A DNA stretch of 64,000 nucleotides from an uncultured Gammaproteobacteria bacterium (GCA_964610305.1 CAZSVL010000006.1:13973-77972), one strand, 5' to 3'; positions 1-64,000 are shown, numbered from the stretch's first letter. The notes: a model not told the origin generated them from the sequence alone. A program made the numbers and translations.

Positions 1-603
1 CTCCGCGCGATTCCACACGTTAAGATTATTAGATTGGGCACTAAAATGCCGGCCTTTAATCCGTGGCGCACTTTAGGCGATCCTAAACTGCTGGAACTAA
101 TAAGAAAACACTCTACAGCACACCGGCGAATTTACATCATGACCCACTTTGATCACCCGCGCGAGTTGACTCCCGCGGCGTTGGCAGGTATTGATGCGCT
201 TAAGCAGGCTGGAGCAGAAACCGTAAATCAATGCCCGCTTATTAAGGGGGTAAATGACAATGTGCAATGTCTTACTTCGCTTTTTGCGCAACTGTCTTTT
301 ATTGGGTGTTCTCAGTATTATGTTTTTCAAGGAAGGCCAACACAAGGTAATGATCCATACAAGATTCCCATTGTGCGAGCATACAACCTGTTTTCTGCGG
401 CAGTAAAAAGCGTATCTGGCCTGGCCAAACGCGCGCGGTTTATCATGTCGCACGCAACGGGAAAAATTGAAGTGGTAGGTGTTGATGATGAGCATTTATA
501 TATGCGCTACCACCACGCAAAAAATGTAGAGGATGAAGGCCGTTTTATGACCTTCAGAAGAGACGACACCGCCTTTTGGTTTGATCAATTGGCTCCAGTA
601 TAA
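1..603 (+). CDS. Lysine 2,3-aminomutase family radical-SAM protein (KamA/EpmB-like), C-terminal fragment; start lies upstream of the window
   Basis: Translation matches the KamA C-terminal region (THFDHPRELT, LIKGVND, YYVFQGRP motifs). Reading frame is open from position 1. Confidence 0.65.
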   Translation, partial: LRAIPHVKIIRLGTKMPAFNPWRTLGDPKLLELIRKHSTAHRRIYIMTHFDHPRELTPAALAGIDALKQAGAETVNQCPLIKGVNDNVQCLTSLFAQLSFIGCSQYYVFQGRPTQGNDPYKIPIVRAYNLFSAAVKSVSGLAKRARFIMSHATGKIEVVGVDDEHLYMRYHHAKNVEDEGRFMTFRRDDTAFWFDQLAPV

Positions 604-618
604 TTTTGTAGCGTAGAC

Positions 619-647
619 CCGCCGGGCAGTACGGCGGTTTTTTTATT
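619..647 (+). terminator. Rho-independent terminator after the kamA-like gene
   Basis: Stem ccgccg/cggcgg followed by a T-run. Confidence 0.55.
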
Positions 648-1050
648 GTTTTAAGCGTGAGGCGAAGATTTCATTTAGCTGCTTTTCTTCTTGACAAGAT
701 ATCAAAGTTCTGCTACTGTTTTTCTACCAAGCTAAGGCTAGGTATAATGGGTTTGTTGTGGCGATGGAGGTGTTTTGCCGTGAGCAGGGCAAAAGGATTG
801 GACGAGCTTAAAGGGCTTGCCAACCCGGCTCTGCATTACGCAGAGTTGGTAAGGCTAGCTCAGGAGAACTCGCCCAACAAAGCGCAGCAGCTTGCAAGCG
901 GCCGGTGGCCCAGAAGGCAAGCGCGTGCGTGTCGCTTCCTGGCGATCATTCGTCGGGATTTTCCGGAGGCCTTTGAGGCCTTCATTAACCCCCCGTCAGA
1001 GCACGTTCAGGCAGATTCTTCTGCTTTGAGCAAGCTCGAGGAGGAGACAG

Positions 1051-2433
1051 ATGGAAACGCAAGTAAGCCAGGAAGAGCTGCTTAGGCAGCTTAGCTTCAT
1101 TGAAGATCCTGGCAAACAGCTCCAAGAGATGATTAAACGAGGGCTTCTTGATCAGGCAGATAAAAAACTGCGCGATCTGGTGGCCAGCACTGATCGGATT
1201 TACTTTCAGCATCCAAGTCGCATCAACGGTGCGGTGTGCATCGGCAAAGGCAAGTCCAGCAGTAAGTACATTGTCTGCGTGGGCAATCAGCTTGTTGGCC
1301 GAACAGACTTTCCTTCCTTTGCGTTTGATCCCAAGGGACTGCAGCGGCTCTTTGGCTGGACAGACCAGCAGCTCAATGAGTTCATGCAGAGCGTTTTTGT
1401 TCGTGTCATGGGCGTGGTGAGTCCCGATCGTGTTGAGGAGTGCATTGCTTCTTGGGCAGGTTCCTGGGAGGTCAACGCCTTTTACTTGGCTATGAATGAT
1501 CTAGTCCCAGAGGATCATGATCTGCGCTCTCAGCTAGAGTTGTGGCAGCTGCGTGCCGTATTTTTTACCGGGGATTATTTTCTTGTGAAAATGCCTGAGC
1601 AATGGCGCAATGATGTGCTGGGCTGTGAAATCAAAGAAAATCCTTACTCGTATCGGCATTGGCTGAATGCTCACGGCACGCTGCAGCGTATGACTGGGAT
1701 GGCAGAGGCCGTCATTGAGCGCATGCGCGTGCTGGGAATGAGCGATGATCAGATCAGAGAGGATTGCTACACATGGCTGGATCAATACGCGCAAAGGATC
1801 AGCGCTTCGTTGCTGGTGGGGGTTGCTAACGCCTCTGTGTTTGAGTGGGCCGATCAGCGTCGGGCTGAAATCATGAAGCCCATTGCCGTCTATGTGACCA
1901 AGCTTATGCTTGATGGCAACCGGAATGCACAGCCGCAGGTAGTTGCAAGGCTCATTGAAGGTGGCATGCTTCAGAGTGCCGAGGGACGTGCGTGCGCTGC
2001 TTACAAAGAGCATGCGGCGCAGAGTCTTTCTGAGGGGCGTATTGGACTTGTTAGTGAGGTAACCGCCATGGTGGGCGCGTGCTATTTTGAAGAGGAAGAG
2101 CCCTGGGGGCCAGATCCCAAGCTCAAGTTCAGCCTTGAGGAGTGCGCTGCGCGCGCTTTTGATCTGGCTTGGGAGAAGGGTGAGCACGGCATTGCAGCTG
2201 CGTTGGTAAACCAGTTTGGGCCAGAGGCCTGCTTTGACAAGAAGGTGCTCAGGGATCGGCTGCCAGAGATCATGAAGCGCGAGCCCGATGGTCAGTCAAA
2301 AAAAGAAAAGCTCAAGGAGCTGGTTGCTGAGCGTAAGGCGCAAATTAAAAATGTGTGCGACTTGGCAAAAACTATGGGTAAGCCCGCAAGGCTGGATTAC
2401 TCACCTGGGTTTGCGCCTAAGCTAAACGATTAA
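1051..2433 (+). CDS. Hypothetical protein (460 aa)
   Basis: Long ORF with GAGGAGG Shine-Dalgarno 6 nt upstream. No recognisable motif. Higher GC than surrounding DNA. Confidence 0.55.
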   Translation: METQVSQEELLRQLSFIEDPGKQLQEMIKRGLLDQADKKLRDLVASTDRIYFQHPSRINGAVCIGKGKSSSKYIVCVGNQLVGRTDFPSFAFDPKGLQRLFGWTDQQLNEFMQSVFVRVMGVVSPDRVEECIASWAGSWEVNAFYLAMNDLVPEDHDLRSQLELWQLRAVFFTGDYFLVKMPEQWRNDVLGCEIKENPYSYRHWLNAHGTLQRMTGMAEAVIERMRVLGMSDDQIREDCYTWLDQYAQRISASLLVGVANASVFEWADQRRAEIMKPIAVYVTKLMLDGNRNAQPQVVARLIEGGMLQSAEGRACAAYKEHAAQSLSEGRIGLVSEVTAMVGACYFEEEEPWGPDPKLKFSLEECAARAFDLAWEKGEHGIAAALVNQFGPEACFDKKVLRDRLPEIMKREPDGQSKKEKLKELVAERKAQIKNVCDLAKTMGKPARLDYSPGFAPKLND

Positions 2434-2446
2434 TTCTCTTACTGAG

Positions 2447-2477
2447 TGCCCTGTATACTAGTATGCAGGGTTTTTTT
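2447..2477 (+). terminator. Intrinsic terminator
   Basis: Stem ccctg...caggg followed by T7. Confidence 0.6.
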
Positions 2478-2585
2478 GTTGACGAAAGTTTAAAAGCAGC
2501 GCATAGTAGAAACAGGGCAACAAAAGGAGGGATGAAGGTGGACAAGGTAGCTTAGAGAGGGGAGCCATTGTTTTAGGAGGTCACC

Positions 2586-2912
2586 ATGAGGCAAGCGGTA
2601 CTGCTTGTGGTGGCTCTACTGGTTTTGCCGGGTTGCGATTTTCAGGTTGAGGATGCGCAAGTAGACAAGCTGGCGGATAAGGCGGATGTCACCATTGATG
2701 TGGATATTAATGTAAGTAGAGAGTCTTTGGATGAGGTAGAGTTTGCTGCCACCGTAAGCGGAAAGGCAGATGGAGAGGAAATTAAGCAGCAAGAGCTTGA
2801 GCCGGACAAACTGGCAGACATGGTCTGTCAGCTCACCGGCAAGTGTCATGTTCTTACGCCAACAGAGTTTGCTCAGTGCGGCGATGTTGGTGTGCCATCG
2901 GTGGCGCCATAG
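2586..2912 (+). CDS. Small lipoprotein
   Basis: Signal peptide with LPGC lipobox-like cysteine. GGAGG RBS present. Confidence 0.5.
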   Translation: MRQAVLLVVALLVLPGCDFQVEDAQVDKLADKADVTIDVDINVSRESLDEVEFAATVSGKADGEEIKQQELEPDKLADMVCQLTGKCHVLTPTEFAQCGDVGVPSVAP

Positions 2913-2918
2913 TGTACA

Positions 2919-2946
2919 GACCCCCGTGTTTACACGGGTTTTTTTA
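2919..2946 (+). terminator. Intrinsic terminator
   Basis: Stem cccgtg/cacggg followed by T7, immediately followed by the next promoter. Confidence 0.65.
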
Positions 2947-2949
2947 TAC

Positions 2950-2978
2950 TTGACAAGCTATTCGCAATATGTTAGCTT
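2950..2978 (+). promoter_or_regulatory. Sigma70-type promoter of paralog A (TTGACA-N17-TAGCTT)
   Basis: Consensus -35. The same arrangement is duplicated at 4547-4575. Confidence 0.55.
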
Positions 2979-3114
2979 AAAAGAGCTCATCGGGACGCCA
3001 CGAGCATTGAAAATACTTGGTCAGTGACCATTGAAATCGGCGACAGGTTCCCACCTGCGCGCTATTGATCTTTAAAACAGGGACGCCTGAGAGTATTGAT
3101 TGTGAGAGGGAAAA
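2979..3114 (+). promoter_or_regulatory. Conserved 5' leader of paralog A with two GGGACGCC motifs (2992-2999, 3080-3087)
   Basis: Near-identical blocks shared with the 4576-4720 leader. Confidence 0.5.
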
Positions 3115-4515
3115 ATGCAAGAGACCTTTTGGTCAGATGCCAGTGATAAAGGGCTAACAGCAAAGGCGGTGATTTCACCAACGGGCGCTGTTATTGCCAA
3201 GAATTTTGGGTCCAGTGATCCCCTGAGAAATGGAGACATTGGCCTAGAGGTTAGGATTAAGCGAAAGAACGCCCCCGAGCTCTCGGCAGAGCAGAGAATG
3301 GCCGCGCAGGGAGTGGCAGAAGCCATGAGCGATAAGCTCAAGGGTCATTTGGGTCAGGAACGGCCGGCTCATAAATGGCCGCTTGGCGCGGTTGTGAGAG
3401 TTCGCATGGACAACTTTGGTGGCGTGGGCTTTATTGTAGCTCAGAGTGATACGCATTTAGCGCTGATGGATTTCAACGAGGATTGCTCCGCGCTACTGAG
3501 GACGGACTATCCGCTCTCTGCCATTGTCATTGAGCAGCTAGAGCTTCCAGCCAATGGAAAAGCCGGCTTGGCTCTTAGGCAATTGGAAGACCAGGTTGAA
3601 AGGCTTGGGCGGCTTGACTTAGACGAGTTTAAGGGCATTGCCACGCATTTTCGTGGCGATCCTGTTGCCGTTTGTCATGGCGCGCGGTTTGCCGATGGCT
3701 GGGATCAATTGTGTTTTCTCTTTGAGATGCTTAAGGGAGAGGATCCTGAGCATCGCGCCACCTTGATCAGCTTTGCTAAGCCTCATTTTGCGTATGACCT
3801 TTTAAGCAAATTTACTGTTCCAGTCCAAATGGCAGAGGTAGCATTGCTGGGTGGTACACAGGAGAATGAGTCACGTGCAACAGCTGCCATTAAGGTTTTG
3901 ACAGTGTTTCCATCCGATACGGTGATAGGCTCTTGCGGTAGCGCAGCTCTGTTTACCTATTGGAAAAAGATGGGCGAAGGGCGCAGGAATGTCATCTCTA
4001 CTCTCACGCGTAGCGAGAAGTTACACACGGCATATAAGGCTTCATTTTTTTGCTTTGATGTCGCTACCTGTCGCTCTATGCTGAATTCATGCCATGAAAT
4101 GGTTGCTGAAAAGGTTGCAGAAAATCTAGCTTACCTGCTTGACACCGGAATGTGTGCTGGCGAGGACATTAGCCTCAGTGAGCTAAGAGACATGCTGGGT
4201 TTTCTAGCCGATGATTTCGCCGGTGTTGCTAAGCATATAGAGTCTGTTCCTTTTTTGGAAACACTTGCTTCTGATTGCTATTCTGATTTTAAGCAAGCAC
4301 AAAGAGCCATTTCTGATAAGTGGCTACAGCTAACCGGGAATACTGTGCCAAAGAAAGATCACTTTCGTTGGCAGCACGATGAATCCGGCAAATGGTCTGA
4401 AGACGTGTATTGCTATGATTACAACGATCAGAAGGCTTTGGGGATGAGAACGCACTCTTTGGCTCTCACGGATGACGGCCTGCTTGTTCTGGCAAGCGTT
4501 CCTTTCAAAGATTAA
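3115..4515 (+). CDS. Hypothetical protein, paralog A (466 aa)
   Basis: N-terminus (FWxDxxxKGxxAKAVxSPxG...LREGDxGLExR) is clearly homologous to the adjacent ORF 4721..6211. Confidence 0.6.
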   Translation: MQETFWSDASDKGLTAKAVISPTGAVIAKNFGSSDPLRNGDIGLEVRIKRKNAPELSAEQRMAAQGVAEAMSDKLKGHLGQERPAHKWPLGAVVRVRMDNFGGVGFIVAQSDTHLALMDFNEDCSALLRTDYPLSAIVIEQLELPANGKAGLALRQLEDQVERLGRLDLDEFKGIATHFRGDPVAVCHGARFADGWDQLCFLFEMLKGEDPEHRATLISFAKPHFAYDLLSKFTVPVQMAEVALLGGTQENESRATAAIKVLTVFPSDTVIGSCGSAALFTYWKKMGEGRRNVISTLTRSEKLHTAYKASFFCFDVATCRSMLNSCHEMVAEKVAENLAYLLDTGMCAGEDISLSELRDMLGFLADDFAGVAKHIESVPFLETLASDCYSDFKQAQRAISDKWLQLTGNTVPKKDHFRWQHDESGKWSEDVYCYDYNDQKALGMRTHSLALTDDGLLVLASVPFKD

Positions 4516-4521
4516 TTCAGT

Positions 4522-4552
4522 GCCATCCAGTTTTACTGGGTGGCTTTTTTTA
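4522..4552 (+). terminator. Intrinsic terminator
   Basis: Imperfect hairpin followed by T-run. Confidence 0.45.
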
Positions 4553-4575
4553 ATCCTTGACAAATGACCAAAGAT
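4547..4575 (+). promoter_or_regulatory. Sigma70-type promoter of paralog B (TTGACA-N17-TAGCTT)
   Basis: Duplicate of the 2950-2978 promoter. Confidence 0.55.
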
Positions 4576-4720
4576 ATGTTAGCTTACAAGAGCTGCACGG
4601 GACGCCAGCAGTACCGAAAAATACGGCCAGAGGCCACTGAAAACGGCGGCGGGTACCCACCCAGCTGCTACTGATCCTTAAAACAGGGACGCCTGATAAT
4701 GTAAACGGTGAGAGGGAAGC
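4576..4720 (+). promoter_or_regulatory. Conserved 5' leader of paralog B with two GGGACGCC motifs (4589-4596, 4686-4693)
   Basis: Alignable with the 2979-3114 leader. Confidence 0.5.
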
Positions 4721-6211
4721 ATGAGTACGTCATTTTGGGAAGATAGCGGTAGAAAGGGAATGGTTGCAAAAGCAGTTGTTTCTCCTGATGGTACGATTAT
4801 TGCACGAAATCATCATAAAAAGGCTCCGCTCCGCGAAGGAGATGTTGGCCTTGAGATTCGTTTGGATCGTAAAAAGGCAGAGGAGATCACGCCAGAGCAG
4901 CGCATGGGCATGCAGAGTATTGCCGGCGCTATGGCAGATCATCTGCTCGTCTATGTAGGAGCACGTAAAGAGGCTCCTATGTGGGAAGAGGGCAATGTTG
5001 TAGAAGTCACGTGTGATGGCACTACTATCCGCGGCGTGGTTCAGAGGGTTTCGCAAACGCATATCCGGGTAGCAACTTTTAGTGAGGAGTATCATCAAGA
5101 TGAGGAAAAAGCACGTATTGTAACGCGCGATTTCCCCTTGGCTCTGTCTGCAGTTTGGCAGGTGGATGTTCCGCTGCCTGAGTGTGATGGTTTGCCTGGC
5201 CTTGCGCTTGCTACTTTTTTGCAGAACGTTGATGAGTCTTTGCTTCCGTATTTGTTTGAGCATCCTCACCTTGTTGAGTACGTGCTCAAGCATATGAATA
5301 GCCAACGGATTCAGCCAGGTTACTATGTGGGAAAGTACCTTGATTACATTAATGCGGATCATTACGTTGATTTAATCTCTGAGGCTTTTGATAATCGGTT
5401 CCTCAGGCTTATTGGCAGAGCTACTACGGATCAACTCTCGCAGATCGCTTTGCTTGACAAGACTGAAAATGCTGCAGTTGCCAAGCCGCGCAACAAGTAT
5501 CGGACTGCTGCGGTTAGAGCGCTTGTGCAGGAAGATAAGAGCATTGAGCGTCGGCCTTTTGGTAAGCCTACTAGCGTTGCATACCATGACGTATGGCGGG
5601 CATTGACGCCTAACAGAAAGCGCTTGCTTTTGGGTTTGTGCACCGCAGATAGCCCCGCGCTTACTCACGCTATTAAGTACGTGTTTGATTCAGAGGTTTT
5701 ACTTCATCTCTTAAGCGAGGATGTTGGTCTAGTGAACTCGCAGGCTGTAAGTGCTGTACGTAGGAATCTTGGTCACCTCATTAGTATCGGACTTTCTGTG
5801 GAGGTTTTCTTTGGGGGTGAAGATTTTAAAAGGGAGATGTATCGTATTTGGGAGGGTCTGTGTAACTCATCAAGGCCGGGTTTTCTGAGGCAGATAACTG
5901 ATCGCAAGCTTCTGGAAACCATCATCTTCGGCCTAGATAGAGGTGATGGAAATGTAGAAACGGTCTGCGCTCGGTGGATGGAGCTTTCAGAGGATATTCC
6001 CAAGCCTCAAGATGAGGGATCCTTCATCTATAGAGATGACAAAGGTAACTGGCATGGGCCATTTCTGAAGTCTGATGACTACGATCATCTTCTCAGAGAG
6101 AAAAAGTTGACCAGCCTGATGCTGTGCGTAACTCCCGATGGCATTATGAGAATTGCTCGATACGCTCTTGAGATGTCTGATGCTGATCTTTCGTCGTGGG
6201 AAAGGGCATAA
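4721..6211 (+). CDS. Hypothetical protein, paralog B (496 aa)
   Basis: Paralog of 3115..4515. Confidence 0.6.
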   Translation: MSTSFWEDSGRKGMVAKAVVSPDGTIIARNHHKKAPLREGDVGLEIRLDRKKAEEITPEQRMGMQSIAGAMADHLLVYVGARKEAPMWEEGNVVEVTCDGTTIRGVVQRVSQTHIRVATFSEEYHQDEEKARIVTRDFPLALSAVWQVDVPLPECDGLPGLALATFLQNVDESLLPYLFEHPHLVEYVLKHMNSQRIQPGYYVGKYLDYINADHYVDLISEAFDNRFLRLIGRATTDQLSQIALLDKTENAAVAKPRNKYRTAAVRALVQEDKSIERRPFGKPTSVAYHDVWRALTPNRKRLLLGLCTADSPALTHAIKYVFDSEVLLHLLSEDVGLVNSQAVSAVRRNLGHLISIGLSVEVFFGGEDFKREMYRIWEGLCNSSRPGFLRQITDRKLLETIIFGLDRGDGNVETVCARWMELSEDIPKPQDEGSFIYRDDKGNWHGPFLKSDDYDHLLREKKLTSLMLCVTPDGIMRIARYALEMSDADLSSWERA

Positions 6212-6392
6212 AGGAAATCAATAAAATCAGACTCGGCGTCATGTACGTCGGGTTTTTTAATTGTGTATAACTCTAGACGCAAAATGCGCTATAATAACTG
6301 CAATAATTAATTGCAGCAACTTGATGTTTTTTGTGTTCGCCTTTTGGTGGGTAGAAAAAACAACCCCAACGCTGCAGTAACGGAGGTGTGCT

Positions 6393-9300
6393 ATGATTCC
6401 CCTATCGGAATCACACTCATATTGGGTGTGTAACAAAAGCCTTTTTAAAAAGGCATTCTTTGTGGCCAGTATTATGGCTGCTTTTTTATTAATGACCGTT
6501 CCTGTTTTTGCTCAAGAGATTGCAGACAAGGACAATGATGGTATTGCTGATGGCATTGATAATTGTATAGACATTGCCAACGCCCAGCAGATAGATGCGG
6601 ATCAGGATGGAACGGGAGATCTCTGTGATATTGATGATGATAACGACCGCATTGCAGATGGAGAGGACAACTGTCCTACCACTGCAAACCCTAAGCAGGC
6701 GGATACAGATGGTGATGGTGCCGGGGACTTGTGTGATGTAAACACCGATGAAAGCGCCGCGCAGTCTGCAGAGGCGTTGCAGGATGAGAATGTTACGCTA
6801 GAGGACTTAGGCACCATAGAAGCGCGTGTTTTGCCAGACAGTCCTTTGCATTTTTTCAAACGTTTTGGTCGTGGGGTACAAGAGGCTCTTACGTTTGATC
6901 CTGTTAGAGACGCTAAATTAAAATTGCAGCACGCTAACCAGCAACTTTCAGAAACCAAGCAGATGATAGACCAAAAGGGAATGGCTAATGTGGCACCCGC
7001 TGTAGTTAAAAGTGCGGTTAAGAAATATCAAAACAAGCTAGCAGACATTAAGGATGTAGCAGATGCTCTGAAAGCAGAAAAAGTAGACAATCCAGAGGTT
7101 ATAGACAGGTTGCTCAACGATGTAACGGATAAACAGCTTAAACAACAAAAAGTATTAGATAACATTGCTGCGCAGGCACTAGAGGTAAAAAGAAAAGCAA
7201 AAGAAGAGGGCAGAGATATAAGCGATGACGTAGATGGCGTTCTCTCTGGCGTAAAAGACGTTAAACAGAGCGCCATGGAAGATTTTACTGCTACACTGGC
7301 CACGGTTGAAGACTCTGCATCTAATATTGGTGTTAGGGTTACCTCGGTGATGGATCGTCAGAAAGGATCAGAATTTAAAGAGCTTAAAAACTTGGAAATT
7401 TTGGAATCCATGCGCAGAGCAGCTCCGGCAGATGTAAAGGAGGCTATAAGCATAGCCAAGAAAAATACCGTAGAGAAGTTTGAGAAAAATCTGAGGGATC
7501 TGCCAGCCGTAGTAAGAGCTGATAAGTTTGAGAATTACGTAAAGCACGCTACGTCTGACGAGACAAAATTGGTTAAATTGTTAGATGAGATTAAAAAATC
7601 CAGTGGCATACCGGCTGACGTTCTTGATATTTTAGAAGAAGCAAAAGAAATTGCCGTGCGCAGATTTGAAGAAAAGTTGAGTCTGGTAGAAGATGATGTT
7701 GTTCAAGCATCTCTGATTTCCGGATTAAGTGTAGAGGATGATAGCGATATTGATGATTTGATTGTGCTAGAGGACTTTAAAAACCGCATGAAGGTGGGAG
7801 AGAAGCAAAAGGAGTTGATGGATGAAATGCATAACAGATCCATTGATGCCTTTAAGCGCAAATTTACTGACACTGAGTCTGCAGACCAGGCAGAGCTTTT
7901 CAGGAAGCTCTCGCAACAAATGCTTGATAACCCATCTCCTAAGACCTTTAAGCTGATGCAGACGCTAGAGGATGAGGTGCGTTCAGATCCAAGTAAGCGC
8001 GCATTCTTAGATCAGCTAGAGGATGACATGCAGCGCCAGTATGAGAATCAGTACAGAAAAGAAGGGGATAGGTTTATGGATCGTGTAGCCACACTAGACC
8101 CAAGCGATATTGCCATCCTGCAATCGCTAGATTTTGACTCTAATTTTGAGGACCGCTTGGTGAAAAGATCTGCAGAGAAGTATAAGAAACGCATGAAGAA
8201 CATTGTGGTACCAGAAGAGTTTGATACCTTCCGCGAGCGCTTCTTTGATATCCCAGACTTTGTGGTACAAGAAATAAAGAAAAACGACACAGATTTTGAG
8301 CAAGCCATGCAGTTTAAGGTGCGTAAAATGGAAGAAACGCGCGCTGAACGCGAGCGTGAGATTGCAAGGGCCTCACTGGATTATGAAGAAAGAGAGCTTT
8401 GGCACCAAGATGACAGGCAGCGCCAGAGAGAAGACGACGAATTCTGGAGACAGCTCAACAATTCTGATTGGGAAGACTTTGATACCAGAAAGCAGCTTTG
8501 GGATGAAAAAATTAACGACAGATATGACACCATCGATTCCCGTTTTGACAGGCAAAAAGAGCTCTTTGAACAAAAAATGGCTCTTGACCCATGGTGTGAT
8601 GAGGTTTGTAAGCAGATTCAGCTGCAATTCTTAGAACAAGATTTGCGTCACGAGAAAGAGCGCTTGGCAGACGATTTGATACGTGAGCGAAACAGAATTG
8701 AGGCAGAACAAGTGCAGCATCAACAAAATGATCCTCTCTATGGAAAATGTGATTCTCCAGAGAGTTGTGAATATTACTGTAGTACCAATCCTGGCGTGCC
8801 TGGATGTGAGTGGGCTATTCACGTGGATAAAGGTCAAGATTGTGGCCCTGGCGCTTACTGGGATTATGGTAGGCGACAATGTGAGAGCTTTGACAGCCAA
8901 GTATACAGTTGTGAGCCTGGCTACTACTGGGATTATGCTGTGAATGGTTGTACGCCAGATCCATATTATGTTCCACCAACTAACTTTAGAACCTGTGGTT
9001 ACGGCATGTTCTGGAATGAGCAATTTGGTCACTGTGAGAGCGCTGTAACGGTGGTAACGGTGCCGCCATCCGGCGTGCCAGGAGAGCCAGCACCTACGCC
9101 GGGAACTACGTATCCATCTGGCTTCCCGCCAGACACCTACCCAGGGGATGATAGCTATTGTCCATATGAGTACCGCTGGGATAGCTTTTACTCAGAGTGT
9201 GTACCAAGAGACTACCAAGATTGTGGACCAGGCTATTACTATGATTTCTATGACAGAAGATGTCACCGAGATTGGCAAGATTGTGGCCCAGGTTTCTACT

Positions 9301-12300
9301 GGGATGCTGGCATTGAGCAGTGTGTGGAGGAAGATACCTATATTCCAGAGTTTGGTGTTTGTCCTCCGGGATTTGTTTCTGGTCCAGCAGATGGTTGTAT
9401 TCCAGAGTGGCGCCCAGAGCCAATTAACCCAGGCGTATACTGCCCATCTGGTGAGATATATAACCCAACGACAGACCGTTGTGAGGTTGAAACGCAGCCA
9501 GAGTATTGTACGCAAGAGTATAAGCCGGTCTGTGGAACAGATGGCAGCACCTTTACCAACGCTTGTTACGCTAAGCAGGCGGGTGTCGGTATAAAAAATG
9601 AGGGAGAGTGTGAGAGCACTCCTTATCCACCAGTAGTTGAGCAGTGTTCTAACACAAAATACAATATTGGAGATTCCTACTCATGTGATTATGGCGTTTG
9701 TCCTCACGGATGTAACTACGGATTCAACGGTTGTCCGGTAGAATGTTCTGCTGCTCCAACGGAATACTGTGGAGACGGTATTTGTCAGGAGTATAATGGC
9801 GAGATCTATAGTTGTGAGCAGGATTGTGGAGAAATAGAAAGACCAGAGCAGTGTGCCTCTTATTGTGAGCAGTCATGTGGCTATGAAAACGGAAGCTACT
9901 GTATGTTTGATAACTACGGTTGTGCCCAAGGATGTAGTCCAACGTGTGATGGTTATGATCAGTGGTATGATCAAGAATTAGGACGTTGTATTAACGATAA
10001 AGAATATTCAAAGATTCACGGTTGTTCTGAGCATGAGTACTATGACACCTATTACCGCGTCTGTAGAGAAAATTACTGTCCTGCCGGTTGGCAGTGGGAT
10101 GTAGACTCTGGTGGTTGTGTGAGTCTTGATGATCCAAGTTGTAAGTCTGAGTGTACCGACAGATGTAGCAATAACAGCTGGTGTATGTACGCAGATAACG
10201 GATGTGCCGTAGGTTGCTCGCCAGAATGTCCAGAAAATCAGTATTATGATCAGAAGCAAAGCAAGTGTGTTTCATATTATGACGGCACGGATTGTAAGGC
10301 CACTGATTACAACATGGGCGAGAGCAGTGACTGTAACTACGACACCTGTAGTTCTGGGTGTGAATATAGCGATTCAGGCTGCCCTACTGGCTGCTACACC
10401 CCACCAACCACAGACAAATGTACTGATAATGGATATAACGTAAGCGGAACCGCGGCGTGTGATTATAATGCGTGTTCAGAAGGGTGTACCTGGGATAACA
10501 ACGGTTGTCCTAAGGGTTGCTACGAGCATACGGGTGGTACCTGTGGAGACAACAGATGTGATAGCGGAGAAGAATCATGGTGTTCAACTGATTGTGGCGG
10601 AGAGCAATGTGATAGCACCAAATATAATGATTTCTCTGGATCGTATCAGTGTAGCTATAGCGAGTGTCCATCTGGATGTAACTGGGATGATCGTGGGTGC
10701 GCTGTAGGGTGCTATGATCCTGATTACCAATGTCCAGCTTCTGATTACTCGCGCGGGTACAATAATAGAGAATGTAATTACAACGAGTGTAGCAGTGGTT
10801 GTAATTTTGACACTAATGGTTGCCCTACTGGTTGTATGACCGGAGATGACATGTGTAAATACATGGATGGTTGGTCATATGACAGTATAAGCGGTGGATG
10901 TGTGAAAGACGGCGTAACATGTAGTCAGCCAACATCATGTGATAGTTGCAGAGGACATGGCAATAGCGATAGTTGGTGCAATTACGATTATGATGGTTGT
11001 CCGATGGGTTGTCAGAGTAGTACCTATGGAGACTGTAGAAATAATTCTGGAGAGTCAGCTTGTTGGGCTCAGCCGGGTTGCTCATGGTATACCGAAAATG
11101 GCAGCAGCTTCTGTGAGGGAAATGATTATTATGGCCCACCATCCGCATGTGACTATGATGGTTACTGCGAGGGGGGAGAAAGCTCTAGTTCATGTTCTGA
11201 CTGTTCCTATGATAATGGCGTCTGTACTGGCGACAACAGATCTTCATGTGAATCTGTACCGGATTGTTATTGGTCTGACGACGGACACTACTGCTTCTAT
11301 CAGTCATACACGTGTAATTACGACGGCATCTGTGATGCAAATGAGAGTGGTCCTGAGTGTGGAGACTGCTCGTCCAGTCCTGGCACTTCTATGTGTAACA
11401 ATGATGGCTCTTGCACCTTTGGAGAAACCTATGAGAATTGTGCAGGAGATTGTCCGTATACCGACGGTATGTGCGGAAACGGTAATTGTGACCCAGGAGA
11501 GAGCTATGACAATTGCAGCTCTGACTGCCAAGCTTTAAGCTGTAACAACAACGGATTCTGCGATATTTGGGAGACAAATGCAAATTGTTACCAGGATTGC
11601 CCACCAGATGGCACACTGGGTACGTCATGTAACAACAATGGCTACTGTGATTTTAATGAGAGTTCAAGCTCATGTCCTGCTGACTGTACCAATGCTACGG
11701 GCGGCACCTGTTGGGGCAAAGCATATGATATGTGCGAGACCAGCGGCTGCATATGGTATGAGAATCACTACGATGGATCGCATTGTGACGATTATGCGCA
11801 TGGCAATGCCAATGTATTTCTAGGTTGTAACTATGATGGTATTTGTGGAAACGATGAAGATTATGGTTCATGCCCTGCTGATTGTGGAACGGGCGGAATA
11901 GAGTGTAACTACAACGGTGTGTGCGATGGGTATGAAACCCCAATGCTCTGTCCAGGGGAGTGTGTTGTGAGTGGAACGGACTGTAATTACAACGGTATCT
12001 GTGATCCGTCTGAGACTATGGCGTCATGTTCTAGCGACTGCTACAGCAATGGCGGAGGCAGCACAGCCTGTCCAGACAATGGCTACAACACAGGAAGCGG
12101 CTCTACCAGCTGTAACTACAGCACGTGCGCTAGCGGTTGTCACTATGATGGCCAAGGTTGTCCAACCGCTTGTATGGAGTTAGCGTGTCCAGATATCGGA
12201 TTCAATATTCCGGGAACCATGAACTGTGATTACGCAGCATGTAGTGAAGGGTGTAGCTTTGATGGCCAAGGTTGTCCAAGTGGATGCTTTGCGCCGCCAC

Positions 12301-12386
12301 CACCACCGGTCTCAGGACTGCTTCAGCGATTAGCTACCGGACTCTACGCTCTGATAACGCTACCGGCACGAGCACTAGGATTATAG
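6393..12386 (+). CDS. Giant secreted protein (1997 aa). Signal peptide, thrombospondin type 3-like Ca-binding repeats, long charged coiled-coil region, Kazal-like module, then a very large cysteine-rich repeat region.
   Basis: GGAGG RBS. N-terminal hydrophobic segment. DxDxDGxxDxxDNC repeats at roughly nt 6525-6740. CGTDGSTFTNAC Kazal motif near nt 9505-9615. Many CxYxxCxxGCxxDxxGCPxGC and CNxxGxCDxxExxxxCxxDC repeats from about nt 8750 to the stop. Confidence 0.75.
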   Translation: MIPLSESHSYWVCNKSLFKKAFFVASIMAAFLLMTVPVFAQEIADKDNDGIADGIDNCIDIANAQQIDADQDGTGDLCDIDDDNDRIADGEDNCPTTANPKQADTDGDGAGDLCDVNTDESAAQSAEALQDENVTLEDLGTIEARVLPDSPLHFFKRFGRGVQEALTFDPVRDAKLKLQHANQQLSETKQMIDQKGMANVAPAVVKSAVKKYQNKLADIKDVADALKAEKVDNPEVIDRLLNDVTDKQLKQQKVLDNIAAQALEVKRKAKEEGRDISDDVDGVLSGVKDVKQSAMEDFTATLATVEDSASNIGVRVTSVMDRQKGSEFKELKNLEILESMRRAAPADVKEAISIAKKNTVEKFEKNLRDLPAVVRADKFENYVKHATSDETKLVKLLDEIKKSSGIPADVLDILEEAKEIAVRRFEEKLSLVEDDVVQASLISGLSVEDDSDIDDLIVLEDFKNRMKVGEKQKELMDEMHNRSIDAFKRKFTDTESADQAELFRKLSQQMLDNPSPKTFKLMQTLEDEVRSDPSKRAFLDQLEDDMQRQYENQYRKEGDRFMDRVATLDPSDIAILQSLDFDSNFEDRLVKRSAEKYKKRMKNIVVPEEFDTFRERFFDIPDFVVQEIKKNDTDFEQAMQFKVRKMEETRAEREREIARASLDYEERELWHQDDRQRQREDDEFWRQLNNSDWEDFDTRKQLWDEKINDRYDTIDSRFDRQKELFEQKMALDPWCDEVCKQIQLQFLEQDLRHEKERLADDLIRERNRIEAEQVQHQQNDPLYGKCDSPESCEYYCSTNPGVPGCEWAIHVDKGQDCGPGAYWDYGRRQCESFDSQVYSCEPGYYWDYAVNGCTPDPYYVPPTNFRTCGYGMFWNEQFGHCESAVTVVTVPPSGVPGEPAPTPGTTYPSGFPPDTYPGDDSYCPYEYRWDSFYSECVPRDYQDCGPGYYYDFYDRRCHRDWQDCGPGFYWDAGIEQCVEEDTYIPEFGVCPPGFVSGPADGCIPEWRPEPINPGVYCPSGEIYNPTTDRCEVETQPEYCTQEYKPVCGTDGSTFTNACYAKQAGVGIKNEGECESTPYPPVVEQCSNTKYNIGDSYSCDYGVCPHGCNYGFNGCPVECSAAPTEYCGDGICQEYNGEIYSCEQDCGEIERPEQCASYCEQSCGYENGSYCMFDNYGCAQGCSPTCDGYDQWYDQELGRCINDKEYSKIHGCSEHEYYDTYYRVCRENYCPAGWQWDVDSGGCVSLDDPSCKSECTDRCSNNSWCMYADNGCAVGCSPECPENQYYDQKQSKCVSYYDGTDCKATDYNMGESSDCNYDTCSSGCEYSDSGCPTGCYTPPTTDKCTDNGYNVSGTAACDYNACSEGCTWDNNGCPKGCYEHTGGTCGDNRCDSGEESWCSTDCGGEQCDSTKYNDFSGSYQCSYSECPSGCNWDDRGCAVGCYDPDYQCPASDYSRGYNNRECNYNECSSGCNFDTNGCPTGCMTGDDMCKYMDGWSYDSISGGCVKDGVTCSQPTSCDSCRGHGNSDSWCNYDYDGCPMGCQSSTYGDCRNNSGESACWAQPGCSWYTENGSSFCEGNDYYGPPSACDYDGYCEGGESSSSCSDCSYDNGVCTGDNRSSCESVPDCYWSDDGHYCFYQSYTCNYDGICDANESGPECGDCSSSPGTSMCNNDGSCTFGETYENCAGDCPYTDGMCGNGNCDPGESYDNCSSDCQALSCNNNGFCDIWETNANCYQDCPPDGTLGTSCNNNGYCDFNESSSSCPADCTNATGGTCWGKAYDMCETSGCIWYENHYDGSHCDDYAHGNANVFLGCNYDGICGNDEDYGSCPADCGTGGIECNYNGVCDGYETPMLCPGECVVSGTDCNYNGICDPSETMASCSSDCYSNGGGSTACPDNGYNTGSGSTSCNYSTCASGCHYDGQGCPTACMELACPDIGFNIPGTMNCDYAACSEGCSFDGQGCPSGCFAPPPPPVSGLLQRLATGLYALITLPARALGL

Positions 12387-12392
12387 ATAACA

Positions 12393-12426
12393 AAGAGGCT
12401 GGCTTGCCAGCCTCTTTTGGTTTTCT
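12393..12426 (+). terminator. Intrinsic terminator of the giant gene
   Basis: Stem aagaggctgg/ccagcctctt followed by T-rich tract. Confidence 0.6.
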
Positions 12427-12434
12427 CACACTTT

Positions 12435-12472
12435 GTCATCCCGGATTCGCGTAGCGAAGTCCGGGATCTCAC
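12435..12472 (+). repeat. GTCATCCCGG...CCGGGATCTCA miniature palindromic element (family 1, short variant)
   Basis: Shares terminal motifs with copies at 16542, 22105, 22188, 31926 and 31994. Confidence 0.6.
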
Positions 12473-12705
12473 AGAAAGGAAAACTAGCAACTGAGCCGAA
12501 TTTGAGTGATATCCTCTGGCCGACCGACAGTCCGCGCCCACCGGCGCGGCTGTCTTGAAACTCCCCCCTGAAATTTTTTGCTTCGCAAAAAAACCAGGTT
12601 TCAGGTTTTCCGTTACATCGTCCAGAGGATGTCATTGAAATTTTACTGTTTTGGTTAGACACAGATTTTGTTTCACTTTAGTTTAAAAAACGCTATAATA
12701 AGACC

Positions 12706-12954
12706 ATGAAGCAATTTATTCTTGGAGCCCTAGCAACAGCAATAGGTATGTATATGGTTATAAAGACAGAATCTGTTTTGAATATGTTTGGCAGTATGCG
12801 TTGGGCAGAAGAAAAACTCTCTGGCAGATCTAGGATGGGGTATAAATTAATAGGGCTTTTGGTGGTCATCATGGGACTTTTGGCGGTAACGGGTATGTTT
12901 GGAGGATTGGCCAGAGGCGCACTTACAGCTATTTTTGGCGGTGGCGGACAATGA
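12706..12954 (+). CDS. Small membrane protein (82 aa)
   Basis: Two hydrophobic helices. TATAAT sits just upstream. Confidence 0.4.
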   Translation: MKQFILGALATAIGMYMVIKTESVLNMFGSMRWAEEKLSGRSRMGYKLIGLLVVIMGLLAVTGMFGGLARGALTAIFGGGGQ

Positions 12955-13493
12955 TAACATCTTCATCTCTTCTAAAACCTCAAACACTGTGCGATATTGC
13001 GCAGTTGCAGCCGGGACACAACGTGGCAGATTTTGGCTGTGGCTCTCACGGATCGCTTGCTCACCATTTAGCACACTCTGTGGGGGAGGCGGGCAAAGTG
13101 TATGCCGTTGATGTGCGACCAGAGGCAGTACGGTTGGTGGGAAGATCACCCGGCCTTTATAATCCACCAACACCCATTGAGCCCATTTGGGCAGATATTG
13201 AACATTACGGCGCATGCAGTATTCCGCATGAAAGTCTTGACGTAGTATTTATAGTTGATGTAATCTCTTACTTGTCTAACATAGTTGGCGCGCTCAGAGA
13301 GGCTCAGAGATTACTGAGCCGCGGAGGACGCGTTGTGGTAGTAGAGTGGGGACATAGCGATCATCCACTAGCGCCACAGATGCCTGTTACACCAGAATCG
13401 GTGGCACGAGCAGGAGCAGATTTAGGCTTTGTTTTTGATCAGATTATTCCGGCCAGCGATCATCACTGGAGTATTGTTTTGCATCATACTTAA
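12951..13493 (+). CDS. Class I SAM-dependent methyltransferase
   Basis: VADFGCGSHG motif I. ATGA start overlaps the upstream stop. Confidence 0.55.
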   Translation: MITSSSLLKPQTLCDIAQLQPGHNVADFGCGSHGSLAHHLAHSVGEAGKVYAVDVRPEAVRLVGRSPGLYNPPTPIEPIWADIEHYGACSIPHESLDVVFIVDVISYLSNIVGALREAQRLLSRGGRVVVVEWGHSDHPLAPQMPVTPESVARAGADLGFVFDQIIPASDHHWSIVLHHT

Positions 13494-13499
13494 ACATAT

Positions 13500-13919
13500 A
13501 TGAACAATTTTTCACTGGGACATTTTTTTGATTGGGGATACTGGTTTGGTAAACCACTTACTGCTTCTACCAATGCACTTTGGGCAATGGCAATACTCTT
13601 TACGGGCATTTTTTTATTTGGTATTTATGCGGCTAGAAAGAGAAAGCAGGTGGACACGGGTATACAACGCGGCGTTTGGCGCAGATTTGCACAATGGGGC
13701 ATTACGTTTGGACTGTTGGGTTGGGTTTTTTGGCTTGCGCGTTATGAGACAATGCTTATCTTCAGGAGGCGCTACTGGATGCTCATATGGGCGCTGGCGG
13801 CCCTCTGGTGGCTCCACAGAGCATTTAAGCACGCAAAGCACCGTGCTCCGGCCCTAAACGCAGCAGCAAAGCAAGAGGCCTATAGAGAGCGTTATTTGCC
13901 AAAGAGAAAAAATAAGTGA
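13500..13919 (+). CDS. Membrane protein (139 aa), hypothetical
   Basis: Multiple hydrophobic helices. Confidence 0.4.
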   Translation: MNNFSLGHFFDWGYWFGKPLTASTNALWAMAILFTGIFLFGIYAARKRKQVDTGIQRGVWRRFAQWGITFGLLGWVFWLARYETMLIFRRRYWMLIWALAALWWLHRAFKHAKHRAPALNAAAKQEAYRERYLPKRKNK

Positions 13920-14272
13920 AGACGCAAAGAAGAGAATTTGGCGACTGGGGAGAAAAAGTTGCGGCGTGGTATTTGCAAAGAAAAGGATACAGGGTTTTTG
14001 CAAAAAATGTTCAATGTAGAGGTGGGGAGATAGATATAGTTGCACTAAAGGCCGGAATTTTGGTTTTTGTGGAGGTCAAGACAAGAAAAACAGATAATTT
14101 TGGCGGTATACAATCTATTACGCCCTATAAACAAAATAAGTTGCGTATTGCCGCGCAGCAGTTTTGTAGAAAAACGGGTGTGTCGGGAGCCATGCAATTT
14201 GATGCTCTCGTCATTGTTGGCGGCTCTCAAAGCAAGAGTATTAGCATAAAACATTACAGAAACTGTTTTTAA
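13916..14272 (+). CDS. YraN family (UPF0102) endonuclease-like protein
   Basis: GEIDIVA...VFVEVKTR...FDALVIV motifs. GTG start overlaps the upstream stop. Confidence 0.55.
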   Translation: MKTQRREFGDWGEKVAAWYLQRKGYRVFAKNVQCRGGEIDIVALKAGILVFVEVKTRKTDNFGGIQSITPYKQNKLRIAAQQFCRKTGVSGAMQFDALVIVGGSQSKSISIKHYRNCF

Positions 14273-14274
14273 AC

Positions 14275-14303
14275 TTGACACATAATACGCGCGGTGCTAT
14301 ACT
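14275..14303 (+). promoter_or_regulatory. Sigma70 promoter (TTGACA-N17-TATACT) upstream of nusA
   Basis: Consensus hexamers. Followed by hairpin 14313-14328 plus U-tract, a possible attenuator. Confidence 0.55.
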
Positions 14304-14407
14304 GCCCGTAATCAGCATAACTATGCTGGTTATTTTTATACTACAAATTGATTAATAGCTAAAAAAACGCGACTAGTTACCAGTTACTAGTTACCAGTTA
14401 TAAATGT

Positions 14408-15790
14408 ATGTCTGAAGTAACAAAAGCAATACAGTTTATTGCAGAAGAAAAAGGCTTGGATCCCGAGTCTATTTTAGAAACCGTACAGGTGGCGCTTGCA
14501 GCCGCTTATAGAAAAGATTTTGGCAATAAGCAGCAAAATATCTTGGTTATTTTTGAGCCAGAAAGTGGGGACATGAAGGTGTGGGACGAGAAAACGGTAG
14601 TAGAAGATGTTGATATAGAAGCGCAAGATGCTGAGTATGAGAAATTTGTGGAGCGCAAAGAAGCGGCAGAGGCGGCGGGAGAGGAGTTTGAAGAAGAAGA
14701 AATGGAGCGTTTTAATCCAAAAACAGAGATGATGTTAACTGACGCAAAAGAGCACAAAAAAACAGCAAAAGTAGGTGATGTGTTAAAGATAGATTTAGAA
14801 ATTCCATCAGAGTTTGGCAGAATGGCAGCTCAGACTGCAAAGCAAGTTATTATTCAAAAGCTTAGAGAAGCTGAGCGCCAAACCATGCACGATGACTTTA
14901 AAGATAAAGAAGGAACCGTGGTAACCGGAACTGTCCAGCGTAGAGAGGCACGTGGAGTTTTGGTAGATTTCGGCAAAATTTCTGGGATTATTCCGCTAGA
15001 TCATCAAATTAGAGGAGAGCGATACATGCCAGGGGCCCGTATAAAAGTGTATGTGGTATCCGTGGACATGGGAACACGTGGTCCAGAAATTATTTTGAGC
15101 AGAGCAGATAATGGTTTTGTATCTCAGATTTTTGAGATGGAAATTCCGGAAGTGGCAAGCGGTGTTGTAGAAGTTAAGGGTATTGCCAGAGATGCTGGCT
15201 GGAGATCAAAAGTAGCCGTATGGACAGACGATGACAGCATAGATCCTATTGGATCTTGTATTGGGCAGCGTGGATCAAGAATTCAAGTAATTATAGATGA
15301 ATTGGGTGGAGAAAAAGTAGACATAATCATGTGGGATGAGGACATAAAAACCTATATAGCAAATGCGCTGTCACCGGCAAAAATTAGCGATGTACAGCTA
15401 GACGAAGAAAACAAAACAGCAACGGTGAATGTAACGGACGATCAGTTTTCTCTTGCTATTGGTAGAGGCGGACAGAACGTGAGGTTGGCAGCTTCTCTAA
15501 CCGGATGGAAAATAAATGTGGTTCAAGAAGGTAAAGAGGATGAGGTAATCTCGTCTGAAGACAGTAGAGAAGATGTTGAAGCAAAGACAAACGAAGAGGG
15601 GGTCGGCAGTGAGCAACCGGTAACAGGGGAAGAAGAGGAAGAAGTGCTAGAAGAGGAAAAGCCAGACGAAACGGACTCTCCAGAAGAAGAGCCTAATGAG
15701 GAGGCTCCAGAAGCTTCTGAGGAATCAGAAGAAGAGCCTAAAGAGACTCCAGAAGTGTCAGAAGATTCAGAGGAAGAAGCTGAAGAATAA
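14408..15790 (+). CDS. nusA: Transcription termination/antitermination factor NusA, with acidic C-terminal tail
   Basis: S1 and KH domains (IGRGGQNVRLAASLTGWKI). Confidence 0.85.
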   Translation: MSEVTKAIQFIAEEKGLDPESILETVQVALAAAYRKDFGNKQQNILVIFEPESGDMKVWDEKTVVEDVDIEAQDAEYEKFVERKEAAEAAGEEFEEEEMERFNPKTEMMLTDAKEHKKTAKVGDVLKIDLEIPSEFGRMAAQTAKQVIIQKLREAERQTMHDDFKDKEGTVVTGTVQRREARGVLVDFGKISGIIPLDHQIRGERYMPGARIKVYVVSVDMGTRGPEIILSRADNGFVSQIFEMEIPEVASGVVEVKGIARDAGWRSKVAVWTDDDSIDPIGSCIGQRGSRIQVIIDELGGEKVDIIMWDEDIKTYIANALSPAKISDVQLDEENKTATVNVTDDQFSLAIGRGGQNVRLAASLTGWKINVVQEGKEDEVISSEDSREDVEAKTNEEGVGSEQPVTGEEEEEVLEEEKPDETDSPEEEPNEEAPEASEESEEEPKETPEVSEDSEEEAEE

Positions 15791-15792
15791 AT

Positions 15793-16527
15793 ATGAAGGC
15801 ACTTTTTCATACCGTACTGTACAAGCCTCTATTTAACGCATTGGTATTGCTCTATGCCCTTTTAGGAAACAATGTGGGGTTTGCTATTATTGTGCTCACC
15901 ATTGCGCTTAAGGCACTTTTGTATCCGCTGATGAGCTCTAGCATAAAGGCGCAAAAGTCTTTGCAAGAGCTTCAGCCAAAACTCAATGAGCTAAAGAAAA
16001 AGCACGGATCAGATAAGCAGGCGCTTGCGCAGGATACCATGACTCTTTATAAAGAGAATCAGGTAAATCCTTTTTCTTCTTGTTTGCCGCTTATTATTCA
16101 GTTGCCAATACTACTGGCGCTTTATTGGGTTTTGCGTGATGGATTGGGCACCACGGATTTTTCTCTGCTTTACGGATTTGTTCAGAGTCCAGAAATTCTA
16201 AATCCTCATTTTTTTGGCTTTGATTTATCTGAGCCTATCCTTCTTTTGGCCGTAATGGCCGGGGCAGCTCAATATTGGCAAGGAAAAATGCTTGCCATTA
16301 CGCGCCCTCCAAAGGCGGCCGGTGAGGGAGGAAAAGATGAAGACATGATGGCTATGATGAACAAGCAGATGATTTACTTTATGCCGGTGCTGACGGTGAT
16401 TATTGGAACAAGGCTTCCTGGTGGTTTGGCCCTGTATTGGTTTATGAGCACTTTTTTAACGGCGGTTCAGCAATTGGTAATTTTCAAAAAGCACGATAAG
16501 GACAAGAAAAAAGAAATAGCAGCTTAA
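15793..16527 (+). CDS. yidC: Membrane protein insertase YidC (short form)
   Basis: YidC/Oxa1 conserved region (KSLQELQPKL..YKENQVNPFSSCLPLIIQLPILLALY). Confidence 0.75.
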   Translation: MKALFHTVLYKPLFNALVLLYALLGNNVGFAIIVLTIALKALLYPLMSSSIKAQKSLQELQPKLNELKKKHGSDKQALAQDTMTLYKENQVNPFSSCLPLIIQLPILLALYWVLRDGLGTTDFSLLYGFVQSPEILNPHFFGFDLSEPILLLAVMAGAAQYWQGKMLAITRPPKAAGEGGKDEDMMAMMNKQMIYFMPVLTVIIGTRLPGGLALYWFMSTFLTAVQQLVIFKKHDKDKKKEIAA

Positions 16528-16541
16528 AAGACACCCCACAG

Positions 16542-16584
16542 GTCATCCCGGAATTTTGTGAAGCAAAATATCCGGGATCTCAAG
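16542..16584 (+). repeat. Family 1 GTCATCCCGG...CCGGGATCTCAAG element, embedded in the yidC terminator loop
   Basis: Flanked by acaccccac / ttggggtgttttttt, which would form the terminator stem. Confidence 0.6.
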
Positions 16585-16602
16585 AATTGGGGTGTTTTTT
16601 GG

Positions 16603-16631
16603 TTGACTAAGATATATGGAAATGATATAAA
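16603..16631 (+). promoter_or_regulatory. Sigma70 promoter TTGACT-N17-TATAAA
   Basis: Consensus spacing. AGGAGG RBS follows. Confidence 0.5.
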
Positions 16632-16649
16632 TACGCGCAGGAGGTGGTC

Positions 16650-17357
16650 ATGGCGAACCAGGATTTGCTCTTTGCGCGGGTTGCAGGGATCAGAAACGAA
16701 AGCATGCTTGATGATGGCGCTTTCAGGGCTTACCAAGAGCTTTACAGAAGAGGCGAGTTGAGCGAGCTTTTGGTCCGGAGAATTGAAGGTGCTGCACCTA
16801 TTTTATTGAGATTTGCTGCTCATTTGGATACGGGCGGGCGAAAAACCGTATTTGATAAAATCTTAGCTGCTCCAATACTTACAACATGTGAGTTCGCGCT
16901 GAGTCGCAAGCAAACTCTTGGAGACATGCTTTCAGGGGCACAAATTACGATCCCGCAGGCTCATGGCTGTGATGAGAGATTTTGTCAAGATCTAGAGCAC
17001 GTGCATAGTAGACATGTGTTTGAGTTGAGCGCCTTTGTGCATGGCGCAGATCCATCATCAGGCACTCTCAGAGTCATTCAGCCCACCTTTGAGGGGGGTT
17101 ACGGACACCTCCGAGACCGTCTATTTGACGCCGGACTTCGTTTTGCCAATTTGTATGAGTATGCAAGCTCTGGGGCAAAAGTTGGTTCTGCTGCAGTTCT
17201 TATTTTGGGCTCTGCTGACGTTGATGAGGATGGAAAGTGGTTTGCTCCCATGATTACCAAAAGAGCCGATGAGTATCAACTTACTAAGGGTCACTTTGGT
17301 GGCCCGTCTGAAACATGGGCTCTTTGGAGATACGGTGTCCCAGTTGTTGACCTGTAG
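16650..17357 (+). CDS. Hypothetical protein
   Basis: AGGAGG 5 nt upstream of the ATG. No recognisable motif. Confidence 0.5.
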   Translation: MANQDLLFARVAGIRNESMLDDGAFRAYQELYRRGELSELLVRRIEGAAPILLRFAAHLDTGGRKTVFDKILAAPILTTCEFALSRKQTLGDMLSGAQITIPQAHGCDERFCQDLEHVHSRHVFELSAFVHGADPSSGTLRVIQPTFEGGYGHLRDRLFDAGLRFANLYEYASSGAKVGSAAVLILGSADVDEDGKWFAPMITKRADEYQLTKGHFGGPSETWALWRYGVPVVDL

Positions 17358-17425
17358 AGACTTTATCCGCTTTATGCGGATTTTTTGTTGTAGGATGAGT
17401 GGGTATTTTGTGGTAAGGTGAGACT

Positions 17426-18217
17426 ATGAACAAGACAGAAATTAAGGCATTTTTTAATTTGTTTAATTACAAGCTTTCAGGTTATGAGCAATACAGTTGG
17501 TCTGGGCAATGGGGTGAAAATGATCTTAGAGATACTGAAAGTCAGAAGTGGATAGCGCAAAAGATGAAAAAAGCACGGAAAGCGGGAAGGCTTCTGCGAT
17601 GCATTCCTTTTGTAAAAATGGTGGCGGTTTGTAATACGCTATCGGCCGGTCATCCCAAAAAAAGTTCAGACATAGATTTTTTTATTATCATAGAAGAGGG
17701 GAGGCTCTGGATTGGTAGACTGCTCGTGACCGGATGGATGCAGCTCTGGGGAATGCGCCGACACGGGAAAAATGTAAGTGACCATATTTGCCTTAGTTTT
17801 TACATAACACAATCGGCAGGGGATTTATCTAAAGTAGCCATAGAAAATGATGTATACATGAAGTTTTGGATAGGGAACCTTTTGCCACTGTGGAGTCGCG
17901 ATGGCGCGCTGCAGCATTTTTTTAGGAATAATCAGTGGGCGATGGGGGAGTTTCCACAAAGACTAGAGCCATTGCCACTGGATCAAAAACCCACTCCCCT
18001 ACCGATAAAAATTTTTGAAATCGTAAGTTTTTTCGGTGTCGGAAAAATACTAGATTCTCTTGCAAAAAAAATACAAAAAAAGCGCATTATTTCAAAAGAT
18101 CTTCAAAGATCAATTTCTACTGCTGTTGTTGTAAATGACACCATGCTTAAGTTTCATGAGAAGGACACACGGGTTGCTGTTAGGGATAGATGGCTGGCCA
18201 AATTGAACCAGCTGTAA
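17426..18217 (+). CDS. Hypothetical protein, possible nucleotidyltransferase fold
   Basis: GHPKKSSDIDFFII resembles the NTase G[SG]..DxD motif. Weak. Confidence 0.35.
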   Translation: MNKTEIKAFFNLFNYKLSGYEQYSWSGQWGENDLRDTESQKWIAQKMKKARKAGRLLRCIPFVKMVAVCNTLSAGHPKKSSDIDFFIIIEEGRLWIGRLLVTGWMQLWGMRRHGKNVSDHICLSFYITQSAGDLSKVAIENDVYMKFWIGNLLPLWSRDGALQHFFRNNQWAMGEFPQRLEPLPLDQKPTPLPIKIFEIVSFFGVGKILDSLAKKIQKKRIISKDLQRSISTAVVVNDTMLKFHEKDTRVAVRDRWLAKLNQL

Positions 18218-18381
18218 GCTAGAGGCTATAGGCTGTAGGGTGCCACCATGTCATTCTGAACTTGATTCAGAATCTAGGGTAGAAATTGAGTACGTCTTAA
18301 TCTTCCTAACTGGATACTGAATCAAGCTGCGCATGACGCTAACAGGATTTACAGCATAAAGCCTACAGCCTACGGCATTCA
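18218..18381. repeat. Composite palindromic element, family 2 (GTCATTCTGAACTTGATTCAGAAT core with ctacagc-rich flanks)
   Basis: Homologous to elements at 23287-23448 and 35874-36032. Confidence 0.55.
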
Positions 18382-18388
18382 AAAATAC

Positions 18389-19636
18389 ATGCTACAAAAA
18401 ATACGCATCGCACTAACAATCGTTTTCTTCACCATACTCCCCTTTCAGACAAGGTGGATATATTCTGATTCTCCCATTGATCCAGCAGCAGAATGGGGAA
18501 GACTATCACTTTATGGCAGCGAGTTAGTTTTAGGGGCTCTTTTGGTTCTGGCCCTCGCTGAGGCGTGGAAAAAAAGAGGAAAGATAAAAAAAGCTGCTAA
18601 GAGAAAAAAGAGTTGGTGGTATTGGGTGGCTCTTGTATTTATTTTGTATTTGTTTAGGTATGCGTTGTTTCACGGTTTTATATCTCTGCAAGCTATCACA
18701 TGGATTTTGTTGGCTACTGCCACTGTTATATTCGTATTTTCTGGATGGATGCCCAAACGAGCGGTTCTCCACGGCGTTTACATTGGACTGCTGCTTGCAG
18801 CTTTGATGGGAATTTTTCAGGTGATAGATCAAAGTGTGATAGCAAATAAGTGGTTGGGACTAGCGCAGCACCTCCCCCAAGAAGGCGGCGCGGCAGTGGT
18901 GGAATATGGCAATACACGTTTTTTGCGAGCATACGGCCCCTTGCCTCATCCAAATATTTTTGGAGGATATATGGCTATCGCCCTAATTTTGAGCCTCTAT
19001 GCTTGTTTACAAACAGAATTCTGTAAGAAAAAATTAGCTGCCCTCGTCATTGCAAGTAGTGTGGCGCTTACCTTAAGTTTTTCCCGAGGCGCTTGGCTGG
19101 CGGCAGCGATCGGCATAGGCATACTCATAATAAAACACAAAAAAAATATTGTCAGGCCGTTGCTGCTGGCCGCACTACCAATACTTATTACTGTTTCCAT
19201 GACCTGGCCTGTTGTTCAGACAAGAATAAGTGGCCAGCAAAGACTAGAGGAAAGATCTTTGCAGGAGCGAGGTGCTTCACTAAAGGACGGATGGCTATTG
19301 CTGCAGGATCATCCCATAACCGGAGTGGGTATTGGTATGAGCGCGCTCATCTTAGGAGAAGGTTACATTGATCAATGGTGGCAGATAGCGCCGCCTCATA
19401 ATATTCTCTTGGTAATAGCGCTAGAGATTGGAGTGGTTGGCCTTATTCTTGTTGGGCTGCTGGTGGTACCGTTGCTAAAAAAGTTTGAGTTTAACTTAGT
19501 TGCGTTTCCACTTTTAGTAGCTGGCATGTTTGATCACTACCTGTGGACCCTTTATCCGGGGGTCATGCTCGTAGCGCTAAGTGCAGCCATAATTATTGCG
19601 TTATCCCCACAGCGTCCACATGCTTTGCACAATTAG
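18389..19636 (+). CDS. O-antigen ligase (Wzy_C) family polytopic membrane protein
   Basis: About 10 TM segments. LSFSRGAWLA motif typical of the Wzy_C family. Confidence 0.55.
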   Translation: MLQKIRIALTIVFFTILPFQTRWIYSDSPIDPAAEWGRLSLYGSELVLGALLVLALAEAWKKRGKIKKAAKRKKSWWYWVALVFILYLFRYALFHGFISLQAITWILLATATVIFVFSGWMPKRAVLHGVYIGLLLAALMGIFQVIDQSVIANKWLGLAQHLPQEGGAAVVEYGNTRFLRAYGPLPHPNIFGGYMAIALILSLYACLQTEFCKKKLAALVIASSVALTLSFSRGAWLAAAIGIGILIIKHKKNIVRPLLLAALPILITVSMTWPVVQTRISGQQRLEERSLQERGASLKDGWLLLQDHPITGVGIGMSALILGEGYIDQWWQIAPPHNILLVIALEIGVVGLILVGLLVVPLLKKFEFNLVAFPLLVAGMFDHYLWTLYPGVMLVALSAAIIIALSPQRPHALHN

Positions 19637-20285
19637 TGTATTGACAGGCAAAAAATGTCATGGGATGGTGGATAGAGAGAAAAAAGGCCTTTTACAATTT
19701 GCTTTCGGCTCGCCATATCCTCTTCTACAAGTAAGAAAATAAACGTGCCTAACCGCACATTAGACTAGCGAAGGCAGGATACTGCCGGGCCGCAAGAAGG
19801 TTGTAAACCGTTCAACACTTAAATTACCTAATTGCTTATTAGCAAATATGAACGTGTTTGTGCCTTCGGACAAAGAGAGTAATGCTCACACAATGCCGCC
19901 TGCGTTTTCCCCTTATCAGAAATCAAAGGTCACACTGGCATAGTGTACTGGTTGCCACGGAGACGCATGGGATTCCGTTGCAAAAGCATGATTGGACGGT
20001 AGGTTGTTGGGAAACCGCAGCTCCGCCACTTGTGTGTTAATCGAGCTTACTGGTTTCTGAGCAGATCTCTCTGAAAAAATAAAAAAAATAACGTGATGAG
20101 CTATGTTTGTGCATAATACTTCCGGCGCATCACCACTACGCATGGGACGTTGGGTAGCTCGCCATGGCTACAGAAGTCACCGCAGACAAAGGACAGACAG
20201 AAGGGTAAGATTGACACTGATGAGCAGAGAGCTAAGACACATGGAACGCGATCCAACGTTAGTATAATGATAAGGGACAAAACGC

Positions 20286-20310
20286 GGCGCAAGCCGGTTT
20301 TTTGTTTTAA
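20286..20310 (+). terminator. Terminator with GCAA tetraloop
   Basis: aaaacgCGGC-GCAA-GCCGgtttttt. Confidence 0.5.
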
Positions 20311-20321
20311 GGAGCTCAGCC

Positions 20322-20350
20322 TTGACAAAAACCGCAATTTGTGGTATAAA
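20322..20350 (+). promoter_or_regulatory. Pilin promoter TTGACA-N17-TATAAA
   Basis: Perfect -35. AGGAGG RBS follows. Confidence 0.65.
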
Positions 20351-20373
20351 AGTAAGGCAATAAAGGAGGATTC

Positions 20374-20664
20374 ATGCGCAAAAGAGGTTTTACGCTCATT
20401 GAGCTGATGATTACAGTGGCTTTCATTGGAACTGTCTTTACACTTCTTGCACTTCCAATGGCCAACGTTTGGGTAACTGAATCAAGTGCCCTGCGCTGTG
20501 CAAGGCGAGCGGCTGAAGAAGTAGAAGTGGTCACCGAGATCCAGAGAAACATTTTCAGTAATACACGTGTCAGCGCAAAAACAAAAGACGGCAAGAGGGT
20601 GCTTGTAGAAATGGATGCAAACGTGCTGTTTAATGCATCGTGTCATTTTGTCGCCAAAGAGTGA
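20374..20664 (+). CDS. Type IV pilin/pseudopilin-like protein (prepilin class III signal)
   Basis: MRKRGFTLIELMITVAFIG prepilin peptidase motif. Confidence 0.7.
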   Translation: MRKRGFTLIELMITVAFIGTVFTLLALPMANVWVTESSALRCARRAAEEVEVVTEIQRNIFSNTRVSAKTKDGKRVLVEMDANVLFNASCHFVAKE

Positions 20665-20667
20665 GTG

Positions 20668-22095
20668 CTATTCCGATTCCGTTTTGGGATCGGTTTTTTT
20701 ATAGTGTTCGATAGCAACAGAGGAAAGGGAATCAAAATATTCAGTTTTTGAATGTTGATAGTCCTTTGCTTCTAGCCATTGCTTAACGCCTTGCACGTAC
20801 GGATCGCTTTGAACTACTAAAAGCTCCGTAGATGTAGGCGCTTTTTTTTCAAGTTGCTCTTGTATATAGGGTTCATCTAAATTCCACTTCCAGCTAGTTT
20901 GGGTTATGGTTTTTATGGTTGTGGTTGATGTGTTTGGTGCAGGGATGGTCGTAAACTCTCCCTTATTGTAATGACCAAAAGGTATGGCATTCACTGACCA
21001 GGGAATAAGAACTGAAGTGTTTTGTTCTGCAACATAATCAGCAGCTAAATCCCAGCTAAATCTAAAATCTGATACTAGATTATAACTGGATCCCATCATG
21101 AGCATTAACAAGATCCCCCCATACAAACCGCGCCATTTTTTCTCTGTCTTTTCCACGGCATGCGCAAGAAGCAAGAAAAGAAGAGGTATTACAAAAATAA
21201 AATACTTTAGTTTTGGAGGTCCAGCAAGCCAAGCGATAATAACAGAGCACAGCATCATGGCAAAAAGCATGCTTTCTTTTCTTTTTTTAGCGGCTATAGC
21301 AGGAAGGCTTGTTGATAAAATTAACAAGATAACCAGAGCAGTAGTTATCCAAAAAATCCAAGAGTCGTGACTGCTGATAAGAGGATTGGAAAATATAGCC
21401 AAGGGCCATCCTTTTGGTGGAGAAATTGCTAAATACCAACTATTGGTAAACAGATCTGGTAGTTTTGGGACAAGTGCAAATGCTGCCCATGCGGTATAAA
21501 TTAGTGTCAGAATACCGTGCTTAATGTGCCATGGTTTGCGCTTTTTTCTTTCCTCTGGAATGCCCCAGACATAAGTAAAAGCTAAAGGAAAGATGGCGTA
21601 GGTATGAGAGGCTAGAAGTAAAAAGGAAGAGATAAAATAAGATCTTTTGTTCTTTTTTGTAAAGAAATACCAGGTGAGGAGCGTGAGAAAAAGGTACAGA
21701 GCGTACTGCCGGGCTTCGGTAGAGAAATAAATGCCAAATCTTGAAACGGCTAGAAGGGTCGCAGCCAAAAGTCCAGCTCGCGGTCCCAGCCATTGTTTTG
21801 CCAGTAGGCCAAGCAGATAAATACTAGAAATACCCAATATTAGGGCAGGAATTCTGGTTGCTATCTCTGTGTCACCAAAAATTCTAATCCACGGCCACAT
21901 GAGCAATGTGTGGAGTGGAGGAAACGTATCTGCGCCAGCAATGGACAAAGCTTGTAAAAAAGGCAATTGAGCTACTTTGAGAGAAAAAACTTCATCAAAC
22001 CAAAAAGATCCGCGAGAGCGGAGCAAAAAAACGCGTGGTATTATCCCGGCCGCGGTGATTAAGCAAAGGTATAATCTAAATTTTTTTTGAGTCAT
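20668..22095 (-). CDS. GT-C glycosyltransferase family 39 (ArnT/PMT-like) membrane protein
   Basis: Multi-TM protein with N-terminal FWFDEVFS...RFGIYFSTEARQYALY region. Start set at Met 22095 because the longer ORF runs into repeat elements. Confidence 0.5.
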   Translation of the reverse strand: MTQKKFRLYLCLITAAGIIPRVFLLRSRGSFWFDEVFSLKVAQLPFLQALSIAGADTFPPLHTLLMWPWIRIFGDTEIATRIPALILGISSIYLLGLLAKQWLGPRAGLLAATLLAVSRFGIYFSTEARQYALYLFLTLLTWYFFTKKNKRSYFISSFLLLASHTYAIFPLAFTYVWGIPEERKKRKPWHIKHGILTLIYTAWAAFALVPKLPDLFTNSWYLAISPPKGWPLAIFSNPLISSHDSWIFWITTALVILLILSTSLPAIAAKKRKESMLFAMMLCSVIIAWLAGPPKLKYFIFVIPLLFLLLAHAVEKTEKKWRGLYGGILLMLMMGSSYNLVSDFRFSWDLAADYVAEQNTSVLIPWSVNAIPFGHYNKGEFTTIPAPNTSTTTIKTITQTSWKWNLDEPYIQEQLEKKAPTSTELLVVQSDPYVQGVKQWLEAKDYQHSKTEYFDSLSSVAIEHYKKTDPKTESE

Positions 22096-22104
22096 GGTTG
22101 CGCT

Positions 22105-22164
22105 GTCATCCCGGGCTTGCCTGTCCGGCGTAGCTTTAGCGTAGACGGAACCCGGGATCTCAAG
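22105..22164 (+). repeat. Family 1 element, 60-bp variant (identical to the reverse-oriented copy at 31994-32053)
   Basis: gtcatcccgggcttgcctgtccggcgtagctttagcgtagacggaacccgggatctcaag. Confidence 0.7.
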
Positions 22165-22187
22165 TAAAGAATATGTGGCGGCGCGCT

Positions 22188-22228
22188 CTTGGGATCCCGG
22201 ATATTTGCTACGCAAATTCCGGGATGAC
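22188..22228 (-). repeat. Family 1 element, reverse orientation
   Basis: cttgggatcccgg...ccgggatgac. Confidence 0.6.
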
Positions 22229-22235
22229 AGGAGTG

Positions 22236-23276
22236 TCACCGGTCAGCAGCTTGAAGGGCTTCTACTATCGGGCCAAGATCCCCCGCCATAACACCCGGAA
22301 TATTGCTCCAGCTTTTTCCAATGCGGTGATCCGTGATTCTGTCCTGAGGGTAGTTGTAGGTGCGGATTTTCTCTGATCTATCCCCTGTCCCAATTTGGGC
22401 GGAACGCTCATCAGAGAGCTCTTTTGCTTCTTTTAATTCTTTTTCTTCTTGAATTCTGGCGCGCAGAAGTTCCATGGCTTTAAGTTTGTTTTGTAGCTGA
22501 GATCTTTCTTGTTGGCATGCTACGGCTATACCCGTTGGAATGTGCGTGATCCTAATTGCGGTTTCAACTTTGTTAACGTTCTGTCCTCCGGCGCCGCCCG
22601 AGTGAAATTTATCTATACGCAGGTCTTTATCTTCTATGACTAGCTCTGTGGCTTCAACTTCTGGCATAACGGCAACCGTGGCGGTGCTGGTATGAATCCT
22701 CCCTTGTTTTTCCGTGCCGGGAACACGCTGAACTCTGTGAACTCCTTGTTCAAATTTTAGTTCGCCGTATACCCCCTTACCCTCTACTTGGGCAATTACT
22801 TCTTTGTATCCGCCAAGTCCTGTTTCGTTTACCGATACTTTTTTAAAGCTCCATCCTTTTTCTTCTGCATAACGCTGATACATCTCATACAAATCTGCCG
22901 CAAAAAGACTTGCCTCGTCTCCACCAGCACCTGCACGTATTTCCAGCATTACATTTTTTTTGTCTCGCGGATCGCGCGGGCGCAGCAAATCAAGCAGCGC
23001 AGCCTCTAGTTTTATTTTTTTTGCGTTGAGCTCCTGCAGCTCAAAATCTGCCAAGTCTTTCATGCTCTGATCCTTCTCTGTCCCCGCCAAAAGCTCTGTC
23101 TCTTTTATTTGAGCATCAATACTCTCCAGCTGCACAATAATATCTACTTTTTCTTTTACATCAGAGTGTTCCATCCCCACCTCTTTTATTTTTTGAGGAT
23201 CAGAAAGAACCGCAGGGTCTTGAAGCTGCGTTTCTAGTTCCTTTAGTCGTTTTTTTAGTTGTTGTCGTTCGGACAT
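22236..23276 (-). CDS. prfA: Peptide chain release factor 1
   Basis: GGQ motif, RF1-type P(G)T tripeptide, coiled-coil N-domain. Confidence 0.85.
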
Positions 23277-23286
23277 ATTTTTGTCT

Positions 23287-23448
23287 GCTGTACGCTGTAT
23301 GCTTTATGCTGTACGCCCCGTTAGCGTGATCCTGAACCTGATTCAGGATCCATTAGGAGTATAAGACGTACTCTATTTTTTTCTGGATTCTGAAATAAAT
23401 TCAGAATGACAAGTGGAACCCTACAGCATAAAGCATACAGCCTACAGC
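23287..23448. repeat. Composite palindromic element, family 2, in the prfA 5' region
   Basis: Inverted flanks gctgtacgctgtatgctttatgctgtacg / ctacagcataaagcatacagcctacagc around a GTGATCCTGAACCTGATTCAGGATC...TTCAGAATGAC core. Confidence 0.6.
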
Positions 23449-23479
23449 ACGCTGCAGTAGTGCCAGCGATTGTTTTACC

Positions 23480-23500
23480 GCAAACAATAAAACAGACTGC
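23480..23500 (-). terminator. rpmE terminator
   Basis: Minus strand reads cagacggcagtctg followed by ttttatt. Confidence 0.5.
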
Positions 23501-23521
23501 CGTCTGCTTATTGTATCATAG

Positions 23522-23818
23522 CTATTTTTCTTCTGCTTTTGGTCCTTCTTCTGCCTTTTTGGCAGCGCGGGCTGCGCGTTTTGCAGCTTTGCCTTTTCTG
23601 CCTTTGGCAACATCGCCCTTTGCGGCCATCTTAGCTTGAAATTTCTCTACACGACGTGCAGAGTCTACAAATTTTTGTTTTCCGGTATAAAAAGGATGGC
23701 ACTTGTTACAAAGCTCTGTTTCAATGGCTTCAGCTGTAGAGCCGGTGGTAAATTCATTACCGCACGCGCATTTTACAGCAACCTGCGTGTTATATTTTGG
23801 GTGAATTGCAGTTTTCAT
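23522..23818 (-). CDS. rpmE: 50S ribosomal protein L31 with Lys/Ala-rich C-terminal extension
   Basis: MKTAIHPKY...CxC...CHPFYTG motifs. Start taken at the internal Met matching the L31 N-terminus. Confidence 0.8.
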
Positions 23819-23828
23819 AAGTGGCCAC

Positions 23829-23857
23829 ATTGTATCAGACCGTTGTAATAGTGTCAA
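23829..23857 (-). promoter_or_regulatory. rpmE promoter TTGACA-N17-TACAAT (minus strand), near-leaderless
   Basis: Consensus hexamers. The -10 lies about 10 nt upstream of the ATG. Confidence 0.6.
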
Positions 23858-23910
23858 GGTGGATAAGGGAAAGAAAAAAACCGTCCAGCGGGACGGAATT
23901 TGATGTGGTT

Positions 23911-24678
23911 TTAGTGCAGCTCCAATTCACACGTGACCGTTGCAAATTTATCGGTGTATTTGGTAAGTGTGGATGTTTTGAGATTGGGCGAAAGCGTTAC
24001 GGTGCAGGTCCCTCCCAGCATTGAAATGTAGCCCCGCTGACCCTCGTCCAGACGTGTAAGGTCTAGCTGGGCAACAGATGCAAGTCCTGCAACTAAGGCG
24101 ATTCGTTCCAATTCTGCAAAGCGTGGAAGATCTACACTTACCACTTTTTCACCATAGATGTCTGTTCTCTCTGCTCTCAGAATAATTTTTTTGAATCCCG
24201 CTTTCTTGCCTTCGGTAACCATGCGCAATACAAGGCTGTGTAGGTTTTCATCTTCCGCTACGGCAATAACGGTTTTTGCGTCAGCATCTACTTTTATTTC
24301 AGATGCAAGGCAGAACTTCTTAAGAGCCTTCATTGATTCAGAGAAACGCTCTTGCGCTGCCTTGGCCTCTTCCTGTTCTTGCTGTATCTTCTGCGCTTTT
24401 TCTTGTTCAGAGCTCATGGCGGTCTTGATAGAGTCAAAGAACTCGCCAAAGAGGTTGTAGACAAATGCGTCAAAGACAATGCTTGTTGGAATTGCTGTCT
24501 GATGGGTTTGACGTAGATAGTCAGCTAAGGTGGCTGCCTTGGTGTGTTTGCACCCGTCAGTAGCAACAGCGCTAATTTGAGTGGCAGCAAGACAATTTGC
24601 ACATAAGAAATCTCCATCACGGAAAATTCCGGCAGGTTGCTCCGTCTTGCAGCAAATACACGGTACCGTTGTGCTCAT
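23911..24678 (-). CDS. Hypothetical protein with N-terminal Cys4 zinc-ribbon
   Basis: CxxC...CxxC at the N-terminus. A terminator hairpin follows on the minus strand. Confidence 0.5.
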
Positions 24679-24766
24679 GCATCCTCCATTTGTTGTTACG
24701 GTAAGGATGGCATAATGCGACTATTTTGTCAAGAAAAAACCACACATGGATATGTGTGGTATATAT

Positions 24767-25171
24767 CTAGCCAACGGGCTCAATGGTGCACATGGTGTGG
24801 TGCACTGCTTGCATGAAAGTGTCGTTGGAGTATGCGGCTCTCGTTGGTCTGAAAGACACGTCAACGGGGTGCTGCTTGGCAAAACCTTTTGTTAAGCGGA
24901 GAGAGCTTTCGTTGTCCCATTTTTCAGCGTGTGGTGATTTTTCCAATTTAAGTCTGCAGAGCAGCGCAACCCGCGCATAGACGTTAATAGGAATAGAAGT
25001 TGCTCTTAATCGTGTGTCGGAGCGCTTTTTGGATGGAGATGAGACATTCGCTGTTGGTAGAAGTATTACGTATCTACCTCTTTCAAGCAGTGTGCTCAAA
25101 AGCCGCGATATCTCTTCACTTTTTGCCAGATCCAAAACCACTGCTTTTTTATGACCATCTGGACCGCTCAT
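24767..25171 (-). CDS. Hypothetical protein. It is in the same frame as the upstream ZBD ORF, separated by a single TAG.
   Basis: ORF only. No AAA+ motifs. Confidence 0.35.
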   Translation of the reverse strand: MSGPDGHKKAVVLDLAKSEEISRLLSTLLERGRYVILLPTANVSSPSKKRSDTRLRATSIPINVYARVALLCRLKLEKSPHAEKWDNESSLRLTKGFAKQHPVDVSFRPTRAAYSNDTFMQAVHHTMCTIEPVG

Positions 25172-25231
25172 TTTCTGCTCGCAATATTCATTTGCTACAT
25201 TTACCGCCCGCAGAAAGGCATCTTCTTTTTT

Positions 25232-25417
25232 CTACGCCTCTGCCATGGAGTCCGTGGGTAGAAAATGGTCACTTGAGTTTGGCGTAGTATCCTTGCCAAG
25301 GATTTCGTTACACTGGGCAACGCAATGATCGCAAATGGTCGTGTGAAGGCCTACAATGAGCTTTCCAACTTCTACTCGTGGTCTTCCACAAAATGAACAC
25401 CGCCTTAGATCTGTCAC
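25232..25417 (-). CDS. ClpX-type N-terminal zinc-binding domain protein (61 aa, standalone)
   Basis: CSFCGRPRVEVGKLIVGLHTTICDHCVAQCNEIL matches the ClpX ZBD C4 motif. No ATPase domain follows. Confidence 0.5.
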   Translation of the reverse strand: MTDLRRCSFCGRPRVEVGKLIVGLHTTICDHCVAQCNEILGKDTTPNSSDHFLPTDSMAEA

Positions 25418-25483
25418 GGGCCCTCCTTTGAATGAGCTCTCTGCAGTTTTACACGCGCGTCGGTTTTAGTCAAGCGCTCTACT

Positions 25484-25511
25484 TGACTAATTTCAGCCTT
25501 TTTTGTATACT
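25484..25511 (+). promoter_or_regulatory. rpsB promoter TTGACT-N18-TATACT with palindromic -35 region (TTAGTCAAG-n6-CTTGACTAA)
   Basis: Consensus hexamers. The inverted repeat 25470-25494 could serve divergent promoters or an operator. Confidence 0.5.
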
Positions 25512-25558
25512 GTTGCCATCTTATCAGCCGTGAATTTTATTCTGGCCGCAAGGCTCTC

Positions 25559-26353
25559 ATGGCGATGTTAAAAGAATTACCTATGAATATCCCAACATTA
25601 GAGGATATGCTCAAGGCCGGTGTGCATTTTGGTCACAGAACCTCACGCTGGCATCCTAACATGGAGCCGTTTATTTTTGGTGAGCGAGGCGGCGTTCATA
25701 TTATCAACTTAGAGCTCACGCAGAAAAAATTAGAAGACACACTGGCCACCGCAAAAGCTTTTGCAGCCGCAGGCAAAACCATTTTGTTTGTGGGAACAAA
25801 AAAGCAAGGTCAGGAAATCGTCAAAAAGCACGCTAAAGAGGCCGGCATGCCCTATATGGTAGAGCGCTGGATTGGCGGGCTTCTTACCAATTTTGCAGAA
25901 ATAAGCAAAGTTATTAAAAAATTCAATCAGCTCCGCGAGGGTCAAGAAAAAGGTGAATGGGAAAAATTCACCAAGCGTGAGCAACTAGATCTTAAAAGAG
26001 AATTAGAAAAACTTACGCCTGTTGTAGAGGGTATTGCGGATCTTACCAGAAAGCCAGATGTGCTTTTTGTAACAGATCTGCGTAGAGAAAAGACGGCACT
26101 TACAGAAGCTATCAGAACCAAAATAGAAGTAATTGGTATTGCTGACACCAATGCAAATCCGGCAAGAGCCAATTATATTATCCCAGCGAATGATGACGCG
26201 GTAAAATCAATAGAAATGATGGTGTCCGCTGTAGCGCAGGCTATCAAAGAAGGAAGAAAAGAATGGGACAAGAAGCAGGCAGCACTTCCAACAAAACCAG
26301 TTGAAAAGAAAATTGTTAAAAAAGAAGCACTTGTTGTAGCTTCATCTGAATAA
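25559..26353 (+). CDS. rpsB: 30S ribosomal protein S2
   Basis: GVHFGHRTSRWHP motif. Confidence 0.9.
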   Translation: MAMLKELPMNIPTLEDMLKAGVHFGHRTSRWHPNMEPFIFGERGGVHIINLELTQKKLEDTLATAKAFAAAGKTILFVGTKKQGQEIVKKHAKEAGMPYMVERWIGGLLTNFAEISKVIKKFNQLREGQEKGEWEKFTKREQLDLKRELEKLTPVVEGIADLTRKPDVLFVTDLRREKTALTEAIRTKIEVIGIADTNANPARANYIIPANDDAVKSIEMMVSAVAQAIKEGRKEWDKKQAALPTKPVEKKIVKKEALVVASSE

Positions 26354-26438
26354 ATATACTATTTAAGTAAAAAGTAACAAGCAGTAAGTAGCAAGTCGCT
26401 TCAAGGCCTTTGCATATTTGTTACTTGTTACTTGTTAA

Positions 26439-27059
26439 TTGCATATGGGCGTTGATATAAAAACCATTCAAGAGCTGCGCTTGAAAACTGGCGCAGGTAT
26501 TGCAGACTGTAAAGCGGCGCTAGAGGCTTCTGGAGATGATCTTGCGGCGGCTGAAAAGTGGCTCCGAGAGAAGGGTGCTATTAAAGCTGCAAAAAGAGCA
26601 GATAAAGAGACTAATGAAGGTCTTATTGAGGCATATATACACGCTGGCGGAAAAGTTGGTGTGATACTTATGCTTACGTGCGAGACAGATTTTGTGGCGC
26701 GCAACGAGAATTTTAAGGCGCTCGTAAAAGACATTGCCATGCATATTGCCGCTTCTGATCCGCTTTATTTGCGTGCAGAGGATGTCCCTGCAGAAGACAT
26801 AGAAAAAGAAAAAGAAGTATTGCGTGGCCAGCTAGAGCAAGAAGGAAAGCCATCAGATATGATAGAGAAGATTTTAGAAGGCAAGATGGCAAAATGGCAT
26901 GAAGAAGTTTCCCTCTTGAATCAAAAATACGTAAAAAATGAGGATCTCACGATACAAGAGGTGCTCAATGAAGCCGTAGCCTCTATGGGAGAGCGAATAG
27001 AGATAAAACGCTTCACCCGCTTTGCACTGCAAGGCAACAACACAGCTTGCGGGCTGTAG
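26439..27059 (+). CDS. tsf: Elongation factor Ts
   Basis: LRLKTGAGIADCKAAL N-terminal UBA-like motif and TDFVARN motif. Confidence 0.85.
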   Translation: MHMGVDIKTIQELRLKTGAGIADCKAALEASGDDLAAAEKWLREKGAIKAAKRADKETNEGLIEAYIHAGGKVGVILMLTCETDFVARNENFKALVKDIAMHIAASDPLYLRAEDVPAEDIEKEKEVLRGQLEQEGKPSDMIEKILEGKMAKWHEEVSLLNQKYVKNEDLTIQEVLNEAVASMGERIEIKRFTRFALQGNNTACGL

Positions 27060-27063
27060 TAAA

Positions 27064-27090
27064 AAAGCGCCCAAGCGGCGCTTTTTTGAA
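27064..27090 (+). terminator. tsf terminator (bidirectional hairpin)
   Basis: aaaaaagcgcccaagcggcgctttttt. Confidence 0.6.
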
Positions 27091-27092
27091 TT

Positions 27093-27326
27093 AAAAAAAA
27101 GCGTCAGACGGCTGACGCGCAGTGGGTGTTAAAAAGCGGTTCCCCTGACTGGACTGCTTGCGGCCACTTGGTAAACCGCTTGCATCCTAATCCCCGGCTG
27201 GTGTGCGGCGCAGCCTAGACTAGGTGAACTCTCAAGGAGACCTCCAATCATACTCCTCTTGCACAAGAAGCAGTGTCGTACCGGTTTTTCCGCCACCGGA
27301 TCCACGCAAGTGCCACTTTTTACCCA
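27093..27326 (-). ncRNA. Candidate sRNA (~230 nt) with minus-strand TTGACA-N17-TATAGT promoter (27333-27361) and intrinsic terminator (27093-27118)
   Basis: Perfect promoter hexamers and a hairpin gcgtcagccgtctgacgc plus T8. No ORF longer than 18 aa inside. Confidence 0.45.
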
Positions 27327-27367
27327 CACAACACTATAGCACAAAACGCGGAATTTGTCAAGGGGTG

Positions 27368-27376
27368 TGCTATAAT
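27368..27376 (+). promoter_or_regulatory. Extended -10 (TGcTATAAT) of gap; ATG 6 nt downstream (leaderless)
   Basis: TGnTATAAT directly abuts the start codon at 27383. Confidence 0.5.
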
Positions 27377-27382
27377 AAGCGC

Positions 27383-28387
27383 ATGCCAAAAGTGAGGATG
27401 GCAATAAATGGGTTTGGGCGCATTGGGCGTCAGGCTTTTAAGATTGCGCTAGAAAATAAAAAAATAGAGGTGGTTGCAATCAATGATTTAACAGACAATG
27501 AAACACTTGCCCATCTTTTGAAATATGACAGCGTGTACGGGCGGTATGATAAGAAAGTTGCTTTTGATAGAGATCATTTAATTGTTGGAAGTAAAAAGAT
27601 ACCGGTATATGAGCAGCCGCTTCCAAGAAAGTTGCCGTGGAGGCGGCACAAGGTAGATGTGGTGATTGAGTCTACCGGAAGATTTGTAAAAGATGGGGCG
27701 GCTAGAGATCACGTAAGAGCCGGAGCTGCGGCTGTAGTATTGTCGGCACCGGCAAAAGGTCGTGGAAAAATTCCAACCTACCTACGCAGCGTCAATGACA
27801 AAGAGTATGAAGGAGAAAAGCTTATAAGCAACGCTAGCTGCACCACTAATTGCATTGCCCCAGTTATGGCGGTGATGGAAAGCGCTTTTGGAATAGAGAA
27901 ATCCATGATGACCACGGTGCATGGTTACACCGCGGATCAAAAACTTCAAGATGGGCCTCATAGAGATTTAAGAAGATCCAGAGCAGCGGCGCTAAATATA
28001 ATACCTACTACAACCGGAGCGGCAATTGCTACTACAGAAGTTATGCCGCAGCTTGAAGGTAAGTTTGATGGCATTGCTATGAGGGTTCCGGTAGCGGTTG
28101 GGTCGCTGTCAGATTTTTGTATAGTCACCAAGAAAAATGTCACGGAGACTCAAGTAAAAAATGCTTTTAAAAAGGCCGCAAAAAATCCTCTGTACAAGGG
28201 CGTGCTTGAGGTAACAGAAGACGCCATTGTCTCTACCGATATTATCGGCAATCCAGCCAGCTCAATAGTAGATTTAGGTTTCATCCGCGTAGTGGGCGGA
28301 AATTTGGTTAAAATTTTGGCGTGGTATGATAACGAATATGGTTATGCAAACCGCTTAGTAGAAATGGCGGCTCAAGTGGGAAAGTAA
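27383..28387 (+). CDS. gap: Glyceraldehyde-3-phosphate dehydrogenase
   Basis: MPKVRMAINGFGRIGR NAD-binding N-terminus and SNASCTTNC active site. The upstream in-frame extension in the ORF track is rejected. Confidence 0.85.
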   Translation: MPKVRMAINGFGRIGRQAFKIALENKKIEVVAINDLTDNETLAHLLKYDSVYGRYDKKVAFDRDHLIVGSKKIPVYEQPLPRKLPWRRHKVDVVIESTGRFVKDGAARDHVRAGAAAVVLSAPAKGRGKIPTYLRSVNDKEYEGEKLISNASCTTNCIAPVMAVMESAFGIEKSMMTTVHGYTADQKLQDGPHRDLRRSRAAALNIIPTTTGAAIATTEVMPQLEGKFDGIAMRVPVAVGSLSDFCIVTKKNVTETQVKNAFKKAAKNPLYKGVLEVTEDAIVSTDIIGNPASSIVDLGFIRVVGGNLVKILAWYDNEYGYANRLVEMAAQVGK

Positions 28388-28388
28388 T

Positions 28389-29147
28389 ATGAGAAAATTA
28401 TTTTTTGTCGTCGCAGCGGTTGTCGCGATACCGGTAGCTATTGCAGTTACTTTTTTTGTTTACAAATTTATTGCAGGCATGATGGTTGGTGGCAGCGCGG
28501 GCGAAGTTCATGATAGGGTTTATCAGTGTGAGCGTATAGCGGGAGAGCGTGTTGGTTATGTGTATGTTCGCGGTTTTGGAGAAGATGATCCAGATGCGGC
28601 ATATGCTATTGATGAAGCTGCAAAAATGGATTCTCGTTATGTTGGACTCTTGGATTATGATTATGATGAAGCACTTGAGCTTGAGCAGATAACGAATATA
28701 TTTTTAGAGAAATTAGAAGATTTTGTGGGGGCTAAAAGGCCAGATGCTTTGGTGGTGTTTGGATTTAGCGCCGGCGGCACGGTTATATCTAGCGCCGCCC
28801 ACGCTTTAAATTTTGATGGACCGGTGCAGTTGCACACTATGGCCTCTCCTTTGTCTGGCTACCACGTGGCGGAGTTATTTTTAGCAGATAGAGAGGGTTA
28901 TCTAAGAGAGTTGGCCGCCGGAATACAGGCTTACTTGCCTCCAACAGAAAATGTATCAGCTGTTCACCATAAAACGGTTACCGACAAGGTTTTGGTTGAT
29001 TTTTGTGAAAACGCAAAGAAATTTTGCGATCCACTAAAAGTGCAAAATAATAATCTAAAGGGAAGCGCAGATTTTTACTACCCACAGGAGAGTCACAACT
29101 CAATTGTGATGACCGTGGTAGACAAGGTTATGGCTTGTCAAAAATAA
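28389..29147 (+). CDS. Membrane-anchored alpha/beta-hydrolase-like protein
   Basis: N-terminal TM helix. GFSAGG (GxSxG) nucleophile elbow. Confidence 0.4.
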   Translation: MRKLFFVVAAVVAIPVAIAVTFFVYKFIAGMMVGGSAGEVHDRVYQCERIAGERVGYVYVRGFGEDDPDAAYAIDEAAKMDSRYVGLLDYDYDEALELEQITNIFLEKLEDFVGAKRPDALVVFGFSAGGTVISSAAHALNFDGPVQLHTMASPLSGYHVAELFLADREGYLRELAAGIQAYLPPTENVSAVHHKTVTDKVLVDFCENAKKFCDPLKVQNNNLKGSADFYYPQESHNSIVMTVVDKVMACQK

Positions 29148-29370
29148 AAAAACCTTACGAACACGCTCGTAGGGTCTGGGGTAAACTTCTTTGGAGCTCT
29201 CACCCTCCATCTACTGCACCATCCTACTTACCCAACTGGACGGCGCACCACTGCGCTCTACTCGATTGGCCGCCTCCGGAGGCGCCGCTCGGGCATGTAC
29301 GCATCAGATCTCCCGAATTTTTTGTGTTTATTGCTTGAGGCAATAGCGTGTTGCGAAGAGATCTGAGGAT
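29146..29370 (-). ncRNA. Candidate sRNA B (~225 nt). Minus-strand promoter TTGACA-N17-TATTAT (29377-29405), terminator 29146-29175.
   Basis: Consensus promoter. 3' hairpin cctacgagcgtgttcgtaagg plus T7. No convincing ORF. Confidence 0.4.
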
Positions 29371-29423
29371 GAGTAAATAATAGCACACTTTGCATATTTT
29401 GTCAAGGGCTGGGCTAACATAAT

Positions 29424-29655
29424 TAAAAAACCCTCGCGCACGCACACGAAGGTCTGGGGTTTCTGATTGAGGCTATACGCAGTACGCCTCTCCTGCCACG
29501 CTGCGCGCGATACCCATGGGCGCTTTGTGGGATTTGTACATTGAGTTTGCATGCTTCACTGCCTGCAGACAGATCTGCCTCAATGTACAGAGGTTTTCTT
29601 TTTTTCTTTTTTACAGGAGCGGTTGCGAGCCGCTGCGTGTTCCTGCTTTTTGTTT
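29424..29655 (-). ncRNA. Candidate sRNA A (~230 nt). Minus-strand promoter TTGACA-N17-TATAGT (29662-29690), GC-rich hairpin plus T6 terminator (29424-29460).
   Basis: Consensus promoter. Shares a ccccagacc 3' motif and agatct-containing segments with sRNA B. Confidence 0.4.
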
Positions 29656-29733
29656 GTATAGACTATAGCATAATTCTATACATTTGTCAAGAGCAGTGGC
29701 TCAATAATGGCTAAAATAAGCAAAAATTCAGCC

Positions 29734-29762
29734 TTGACAGGCTTTTTTATATTCGCTATTAT
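29734..29762 (+). promoter_or_regulatory. groES promoter TTGACA-N17-TATTAT; the -35 lies inside hairpin agccttgacaggct
   Basis: Consensus hexamers about 35 nt upstream of the groES ATG. No CIRCE element found. Confidence 0.55.
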
Positions 29763-29798
29763 TATGGCGCACTAAAATAATGCATTTTTTATAACATT

Positions 29799-31803
<2,005 letters not shown>

Positions 31804-31858
31804 GTTGGTAACTGGTAACTGGTAACTAGCCACTCGTAACTAGACTAGAAAATTTAAA

Positions 31859-31885
31859 ACACTCGGCTTTTGCCGGGTGTTTTTG
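31859..31885 (+). terminator. groEL terminator
   Basis: acactcggc tttt gccgggtgt followed by T5. Confidence 0.6.
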
Positions 31886-31925
31886 GTTGTGTGGCATTTC
31901 GGAATTTTGTGAAGCCTACCACTCT

Positions 31926-31968
31926 GTCATCCCGGAATTTTGCGAAGCAAAATATCCGGGATCTCAAG
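31926..31968 (+). repeat. Family 1 element
   Basis: gtcatcccggaattttgcgaagcaaaatatccgggatctcaag. Confidence 0.65.
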
Positions 31969-31993
31969 AATAACGTATACAGCAAAGCGTTCT

Positions 31994-32053
31994 CTTGAGA
32001 TCCCGGGTTCCGTCTACGCTAAAGCTACGCCGGACAGGCAAGCCCGGGATGAC
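31994..32053 (-). repeat. Family 1 element, 60-bp variant in reverse orientation (identical to 22105-22164)
   Basis: Exact reverse complement match. Confidence 0.7.
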
Positions 32054-32062
32054 ACGAATCAC

Positions 32063-32137
32063 GTCATCCTGAACCGAAGGTGAAGGATCTCCTGCCGCAA
32101 AGGAACGTATGAGATCCTTCGCTGCGCTCAGGATGAC
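32063..32137 (+). repeat. GTCATCCTGA...TCAGGATGAC inverted-repeat element (sub-family)
   Basis: 10-bp terminal inverted repeats with internal ggatctc/gagatcc palindrome. Confidence 0.6.
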
Positions 32138-32604
32138 AGGAAACCGCAAGGAAATAAAAAAAGCCCACAAAGCGGGCACCGCTTAAGCAGCTTGGGCAAA
32201 GACCTCTTGCATGTGGCTGTAGAACCACCCCACTGCACGTGTCGGTCGTCGTTGAGCATGTCTAGAGCTTGCTCTAGTGCGGCAAGCATCCGATCACTAT
32301 AGAAGCCAAGTACCTCTGGATCAATGAGCTCTCGCAAGGGAGGGCCAACATCATGGTAGAAAGCTCTGCAGCTCATCTTCCACCTTGGATGGAGCTCGCA
32401 GAAAAGGAAGTCAACGACGGATTCGTAGTCTTTCAGCCGCTCTTCGCATCCAACGTACTTGAGCGCTCGCTGGTAATCCAGCTTGCTTTTCAGAAGTACC
32501 TCTACAAGAGGGAACAAAGACTCAGTAGCACCGCCCGTTAGCGAAAGCGCCAAAATCAAGTCTGTTCGCATCCTGGGTGTCATACTTAGTGACATTCGCA
32601 TCAT
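32128..32604 (-). CDS. Hypothetical protein; C-terminus reads through a hairpin into repeat element
   Basis: ORF only. Confidence 0.4.
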   Translation of the reverse strand: MMRMSLSMTPRMRTDLILALSLTGGATESLFPLVEVLLKSKLDYQRALKYVGCEERLKDYESVVDFLFCELHPRWKMSCRAFYHDVGPPLRELIDPEVLGFYSDRMLAALEQALDMLNDDRHVQWGGSTATCKRSLPKLLKRCPLCGLFLFPCGFLSS

Positions 32605-32661
32605 GATTTTTCTACGGCCAAAAGGGCAATATATTTAAACTAGCATTCTTTTTGATGTTTG

Positions 32662-32922
32662 TCAAGTGGTGGTATTAAAAAAACCGTCTAGCACATGCAA
32701 GGCGGTTTTGGGAATATCATCTCTATCTTTTGGCGGATCGTCTGGATCCGGATGAGATTCTGATGTAGAGGCAAAAAAGAGCGCATATAGGGGCATCAGG
32801 GCAAAAAGAAGCACTGCTGCACCAACGTAATAAAGCAATACGGGAATGACAAGAAGCGGGATAATTACCATGCTTGCAACTACTGCGGGTGTAAAGAAGA
32901 CTAGAAAAATAAATTGAGACAA
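32662..32922 (-). CDS. Small membrane protein
   Basis: Two TM helices. Confidence 0.4.
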   Translation of the reverse strand: MSQFIFLVFFTPAVVASMVIIPLLVIPVLLYYVGAAVLLFALMPLYALFFASTSESHPDPDDPPKDRDDIPKTALHVLDGFFNTTT

Positions 32923-33069
32923 CGGGTGCTGTTCTCGTTTCTTAACTTAAAGGGTAGAATTTTTGCCATGGTTTCCTCCTGGTGGGATTTTATCATGATG
33001 GGCGGGAAAGTCACAACGCTGTTGCGATTAAAAAAAGCCGTTCCCTTTGCAGGTAATAGGCTCTTGATC

Positions 33070-33531
33070 TTAACGATTTCTCCCTGTGGGCTTAATGGCC
33101 TCAAGGCATGCTCGCGCCATATTGGCATACGCGTTTGCGCTTGCGCGCAGCCGGTCTGCTGGATCAATGTTCATGCGATCCTTGCTGGCATACAGCTTCT
33201 CTGCCTTTTCCATCCGTGCAAAGCTGGTGTTGAGCATTTGGTGGCACAGCGTGCTGTGTGGTAGCACCGGCTCCATCCATGAGGCTGGCCACACGGGATC
33301 CTCTTCGACGGTCATGAAGTCCACCCACTCAAGCGGTCCGCTGCCCGGGTTTACTCCCGGCTGGCGACACTTCTTTTTGGTTTCGTAGCCCAGCGTACCA
33401 TCAACGGGTTTTGCCTGCGCAACGCTTGGCCCACTCAGCTGATTTGAAACCGATGAGATCAGTGGGAACACGCACAAAAAGGCCAGAAAAAAGCACACAT
33501 TTGCGATTCTACCGAGGGTCTTTCTCTTCAT
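33070..33531 (-). CDS. Secreted hypothetical protein (signal peptide); paralog of 33704..34102
   Basis: Signal peptide. Shares the C-terminal ANAxANxAxAC motif with its neighbour. Confidence 0.5.
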   Translation of the reverse strand: MKRKTLGRIANVCFFLAFLCVFPLISSVSNQLSGPSVAQAKPVDGTLGYETKKKCRQPGVNPGSGPLEWVDFMTVEEDPVWPASWMEPVLPHSTLCHQMLNTSFARMEKAEKLYASKDRMNIDPADRLRASANAYANMARACLEAIKPTGRNR

Positions 33532-33588
33532 GTGACCTCCTAAGTCTTTGAGAAATGCCTGATTCGTCAGGTGTTTAGATCACATACT

Positions 33589-33617
33589 ATTATAGCATAT
33601 TTTAGTAGTTTTGTCAA
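33589..33617 (-). promoter_or_regulatory. Promoter TTGACA-N17-TATAAT (minus strand)
   Basis: Perfect consensus. Confidence 0.65.
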
Positions 33618-33703
33618 GGGCAAAACGGCTTTATTTGGCTTAGATTAGCCAAAATAATAAGTTTAAAAAAACCGCCTTTCCCCGTAGGTACTAAGCGGAT
33701 TTA

Positions 33704-34102
33704 CTAGTAGTGCTTAAGCGCGTTGTAGCATGCGTTTGCCGCGTTAGCAAAGGCGTTCATGACCTGTGGGTCCGCGGCCGTGACACGTTCCATGCGTTCT
33801 TCATACCAATCCTTTGGTATGTACGTTTTTGTTTGGGAGAGGCTTTCGTAAAGCAGCGTCTCGCACGTGTCCCTTGAGAGCCAATTTGGCAATTCTGAAG
33901 CTGCCTTTTGCTCTGCTTGCTGCATATACCAGTCTAGCGGCTTGGGTTTGTCAGTCGCATATTCGGCATCAAAGGCCGTCTGGGCGTTGGCAACAGACGT
34001 GCCGGTGAAGTGATTTAGCAGAGGCTGCGCTACGGGCAGCAGGCACAAAAGGCCAGCGATAACAAGAATCTTTCCTAGGCTGATAGCTGTCTTAGCACGC
34101 AT
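33704..34102 (-). CDS. Secreted hypothetical protein; paralog of 33070..33531
   Basis: Signal peptide. AAGGAGG RBS. Confidence 0.5.
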   Translation of the reverse strand: MRAKTAISLGKILVIAGLLCLLPVAQPLLNHFTGTSVANAQTAFDAEYATDKPKPLDWYMQQAEQKAASELPNWLSRDTCETLLYESLSQTKTYIPKDWYEERMERVTAADPQVMNAFANAANACYNALKHY

Positions 34103-34111
34103 ATGTCCTCC

Positions 34112-34318
34112 TTACGGTTGCGTCCAGAAATCATGCGGAATTTTCATGCGTTTGATTTTCATCGGTGGCACAAATGGCGGTGGGCCCTTGGGGGCTAGCT
34201 CTGTAGCTCTCACCAGGGCAAGCTCATTTTTGAGCATTTGTGTGATGGGAATAGAATCCAGCGGTACTTCTGTTTCATCAAGAATCATCGTAAGCATCCT
34301 CCAGAGCTTTTTGTTCAT
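34112..34318 (-). CDS. Small hypothetical protein
   Basis: ORF ends at the RBS of the downstream gene. Low complexity. Confidence 0.25.
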   Translation of the reverse strand: MNKKLWRMLTMILDETEVPLDSIPITQMLKNELALVRATELAPKGPPPFVPPMKIKRMKIPHDFWTQP

Positions 34319-34703
34319 TATGGGGACCTTCTGGATTCAGAAAGAAACCAGGATCAAGGGAAAAGCCAGAATCTCCTAGAATTTGGGTTAAACGATTCAG
34401 CTCTTCTGTGGAGAAAATATCGTGCTTGCTCAAATACTCAAGCACTTCACGGGCTCCGCTCAGTTGAATGGTAGTGAGCTTTTTGGGGTCTTCGCCGTCA
34501 AAGGCATTGAAAAGAGCAATAATTGCTCTTGTTTTGTTGCTCTTTGGATTCATCTTCGTATTTTTGAGATGAAGCAGCGATAATCTTACAAAGAAGATAG
34601 AAACATTAGCTATTAGCTTCTGTTGATTACCGTAGAGACAAAAGCCTACAGCATCTGACAGAAGCTGCAACATTTCTGTATAGAGATCTGCATGCTTGTC
34701 CAT
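34278..34703 (-). CDS. Hypothetical protein
   Basis: AGGAGG RBS 4 nt upstream of Met 34703. Confidence 0.45.
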   Translation of the reverse strand: MDKHADLYTEMLQLLSDAVGFCLYGNQQKLIANVSIFFVRLSLLHLKNTKMNPKSNKTRAIIALFNAFDGEDPKKLTTIQLSGAREVLEYLSKHDIFSTEELNRLTQILGDSGFSLDPGFFLNPEGPHNEQKALEDAYDDS

Positions 34704-34769
34704 TGCCCCTCCTTTGCTATAAAAATAGCACATAAAGACAAATTTGTCAAGATGTGCTATAGTTGCGCC

Positions 34770-35873
34770 ATGACTATTAGAGAATTGGTACAAGAATTAG
34801 AAGTTTTAAAAGAAGAGGTTGCTAAGACGTCTGTTTTGTTGCTGCCAGATGAGCAAAAAAAAGAGGCAGAAAAGCTTGAAAAACAGATGCAAAAGCAGGG
34901 TTTTTGGGATGATCAGCAAAAGGCGCAAAAGGTGAGTCAACGGCACGCTCATATTTTGCAAGAATTGCAGCTTTGGGAAGATTTGGCGCACGATGTTGAT
35001 AGCACCCTAGCCATGGCAGCTGAATCTGAAAAACAAGAAGATGATGTTTTGCTTAAAGATATTACGGCGCAGACAAAAAAAATAAGAAAGACTTTTGAAA
35101 AAATGGCTGTTTCAGTATTGCTCAGTGAAGAGCATGATGACAAAAATGCCGTGCTGTCTATCCATGCGGGAGCTGGTGGAACAGAGGCACAAGATTGGGC
35201 AGAGATGATTAAAAGAATGCTGCTTAGGTTTATTGAAAAACGTGGATGGAAAGCGGATATTTTAGATGAACAAGCTGGGTCAGAGGCGGGGATAAAATCA
35301 TGTGTTATAGAAGTATCTGGGACGCAGGCCTATGGTTATTTAAAATCAGAACATGGGGTTCACAGATTAGTGCGCATCTCCCCTTTTGACGCAGAAAAAA
35401 TGCGCCACACCAGCTTTGCAATGGTAGAGGTTTTGCCAGAGTTAGATGATGAGGTGGAGATAGAAATGGACGCAAAAGATCTGCGGGTTGATACGTTTCA
35501 TGCCGGCGGAAAAGGCGGTCAGAATGTTAACAAGGTGGAAACGGCCATTAGAATTACCCATCTTCCAACTAACACAGTGGTGACGTGTCAGAATCAGAGA
35601 TCTCAAGGCCAAAATAAAGAAACCGCCATGAGAATTTTGAAATCCCGTCTGGCTCAGCTGGAGCATCAGAAAAAGCTGGAAGAAAAAGAAGAGTTGCGCG
35701 GCAAGGCAGAAAAAGTAGAATGGGGATCACAAATAAGATCTTATGTTTTGCATCCTTACCAGATGGTAAAGGATCATCGCAGTAATGTAGAAACGCAAGA
35801 CACGGAGGATGTTTTAGACGGGGATTTGGACGCTTTTGTAGAAGGATATCTGCGGTGGAAGATCAGGCATTAG
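34770..35873 (+). CDS. prfB: Peptide chain release factor 2 (no programmed frameshift)
   Basis: SPF and GGQ motifs. Single continuous ORF. TATAGT 6 nt upstream of the ATG (leaderless). Confidence 0.85.
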   Translation: MTIRELVQELEVLKEEVAKTSVLLLPDEQKKEAEKLEKQMQKQGFWDDQQKAQKVSQRHAHILQELQLWEDLAHDVDSTLAMAAESEKQEDDVLLKDITAQTKKIRKTFEKMAVSVLLSEEHDDKNAVLSIHAGAGGTEAQDWAEMIKRMLLRFIEKRGWKADILDEQAGSEAGIKSCVIEVSGTQAYGYLKSEHGVHRLVRISPFDAEKMRHTSFAMVEVLPELDDEVEIEMDAKDLRVDTFHAGGKGGQNVNKVETAIRITHLPTNTVVTCQNQRSQGQNKETAMRILKSRLAQLEHQKKLEEKEELRGKAEKVEWGSQIRSYVLHPYQMVKDHRSNVETQDTEDVLDGDLDAFVEGYLRWKIRH

Positions 35874-36032
35874 GCTGTATGCTGTAGGCTGTATACCCTC
35901 TTAGTGTCATGCTGAACTTGATTCAGCATCCAGGCAGAAGTATAAGACGTACTCTATTTCTAACTAGATTCTGAAATAAATTCAGAATGACAATCTGCGA
36001 TCACTAATGCCTGAAGCCTAATGCCTACTGCC
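35874..36032. repeat. Composite palindromic element, family 2, immediately after prfB
   Basis: GTCATGCTGAACTTGATTCAGCAT...ATTCAGAATGAC core with ctgtatgctgtaggc flanks. Confidence 0.6.
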
Positions 36033-36040
36033 TTAAAAAA

Positions 36041-36634
36041 ATGAAAATAATTAAAGAAAAAGAGGAGTTGCAACAGGCCATTGAACATTTGCGCGATGGC
36101 GGTGTTTTAATATACCCAACAGAGAGCTCATACGGCATTGGCTGCAGGGCGGATGACGTAATTGCGGTGGGGAATGTGTTTTCTTTTAAAGAGAGGGCTG
36201 TAGATAAAACCGTTTTGATTTTAGTGCCAAGCGTAGAAGTTGCAAAAAGATTAGTGCAGTGGTCAGATAAGATTCAGGAATTGGTGGATAGACACTGGCC
36301 TGGCCAGCTCTCTATTGTGGCGCAAGCAACGCCGGAGGGAAGGCATTTGGCGCCGGGCGTGGTGGCAAAAGATGGTACTATTGCGCTGCGTATGTCGCCT
36401 CACCCAACCGCACAAGCGCTTGCTGAGGCTGTTGGTCCGCTTGTGTCTTCGTCGGCAAATAAAGGCAGTGAGCCTCCTTGCTATAGTATGGAGCAGATAC
36501 TTGATTGGCTCCAAGAGGATGATGAGATCATGATAATTGACGGCGGCGGTTTGCCTAAAAAGAAACCGTCCACAGTGGCAAAGGTGAACGGAAATGAAGT
36601 AAGGGTGCTAAGACAGGGCGCGGTACATTTGTGA
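36041..36634 (+). CDS. tsaC: L-threonylcarbamoyladenylate synthase TsaC/YrdC family
   Basis: YPTESSYGIGC and SSANKGSEP motifs. Confidence 0.75.
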   Translation: MKIIKEKEELQQAIEHLRDGGVLIYPTESSYGIGCRADDVIAVGNVFSFKERAVDKTVLILVPSVEVAKRLVQWSDKIQELVDRHWPGQLSIVAQATPEGRHLAPGVVAKDGTIALRMSPHPTAQALAEAVGPLVSSSANKGSEPPCYSMEQILDWLQEDDEIMIIDGGGLPKKKPSTVAKVNGNEVRVLRQGAVHL

Positions 36635-36642
36635 GACGTTCT

Positions 36643-36670
36643 TGACAAACGTTCGTAAATGCGCTATACT
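36643..36670 (+). promoter_or_regulatory. Promoter TTGACA-N16-TATACT driving a noncoding transcript
   Basis: Consensus hexamers. Confidence 0.55.
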
Positions 36671-36676
36671 GTTAGT

Positions 36677-36760
36677 AACACTAGGATGTTACTCCGTACC
36701 TTACGGATTGCATCACAACTGGGTACCAAAAAAGATCTCCTCTTGGGGAGCTCTTTTTTT
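36677..36760 (+). ncRNA. Candidate small RNA 1 (~85 nt) with two hairpins and short terminator
   Basis: Bounded by the promoter and ctcc tcttgg ggag plus T7. Confidence 0.35.
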
Positions 36761-36776
36761 ATGCTATACTTTTTTT

Positions 36777-36856
36777 GGACCCGAGGGCCCGTGAGGTATA
36801 CAGTAACCCCCTGGTGTTGGTACCCAGGTAAGCGGGTGCAAGTCCCGCCGGGTCCA
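36777..36856 (+). ncRNA. tRNA-like 80-nt element (7-bp acceptor-like stem, T-arm-like GCGGG-TGCAAGT-CCCGC)
   Basis: A second -10 (TGcTATACT, 36762-36770) puts the TSS at G36777. 5' GGACCCG pairs with 3' CGGGUCC before discriminator A. The D and anticodon regions are not canonical. A bidirectional terminator at 36858-36883 follows. Confidence 0.4.
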
Positions 36857-36857
36857 T

Positions 36858-36883
36858 AAAAAACGCCTGTCAAGGCGTTTTTT
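36858..36883. terminator. Bidirectional terminator (aaaaaacgcctgtcaaggcgtttttt)
   Basis: Perfect hairpin flanked by an A-run and a T-run. Confidence 0.7.
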
Positions 36884-37823
36884 ATTTGAGTATTCTTTTT
36901 TTGTACCACTCTATTTCTGCAGCAAATCCGTCTATGTGGGCGGTTTTTGGTTCGTATCCTAGTATTCTGCGGGCCTTATCTATGTTTGCATGCGTTACTT
37001 TTTGATCTCCAGGCCGCGGGGGCATGTGTTTAAAGCGTGTTTTTTTGCCAATGAGGCTTTCTACCATTTCTATTGCCTCTTTGGTGCTCATTTGTTTGTC
37101 TGAGCCAATGTTGAAAATTTCGCCGGGCATTTTATCAATATTATCAAGCGCAGCAATAAAACCGTCTAGAGCGTCATGTACATACGTAAAACTGCGCAGA
37201 TGCTGCAAGGATCCTTCGTAGAGCGGCACCTGCCCATCCGTTAGAAGAGCTCCAATAAGACGGGGGTATAGTTTTTCAGGACGCTCGCGAGGTCCAAAAA
37301 CAGAAAATAAACGTAGAGAACAGGCTGGCAGATTTCCGTTTCTGTGGTAGGCAAGGGCAAGCTGTTCTGCTGCAAGTTTGGTTACGCCATAATATGATAC
37401 CGGCTTGGCGGCTACGTTTTCTTCATCGGTTGCATGGTGACCATAGCAAGAAGATGTTGCGGTGTTTACAAAAAGTTTGAGGGTTGGGACTTTTTTTGCG
37501 GCCTCTAGTAGCTTGTGAATTGCTAGCAGATTATTGCGCGTGTAAGCCGCCAGTGTTACATGAGCCACAATGCCGGGCTGTCCTGCTAAATGATAAATTA
37601 CCTCTACGCCATTGAGTATGGGATCAAGCGGCGTGGTAGCAAGATCAGCTTCAATAAAGGTAACGCCCGCTTTTTTAATATCTGCCACGTTCATCTCTTT
37701 TAGATGACGCGCGTAGTAATCAGTAAAGCAATCAATTCCAATAACGTCATGGCCCATTTTGGCCAGACGCTCGCATAAATGTGATCCTACAAAGCCGGCT
37801 GCGCCGGTAACGAGTATTTTCAT
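36882..37823 (-). CDS. NAD-dependent epimerase/dehydratase (UDP-sugar 4-epimerase-like)
   Basis: GAAGFVGSHL Rossmann motif and YxxxK. Minus-strand promoter TTGACT-N18-TACAAT about 10 nt upstream of the ATG. Confidence 0.7.
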   Translation of the reverse strand: MKILVTGAAGFVGSHLCERLAKMGHDVIGIDCFTDYYARHLKEMNVADIKKAGVTFIEADLATTPLDPILNGVEVIYHLAGQPGIVAHVTLAAYTRNNLLAIHKLLEAAKKVPTLKLFVNTATSSCYGHHATDEENVAAKPVSYYGVTKLAAEQLALAYHRNGNLPACSLRLFSVFGPRERPEKLYPRLIGALLTDGQVPLYEGSLQHLRSFTYVHDALDGFIAALDNIDKMPGEIFNIGSDKQMSTKEAIEMVESLIGKKTRFKHMPPRPGDQKVTHANIDKARRILGYEPKTAHIDGFAAEIEWYKKRILK

Positions 37824-37921
37824 GTACCGCTTATTGTAGCCAAATTACGCATGTTTAGTCAAGGGTCAGTGTTGATTAATGAGTGGGTGTATGATAAGCT
37901 GATGCCAAAAGGAGAATACCT

Positions 37922-38857
37922 ATGAAATATCTTGTCACCGGAGGTGCGGGCTTTGTAGGCTCTCACCTGTGCCAGGCGCTTTTGAAAAAAAGCGGGCAGG
38001 TGCGCGTGATAGACAATCTGTCTACGGGAAATAAGGCTAATTTAGACCCTATTTCTTCTGATATTGAGTTTGTTCAGGGAGATGTGCAAAGCAGTGAAGT
38101 AATGAGGCAAGCGTGTGATCGGGTGGATGTGGTGTTTCATCAGGCCGCGTACCCATCGGTTCCCTATTCTCTGAAAGAATCGGTAAAGGCTCATGATGCT
38201 AATCTTACCGGCACTGTTGTTACGCTCTCGGCCGCGAAGGATGCTGGGGTAAAACGGTTTGTATTTGCAAGCTCTGCGGCTGTTTATGGAGATAGCATTG
38301 CGGCAGTTCAAAAAGAAGATGATAAGCTTAATCCGCTTTCTAATTATGCGGTTCATAAGCTGGCAGCTGAGTGGTACTTGAAAGTTGCTTTTGAGCGTTT
38401 TGGGCTTCAGACAGTTGCTTTGCGTTACTTTAACATTTTTGGGCCAAAACAGGATCCTGCTTCTGATTACGCAGCCGTGATTCCTATATTTATCAAAAAG
38501 ATGCTCTCTGGGCAGCAGCCGACCATTTTTGGAGACGGCAGCGCCACAAGAGATTTTGTTTTTATTGATAACGTGGTTGCGGCTAACATTGCTGCCTCTG
38601 AGGCTTCGGTAGAAAAAGTGGGTGGGACCGTGATGAACATTGCTGGCGGAAGTAAGACATCAGTTCTGCAGCTTGTTGGCATGCTCAATGATGTCTTGGG
38701 AACTTCAATTGACCCTATTTTTGCTGATATTAGAGATGGGGATATAGCGCATTCAAGCGCGGATATTAGCAGAGCTGGGGAGCTTTTGGACTACCATCCA
38801 GAGGTATCAGTTTTGGACGGATTACGCGCCACGGCTGAGTACTTTAAAAGTGCTTAA
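37922..38857 (+). CDS. NAD-dependent epimerase/dehydratase (WbpP/UDP-GlcNAc 4-epimerase-like)
   Basis: GGAGFVGSHL motif and YAVHKLAAE. Confidence 0.7.
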   Translation: MKYLVTGGAGFVGSHLCQALLKKSGQVRVIDNLSTGNKANLDPISSDIEFVQGDVQSSEVMRQACDRVDVVFHQAAYPSVPYSLKESVKAHDANLTGTVVTLSAAKDAGVKRFVFASSAAVYGDSIAAVQKEDDKLNPLSNYAVHKLAAEWYLKVAFERFGLQTVALRYFNIFGPKQDPASDYAAVIPIFIKKMLSGQQPTIFGDGSATRDFVFIDNVVAANIAASEASVEKVGGTVMNIAGGSKTSVLQLVGMLNDVLGTSIDPIFADIRDGDIAHSSADISRAGELLDYHPEVSVLDGLRATAEYFKSA

Positions 38858-38858
38858 T

Positions 38859-39674
38859 ATGTACAGTGCGGCTAAAGTAAAAAAATTGTGTGAAGAGCAC
38901 ATGCTGCGACCGGAAAAAGACCGGGGGCAGCATTTTTTAATTGAGGAATCTTTTGCACAGAAAATGGTAGAGGCTGCCGATGTAAAAAAAGGAGATGTGG
39001 TGGTAGAGGTGGGGCCGGGTTGGGGCGTGCTGACAGAGCAGCTTGATAAGGCTGGAGCACATATTACTGCCATTGAGATAGAGAAAAAAATGGCGGATTA
39101 TATTGCTGAGAATTTTCCTGAGGCAACAGTAATTAATCAAGATGTGCTTAAATTTTTTGGAAAAGAGCCGCGGGAAGCATATAGCGTAATAGCAAACGTT
39201 CCATATCAAATTACCGGCGCAATAATTAGAGGTTTTCTAGAAAAAACAACAAGGCCACCAGAGCAAATGGTGCTCATGATTCAAAAAGAGGTGGCGCAGC
39301 GGATCATGGCAAAACCGGGGAACATGAATTTGCTGGCACTCTCTGTGCAGTACTATGGTGATCCACAAAAACTTTTTAACGTGCCCATGAGCGCGTATTG
39401 GCCTCAACCAAAAGTAGAATCTGCCGTGATTCATATAAAAAATATTGTAAGACCTTCTCCAGAGGAGACCTGCAAGCTTTTTGCTTTGGCAAACAGAGCC
39501 TTCAAGCAAAAAAGAAAAATGCTCACCTCTACGCTTGCCGGAACTCAATTGGGAGCCGACAAAATGGCGGTGGCAAGCACGCTCAAAAGCCATAAAATAC
39601 CAGAAAATGCACGACCACAAGAGCTCTCTGTGGATCAGTGGAGATGCCTTGCCACCAGGTGTCTGCAGGTGTAG
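38859..39674 (+). CDS. rsmA: 16S rRNA (adenine1518/1519-N6)-dimethyltransferase RsmA/KsgA
   Basis: GQHFL and VVEVGPGWGVLT motifs. An alternative GTG start at 38850 is possible. Confidence 0.8.
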   Translation: MYSAAKVKKLCEEHMLRPEKDRGQHFLIEESFAQKMVEAADVKKGDVVVEVGPGWGVLTEQLDKAGAHITAIEIEKKMADYIAENFPEATVINQDVLKFFGKEPREAYSVIANVPYQITGAIIRGFLEKTTRPPEQMVLMIQKEVAQRIMAKPGNMNLLALSVQYYGDPQKLFNVPMSAYWPQPKVESAVIHIKNIVRPSPEETCKLFALANRAFKQKRKMLTSTLAGTQLGADKMAVASTLKSHKIPENARPQELSVDQWRCLATRCLQV

Positions 39675-39741
39675 ATAACTAAGCCGGCCAGAGTGCCGGT
39701 TTTATGGTATAATAATGGTGCCAAAAGGAGGCAAAAAAATC

Positions 39742-40296
39742 ATGACTTCCCAGCAAAAAATAAGTGTGCTTGGACTGGGCGTATTTGCTATTGCTGCAAT
39801 TACGCTTGGTTTGTTGCATATAAATCAGGGAATTATTAGACCCATCACACCAGACACGGCTGATGATACGCTAGAGGTAAGCAAAGAGTTGGCAGAAGAT
39901 ACCACGTACGCTGAGCTCTCAAGCAAGGATACAGACAATGATGGCCTTAATGATTATGAAGAATTGCACGTGTTTGGAACCAGTCCATATCTTACCGATA
40001 CAGACGGTGATGATTTGGATGATGCGGTAGAGATACAATCCGGAGGAGATCCTAATTGTCCAACCGGCAGAACATGTGGGGCGGTGATAGAGGGCAGCAC
40101 ATCCGGAAATTCAGGTGTTGTAGATTCTATTGATCCGGCTGCATCCTACGGCGCTCAGGATATGGAGCCAGATACCTTAAGAAAGCTTTTGGCAGAGATG
40201 GGATTTCCCTCAGAGCAGATAACCTCTTTAAGTGATGATCAGATAGTACAAATTTTTGAGCAAGCTCTTGTGGAGCAAGAAGCGGCAAATAATTAA
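39742..40296 (+). CDS. Membrane-anchored protein with Asp-rich Ca-binding (TSP3/dockerin-like) repeats; first gene of the large + strand block
   Basis: AGGAGG RBS. N-terminal TM segment. DTDNDGLNDYEE and DTDGDDLDDAVE repeats. Confidence 0.5.
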   Translation: MTSQQKISVLGLGVFAIAAITLGLLHINQGIIRPITPDTADDTLEVSKELAEDTTYAELSSKDTDNDGLNDYEELHVFGTSPYLTDTDGDDLDDAVEIQSGGDPNCPTGRTCGAVIEGSTSGNSGVVDSIDPAASYGAQDMEPDTLRKLLAEMGFPSEQITSLSDDQIVQIFEQALVEQEAANN

Positions 40297-40301
40297 TAAC
40301 C

Positions 40302-43300
40302 ATGCAAAAAAGGCACAAGCCACCCGTGTTTAAACGGATAATGCTGGGAATGCTCAGCGGTTTTATGGTTGTGCAGATTGGTTTTGCAGCACTCATGGTT
40401 CCGCGTGTTGCGCATGCGCAGTGGTATGTTTTTGATCCTTTTTCTGTTATCTCTGCTGCCATTGATCAGATTTCAAACGCGGCAAGAGTAGTTGATGAGG
40501 CGGTAGGTGGGGCTCTTTCTACTGCCGTACTTGGCGCTTCTCTTCATTTGGCGCAGTCATTGGCGTATGATTCTGCTCAGTGGATTGCAGATTCAGCTTG
40601 GGGTAAAGAGCCGGCATTTTTTGCCAGCAATATGGGGGATTACCTACTGGATCATGCTACAGACGGAGCCGTAGACGCACTGAACGAAATGTCAAAAGAG
40701 TGGATTGGACTGGATTTGTGTAAGCCAAAGGATCCTACGTTTAATTTGCTCATTCAGCTTGGTTTTAGAAAACATCATGATCCTAAAGTTGATTGTAGTT
40801 TTGATCAGATGAGTGATGCGTGGGATAAAAAGTGGGAGCAATTAAAAGACAAATACAATGGCTGCGCTGGCAACACCTTTGGCTCTGCCAGTGTAGATGA
40901 AAAAGCCACGGGAAGGTCTGCAAAAAAAGGCGGCAACTTGGACGAGTGTATGACCGCCATGGCTAAGACCATGTTTAAGCCAGATAATACAGAGATTGGT
41001 CTTGCCATTAATGCACGGCTAGCGATTACAAAAAAAATAAGAGCAAAAGGACAAATTGCTTTGGAAGAGAGAAAAGAAGGACAAGGGTTTAAATCCAAAA
41101 AAGGTGGCGCAGCTGGTGCCTATATTTCTAAGCCGGCTCCTCTTGTTAAAGAAGAAGGTAAAGCATCTACAAAAGTAAAACAGGAGGACAGAACCTTCCA
41201 GATGATCTCTGGTCAGCTTGGGTCTGGGTATAAGGCCGGTTTGGCTGCTATTCCTACGCTTTTTTTGAGTCAGTTGCTCAGCGCAAATGGAGAAAACTTT
41301 TTTGAATGGTTAAAGAAGCCAGGAGATCAAAAAAAGAGCGATCCGTTTGATAGATTGGCTGATATAGATGGCTTAAGTAATCCTAATTCTGGCGATGGCG
41401 GTTTTGGGTTGTCACCCCAAGCAGAGAGAGCATTTGAGACCATTGCCATAGGAGACCCTTCAACTATTGATATTATTAGCCAGTTTACAGCATGTCCCTC
41501 AGAGGATGGCACGGTTAACCGAGGACCGCATGATTGTGTGATGGATGCTAAATTTGCACAAGCAGTAAGGTTAGCTGATTCTGGCAGGGCAATTACCATA
41601 GCTGAGGCCATTGACAGAACAATGCTACAGCCGGGGTGGAGACTGATTCCACCATCAAACGTGGGCGCTAACTCAGAGGTTTCTTGCAGGAATGAAGCCT
41701 ATTGTTTTTCAAACATAGCAAAATTAAGGCAAGCGAGAATTCTGCCATTGGGTTTTGAAATAGCAGCCTCAGAATCGCCGGAGGGTAGGCACTGGACATT
41801 AAGAGAAGTGGTGGATGGTTTTTTGAGTTGTAATGGAGATGGGCGGAGGGATAACGACCATCCGTTCTGTCATTTAATTGATCCAAATTGGATTTTGAAA
41901 GCGCCACCAGCAAGATGTAACGCTACTGTTCCCGGGCCCATGCTAGAGGCATCTGACACGCTGGTGAGAAAAAATGTATGCGCTGATACCGTAACTTGTC
42001 TACAGGATGATGGTCGCGGAGCGTGCGAGAGCCCGTGGGGGTACTGTCTAAAGGAAAAAAATATTTGGAGAACAGGCGCAGATAGTTGCGCGGCACAATA
42101 TTCTAGTTGTACTACTTACACAGGTAGCAGTGCTGGCGCTCAGAATAAAGTAAGCTATCTTTCAAAAACTATAGATTTTGGCCAGTGTACCGCAGAAGAC
42201 GTGGGATGCCGTGGGTATCTGACGCATCAACTGCTGCAGGATGACGGCACTTATGGTTGGCCTTCTGTTCTAGATGAGCTGGCCGGACGTCCGATGCATT
42301 TAACGGCAAAGGCTCAAGAATGTACAGAGCCCGGGTGCACCTTGTTTACTAAAAAGGATGGCACAGAAGTGCACATCAAAAAGGCGCCTCATTATTTAGG
42401 GTGTTATGATCAGGTTGATCCAGACAGCCCAGCCAGACAAGAGGGGGATTGGCCTCAGAAAATTGCAGACTTGGCGTTGTTGAATCCTGCGGCTGAGTGC
42501 GGTCAGTACGCAGCTGTTTGTGCTGCAGAAGAAGAGGGTTGCACCAGCTACGCGCCAGAAAACGGAGATCCAACCGTGCCAGCCATTGTGGCAGAATCTG
42601 ATTACTGTTCTGATCAGTGTGTGGGTTACGATTCTTACAAACAATTAGAGACAGATTTTGACACCGCAGAATTCCCTATTCACTTTATTCCTAGCACCGC
42701 GCAACAATGTAACGGCGCGTTTGTTGGGTGTGATCAGTTTGTAAATGTAAATAGTGAGCAGTTTGAGCATTATAGTTTTGTAAAACAATGCGAGAGGCCA
42801 GAAGAAGATGATGCCAACTCTGGCGTATTTTACGCGTGGGAAGGATCAGATATTCAGGGGTACCAACTGCGGTCTTACGTTTTGAAGACCTCACTTGAGA
42901 TACCGGGAGGTGGGCAGTGGCTTATGGAGCCATATCCTATTCCTGCTTACGCAGCGGCTTATGATGAAGATCTAATGATTTCTTATCATGATGTTTGCAA
43001 TCAAGAGCTTTATGAGGCTCGTTTGGCAGATCAGGATTGTAGGGAGCTTTTTGACAGAGAGGGGCGCAAATCATACAGACTTTTGGCTCATACCATTACC
43101 GTCTCAGACCAGTGCCATCTTGTCAGAAAGACAAGTGCAGATATTATTGAATTGGGAAACGTTGTCCGTAGGCAAAATGACTGTGAGCAAGATGCAAAAG
43201 GTGTCTGGGAAGATGGGGCATGCAACGTCTGTAAAGGCGGCGGTGAAAACAGAAACGGCACCTGCATGTATTGGGTATTGCCATCAGAAGCCATAAGCTG

Positions 43301-46300
43301 CCCCGCAGAAGCCGCCGGATGCAGAAAATACACCGGAAATGCTGGCGGTAACGTAGAAGAAATTGTTCGCCACACGTTTGAAGATGTGTTGCCAGAAGAT
43401 TTGCAGGCATGGGATCAAGGAGAGGTTTCTGCTGAATCTGTCACCGTTGGCGGACACTCTTGGAAAGCTGTAAACAGAACAAATGTTGTAATACAGGCAG
43501 AAAAAGATTCAAGTTACACGTTTTCTTTCTGGGCAAAAGGTGAACCGGGTTTTGTAACATTAGAGTTTGGCGGGGTAATTGCGGATAATGTAGGCGGAGA
43601 GCCAACCGTGCAAATCGTGAATGATTGGCAACAATTTACACTTGGGCCAATTTACTTTAAAGAGGTCACAGATGTGCTCTCTAGAGCTACTGTTACTTTC
43701 AACATGAATGGCATAAGAGATGCAAATACGTTTTATGTGGATAATGTCATTATAAAAAAGACCATCGCGCACACCACCTTGGTAAAAGACAGCTGGTCCA
43801 CTCCCCTTGCGTGTGATAATAATCCGCAAGATAATTTGCCAGGAGAGGCGCTTGGTTGCAAGGCATATAGAAGCAGTGCTGGTGCCCGCGTGGCGCTTAA
43901 ATCTTTCTCTAATTTGTGTAGAGCAGAGGCAGTAGGATGCGAGAGATTGGTAAATACGCACAACTCTTCTCAATCAGAAGGAAAAACCGTTGGCATGGAG
44001 TGTGGCATGTTCATTGAGGGTCTTGTGGAAGATAGAATACACCCAGACAGCAGAGAGTGTTTTGCAGATATTGATTTAGATGGGGATGGTAGCATTGATA
44101 ATCAAGAGGCGGTGTGTACTGTTCCTGTTGGAGAAGACACATGCTTCTTTGAGATGCCTCGCGCTATAGATTATGACAACAATGATAAAGATATTTACCG
44201 CTCCGGAAGTTCTGTATTTGTGGTACCTGCAGACAGTCTGGCTTACTTGGTGAATAAAGCGGAACATCGCTGCAGTCCAGATCAGATTGGTTGTATGGCA
44301 TTGGGAGAGGTAACGGGAGAGCGCAGCGAGGATAACAGACGCGTCATAAACACCGTCAATAAAATTGTTGTTCCAGATCAGTTTGACAGCATAATGTGTA
44401 ACGCCTCTCTTGTTGGTTGTGAGGCTTATAATGTGAAAAGTTTGGCAGATCAGAGTAACAGAACGGTTTATTTTAAAGATCCGGTAGCGGCTGGAAGGGG
44501 TGTGTGCGAATACAAAAAAGATGTAGACGCCACACTAAGAAATGGCGATGTGGTAACCGGTGCCAGTGGTTGGTTTGTGGCAGGAAGTGATCCTCTCAGG
44601 CCATGTGAAGAAAGGCTACGCAAAATAAATGACTTTCAGTTGCCGAGCCAAGGAGATGCTTTATATGAGTTTGCTCTTGCTCAAGTAGGCGTCTGTCCTG
44701 CTACCGCAAATTCTTGTACAGAGATGGTTGATCCAGCGGATACATCTCAAACGCATCCAGACGGTAAGCCATATTTTGTTTTGGATAACGGAAAGTTGGA
44801 TAAGACAAGTTGTAACAATAAAGCAAGTCTGAAAGAAGGGTGTGTGTTGTTTGATGACAGATCAGTGCCAAACAAGAAGTATCAGGTGGGACAGACCTAT
44901 GATTTAAGTGCTGCTAATGATAATGCGCTTGTAGAACCTGTGTTTATTGGGGCAATTCCTCCTTTTACGTGCAGGGATGATGAGTGTGTAGAAATTCTAG
45001 ATACTCACGAGTCCGTATCTCACCCTGGATTTATCGGTGAGCTTGTGTACCAGGCGCCCCAAGGATCATATTCGTTGATAGATGACGGGCTTTTTGGTGT
45101 CCGTACTTTTACGGTTCTAGACTCATGTAATGCTGGTTTTGCAATGCATACAACTCCAGGCAATACCTATACCGACAATAAGAGGGTGATACACAATGTT
45201 GAAGAAGATCTTTCATTTAGAATTTGTATACCAGAAGATTTGGTTAATACCGATGTAGCAAATACTATTGTTAAGGTGAGTAGAGATAGGGCGTGTTCTG
45301 AGTGGTTGTATTGCCAGTCCCATATGACAGTTACGGACCCTAGTACAAATCAAAAGAAAAATGTTTGTGGATCTGTAGGTGTTTGTGATTCATTTGGGGA
45401 TGTCATAGATGGGATTGCTACCTGTAAGAATGTTGTTGCTAATCCAGGATTTTCAGGAGAAAAATTAACCAAGGCGGCTTACGCAGAGCGTTCGGTTGGT
45501 TGGTATGACGAGGAGTTTACCGGTCATTCGCTCTACAATAAGTATCAAATTTATGACTATACGTTTGTTAAAAGTGATGTGGAGGGTGTGGGCAAAGGAA
45601 GGACTTATTTGGTGAGTATGCCATATGATAGGGAGGCTGCGGCTCTTGCTTGTGAAAATGATGGCGGAATTGATGATGACGGAAGCAATTGTAGGGTTAA
45701 TCGTTCACCGGGTACTTGCATAGCAGGTTTGTGCGTACAAAAGCTTGGCGGCGGGCCAATTGTTTTGGCTGATGCGGGAGAGCAAGCACTGGCGTGCAGA
45801 GGATATGCACACTCGCAAGCGCCATTTACTTTTTCTGGTAAGGATATTACATGGGTTGAGACTGCGGCTAATGGAGACCAAGATGATCAGCAAAAAGTAG
45901 ACGCTACTGCAATAATGCAGTCATTAAATATAAGCGGCTTTGATAACGCAGCCATATGCCAGAAAGGCGATGAATGCGTATGTTCTTACAAAAAAGTGGA
46001 GTATGGAGATGGAAGAGAACAACGTTATTTTGATGTTAATCGGCAAGGAATTCCAAAAGGCGTTTGTGGCGGTGGCTTTACCGCAGGAGTAAACTCCAAA
46101 TCTAAAAAGGGGAGAGCGTGCGATACCCCGGTAGATTGCAGGGATGACAGATATGGTGATAATGACTCCCCTGAAGCTTTAAGAAATAGACGGGATGGCG
46201 ACTGTTTATATAAAACCAATGTGGCAACCTTTAATGGCTGGAGCGGCTTTTGCATAGATCAAGATCAGAGTGTTGAAACGCCGGGCAGTGGTTCAGAAGG

Positions 46301-48494
46301 TAAAGCATGCCAGACGTGGATGCCTTTAGATGTGGTGCCAGGATCAAATAGCATATTTAATCAGTATGTAGAGGCGGGTTATCAGGTTGAAGATCCGGTT
46401 GAAACAACAAGGTATTGCTTGGAAGCAGAAGGCAACGCGCGGAATGCCGGAAATGGTTCTTCTTATAGATACGCGAACGAATTGGATATGTCATGGAGTG
46501 GATACACTAGATTTAGCTACACTGAACGTGATCTTTTTTCCAGATCGCAACGTAAAGATGGGGATTTAAGATTTGAAGAGATTGATTACATAGAGTTTGA
46601 TTGGAAAACTTCTGACAACATGGTTGTTAGGGCTGGTAAGACGCGTCTTGTTAATGATGGGCAAGAAACGGAGTCTGAGGCATACGGCATGTTGCCAAGC
46701 AAACCACGCATCTTTGCTCATTCTAGGCAACGATGTAAGGAGGCGGCATGGATGTCTGGTATAACTACAGGTATTAACAGTAATGAAGACAGGTATACAT
46801 GTGTGACAGCCGATGAGTTTGCAGAAGTACAACCATCTGCACGCGTTAGAGATATGCTTGATCCCGGTGACGCACTGGTTACAATGTTTAGAAGAGATGG
46901 CGCAAGAATACGCGGCTTGGTGCTCATGAGTGATGGTCAGACAGATAGTGACGCGGCATGTTTTCAATATGGCATGCAGGCAGATGTTGATTGCAATGTT
47001 TTTGTAGAGGCTGCAAGAAACACGCAACCCGATCCAGATAGTGGCTGCAACGCACGGCTTGGCTATATTGGAAGTTTTTGTGATGACAAAGATAGTGGTG
47101 ATAGCGGAGACGGGGCTTGGATAGTAATTAATTTTGACGATCAGCACAGATTGGAATCTGAGGTTGTAACCACTTTGGTAAACAGAAATGAGAATGGTGG
47201 AGCAAGCGACGGTTTTGTGGGCGCTACAGCAATTGGATTTGATAGTATAACCGTGGCAAGAAGAGAAGTGTGTAAAACAATTGTTGACATTGCAAATGAA
47301 GAAGAGACGGTGGTGCAAACCAATAGATTATGGAAAGCACAACCTTTGGCAGGCAAAATTGAAGGGGATTACCGCGTGGTTCTTTCTCCTGGCTATAATG
47401 CAAGATGGAATGATTCTAATAAGCCTTTTGCCGGCCTACAAAGTGGCGCAAGCTTAAGTACGGATACTGAGTATTTGCGAGGAACTTACGACGAGGGCTA
47501 TGATTCTGGTGCGGCTAGTTATTCTTGCGCCCGTGGACGATGTGGTCCTTCAGAATCTAACGCTCAGCGTCATACAAAAACGACCCTGCAGGCAGGAATA
47601 CAGGTAATGTCTGAGCTTTTTGGTAAGGTATTTAACGCTTGGTCGCTAAATTCAAATAAGATAGGGTATGATGAATTACTTGACGGCGGGCATTGTGGCG
47701 CAGCGGCGTGCTATGATCAGACTAATGCTAGAGCAAACGCAAAGCCACCTGCGATTGCAAGTGTGAGTGATGATTGCACAGAAGTTTCATGTGGTCTAGG
47801 TAGGGTAGGAAGAATGACAGCAAATGGTAAAGATAGTGGTTATATTTTTGGCAACGGTGTGGCAACGGTTCAGCTGCAATTCTATGCGTGGGCAGATACT
47901 GATAGAATGCCAATTAAAAATGTTTCCGTTTATTGGGGGACAGAGGAAATATTAAAGTCTGGCGGTAATGAAGGCAAGTACAAGAATAGAAAGCCATACT
48001 GTCAGGAAGAAGAAAATACTGGTATAACAACGTGCGCTGGTAATATTGAAGAAACGGCTGGTATAAACATCACCTGCTCAACTCCAGAGGAGTGTTCTGA
48101 TAACGGCGCTGGTGAATGCAGGGGTAGTAGATTAAGTTTTGGTAATACGCCAGACGCGTGTGACACTGGTTTTTATCAGTATCAAGCTACCTATGTCTTT
48201 AGTGAAGATGATCCTGCGTGTCAGAATACTTTTGGCAGTGGCAGTGTTCCCTCTGGTGTAGACGTGGAGAGGGTACGCAGACTTGGATTGACTCCGGGCG
48301 ATAAGTATTGTGCCTTTAAACCACGGGCCATTGTTCAGGATAATTGGGGTTGGTGTAATACGGTTGACAACGCCGGAGCATGGGGAGACTTAAGTGGGGA
48401 TGCAGACGCCGCGAATAGGTGTGATAGACCATCTGATAATGATAATGTTGGAACACCTTATACTGATTGGATAATTGTAGCCGAATCGAAATAG
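40302..48494 (+). CDS. Giant secreted/surface protein (2730 aa), cysteine-containing, no recognisable catalytic domain
   Basis: Single uninterrupted ORF. N-terminal signal/TM segment ending AHAQW. Confidence 0.75.
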   Translation: MQKRHKPPVFKRIMLGMLSGFMVVQIGFAALMVPRVAHAQWYVFDPFSVISAAIDQISNAARVVDEAVGGALSTAVLGASLHLAQSLAYDSAQWIADSAWGKEPAFFASNMGDYLLDHATDGAVDALNEMSKEWIGLDLCKPKDPTFNLLIQLGFRKHHDPKVDCSFDQMSDAWDKKWEQLKDKYNGCAGNTFGSASVDEKATGRSAKKGGNLDECMTAMAKTMFKPDNTEIGLAINARLAITKKIRAKGQIALEERKEGQGFKSKKGGAAGAYISKPAPLVKEEGKASTKVKQEDRTFQMISGQLGSGYKAGLAAIPTLFLSQLLSANGENFFEWLKKPGDQKKSDPFDRLADIDGLSNPNSGDGGFGLSPQAERAFETIAIGDPSTIDIISQFTACPSEDGTVNRGPHDCVMDAKFAQAVRLADSGRAITIAEAIDRTMLQPGWRLIPPSNVGANSEVSCRNEAYCFSNIAKLRQARILPLGFEIAASESPEGRHWTLREVVDGFLSCNGDGRRDNDHPFCHLIDPNWILKAPPARCNATVPGPMLEASDTLVRKNVCADTVTCLQDDGRGACESPWGYCLKEKNIWRTGADSCAAQYSSCTTYTGSSAGAQNKVSYLSKTIDFGQCTAEDVGCRGYLTHQLLQDDGTYGWPSVLDELAGRPMHLTAKAQECTEPGCTLFTKKDGTEVHIKKAPHYLGCYDQVDPDSPARQEGDWPQKIADLALLNPAAECGQYAAVCAAEEEGCTSYAPENGDPTVPAIVAESDYCSDQCVGYDSYKQLETDFDTAEFPIHFIPSTAQQCNGAFVGCDQFVNVNSEQFEHYSFVKQCERPEEDDANSGVFYAWEGSDIQGYQLRSYVLKTSLEIPGGGQWLMEPYPIPAYAAAYDEDLMISYHDVCNQELYEARLADQDCRELFDREGRKSYRLLAHTITVSDQCHLVRKTSADIIELGNVVRRQNDCEQDAKGVWEDGACNVCKGGGENRNGTCMYWVLPSEAISCPAEAAGCRKYTGNAGGNVEEIVRHTFEDVLPEDLQAWDQGEVSAESVTVGGHSWKAVNRTNVVIQAEKDSSYTFSFWAKGEPGFVTLEFGGVIADNVGGEPTVQIVNDWQQFTLGPIYFKEVTDVLSRATVTFNMNGIRDANTFYVDNVIIKKTIAHTTLVKDSWSTPLACDNNPQDNLPGEALGCKAYRSSAGARVALKSFSNLCRAEAVGCERLVNTHNSSQSEGKTVGMECGMFIEGLVEDRIHPDSRECFADIDLDGDGSIDNQEAVCTVPVGEDTCFFEMPRAIDYDNNDKDIYRSGSSVFVVPADSLAYLVNKAEHRCSPDQIGCMALGEVTGERSEDNRRVINTVNKIVVPDQFDSIMCNASLVGCEAYNVKSLADQSNRTVYFKDPVAAGRGVCEYKKDVDATLRNGDVVTGASGWFVAGSDPLRPCEERLRKINDFQLPSQGDALYEFALAQVGVCPATANSCTEMVDPADTSQTHPDGKPYFVLDNGKLDKTSCNNKASLKEGCVLFDDRSVPNKKYQVGQTYDLSAANDNALVEPVFIGAIPPFTCRDDECVEILDTHESVSHPGFIGELVYQAPQGSYSLIDDGLFGVRTFTVLDSCNAGFAMHTTPGNTYTDNKRVIHNVEEDLSFRICIPEDLVNTDVANTIVKVSRDRACSEWLYCQSHMTVTDPSTNQKKNVCGSVGVCDSFGDVIDGIATCKNVVANPGFSGEKLTKAAYAERSVGWYDEEFTGHSLYNKYQIYDYTFVKSDVEGVGKGRTYLVSMPYDREAAALACENDGGIDDDGSNCRVNRSPGTCIAGLCVQKLGGGPIVLADAGEQALACRGYAHSQAPFTFSGKDITWVETAANGDQDDQQKVDATAIMQSLNISGFDNAAICQKGDECVCSYKKVEYGDGREQRYFDVNRQGIPKGVCGGGFTAGVNSKSKKGRACDTPVDCRDDRYGDNDSPEALRNRRDGDCLYKTNVATFNGWSGFCIDQDQSVETPGSGSEGKACQTWMPLDVVPGSNSIFNQYVEAGYQVEDPVETTRYCLEAEGNARNAGNGSSYRYANELDMSWSGYTRFSYTERDLFSRSQRKDGDLRFEEIDYIEFDWKTSDNMVVRAGKTRLVNDGQETESEAYGMLPSKPRIFAHSRQRCKEAAWMSGITTGINSNEDRYTCVTADEFAEVQPSARVRDMLDPGDALVTMFRRDGARIRGLVLMSDGQTDSDAACFQYGMQADVDCNVFVEAARNTQPDPDSGCNARLGYIGSFCDDKDSGDSGDGAWIVINFDDQHRLESEVVTTLVNRNENGGASDGFVGATAIGFDSITVARREVCKTIVDIANEEETVVQTNRLWKAQPLAGKIEGDYRVVLSPGYNARWNDSNKPFAGLQSGASLSTDTEYLRGTYDEGYDSGAASYSCARGRCGPSESNAQRHTKTTLQAGIQVMSELFGKVFNAWSLNSNKIGYDELLDGGHCGAAACYDQTNARANAKPPAIASVSDDCTEVSCGLGRVGRMTANGKDSGYIFGNGVATVQLQFYAWADTDRMPIKNVSVYWGTEEILKSGGNEGKYKNRKPYCQEEENTGITTCAGNIEETAGINITCSTPEECSDNGAGECRGSRLSFGNTPDACDTGFYQYQATYVFSEDDPACQNTFGSGSVPSGVDVERVRRLGLTPGDKYCAFKPRAIVQDNWGWCNTVDNAGAWGDLSGDADAANRCDRPSDNDNVGTPYTDWIIVAESK

Positions 48495-48566
48495 GAAATA
48501 AAACATCCGCGATAATCGGGTGTTTTTTTATACAAAAAAGGCGACACGGGGGTCGCCATACAGAAG

Positions 48567-49496
48567 CTAACGAGTCATTGTAAATTTGCAGAAAACGCGA
48601 AAAAAACTCCGTGGTTCAGTGCTGCTATCAAGGTAGTCGCCTTCACACGTACCGGTGATAGTATTTTTGTCTGCAGAGAGTGTTCCTGAGAAGAGCAGCT
48701 GGTGATCGGGGTCATCTCTGTCGCCCACATGAGATCTGTGAAAAAACCCGTTTGGTTGGGGATCTACCCGGCCGTTTCCTCCACGAAATCCATGAAGTGC
48801 GGAGGCACCACTCGTTTTCACATAGAAAGAGCATCCTTCTTGCCTGATGACTCTCTCGTTTTCTCTCCACATGTCCCGATCGTAGCGATGCTGCATCATA
48901 TCGTAATCATAGTCAACGGGAGTGACATCGGAATACGTGATATTCCACGTACCATCAAACAAGGGATCGGCTCCATTACAGCCCCAGCTTTCATCTACGC
49001 TGCCGTTGCAGTTGTCATCCACCTCATTGCCGTATTTTTCTTCAAGAGCTGGGATATCAGGATCTTTATCATTGCAGTCAAGACCGCCGCATTCAATGGC
49101 AGATTCGCCATCACGGTCATAATCTAGCGGCTGAAACAGGCACGTGCCGGAGTCATGATCGCACAGGCCATCCTTGCAGGGATCCGTATTTTGGCATGAG
49201 AAATCGCCGGCACATGGAACGTCACTGCGCTCTACCTTATCTCCGGTCCACCAGGGATCAATTTCCTGAGGATCGTCACTATTTTCACTTCCTGCATCCG
49301 CATCTTCATTCTTCACGCAGGTTTTTGAATCAAAGCAGGTGTAATCTTGCGGACAGCTTTTATTGCTGCAGTCAAGATCGTGGCCGTCAGGTCCGCTACC
49401 TTCACCATGCGTTCCACCGGGTGCCGCCTCATCGCCGCCACAGGAAACCAGCAGACTCATCATCAAAAGAGCAATAGTGCTTTGCAAAATTCTCAT
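48567..49496 (-). CDS. Cysteine-rich lipoprotein with MopE-like putative metal-binding motif
   Basis: LLVSCGG lipobox. CGGLDCNDKDPDIPALEEKYGNEVDDNCNGSVDE matches DCDD...PGAxExCDGxDNDCDGxxDE. Confidence 0.55.
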   Translation of the reverse strand: MRILQSTIALLMMSLLVSCGGDEAAPGGTHGEGSGPDGHDLDCSNKSCPQDYTCFDSKTCVKNEDADAGSENSDDPQEIDPWWTGDKVERSDVPCAGDFSCQNTDPCKDGLCDHDSGTCLFQPLDYDRDGESAIECGGLDCNDKDPDIPALEEKYGNEVDDNCNGSVDESWGCNGADPLFDGTWNITYSDVTPVDYDYDMMQHRYDRDMWRENERVIRQEGCSFYVKTSGASALHGFRGGNGRVDPQPNGFFHRSHVGDRDDPDHQLLFSGTLSADKNTITGTCEGDYLDSSTEPRSFFRVFCKFTMTR

Positions 49497-49596
49497 GTAT
49501 CCTCCGTTTTTTTGCTAAGCTGAGTTGTTTTTTATCGCTACCATACTAGCGTAGCATGTTTTTTTAGCACGAATCAAGAAATTTGTCAATAGTAAT

Positions 49597-50781
49597 TTAT
49601 TTTTGTTCAGGTGACATTTTTGCAATTGAAAAACTATTAAAGATTTTTACCATTTTATTTTTTTGCAACGCTAGTGGTTGCATGACCGGCTTTACTACGT
49701 CTGACGGAATATTTTTTTCAATGCCTGAGTCGTGTATGTAAAATTGTGTAAGCTCATCAATGTCAGAGGTGATGTGATCAACTTTATTTTTTATATGCTT
49801 TTGTGCGTTGGCCCATTTTTCTTCAGAAATGGTCTTGCCGGTGTCTTTTAGAAGGTTACAGATTTTTTGGTGTGTCTGCTTTGTTTGCTCAGGCGAGCAT
49901 GCAATGCCAATGTTTATAAAACCTACGTTGTGCCAACTGTGGGATGTGACAAACATATCGTAAATATCAGAGCTACCGTCTCTAAGAGTATTCTGGTATT
50001 CAGAGAAAATGTGGCAGATGGGCTCATGAAGAAAGCGGAGTGCATTGTTTAAGCCAAAACCTTTTAATGTCACATATAAAAAACTTTCTTGCCAAAATCC
50101 GTTCATGCTTGTGTGTGATGGAATGTACGTGATGAGCGGGTATGTTGGCAGTTTCCCTACGGGGAGGCTAGCAAAAGCCCTATCAATGGCTAAAGCAAGT
50201 TGTTTTTTTTCTGGGATATCACCTACGGCAATAAGGGTTAGGCGTGTTTTTTTTAGGATGTTTTTTAGTGTCTTTGCTAGCACATTTTGACTAGCGGCTT
50301 CTAGATTTTCATCAACATGACTGGTGGGTGTTGAGTATGGCTTGTTGAGCGTTTCTTCATCATAATCCTCCATGAGAATTTCAAAAGGGTTGCGTTGGTG
50401 GGTACGCCTCTCGTTTCGCATGGCGTTCACTTCTTTTCTTACAGAATTTCTTTCAAAAAGATCAGGGTTTTCTTTGCTAAAAAGATGGCCAAGATCATCT
50501 ATAATTTTTTCACATTGCAGAGACGGAATATTGCTAAACTCTATTGTCATGTATTCACGATACGTATGACCGTTTATGTCTATTTCTGTTTGAGAATTTC
50601 CTTGCTGAAGGCTTTTAACCAATAGGTGTTCTATTAAGTGATGAAGACCGTTATAACCTGGCGGGTCAAAAACAGAGCCGGCACCGTCTATTTTTAGTAC
50701 CAGATTTGCGTTGGTTGCATCAGAGAGACGGTGCGCTATTAGCTTAATTCCAGATTGAGATAATAAATAGGGAGACTTCAT
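49597..50781 (-). CDS. M16 (pitrilysin/insulinase) family zinc peptidase-like protein, single domain
   Basis: HHLIEH inverted zinc-binding HxxEH motif near the N-terminus. Confidence 0.55.
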   Translation of the reverse strand: MKSPYLLSQSGIKLIAHRLSDATNANLVLKIDGAGSVFDPPGYNGLHHLIEHLLVKSLQQGNSQTEIDINGHTYREYMTIEFSNIPSLQCEKIIDDLGHLFSKENPDLFERNSVRKEVNAMRNERRTHQRNPFEILMEDYDEETLNKPYSTPTSHVDENLEAASQNVLAKTLKNILKKTRLTLIAVGDIPEKKQLALAIDRAFASLPVGKLPTYPLITYIPSHTSMNGFWQESFLYVTLKGFGLNNALRFLHEPICHIFSEYQNTLRDGSSDIYDMFVTSHSWHNVGFINIGIACSPEQTKQTHQKICNLLKDTGKTISEEKWANAQKHIKNKVDHITSDIDELTQFYIHDSGIEKNIPSDVVKPVMQPLALQKNKMVKIFNSFSIAKMSPEQK

Positions 50782-50895
50782 TGATTAAAACGTATCACTT
50801 TATTGAGAGCATTTCAAGCTTTTAAACAAAAAAAAGGGGGTGTGCTCGCTAGCACATCCCCAAAAAAAGGGGTGCCTCAGGCGCACCCGGGCGCG

Positions 50896-51066
50896 CTACT
50901 TGGGAACGCGCGTGCCCCTTGTGCCTCTGGACTTGGATCCAGAAGACTTGTTCACGTTGTGCTGGCCCTTGTAGCCAGTACCGGGAACGGGGTTGTTTCT
51001 GCCTTTAGAGCCAGAGTAGCCGCCAGTCTTGCCGCTATTGCCTCCGCTCTTTCCGCTGGAACCCAT
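50896..51066 (-). CDS. Small Gly/Ser/Lys-rich protein (56 aa), absent from the ORF track (<60 aa)
   Basis: GGAGGTGA RBS 5 nt upstream of the ATG. Followed by two intrinsic terminators (about 50820-50895) on the minus strand. Confidence 0.4.
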   Translation of the reverse strand: MGSSGKSGGNSGKTGGYSGSKGRNNPVPGTGYKGQHNVNKSSGSKSRGTRGTRVPK

Positions 51067-51199
51067 GCTTCACCTCCAGTGTGGATGGGTACTTCCACCG
51101 TATTGGGTTTTTGCTATTGTGTCAAGTTCAACTGTGGATAAATAGGGAGAGCCTTTTTAGATTTTTTAAAAAAAGATCCTCGGTAAGAGGATCATTATG

Positions 51200-52846
51200 T
51201 TATGGGTAGCACTCGCCGTAGGCGCATGCTTGGTCGTCATCGCAGGGGCTGTTGCAATCGCCGCAATGTGTTGTGTCAAACATGAGGTTGGCACAAATAC
51301 TGCCTTGCGGACCGCGATCATCGGGGCACAGCGCCATGTCTAGGTCTTCATCGCATTCCATGCAAGAGGCCTCTAGCGCTTCTTCCCAATCGCCAAATTC
51401 AGAGCTGCAGCCAAGTTCTGGTTGACTATCAACGCAGCTTTCATCGCATTGGCCACAATTTTCTGGGTCAAAGGGGTGGACGCACTGTCCATCACACTCC
51501 AGAATACACTCGCACTCGCCCTGATTACAATTTTTATCGGGGTCGCATTCTAAGCCGCATTCCCCGCAGTTTTCAATGTTGTTGCTCAGATTCCTGCAGG
51601 TGCCATCGCACACAACACATTGTCCATCGCACGGAACTTCTTCGCCAAAGTCGTTGAAGTATGTTTCGCAGCCGCATTCAATGCCATTTACGCATTGCGT
51701 GCGATCGGGGCAAATATTGCCGCAGCGTCCACAGTTTTGTTCGTCGCTGGGCCAACACTGTCCTCCGCAGACAATACAGTTGCCATTACAGTCGTTTCTG
51801 AAAACGTCTGTTACGCACTCGCAATTACCTTCTATGCATCGCTCAAAGGCTTCGCATTGCACACCGCAACCACCACAGTTTTGGTGGTCTGTGGAAAGAT
51901 TTAGGCATTCGCCGCTGCATGCGGTTTCGCCTTCCACTCTGCATCTACACACGGAGTTTACGCACTCGACGTTCTGCGGGCATCTGTTGCCGCAGGCTCC
52001 ACAGTTATCTTCATCGCGTCCGATACGAACACATGCATCTTGTCCATCTACAGAGCAGACAATCGTGTTATCTCCTTCGCACTCGCTGCAGGAGCCGTTA
52101 GCACATTGAATATCACCTAGGCACGTGTTGTTACACTCTCCGCAATGCTCATTAGAGGTAAGATCAAATTCTTCATCTACCTCTCCATCGCAGTCATCAT
52201 CTTGATTATTGCACAGCTCTGGCGCATCAGGATAAGCGTCTGCGCTATTGTCATTGCAGTCTTCTCCGCCACATACGCGTGGGGGGTGATCATCTGCGTC
52301 TCCATCTAAGACACTGAATATGCAGGTACGAGAACTCTCTTCACAAACTCCCACTTGGCATGCGTCTTCGATAGCGCAATCTTCACTTGTTCTGCACGGA
52401 TCAGCCACTTTGCAACCCTCTAGGGGGTGACAAGCTTCTTGATCGGGACAGCGGGCGTGAACCGGAGTAATCAGGCATCCACCTACGGGGTCACAGCGCT
52501 CATCTGTGCACTCTAGGCTGTCAGAGCAGTCTAGCTGCTCTCCGGCCACGCACATGCATGCAACACACGTTTCCTCTCCGTTGCACACCGTTTCATCAAC
52601 GCAGTCTGCGTTTTCTTCACATTCGCATGGCAGCGCTTCGCCTTCACCCTCGCCTTCAGTTGGGATTTCTCCTTCTCCTTCGGCGATAGCTTCTCCCTCA
52701 CCCTCAGCGATTATCTCGCCTTCACCTTCAGAAGAGATCTCGTCCTCTCCCTCACCTTCTCCAACAATGCTTCCGTTGGGGAATTTTTCGGGATCAGAGC
52801 TGCTGCAGGCTGCCAGAGCAATACTCAGCAGAGTAAGTGTTCTCAT
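51200..52846 (-). CDS. Secreted acidic cysteine-rich repeat protein (GEGEGE tracts, CGxCGxxC repeats, MopE-like motif)
   Basis: Signal peptide with lipobox-like AACSS. Repeated NCGxCGxxCxxxxxCxxGxC units. GGEDCNDNSADAYPDAPELCNNQDDDCDGEVDE. Confidence 0.55.
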   Translation of the reverse strand: MRTLTLLSIALAACSSSDPEKFPNGSIVGEGEGEDEISSEGEGEIIAEGEGEAIAEGEGEIPTEGEGEGEALPCECEENADCVDETVCNGEETCVACMCVAGEQLDCSDSLECTDERCDPVGGCLITPVHARCPDQEACHPLEGCKVADPCRTSEDCAIEDACQVGVCEESSRTCIFSVLDGDADDHPPRVCGGEDCNDNSADAYPDAPELCNNQDDDCDGEVDEEFDLTSNEHCGECNNTCLGDIQCANGSCSECEGDNTIVCSVDGQDACVRIGRDEDNCGACGNRCPQNVECVNSVCRCRVEGETACSGECLNLSTDHQNCGGCGVQCEAFERCIEGNCECVTDVFRNDCNGNCIVCGGQCWPSDEQNCGRCGNICPDRTQCVNGIECGCETYFNDFGEEVPCDGQCVVCDGTCRNLSNNIENCGECGLECDPDKNCNQGECECILECDGQCVHPFDPENCGQCDESCVDSQPELGCSSEFGDWEEALEASCMECDEDLDMALCPDDRGPQGSICANLMFDTTHCGDCNSPCDDDQACAYGECYP

Positions 52847-52855
52847 CTCTCTCCC

Positions 52856-53905
52856 TTAGCTGCAGCGTCCGTCTGTGCAACGCGTGCCTTGGGGGCATCG
52901 GTTGTTGCACTGTCGGCAGTGTTCATTGGTTGAGCGCCAGTCAAAACATTCGCCATTGCAGAAAATATCGTCATCGCCTCGGCACCGACACTCTCCAGCC
53001 ACACACCGTACAAGCGGAGCCTGGCAAACGTTGCCGCACCGCCCACAATCATTAAAGCTAATCTGCAGATCAACGCAGAACTGGCCGCAGTCTGTATGAG
53101 TTTCTTCAACGCACTGACAATTTCCGCCGTAGCAGTGAAGGTGAGCATCGCACTCTGTGTTGCACGCTCCGCAATGTCGCGCAGATGAATCAAAGTCAAA
53201 ACCTTCATCAATCTGGCCATCGCAGTCATCATCTAGCTCATTGCAGCGTTCGGGGGCCTCAGGGTAGATTTCATGGTCATCGTCCCCGCAATCCTGACCA
53301 CCACAGGCAAGAGAGGCAAAGGTGTCATTGTCAGAATCTACCAAACGGTACTCGCACGTGCCCGTTTCCAGGTTGCACATGCCGGTCTGACACGGATCTT
53401 CAGAATCGCAGTCATCATTGCTAAGACACGGCGGTCTTCCTTGGCAATCCTGCTGCACATCGCAGATTTCATGCTCAGAGCACCATTCATGCCGGGGAAC
53501 GTAATCACACTGGCCGTCTGCTGGATCGCAAACGCCTTGCGTGCAGCCTACGCCATCATCAGGGCAGATAAAAGGTTCGCTTCTCTGACAGACGCATTGG
53601 TTGCATACTTCAATGCCATTGCAAATGTTGCCATCCTGGCAATCTTCATCTGTTAGGCAGGGGCACGGAGCCTCTTCTCCCTCACCTTCTCCTTCAGAGG
53701 GGTTAAGCGGGTCGTTTCCTTCAACTTCTCCTTCACGCGGATCAGATGCCCTATCACCCTCTCCTGATATATCGTCACCGTCCCCCTCTTGCTCAGAAAT
53801 AGCAGGAGGAGCTTCATCTTGGTCTTCAACTGACTCTTCAGGAATGGGGGTAGGGTTACTGCCGCAGCCGAGCGCAAACATGATAAAAAGACCGATAAAT
53901 CTCAT
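52856..53905 (-). CDS. Secreted cysteine-rich repeat lipoprotein, paralog-like of 51200..52846
   Basis: LGCGS lipobox. CGGQDCGDDDHEIYPEAPERCNELDDDCDGQIDE. CGxCNxxC repeats. Confidence 0.55.
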   Translation of the reverse strand: MRFIGLFIMFALGCGSNPTPIPEESVEDQDEAPPAISEQEGDGDDISGEGDRASDPREGEVEGNDPLNPSEGEGEGEEAPCPCLTDEDCQDGNICNGIEVCNQCVCQRSEPFICPDDGVGCTQGVCDPADGQCDYVPRHEWCSEHEICDVQQDCQGRPPCLSNDDCDSEDPCQTGMCNLETGTCEYRLVDSDNDTFASLACGGQDCGDDDHEIYPEAPERCNELDDDCDGQIDEGFDFDSSARHCGACNTECDAHLHCYGGNCQCVEETHTDCGQFCVDLQISFNDCGRCGNVCQAPLVRCVAGECRCRGDDDIFCNGECFDWRSTNEHCRQCNNRCPQGTRCTDGRCS

Positions 53906-54032
53906 GGTTTCCTCCTTTGCTATAAGCTATCACGCGATAGGGTAAATGTCAACCGTATGAGGGTAATATACCCACATAATCATCTTAGCAAAAACGTGCT
54001 ATACTATATCTATATTATTAACGTGCGAAGAC

Positions 54033-56861
54033 ATGCTCGCACGCTTTGTGCATACCTCAGGATGGATAAAACAACAATGGGAAACGCCGTGGGTACGGCG
54101 GGTCTTTTTGGTTTTTATTTTTTCTTTTATTGCTTCTTTGGCAGTGTTTCTTCCGGCAAACGCAATAGGACCAACCTTGGATGATGTAACGGGATGGTTG
54201 GCCAAAACAGTATTTACTTTTGCTAGTTTTTTGGTTGGAATTTTAGCGTGGCTTATCTCTGCGCTTATTACCGTGGCGCAATACAATAATTTTATCCATG
54301 ATGAGGGGGTAATAATTGGCTGGACACTGGTAAGAGATATTGCCAACATGTTTTTTGTGGTGGTATTGCTGGTTATTGCATTTGGAACCATCTTAGGAAG
54401 AGACAGCTATCACATGAAAAATACGCTGGGTCGCTTTGTGGCTACAGCAATACTCATAAACTTTAGCCGATTGTTTTTGGGCATCATGATAGATTTGGTT
54501 CAGGTAATCATGATGACGTTTGTAAATGCTATTGCTCAGGTGGGTGCTGGAAACTTTGTTCAGGCTTTTAAAGTTAATGATGCTTTTAGAGTGGCGCAAC
54601 AGGTGAGTGGTTCGGCTGGAGACATGCTGATTACGGCAATATTGTCTGTCATATTGATAGCTATGGCTGTGTACGCTATTGGTCAGTTTGCCCTTCTTTT
54701 GATATATCGTATGGCAACTCTTTGGGTGCTTATTGTTATGTCTCCTATAGCTTTTTTGCTGGGGGCTATTCCATCTAAGAGCATGGGGTTTGATAGTTAT
54801 TACCAAGAGTGGTGGGGATACCTTAAAGGTAACTTGCTCATTGGTCCGGTTGCTGCTTTCTTTATATGGCTTGCGCTTGCCATGGTGGGAGATGGAAATA
54901 TTTTCACAAAAATTACTAGTGAGGCTGGCTCTGACACCGCAGAGGCAGCAGTCACGCTTAACAGGCCGGAATCTGGTATTACAGACAGCGCAATTTCAAG
55001 CATAGAGAATCTGTCCGGTTTTCTTATTGCTTTTGCTGTATTTATGGTGGCGCTGGATATGACAAAAAAAGTAGCAAGCACCATGGGTGGAGGTGGAGGA
55101 GACTGGATAACAAGCAAGACCAGTAGCATGGCTAACAATATCAAGTCTGGCAATTTAAGAGGGCTAGTAGAAGATATTCCTATTGCAGGAAAGGCAGCAA
55201 CTGCCACCTATGATGCTGCAGCAAAACCATTTAAAGAAGTGTACGGGGCTTATGCAGAGGAACACGGTTTGGCTGCTAAGTACTCAAGTGGCGTTAATAA
55301 GGGGGTTGACGCTGTTGCTGCTAGGGTGGGAACACAAGCAACCAGGGATACGGCAAGGGGCAGGATAGCCTCTAGAGCAGCAGATAAACGAGGAAAGCGT
55401 GAGGAAGCGCTTGGCTCGTCAACCAGTCAGGAACTGCGCCAGTCTTGGAATAACGCCAGCCCTGTAGATAGAGTAGCCATGGCCAAGATAATGCTGGAGC
55501 GTAAGGATCAAATGAGTCCAGAACGTCTAGAGCAAGCGCGAGCCTCTGCAGAGAGAATAGGAGACACTAAAGGGGCACGAGATCTTATGAGCTTGGCAGG
55601 TCAAAATGCTGCACATGCAGCTGCTCAGGATAACTTGGATTCAGTAGATCAAGCGGCAGAATTTCTCAATAGAAAAGACATTAATCAAAACAGTTTTGAT
55701 TCCAATCACCTTACTGATACTCAGATGGATAATGTGGTTCAGGCCACATTGCAGGAGCGTGGCACTGAAGGTTTGAAGGATTTGACCACCAAGTCTGAGC
55801 TGCGCAGAACCAGAGACAACTACAATGATAGAATGCCATCTTTGGTAGCGCAGTCAGTAGAAGGGGCGGCGGGTAGTCAGGAACAGATTGCGCAATTGGA
55901 TGCGCAGATTTTGACAGCAGAACAAAATGTACAAGATCTAGATAGGGGAGAGCAGGCGGGCAGAGGACCTGAGCAGCTTGCCGCAGAGCAGGCTAATTTG
56001 CGCCAATTTCGGGATCGGCGAAGAGAGTTGCACAGCCAAGCAGAGGCGCCGGTTGAAATTGCAATGGTGCATGCGCAGAATACCGGAAGACCAGATCTGT
56101 CAGTCGGTAGTTTAAGTGGTCGGCCAAGAGAGGTGGTTCTAGATCACCTTGTGAGAGATTTGAAACCAAATACTATAAATAGAGAAGCAATCAATCAGGA
56201 GGTTTTGGGATCAGCACGCAGGGTGTATGGTGGGAAAATGGGAGACTGGATTAAGAAATTAAATCCAGAACAGGCAACAGCTGTTTCAGATGCCGCTGAT
56301 AGAATTGAAATTGCAGATCCACGAACAACCAGAAATGAAGCAGAAGCAAAGATACTCCTAAGAGGAGACTTTACCGGACTTGAGAGCAGAGATGATTCTG
56401 GAGCTATTATGGACGGTGCGGTTTCAGATATGAGTTCTAAGCAGATGGCAAAGGTAAGACTTGATACGCTTCAGGGAGGTAATATGGAGGCCTTCTTAAA
56501 TGCCATTAGATCTAACCCTAGAGCGGTTCGTGGTCTCAATAAAGTAGATGGCGTAAGTCAGGCGCTTTTGGACCGCATTGAAGTAGAGGTCAATAACAAC
56601 TATAATAGAGATTCAGAGGGGTGGGGTGAACTTAAAAGCACTACAGACTCCTGGGAGAGTCCGTTGGGCAATCAAATACGCGCTGCTGCCCAAGAAGCTG
56701 CTGATGCAGCTGCGGCAGCTGCAGCAGAGGCAGCGGCCGCACAGCAGTCAGCTGCGCAACAAGCCGATGATCAGGCACGAATGGCGGGCATGGGAGGTGG
56801 GGATTTTGATGATGTTGATCTGGGAGCAGGCGATGGAGATGACTTGGAGTTAGACGTCTAA
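54033..56861 (+). CDS. VirB6/TrbL-like polytopic membrane protein with long C-terminal coiled-coil/acidic extension
   Basis: Signal-like N-terminus, then about 6 TM helices. Sits upstream of a VirB4 ATPase. No strong sequence motif, so identity is tentative. Confidence 0.4.
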   Translation: MLARFVHTSGWIKQQWETPWVRRVFLVFIFSFIASLAVFLPANAIGPTLDDVTGWLAKTVFTFASFLVGILAWLISALITVAQYNNFIHDEGVIIGWTLVRDIANMFFVVVLLVIAFGTILGRDSYHMKNTLGRFVATAILINFSRLFLGIMIDLVQVIMMTFVNAIAQVGAGNFVQAFKVNDAFRVAQQVSGSAGDMLITAILSVILIAMAVYAIGQFALLLIYRMATLWVLIVMSPIAFLLGAIPSKSMGFDSYYQEWWGYLKGNLLIGPVAAFFIWLALAMVGDGNIFTKITSEAGSDTAEAAVTLNRPESGITDSAISSIENLSGFLIAFAVFMVALDMTKKVASTMGGGGGDWITSKTSSMANNIKSGNLRGLVEDIPIAGKAATATYDAAAKPFKEVYGAYAEEHGLAAKYSSGVNKGVDAVAARVGTQATRDTARGRIASRAADKRGKREEALGSSTSQELRQSWNNASPVDRVAMAKIMLERKDQMSPERLEQARASAERIGDTKGARDLMSLAGQNAAHAAAQDNLDSVDQAAEFLNRKDINQNSFDSNHLTDTQMDNVVQATLQERGTEGLKDLTTKSELRRTRDNYNDRMPSLVAQSVEGAAGSQEQIAQLDAQILTAEQNVQDLDRGEQAGRGPEQLAAEQANLRQFRDRRRELHSQAEAPVEIAMVHAQNTGRPDLSVGSLSGRPREVVLDHLVRDLKPNTINREAINQEVLGSARRVYGGKMGDWIKKLNPEQATAVSDAADRIEIADPRTTRNEAEAKILLRGDFTGLESRDDSGAIMDGAVSDMSSKQMAKVRLDTLQGGNMEAFLNAIRSNPRAVRGLNKVDGVSQALLDRIEVEVNNNYNRDSEGWGELKSTTDSWESPLGNQIRAAAQEAADAAAAAAAEAAAAQQSAAQQADDQARMAGMGGGDFDDVDLGAGDGDDLELDV

Positions 56862-56883
56862 ACCAAAGGTCCCTTGTTACTAT

Positions 56884-58272
56884 ATGATTTTATTAACAGC
56901 AACAGAAACAAAGAAAATTCTGCGCCAAGCAGATGACAGAAAAGCTGAGCTTGTAGAGCAAAAGCTTATTCCTATGGTTACCAAGGCGCTAGGGGCTTAT
57001 TATGATGATAAGGCCACGGTTTTGTCCGTTGGGAGGCTTTTTGGTATGGCTGTTTTAGGTGGTGCAAAATATTTAAGGAATGTACCGCAAGAACTCATTG
57101 AAGGATTTGGAACCAATGAAGATTTTGCTTATACCATCTCAGACAAAATTGTAGAGCAGTTTGAAAAGGAATTTGAAGCGTTTGTGGGCAGTGTAAGCGC
57201 CATTAGGATTCCGTGGAGGTCAAAGATAAAGCCGGAATTGTTGAGTGCTAAGAGCGAGAAAAAGGAAAGCAAGGCTATAGCTGCTAAGCCCAAAGTAAAA
57301 GAAGTGGCAACTAGTCCTAAGGTGGTACGGGCGGCACAAACGCCTCCTGCTCCAGCTAAGGTTGCCCCCCGCGCCCCAGCAAAGCCATCACAACATCGCA
57401 GACATCACGGAGAGGATCAAGATGAGCTGTCAACTCATAAAAAAGCAGGGACAGATCATTCAAACGGACATTCAAGGCTAGAAAAACGCGTGGCTATGAT
57501 AGAACAGCTCTCAGGTCTTCATTTTGATGATGTCTCAAAAGAGCAGCGTTTTAGAACCATTGTGAGGCCTGCACTTAAAGGGATAAAACGACCATCAGAT
57601 ACGTCCCGATTACTGGGACTAGCTGCAGATCAGGGTGGAATGGGGCTGTCTAGGCAAAAAGTGGCAGAAGTGGCCGGTCTTTTAGAACGATTAAGAGCAA
57701 AAGATTTAGAGGTTGCGCATCGCTCGCAATTGCAAAAAAAGCACGAGGCTCAGTTGCCAGTTCCGGTAGATACCAAGGCTCAGCTTCCAAAAAAAATAGA
57801 AAAGCAAGAGGGAAAGAAGAGGATTGATACGCTCATAAAGCAAGACGTGGCAAATCAGTCATTTGATTTTAAAGCAGCGCTGAAAAGTAAGGCAAAAAAG
57901 CCCACCGTAATGCCAAGCAGAAAAATGCATGATGTGGCTGCAAGACCGCTAACCATGGGGCCTGTAGAGGTGCTCCGTAGTCTTAATCTCACTGATTTTA
58001 GAAGATTATCCCCTGTGCCCGGAACGGCCGTAGAAAAAATTAAGGACAAGTTGGGGCTTCTGCGCAAACGCGGTGTGGATCAGTTTGCCTCTGGCCTAAA
58101 GGCCTATCAGGACAGCCCGCTTTATGGAATTTATGTAAAAACGCTGCATCAGAGCCTTAGTGAGGATAGTCAGTTGGATGATGCCGTTTCAACCACCACG
58201 GATGATCCTGACAGATTTACCAAAGAAGAATTTACCGCCGTTATGCAATTAAATAGGGCATTGCAGTTTTAG
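56884..58272 (+). CDS. Hypothetical protein (462 aa), Pro/Ala/Lys-rich middle region
   Basis: ORF in an operon context. Confidence 0.5.
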   Translation: MILLTATETKKILRQADDRKAELVEQKLIPMVTKALGAYYDDKATVLSVGRLFGMAVLGGAKYLRNVPQELIEGFGTNEDFAYTISDKIVEQFEKEFEAFVGSVSAIRIPWRSKIKPELLSAKSEKKESKAIAAKPKVKEVATSPKVVRAAQTPPAPAKVAPRAPAKPSQHRRHHGEDQDELSTHKKAGTDHSNGHSRLEKRVAMIEQLSGLHFDDVSKEQRFRTIVRPALKGIKRPSDTSRLLGLAADQGGMGLSRQKVAEVAGLLERLRAKDLEVAHRSQLQKKHEAQLPVPVDTKAQLPKKIEKQEGKKRIDTLIKQDVANQSFDFKAALKSKAKKPTVMPSRKMHDVAARPLTMGPVEVLRSLNLTDFRRLSPVPGTAVEKIKDKLGLLRKRGVDQFASGLKAYQDSPLYGIYVKTLHQSLSEDSQLDDAVSTTTDDPDRFTKEEFTAVMQLNRALQF

Positions 58273-58275
58273 TCT

Positions 58276-58710
58276 ATGGCCGGAAGATTTACTGTTCCAC
58301 AATTTATAGATGCCGAGCCAAAAATAATGGGGCCGCTTTCTGTTCGTCAGTTTATTGTAATGATTGTTGCGGTGCTCCTGATGTTTGTCTCTTGGAAGCT
58401 GGCAGATCTTGTTCTGGCCGGGTTTTTAATTGCTATTTGGGGAGGTTTGGGTTTGTTGTTTGCATTTGTTAAAATAAATGGACAAATATTTCATATATTT
58501 TTGCTTAGTTTTTTAAGAACAATAAAAAAGCCTAAATTGCGGATTTGGTATAAAGAATATTCAAAGGAAGAGTTGGAGTTTTACACCGCCTCTGCTCCAG
58601 AGCCAATTGTAGAGAAAAAGGCGCGCAAACACATAAGAAAAAGCCGGCTCAATGAGCTATCGCTGGTAGTAAATACGGGTGGCGCATATAATCCAGAGGA
58701 ATATCAATAG
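58276..58710 (+). CDS. Small two-TM protein, possible VirB3/PrgI-like T4SS component
   Basis: Two hydrophobic helices. Positioned immediately upstream of VirB4, as VirB3-like genes are. Confidence 0.35.
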   Translation: MAGRFTVPQFIDAEPKIMGPLSVRQFIVMIVAVLLMFVSWKLADLVLAGFLIAIWGGLGLLFAFVKINGQIFHIFLLSFLRTIKKPKLRIWYKEYSKEELEFYTASAPEPIVEKKARKHIRKSRLNELSLVVNTGGAYNPEEYQ

Positions 58711-58720
58711 GCATTAGTTT

Positions 58721-59419
58721 ATGGGAAAAAAGAAGAAGAAAAAGAGAATTGCGCCATCTACGCAGAAGCATTTAGACATAGCGTCTATTAGAGATGGGGC
58801 GGTTATTATGAAAGATGGTACTCTGCGCGCCGTGCTTTTGGTTTCCAGTATTAACTTTGCTCTTAAGGGTGAAGATGAACAGCAAGGGTTGATTCAAAAT
58901 TACGTAAGCTTTTTAAACACGCTAGAGTTTCCTCTGCAGATAGTTATCCAATCCAGAAGAGCAAACATTGAGCCGTATTTAGATCAGTTAAAGGAGCAAG
59001 AGGCTAAGTTGCCCAATGAGCTGCTTAAAGAGCAAATAAGGGATTATCGCGATTTTGTGTCGGATTTGATAACGCTAGGAGATATCATGCAGAAAAGGTT
59101 TTATGTCGTAGTTATGTATGACCCTATTAGCAACAGGAAGAAGGGGTTTTTTAGTAGTTTGGGAGAAATATTAAAGCCTTCAAAATTGATAAAACTAAAG
59201 CAGAAAGAGTTTGAAGACAGAAAAACGCAGCTTGATCTACGTGTGGGTAAGGTTACTAGTAGTCTGCAGAGCATGGGGCTCAAGTCTGCGCTTCTGGATA
59301 CGCAAGGCCTTATAGAGCTGTATTACAATAGTTATAATCCAACCGTGTCTCAGGCACAGGAACTTGGAGATTTAAAAGAGGTGACGGTAGAGCCCGAGCC
59401 TAAATTAGAAACAGAATGA
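58721..59419 (+). CDS. VirB4/TraC/CagE-family N-terminal domain protein (split from the ATPase domain)
   Basis: LDIASIRDGAVIMKDGTLRAVLLV resembles the VirB4 N-terminal domain. ATGA overlap with the next ORF. Confidence 0.5.
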   Translation: MGKKKKKKRIAPSTQKHLDIASIRDGAVIMKDGTLRAVLLVSSINFALKGEDEQQGLIQNYVSFLNTLEFPLQIVIQSRRANIEPYLDQLKEQEAKLPNELLKEQIRDYRDFVSDLITLGDIMQKRFYVVVMYDPISNRKKGFFSSLGEILKPSKLIKLKQKEFEDRKTQLDLRVGKVTSSLQSMGLKSALLDTQGLIELYYNSYNPTVSQAQELGDLKEVTVEPEPKLETE

Positions 59420-61614
59420 GCTTTAAACCATCACAATCAAAAACGGTTTTAGCAAAGGGAAAGAAAGGAGACCTCTCTGACAAAGTAAAGGCGCAATATG
59501 AGAAGGATATGGCCGCCAGAGAGGCGGGGGTGGAAAAGGGCGTGAGCGCTCTGGAAGAAGAGCGCGTCTACAGACAAGGCGTAGTTGCGGTAAGAGATGT
59601 CATTGCTCCGTCTGCCTTTAAAGTAGACCCATCTTACGTTCACGTGGGAGCGCTTTTGGCCAGAACCGTGTATGTGGTTACCTATCCACGCTATATTTCT
59701 GTTGGATGGTTTGCGCCTATTATAAACATGAGTGTCACCACAGATATCTCTATGTTTGTGTATCCGGTAAAAAATAGCGTTATTCTTAAGCAGCTCAAGA
59801 AAAAAGTGGGTACGCTTGAGTCTCAGATGGCGCAAGATCAAGAAAAAGGCGCCGCGCGGGATCCGCTGCAAGAGACCGCGCTGAGGGATGTAGAAGCGCT
59901 TCGTGATTCTCTTACGCAAGGAATAGAGCATTTTTTCCAGTACGCACTTTACATTACGCTGTACGCCAAGACACCAGAGGAGTTGGATAAAGTTACCGAG
60001 CAAGTAGAATCTGTGTTTGCTGGAAAGCTTATTTACACCAAACGTGTGCTCTATCAGGCAGAACAAGGCTTTAACAGCACGTTGCCACTAGCAAATGATG
60101 AGATAATGGTAGCGTTTAATATGAATTCAAGCCCTATTGCTAGCAGCTTTCCGTTTATTTCTTCTGATCTTACCTCTGACAACGGCATTTTGTATGGCGT
60201 GAACCGCCACAATAATTCTTTAATTATTTTTGATAGATTTTCTTTGCCTAATGCAAATGCTGTGGTCTTTGCTACCTCTGGTGCAGGAAAATCGTATGCT
60301 GTTAAGTTAGAAATTTTGCGTTCTCTCATGGTGGGAACAGAGGTAATCGTGATTGACCCAGAAATGGAGTACAAAGACTTAACAGAAGCTGTTGGTGGAA
60401 CGTATATTAATCTGTCTTTATCCTCTGAGAGTAAAATCAATCCTTTTGATTTGCCACGGCCTACTACGGGAGACGCATCTACGGACGATATCATCAGAAG
60501 CGCGGTTATTACCGTAAAGGGAATTTTGCGTGTGATGCTTGGAAAATTCACCACTCAAGAAGATTCTATGTTAGATAGAGCCCTTCTTGAGACCTACGCA
60601 AAAAAAGATATTACGCCAGAGACAAATTTGCTAGAGTTGGGCCCAACTGATATGCCAATTCTTACGGATTTGCAAGATATTTTAGAGGGAATGACCGGAT
60701 CAGAAGAGCTACAGACAAAAATTAAGAAATACACAGAAGGAACTTTCTCTGGGCTACTCAATTCATACACCAATGTGTCTATGGACAATAACATGGTGGT
60801 GTTCTCGGTGAGAGATTTGGAGGATGAGTTGCGTCCGGTGGGAATTTTTACCATTGTGAATTACATTTGGAACGTGGTGAGATCTGAGCGTAAAAAGCGT
60901 ATATTGGTAGTTGATGAGGCGTGGTGGCTCATGCAGCATGAGGATAGTGCCAGATTTATCTTTACTCTTGTTAAAAGATGTAGAAAGTACTGGCTTGGTG
61001 TTACCACAATCACACAGGACGTTGCAGACTTTTTGGGTAGCCAGTATGGAAGAGCTATCGTGACAAACGGCTCAATGCAGCTGCTACTCAAACAGTCCCC
61101 TGCCGCCATAGATAAAATAGTGGAGGTGTTCATGATGACGCAAGGAGAGAAGTTTTTGCTTCTAGAATCTGCCGTGGGAGAGGGAATATTTTTTGCCGGC
61201 CAGAATCATGCGGCAATAAAAATCATCGCTTCCTACAATGAAGACCGGCTTGTTACCACCAATCCAGAAGAGCTTTTGGGAATTGATGAGAGTAAAAAGC
61301 AGTTTAAGGAAGCTATGGATGCTCATAAGGCTGCGGGCAAAAAAGCCGCTGGCGCAGGAAAAGAGGGAGAGCCCTCAGAGATGGCAATTGAAACAGAGAA
61401 AGAAGCCGCTGACGCAGATGCAAAAACGGCTGCTGATAATGAAATAAAAGCAGTAAAAGAGGCGCCAAAAGCTGAACCAAAAAAACAGGCTCCTAAAAAG
61501 GCGGCGCCAGCGAAAGAAGCAAAGAAGACTGCTCCTGCTGCAGCCAAACCGGCAAAACCGGCTGCAAAAAAACCTGCTGCTACTCCTAAGCCACCGCAAC
61601 CACCTAAGGCATGA
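59416..61614 (+). CDS. VirB4-like type IV secretion/conjugation ATPase (ATPase domain) with Lys/Ala/Pro-rich C-terminal tail
   Basis: Walker A FATSGAGKSY and Walker B ILVVDEAWW motifs. Typical VirB4 C-terminal region. Confidence 0.7.
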   Translation: MSFKPSQSKTVLAKGKKGDLSDKVKAQYEKDMAAREAGVEKGVSALEEERVYRQGVVAVRDVIAPSAFKVDPSYVHVGALLARTVYVVTYPRYISVGWFAPIINMSVTTDISMFVYPVKNSVILKQLKKKVGTLESQMAQDQEKGAARDPLQETALRDVEALRDSLTQGIEHFFQYALYITLYAKTPEELDKVTEQVESVFAGKLIYTKRVLYQAEQGFNSTLPLANDEIMVAFNMNSSPIASSFPFISSDLTSDNGILYGVNRHNNSLIIFDRFSLPNANAVVFATSGAGKSYAVKLEILRSLMVGTEVIVIDPEMEYKDLTEAVGGTYINLSLSSESKINPFDLPRPTTGDASTDDIIRSAVITVKGILRVMLGKFTTQEDSMLDRALLETYAKKDITPETNLLELGPTDMPILTDLQDILEGMTGSEELQTKIKKYTEGTFSGLLNSYTNVSMDNNMVVFSVRDLEDELRPVGIFTIVNYIWNVVRSERKKRILVVDEAWWLMQHEDSARFIFTLVKRCRKYWLGVTTITQDVADFLGSQYGRAIVTNGSMQLLLKQSPAAIDKIVEVFMMTQGEKFLLLESAVGEGIFFAGQNHAAIKIIASYNEDRLVTTNPEELLGIDESKKQFKEAMDAHKAAGKKAAGAGKEGEPSEMAIETEKEAADADAKTAADNEIKAVKEAPKAEPKKQAPKKAAPAKEAKKTAPAAAKPAKPAAKKPAATPKPPQPPKA

Positions 61615-62162
61615 TAGAAAACAGAAGAACTCTATTTTTGGCTTTAATAGGATTTGGAGTTCTTGTTTTAATTGGCATTTTTATTTTTTTGAGGGGAGCG
61701 TTGGGTGGTGACGAGCAAGAAGTAGTTGAGCAAAGCACGCCGTTTACTCAGCCAGCTACCGTTTCAGACAATACAGAGCCTGTTGTACAGCTAGATCCGG
61801 CAGAGCATGCAGCGCAGTCGCTTGCTAGAATTTTTGTAGAGCGTATTGGCAGCTATTCTAGCCAGAGCAATTATCAGAATATTGATGATTTGATGGATTT
61901 GATGACGGCTCGCGTGCAGGATTGGGCGCAGGGGTTAAAAACTGAGCAAAACACCGATGAATATACGGGCGTTACCACAAGAGGACTCTCACTGAAAACC
62001 ATTTCTTTTAATGAAAAAAGAAATGCCGTTATAGAAGTGTCTGCGCAAAGACAATATAGCGCAGATGATAAAGAAGACAGCATAGAATACCAAAAAGCTC
62101 AGGTTCACTTGGTTTACACGGCAGGAGAGTGGCTGGTAGACGGGATTTTTTGGCAAGATTAA
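61611..62162 (+). CDS. Membrane-anchored hypothetical protein (last gene of the block)
   Basis: N-terminal TM segment. ATGA overlap with the upstream gene. Confidence 0.45.
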   Translation: MIENRRTLFLALIGFGVLVLIGIFIFLRGALGGDEQEVVEQSTPFTQPATVSDNTEPVVQLDPAEHAAQSLARIFVERIGSYSSQSNYQNIDDLMDLMTARVQDWAQGLKTEQNTDEYTGVTTRGLSLKTISFNEKRNAVIEVSAQRQYSADDKEDSIEYQKAQVHLVYTAGEWLVDGIFWQD

Positions 62163-62167
62163 GAGCT

Positions 62168-62192
62168 AGACTTGACAGGTCTTTTTTTATTT
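62168..62192 (+). terminator. Operon terminator (agac ttgaca ggtct plus T7) that also contains a TTGACA -35
   Basis: Hairpin plus T-run. Confidence 0.6.
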
Positions 62193-62381
62193 GATATACA
62201 ATAAGAGGCCAAGAGGACTAGGTTTTTATGAAAAGGAGCGTGGTCCTAAGTGGCAAGATGAGAGGCAAAGAAGAAGATGGTACTAATGGTGCTCGGTTTG
62301 CCTCTTTGCTGTGGCACGATCTTGCTGATAGTTAAGAACGACTTCATGCCACAATTCCGAGCAGTTCTCTGCTTGGTTTTT

Positions 62382-63050
62382 TTATATCTCTCTGGCAAAA
62401 CAGAATCCGTAGATTTTTTGATAGCCCTCTTTTTGCAGTGTCTGGGCACAAGCGGCAAGCGTGGCGCCGGTGGTAGCAACATCATCAATAAGAATTACAG
62501 GTGTTTGTTTGGAAACGGTAGATGTGTCAGCTAAAGAGAAAGCGTTTTTTACTGCAGAAAGCCGCTCTAGGCGGTTTTTTTGAGCTTGAGGAGTGGTTCT
62601 TTGGCGTCTACGCAACAAAGGTACTACAGGAGTATCAAGATGTGCAGCCAGAGTGCTTGCAATAAGCTCTGCTTGATTAAAACCACGCCTAACAAATCTG
62701 CTTTTATGAAGGGGCACGGGTACTAAAATAGCGCCTCTCTCAAACAGACCTGCACCTCCCTCATCCAGCCATTTGCCAACAACTGGCTCAATCCAGCGCA
62801 TGGTGGTGCTGGCATATTTGTATTTAAGCATTTTAATAATTTCAGCCACCACCTTTTGATCATACGTATAAACGCTGGCTAAACCCTCTAGCGGCGAGAG
62901 CGCATTATTCCAAATAGGAATGGAAAACGTCAGTTTATCCTCGCAACTCTGGCATACCCACAAGCCTTCAAATTCGCATCCAACACAAAAAATGGGAAAA
63001 ATTCTATCTGCTATAAAATCAATAATGTCACGCCCCCAAGTATGCTTCAT
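62382..63050 (-). CDS. comFC: ComF family protein ComFC (phosphoribosyltransferase domain with N-terminal Cys4)
   Basis: CVGCEFEGLWVCQSC zinc finger and ILIDDVATTGATL PRTase motif. Confidence 0.7.
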   Translation of the reverse strand: MKHTWGRDIIDFIADRIFPIFCVGCEFEGLWVCQSCEDKLTFSIPIWNNALSPLEGLASVYTYDQKVVAEIIKMLKYKYASTTMRWIEPVVGKWLDEGGAGLFERGAILVPVPLHKSRFVRRGFNQAELIASTLAAHLDTPVVPLLRRRQRTTPQAQKNRLERLSAVKNAFSLADTSTVSKQTPVILIDDVATTGATLAACAQTLQKEGYQKIYGFCFAREI

Positions 63051-63732
63051 GCATAGTCTCCTTGGCTGATAACTCTTGTGAGCTACCCTCCTTAATTATA
63101 CAGCCATTGGCCAGTAGATAGCCTCTTTGAGCAAATGACAGAACAAGACGCACATTTTGTTCCACAATAAGCAGCGCTGTACCTGACCGGTTAATAGTTC
63201 TGAGCGCATCAAAAATATCTTTTTGAGCAGAAGGCGAGAGCCCCAGGGATGGCTCATCTAACATGAGCAGTTTTGGCTTAAGCATAAGAGCTCGAGCAAG
63301 AGCTACTGTTTGCTGCTGCCCACCAGAGAGGTCTCCTGCCGGCACTTTTTTCTTTTCTAGTAGAATAGGGAATTGTCTCAAGAGGGCTTTCACTCTTTGC
63401 TCCGTCTCTTCTTTGTCTTGGATTAAATATCCGCCCATGCGTATGTTTTCTTCTACTGTGAGGCTTGAAAAAACCAAACGACCTTGGGGAACATAAGAAA
63501 TTCCTTTTTTAATCAGCTCGTGTGTGGGCGATTTAGTAATGTCTTGTTGTGAAAATCCAATACTCCCCTCATAGACATCACATAAGTTAAAAATAGCTTT
63601 TAAGATGGTAGACTTTCCCGCACCGTTGGGTCCGATAAGTGCAATAATTTCACCTTCACTAATCTCCAAAGATACATCACTAAGAATTTTGAGCCTTCCG
63701 TATCCGGCATTGAGGTTTTTTATGGATAACAT
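63028..63732 (-). CDS. ABC transporter ATP-binding protein (LivF-like)
   Basis: Walker A GPNGAGKST, LSGGQQQ signature, Walker B LLMLDEPS. Confidence 0.8.
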   Translation of the reverse strand: MLSIKNLNAGYGRLKILSDVSLEISEGEIIALIGPNGAGKSTILKAIFNLCDVYEGSIGFSQQDITKSPTHELIKKGISYVPQGRLVFSSLTVEENIRMGGYLIQDKEETEQRVKALLRQFPILLEKKKVPAGDLSGGQQQTVALARALMLKPKLLMLDEPSLGLSPSAQKDIFDALRTINRSGTALLIVEQNVRLVLSFAQRGYLLANGCIIKEGSSQELSAKETMHEAYLGA

Positions 63733-63733
63733 A

Positions 63734-64000
63734 TTATACGGCTAGTTCTTTTCCTAAGTATGCCTCCAATACTTGATCATTTTGTTGTATGTTAGATGGC
63801 GCACCTTCCGCAATTACTCTTCCTTGCGCCATGACAATAACGGTATCAGCAACACTCATAACAAAATCCATGTCATGCTCAATGAGTAAAAGCGTTTCCC
63901 CTTCACTTTTTAATGAATGAATAATTTCTTTAAGTTTTTCACGCAACACAGGATTAACACCAGCAACGGGCTCATCTAGCATAAGCAGTTTGTGCGGTAG
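63734..64000 (-). CDS. ABC transporter ATP-binding protein (LivG-like), C-terminal part; gene continues beyond the window end
   Basis: MLDEPVAGVNP Walker B/D-loop region and H-loop IEHDM. Confidence 0.7.
   Translation of the reverse strand, partial: LPHKLLMLDEPVAGVNPVLREKLKEIIHSLKSEGETLLLIEHDMDFVMSVADTVIVMAQGRVIAEGAPSNIQQNDQVLEAYLGKELAV

Follow-up and report, generated by a model that had tools for sequence, protein, structure and literature searches.

A Patescibacteria-type chromosomal type IV secretion locus with an upstream TSP3–giant protein gene pair in an ABY1-class bacterium

The window, the whole 64-kb stretch of DNA that we analysed, is chromosomal DNA of an ABY1-class, Magasanikbacteria-like Patescibacterium. 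A preliminary description had placed a long plus-strand gene block at 39742–62162, and all ORF positions given there were borne out by our ORF check (Table 1). The block contains one TSP3 anchor gene followed by one giant gene (39742–48494) and a type IV secretion system (T4SS) module (54033–62162), which are split by a minus-strand island (48567–53905). The island of opposite-strand genes spans 5.5 kb, and the pair and the T4SS block are separate transcription units in the window. The T4SS block has no free intergenic space; of the many 4-nt overlaps described previously, only two were found, at the TrsD/VirB4 and VirB4/VirB8-like junctions, and the remaining junctions are gaps of 3–22 nt. 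As identified by Pfam scanning of the 64 kb, housekeeping genes (NusA, YidC, S2, EF-Ts, GroEL, RF, Sua5 and KsgA) surround the block, and the neighbourhood is the same in the related locus L084. The GC content is even across the window, and that of the T4SS block matches its flanks.

Table 1. Features of the locus, with positions counted from the first letter of the window
Feature	Position	Strand	Size	Basis and remarks
ksgA	38850–39674			Upstream of the TSP3 gene
TSP3-repeat membrane-anchored protein	39742–40296	+	184 aa from ATG 39742	Pfam TSP3_bac; ORF opens at 39715
Giant secreted protein	40302–48494	+	2730 aa	104 Cys; full-length homologues; unannotated family
Sec-type signal peptide of giant	40302–40418	+	aa 1–39	Basic n-region, hydrophobic core, then VAHA/QW
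CBM4/CBM16/CBM22-like β-sandwich domain of giant	43359–43811	+	~aa 1020–1170
Cys-rich lipoprotein	48567–49496	-	309 aa	Lipobox LLVSC; weak Pfam Cu-binding_MopE match
M16-family (insulinase-like) peptidase homologue	49597–50781	-	394 aa	Pfam Peptidase_M16 and M16_C
Very Cys-rich lipoprotein	51200–52846	-	548 aa	81 Cys; Stig1/MopE-like repeats
Cys-rich lipoprotein	52856–53905	-	349 aa	45 Cys; lipobox ALGC; MopE and Stig1 motifs
Extended VirB6/TrbL-like channel protein	54033–56861	+	942 aa	Topology, homologue HMM matches, fold
Conserved T4SS-linked protein	56884–58272	+	462 aa	No TM, no Cys; synteny
PrgI/VirB3-like two-TM protein	58276–58710	+	144 aa	Pfam PrgI
TrsD-like protein (detached VirB4 N-domain)	58721–59419	+	232 aa	NCBIfam
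VirB4 ATPase body	59416–61614	+	732 aa	NCBIfam, Pfam, PDB, motifs
VirB8-like bitopic protein (marginal)	61611–62162	+	183 aa	N-terminal TM helix and ~130-aa domain
Terminator-like hairpin	62357–62376	+		8-bp stem and T run after the T4SS block; consensus match only
ComF(C)-like phosphoribosyltransferase-fold protein	62382–63050	-		Weak Pfam Pribosyltran and DZR_2 matches

The TSP3 protein contains one N-terminal TM helix, two thrombospondin type-3 loops (DxDxDGxxDxxE) and one conserved Cys pair. Its start at 39742 is that of the public gene call, and an identical 184-aa product is present in the protein collection. The Pfam TSP3_bac match has an E-value of 1.1e-5 (25.6 bits; cut-off 25). In the alignment of 28 family members, the invariant residues include D63, D65, D67, D71, E74, D86, D88, D90, D94 and E97, and also C106 and C112. 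The loops and the TM segment agree with the Ca-binding anchor protein proposed previously, a function that is predicted from the sequence. The TSP3 gene is located directly upstream of the giant gene in L081, L083, L084 and L085 and in ~32 of 34 metagenome loci (~94%); in 33 loci, its stop codon directly borders the giant ORF.

The giant protein gave no significant match to a family in Pfam, NCBIfam or PHROG. We found 32 relatives, mostly 2500–3700 aa in length, and exhaustive search yielded 1352 clusters at 50% identity, mostly 2500–3300 aa. The ORF is intact and not the frameshifted fusion considered previously; its homologues are collinear over the full length (e.g. P0002, with 49% identity and 100% coverage). 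About 60 cysteines are invariant in the family alignment A2. The sole hydrophobic segment is formed by aa 13–36; at the signal peptide, which is probably cleaved, A39 is invariant and a PAxAQ consensus is conserved across the family. The only recognisable domain is a CBM4/CBM22-like β-sandwich; compared with CBM4/CBM16/CBM22, it possesses the jelly-roll fold together with sequence-profile similarity. The preliminary description had noted a signal peptide and no catalytic domain, and both points were confirmed. The C-terminus, which reads ...DWIIVAESK, has no LPXTG motif; it is conserved across the family, with no effector-like variable domain. Other giant Cys-rich proteins are encoded elsewhere in the genome, e.g. 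at 6393–12386.

The giant protein had been suggested as T4SS cargo; in favour are its closeness to the T4SS and the absence of another obvious substrate candidate. However, T4SS substrates of monoderms start in the cytoplasm. The N-terminus of the giant bears a conserved signal peptide of Sec type, including an AxA site, and the 104 cysteines of the protein are largely invariant, which points to export by Sec and oxidative folding with disulfides outside the cell rather than to transport through the T4SS. The conserved C-terminus also argues against a secreted cargo or effector, and we regard this idea as very improbable.

In the minus-strand island, the lipoproteins recur among the relatives. 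Homologues of the 309-aa lipoprotein are located just after the giant in L085–L088 and L094, and in L084 and L085 the interval from the giant to VirB6 holds homologues of the 548-aa lipoprotein; at the same position as the 349-aa lipoprotein, L085 encodes a homologue of 64% identity. The M16 peptidase homologue was not found at the same position in the relatives' loci.

The VirB6-like protein, the first of the T4SS block, contains ~7–8 TM helices within aa 1–350, as determined by TM scan. Its C-terminal part is one hydrophilic, Cys-free extension of ~520 aa with an acidic tail. HMM matching had been named previously as the check on the VirB4 and VirB6 assignments; it was positive for VirB4, whereas the VirB6-like protein of the window has no direct match in Pfam or NCBIfam, and 12 of its 37 homologues match PF04610 TrbL (best E-value, 5.2e-7). 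The precomputed matches include PF19590 and PF04610. The AF2 model (pLDDT 77.6) has R388 TrwI/VirB6 as its top three Foldseek PDB matches, which are weak (E 0.017–0.05, TM 0.26–0.50). Gene position and topology fit VirB6/TrbL. The following 462-aa protein has no Pfam or PDB match, its family profile included; its C-terminal ~115 aa are conserved, and in 68 of 80 loci its gene follows the VirB6-like gene and precedes PrgI.

The PrgI protein, with two hydrophobic segments, matches Pfam PrgI at 5.7e-7 (30.4 bits; curated cut-off 27), and its gene is present in 74 of 80 loci. The TrsD-like ORF matches NCBIfam VirB4_plasma (2.4e-11, profile positions 92–237) and TrsD (5e-6), both below the curated cut-offs, and also positions 11–102 of the CD1110 profile. 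The VirB4 body matches the NCBIfam CD1110 family at 1.7e-104 (350.6 bits; cut-off 325), Pfam P-loop_TraG at 5e-26 and PDB 4ag5 at 5e-47; its match to CedB, 1e-10, is far below the CedB cut-off. Walker A (ATSGAGKS) and Walker B (ILVVDE) are intact, and the Ala/Lys/Pro-rich C-terminal tail of ~90 aa varies by lineage. The VirB4 split reported previously is real and conserved: in 78 of 78 related loci, the N-part has an ORF and a stop codon to itself. The last ORF, previously described as a further membrane protein, is indeed a membrane protein and can be refined to VirB8-like; its topology fits VirB8, its gene is present in 72 of 80 loci, and it matches Pfam VirB8 at 4.7e-5 (23.8 bits; cut-off 23.2). 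The VirB8 assignment is marginal, because the window member alone reaches the Pfam threshold; no match was obtained with the other 29 family members or with the family profile.

The block encodes one minimal single-membrane translocon, composed of the extended VirB6-like protein, PrgI/VirB3, TrsD plus the VirB4 body, the VirB8-like protein and the 462-aa cytoplasmic protein. Compared to the giant with its 104 cysteines, the T4SS proteins carry 0–1 Cys. The order VirB6-like, 462-aa protein, PrgI, TrsD, VirB4, VirB8-like and comF is kept in 53–80 of 80 species-level loci. The comF homologue is carried by 73 of 80 loci, in nearly all of them directly downstream and on the T4SS strand (L026 is an exception); different from the co-oriented comF of the relatives, that of the window is inverted and convergent with the T4SS. 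Profile, homologue and fold matches support the T4SS gene identities of the preliminary description, but the system is not new: the same T4SS has been described across Patescibacteria, as a chromosomal system including TrsD, PrgI, VirB6, ABY1 VirB8 and comF/ksgA neighbours (PMC12102498, PMC10633639), and VirB8 is typical of ABY1, for which the comF association was also reported (PMC12102498).

Among the ORFs of the 64-kb window scanned with Pfam, we found no relaxase, coupling protein (T4CP), integrase or VirB1-like hydrolase, and none matched T4SS_pilin or TrbC (VirB2-like pilin); in the block itself, Pfam gave no lytic transglycosylase, CHAP, NlpC/P60 or M23 domain. These absences bear on whether the block is a conjugative element of Gram-positive type, an ICE or plasmid remnant moving DNA between cells. 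VirB4 is most similar to MPF-FATA conjugative ATPases (CD1110, Mbov_0397 ICE, TraC), and TrsD and PrgI are components of the pGO1 and pCF10 conjugation systems. However, besides the missing mobility genes, many species share the chromosomal position among housekeeping genes, the block matches its flanks in GC content, and the literature has relaxases in only ~100 Patescibacteria genomes; a conjugative element is thus highly unlikely. The 54033–62162 block is a Patescibacteria-type, Gram-positive-like (MPF-FATA-derived), non-conjugative chromosomal T4SS in the ABY1 gene arrangement (Magasanik-, Falkow- and Uhrbacteria).

In our proposal, a VirB4/TrsD hexamer would dock on PrgI and VirB6 and would power the movement of macromolecules across the cell's only membrane at host-cell contact. 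By analogy with ComB and Ced, nucleic-acid import, with DNA handed to ComF, may be the most likely direction, though we would put it somewhat short of even; protein export into the host ranks second and is tentative. The adjacent comF, co-oriented with the T4SS in nearly all of the relatives that carry it, is circumstantial evidence for import; the inverted comF of the window genome stands against it. In Saccharibacteria the T4SS is essential and ComEC-dependent competence is not (PMC10633639), which also counts against import.

The giant protein would be held at the cell surface by the TSP3 anchor via calcium, may bind host cell-wall glycans through its putative CBM-like domain, and would supply the adhesion that Gram-positive T4SSs get from dedicated adhesins. 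The TSP3–giant pair is proposed as a surface adhesion module that may serve the T4SS. The giant–T4SS association put forward previously stands in part. The giant is directly upstream of the VirB6-like gene on the same strand in 23 loci, and, in close relatives where 3 kb or more ahead of that gene is visible, the two are adjacent in 20 of 26. Family-wide the association is seen in only about half of the loci: starting with the giant, the T4SS is within 10 kb in ~21 of 43 loci, and the two blocks are separate transcription units in the window.

Both of the latter observations favour a rival reading, in which the T4SS is as described and the TSP3–giant pair serves independently in the envelope or in adhesion, for general host attachment or surface architecture, and is near the T4SS only through the ancestrally conserved ksgA...comF neighbourhood. 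Other contexts of the giant family, which hold further surface proteins and housekeeping genes (M23/LTD proteins, C39 plus MopE proteins, AspRS and EF-G), the pair located far from VirB6 in L083, and the further giant Cys-rich proteins of the genome, such as that at 6393–12386, point the same way. The synteny is common to ksgA and other housekeeping genes, and conserved order alone is weak evidence for coupling, because ksgA keeps its place just as well although its function surely has nothing to do with the T4SS. To our knowledge, the T4SSs of other Patescibacteria classes work without the giant family, which counts against coupling as well. On the other hand, same-strand adjacency is kept down to 25–30% protein identity; it is seen in the 20 of 26 close relatives and extends over Magasanik-, Falkow- and Uhrbacteria. 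This T4SS has no other adhesin associated with it, and the published survey reports none. Independence of the pair is plausible, but we would not call it probable; that the giant truly works with the T4SS is a serious possibility to which we give somewhat less than an even chance.

As a whole, an ABY1-type T4SS with an upstream TSP3–giant adhesion module is the best explanation of the locus, and we favour it with modest confidence. A stronger version, in which the TSP3 anchor and giant form an extracellular arm of the ABY1 T4SS, is rather unlikely. The arm would be a calcium-stabilised, putatively glycan-binding structure for contact with the host; it would stand in for the pilus or LPXTG adhesin of other T4SSs and place the VirB6 channel against the host envelope, with the Cys-rich lipoproteins as further parts. 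If true, it would be a T4SS accessory apparatus of a new architectural class, confined to a large uncultured bacterial lineage.

We know of no cultured organism of the ABY1 class. The T4SS core is of an already described kind, and no new type of machine comes with the locus. More unusual is 39742–48494, a conserved yet uncharacterised gene pair of TSP3 anchor and giant that may touch the host cell. In the one species tested, S. epibionticum, the Patescibacteria T4SS is essential and needed for epibiotic growth, as indicated by Tn-seq (PMC10633639). The locus gives candidates for missing extracellular parts, in a family of >1000 clusters (50% identity) that is almost always TSP3-paired, and the 462-aa protein, conserved inside the T4SS operon, is a candidate missing cytoplasmic part. 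If coupled to the T4SS, the pair would open a way to study how hosts are recognised in a major uncultured lineage; otherwise it remains a widespread family of surface proteins that deserves a family definition.

Like the Patescibacteria-clade T4SS (Quinonero-Coronel et al. 2025, PMC12102498; Wang et al. 2023, PMC10633639), the window T4SS has VirB4, separate TrsD and PrgI/VirB3, together with a VirB6-like protein and a marginal counterpart of the ABY1 VirB8; both are chromosomal, without relaxase, and have ksgA and comF as neighbours. Different from that clade, the window gave neither a VirB2-like pilin array nor a VirB1-like hydrolase; a VirB2-like pilin gene or array near virB4 is frequent, not universal, in Patescibacteria-type T4SSs. 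In the portions of the two papers and their supplements available to us, the 462-aa protein and the TSP3–giant pair are not mentioned, and 'giant', 'TSP3' and 'PF18884' do not occur.

Like conjugative MPF-FATA T4SSs, the window has a VirB4 above the CD1110 cut-off, PrgI and TrsD homologues, and no outer-membrane core proteins. Unlike them, it has no relaxase, nearby T4CP, PrgK/TrsG-type hydrolase or LPXTG adhesin (PrgB), and its VirB6-like protein bears the 520-aa hydrophilic extension. The ComB system of Helicobacter pylori and the Ced system of Sulfolobus, both DNA-import systems, share with it a VirB4-type ATPase with VirB3/6/8-like partners, the lack of relaxase and coupling protein, and a competence-gene link (comF). 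Sequence kinship to them goes no further than the generic VirB4 fold, and ComB, unlike the window T4SS, crosses the envelope of a diderm and includes homologues of VirB7/9/10.

The large Cys-rich extracellular proteins of Peribacteria (Anantharaman et al. 2016, PMC4736985) likewise bear signal peptides and have a proposed role in attachment, and the MopE and Myxococcus-like Cys repeats in genes neighbouring the giant add to this likeness; the giant belongs to a different family, and T4SS linkage was not described there. Compared to CBM4/CBM16/CBM22 modules and the CBM-like RBD1 of C. difficile CDTb, the domain of the giant is part of a Cys-rich protein of 2730 aa that is not an enzyme. The extended VirB6 proteins of Rickettsiales resemble the window protein in that a large hydrophilic domain comes after a polytopic core; different from these proteins of up to ~4300 aa, the VirB6-like protein of the window has a far shorter extension (942 aa in total), is present in single copy and belongs to a monoderm host.

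All ORFs of the preliminary description, and the minus-strand island among them, were recovered in our ORF map, which is summarized in the table below. The public gene call likewise begins the TSP3 protein at 39742. The genes had been said to overlap by 4 nt in many cases; within the plus-strand type IV secretion system (T4SS) block this is true of the last two junctions, whereas the remaining junctions are gaps of 3–22 nt.

Features of the TSP3–giant–T4SS region of the window, from the ORF map
Feature	Position	Strand	Remark
TSP3 protein gene	39715/39742-40296	+	
Giant, 2730 aa	40302-48494	+	5-nt gap after TSP3 gene
Island of four genes	48567-53905	-	
VirB6-like, 942 aa	54033-56861	+	
462-aa protein	56884-58272	+	
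PrgI/VirB3, 144 aa	58276-58710	+	
TrsD, 232 aa	58721-59419	+	
VirB4 body, 732 aa	59416-61614	+	
VirB8-like, 183 aa	61611-62162	+	

The window is chromosomal. It contains the housekeeping genes for NusA, YidC, ribosomal protein S2, EF-Ts, GAPDH, GroEL, two release factors, Sua5 and KsgA; its GC content is ∼0.43–0.47 and uniform except in the Cys/Gly/Asp-rich island. The tRNA and Rfam scans gave no match across the whole window. The nearest VirB4 relatives share 65–75% identity with the window protein; the 420 confirmed matches all come from Patescibacteria MAGs, mostly labelled Magasanikbacteria, Uhrbacteria or Falkowbacteria, which correspond to GTDB class ABY1. Many TPA MAGs that carry the Patescibacteria-type locus (related loci L002, L005–L007, L010 and many others; VirB4 identity 65–73%) are titled 'uncultured Gammaproteobacteria bacterium'; those labels are almost certainly wrong.

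The T4SS block encodes the components of a single-membrane VirB3/4/6/8 translocon, and the gene identities first proposed for it were correct. The VirB4 body exceeded the curated cut-off for CD1110, a family of Gram-positive conjugative VirB4 ATPases (1.7e-104), and matched the solved VirB4 C-terminal domain (PDB 4ag5) at 5e-47; both Walker A and Walker B motifs are present. PrgI/VirB3 is over its Pfam threshold. TrsD aligned with the first ∼100–240 profile positions of VirB4 models and also with TrsD. Taken jointly, the TrsD and VirB4 body genes amount to one complete VirB4, a split arrangement that the literature calls TrsD plus VirB4. The split had been recognized in the preliminary description; the N-terminal part has its own stop codon in all 78 of 78 related loci, which rules out a frameshift artefact. 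The last ∼90 residues of the VirB4 body (aa ∼640–732, window 61330–61611) form an Ala/Lys/Pro-rich, histone-H1-like tail, which could bind nucleic acid. The tail is absent from most relatives, whose matches end at aa ∼632–660; only L024 reaches further.

The VirB6-like protein contains 7–8 hydrophobic helices within its first 350 residues. An HMM match had been expected for both VirB4 and VirB6; for the latter, the window protein has no significant direct match in Pfam, NCBIfam or PDB sequences, but 12 of its 37 homologues match Pfam TrbL/VirB6. For the AlphaFold model of residues 1–420 (pLDDT 77.6), the best three PDB matches are R388 TrwI/VirB6 chains, although the matches are weak (E 0.017–0.05). 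Owing to its hydrophilic, Cys-free extension of ∼520 aa, the protein is an 'extended VirB6' as the FEMS review uses the term. The VirB8-like protein has the topology expected for VirB8, an N-terminal TM helix and a small domain, and barely passed the Pfam VirB8 model (23.8 versus a cut-off of 23.2 bits). Since neither its 29 aligned relatives nor their profile match Pfam VirB8, the name is given on marginal evidence only. The 462-aa protein possesses neither a TM segment nor cysteine and keeps its position in the gene order in 68 of 80 loci; it showed no significant match in Pfam, NCBIfam or PDB, nor any family detectable by profile. Family profiles of the VirB6-like, VirB8-like and 462-aa proteins found no solved relative, and Pfam found nothing on all members of the 462-aa family.

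The giant is exported by Sec, rich in disulfides and equipped with a CBM-like domain. Its N-terminus is basic, then hydrophobic, and ends in an AxA site; no further hydrophobic segment is present. The giant contains 104 cysteines, compared to 0–1 in the T4SS proteins. It had been suggested as possible cargo of the secretion system; because it bears a Sec signal and extracellular-type cysteines, this is very unlikely. The giant belongs to a bona fide full-length family, of which 32 relatives, mostly 2500–3700 aa in size, were found, none with a functional name. The exhaustive search with residues 1–1200 gave 1352 clusters at 50% identity, of which 1077 had values below 1e-30; a search with the family profile added no new sequences. 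The family has ∼60 invariant cysteines and a conserved C-terminal DNWGWCN motif; in the giant a C-x5-7-GC motif occurs eight times, and long internal repeats are absent. A frameshift fusion is ruled out by the full-length homologues, and a polymorphic toxin by the conserved C-terminus. The giant has no significant match in Pfam, NCBIfam, PDB sequences or PHROGs. Its only recognizable domain is a CBM4/16/22-like β-sandwich at residues ∼1020–1170, supported by Foldseek and by the profile search against PDB (5e-6). The AF2 model of residues 1–1200 is confident only in part (mean pLDDT 61.8), with low-confidence helices at residues 1–390; the confident blocks 390–550 and 800–1010 gave no match apart from the CBM-like domain.

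The window encodes a second giant secreted protein (6393–12386, +) of 1997 aa, with 157 Cys, TSP_3 repeats and DUF5667. Homology to the 2730-aa giant was rejected, the two being unrelated by BLAST. Five plus-strand ORFs (142–496 aa, within 34–6211) without Pfam match lie upstream of it. At the equivalent position, the related locus L083 has a member of the 2730-aa family, upstream of methyltransferase, NusA and YidC genes.

The TSP3 protein (184 aa) is a calcium-binding membrane anchor; it contains one TM helix, two invariant thrombospondin type-3 calcium-binding loops and a Cys pair. Its stop codon directly adjoins the ORF of the giant in 33 metagenome loci as well as in L081 and L083–L085, and the pairing is found in ∼32 of 34 loci with full upstream flank. 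The TSP3–giant pair is a tight unit. In the window, the island of four opposite-strand genes separates the giant from the VirB6-like gene. The island encodes three lipobox-bearing lipoproteins with acidic GEGE linkers, MopE/Stig1 motifs and up to 15% Cys, as well as an M16 peptidase homologue. Its Cys-rich genes recur at the equivalent position in L084 and L085, and homologous genes adjoin the giant in L084–L088, L094 and L162; C39+MopE proteins occur near giants without T4SS in L111, L124 and L161.

A VirB4/VirB6/giant association had been suggested; it was seen from the VirB4 side, but only in part from the giant side. In 23 loci the ORF that enters the locus immediately before the VirB6-like gene is the C-terminal part of the giant; among loci in which at least 3 kb of upstream sequence is visible, this holds for 20 of 26. 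The order ksgA, TSP3, giant, ..., VirB6, ..., VirB4 is also found in a Falkowbacterium in which the giant is only ∼30% identical. From the giant side, 191 metagenome relatives gave 80 loci, and the 43 with at least 5 kb downstream were scored; only 21 of them have a VirB6-like gene within 10 kb. In the remaining 22, an HMM search did not reveal one either; these loci carry M23/LTD/fn3 proteins, C39+MopE Cys-rich proteins, AspRS, EF-G or glycosyltransferase. In L083 the pair lies beside NusA, YidC and SecDF, not beside VirB6; a VirD4/TrwB-like coupling-protein gene (30244–31103) is located ∼9 kb downstream of the giant, past these three genes and a 461-aa ORF. The synteny of the giant is matched by that of housekeeping genes such as ksgA, Sua5 and RF; the conserved gene order is thus, by itself, weak evidence for a functional coupling. 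That the giant truly cooperates with the T4SS is a tentative reading, to which we give somewhat less than even confidence.

The order VirB6-like, 462-aa, PrgI, TrsD, VirB4, VirB8-like, comF is kept in essentially all long-enough loci. The comF gene was found in 73 of 80 relatives, nearly always on the same strand directly after the VirB8-like gene. In the window (62382–63050, −) it is inverted and convergent with the T4SS block, with a terminator-like hairpin between them, an arrangement that looks like a local inversion; comF overlaps an ABC ATPase gene at 63028–63732. The scanned ORFs of the 64-kb window include no relaxase, VirD4-type coupling protein, VirB1-like hydrolase or VirB2-like pilin. 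Two small paralogous secreted proteins of 153 and 132 aa (33070–33531 and 33704–34102, both −), sited between GroEL and a release-factor gene, have signal peptides and no family match; they are not VirB2-like, and a VirB2-pilin identity was rejected. The Falkowbacterial locus L081 has a 200-aa ORF (18183–18785) between the giant and the VirB6-like gene. Its product is hydrophilic in the N-half, has two hydrophobic segments towards the C-terminus and may be pilin-like. The window lacks a counterpart, and the ORF at the equivalent place in L084 looks spurious. Upstream in L081/L082, minus-strand features at 2238–3305 and 5253–6029 comprise a 342–355-aa protein with a weak T4SS_pilin match, among pyruvate:ferredoxin oxidoreductase genes, and a DsbA-like thioredoxin, which fits with disulfide-rich exported proteins.

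With neither a relaxase nor a coupling protein present, and with comF linked to the block, conjugation is unlikely. VirB4/TrsD would energize transfer through VirB6. Of the roles considered, nucleic-acid import ranks highest, although with somewhat less than even confidence; effector export comes next, as a possible but doubtful one. The giant, tethered via TSP3 and calcium, would bind host wall glycans, and may supply the adhesion needed by Gram-positive T4SSs.

Both the TSP3–giant pair and the 462-aa protein are genuine, conserved and without annotation, and in the literature that could be searched neither is reported as a T4SS neighbour; the text-readable supplements of PMC12102498 make no mention of TSP3, CBM_4_9, comF or RrnaAD. 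The finding as a whole is a lead of moderate interest and does not amount to a system of a new kind. A Patescibacteria-specific VirB4 clade related to MPF-FATA was described by Quinonero-Coronel et al. 2025 (PMC12102498). In their system TrsD, PrgI/VirB3 and VirB6 are widespread, and there are next to no relaxases. VirB8 was detected hardly anywhere outside ABY1; ksgA is a frequent neighbour, and ABY1 shows a link to comF, recG and radA. In Saccharibacteria the system is indispensable for epibiotic growth, as shown by Wang et al. 2023 (PMC10633639). Its function is termed 'completely unknown' in reviews, which consider effector delivery as well as DNA import. The T4SS of the window is exactly the same system as that in PMC12102498, and the novelty implied for it in the preliminary description was overstated. 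Because these two papers already describe the system, the T4SS core is a further example of a known one.
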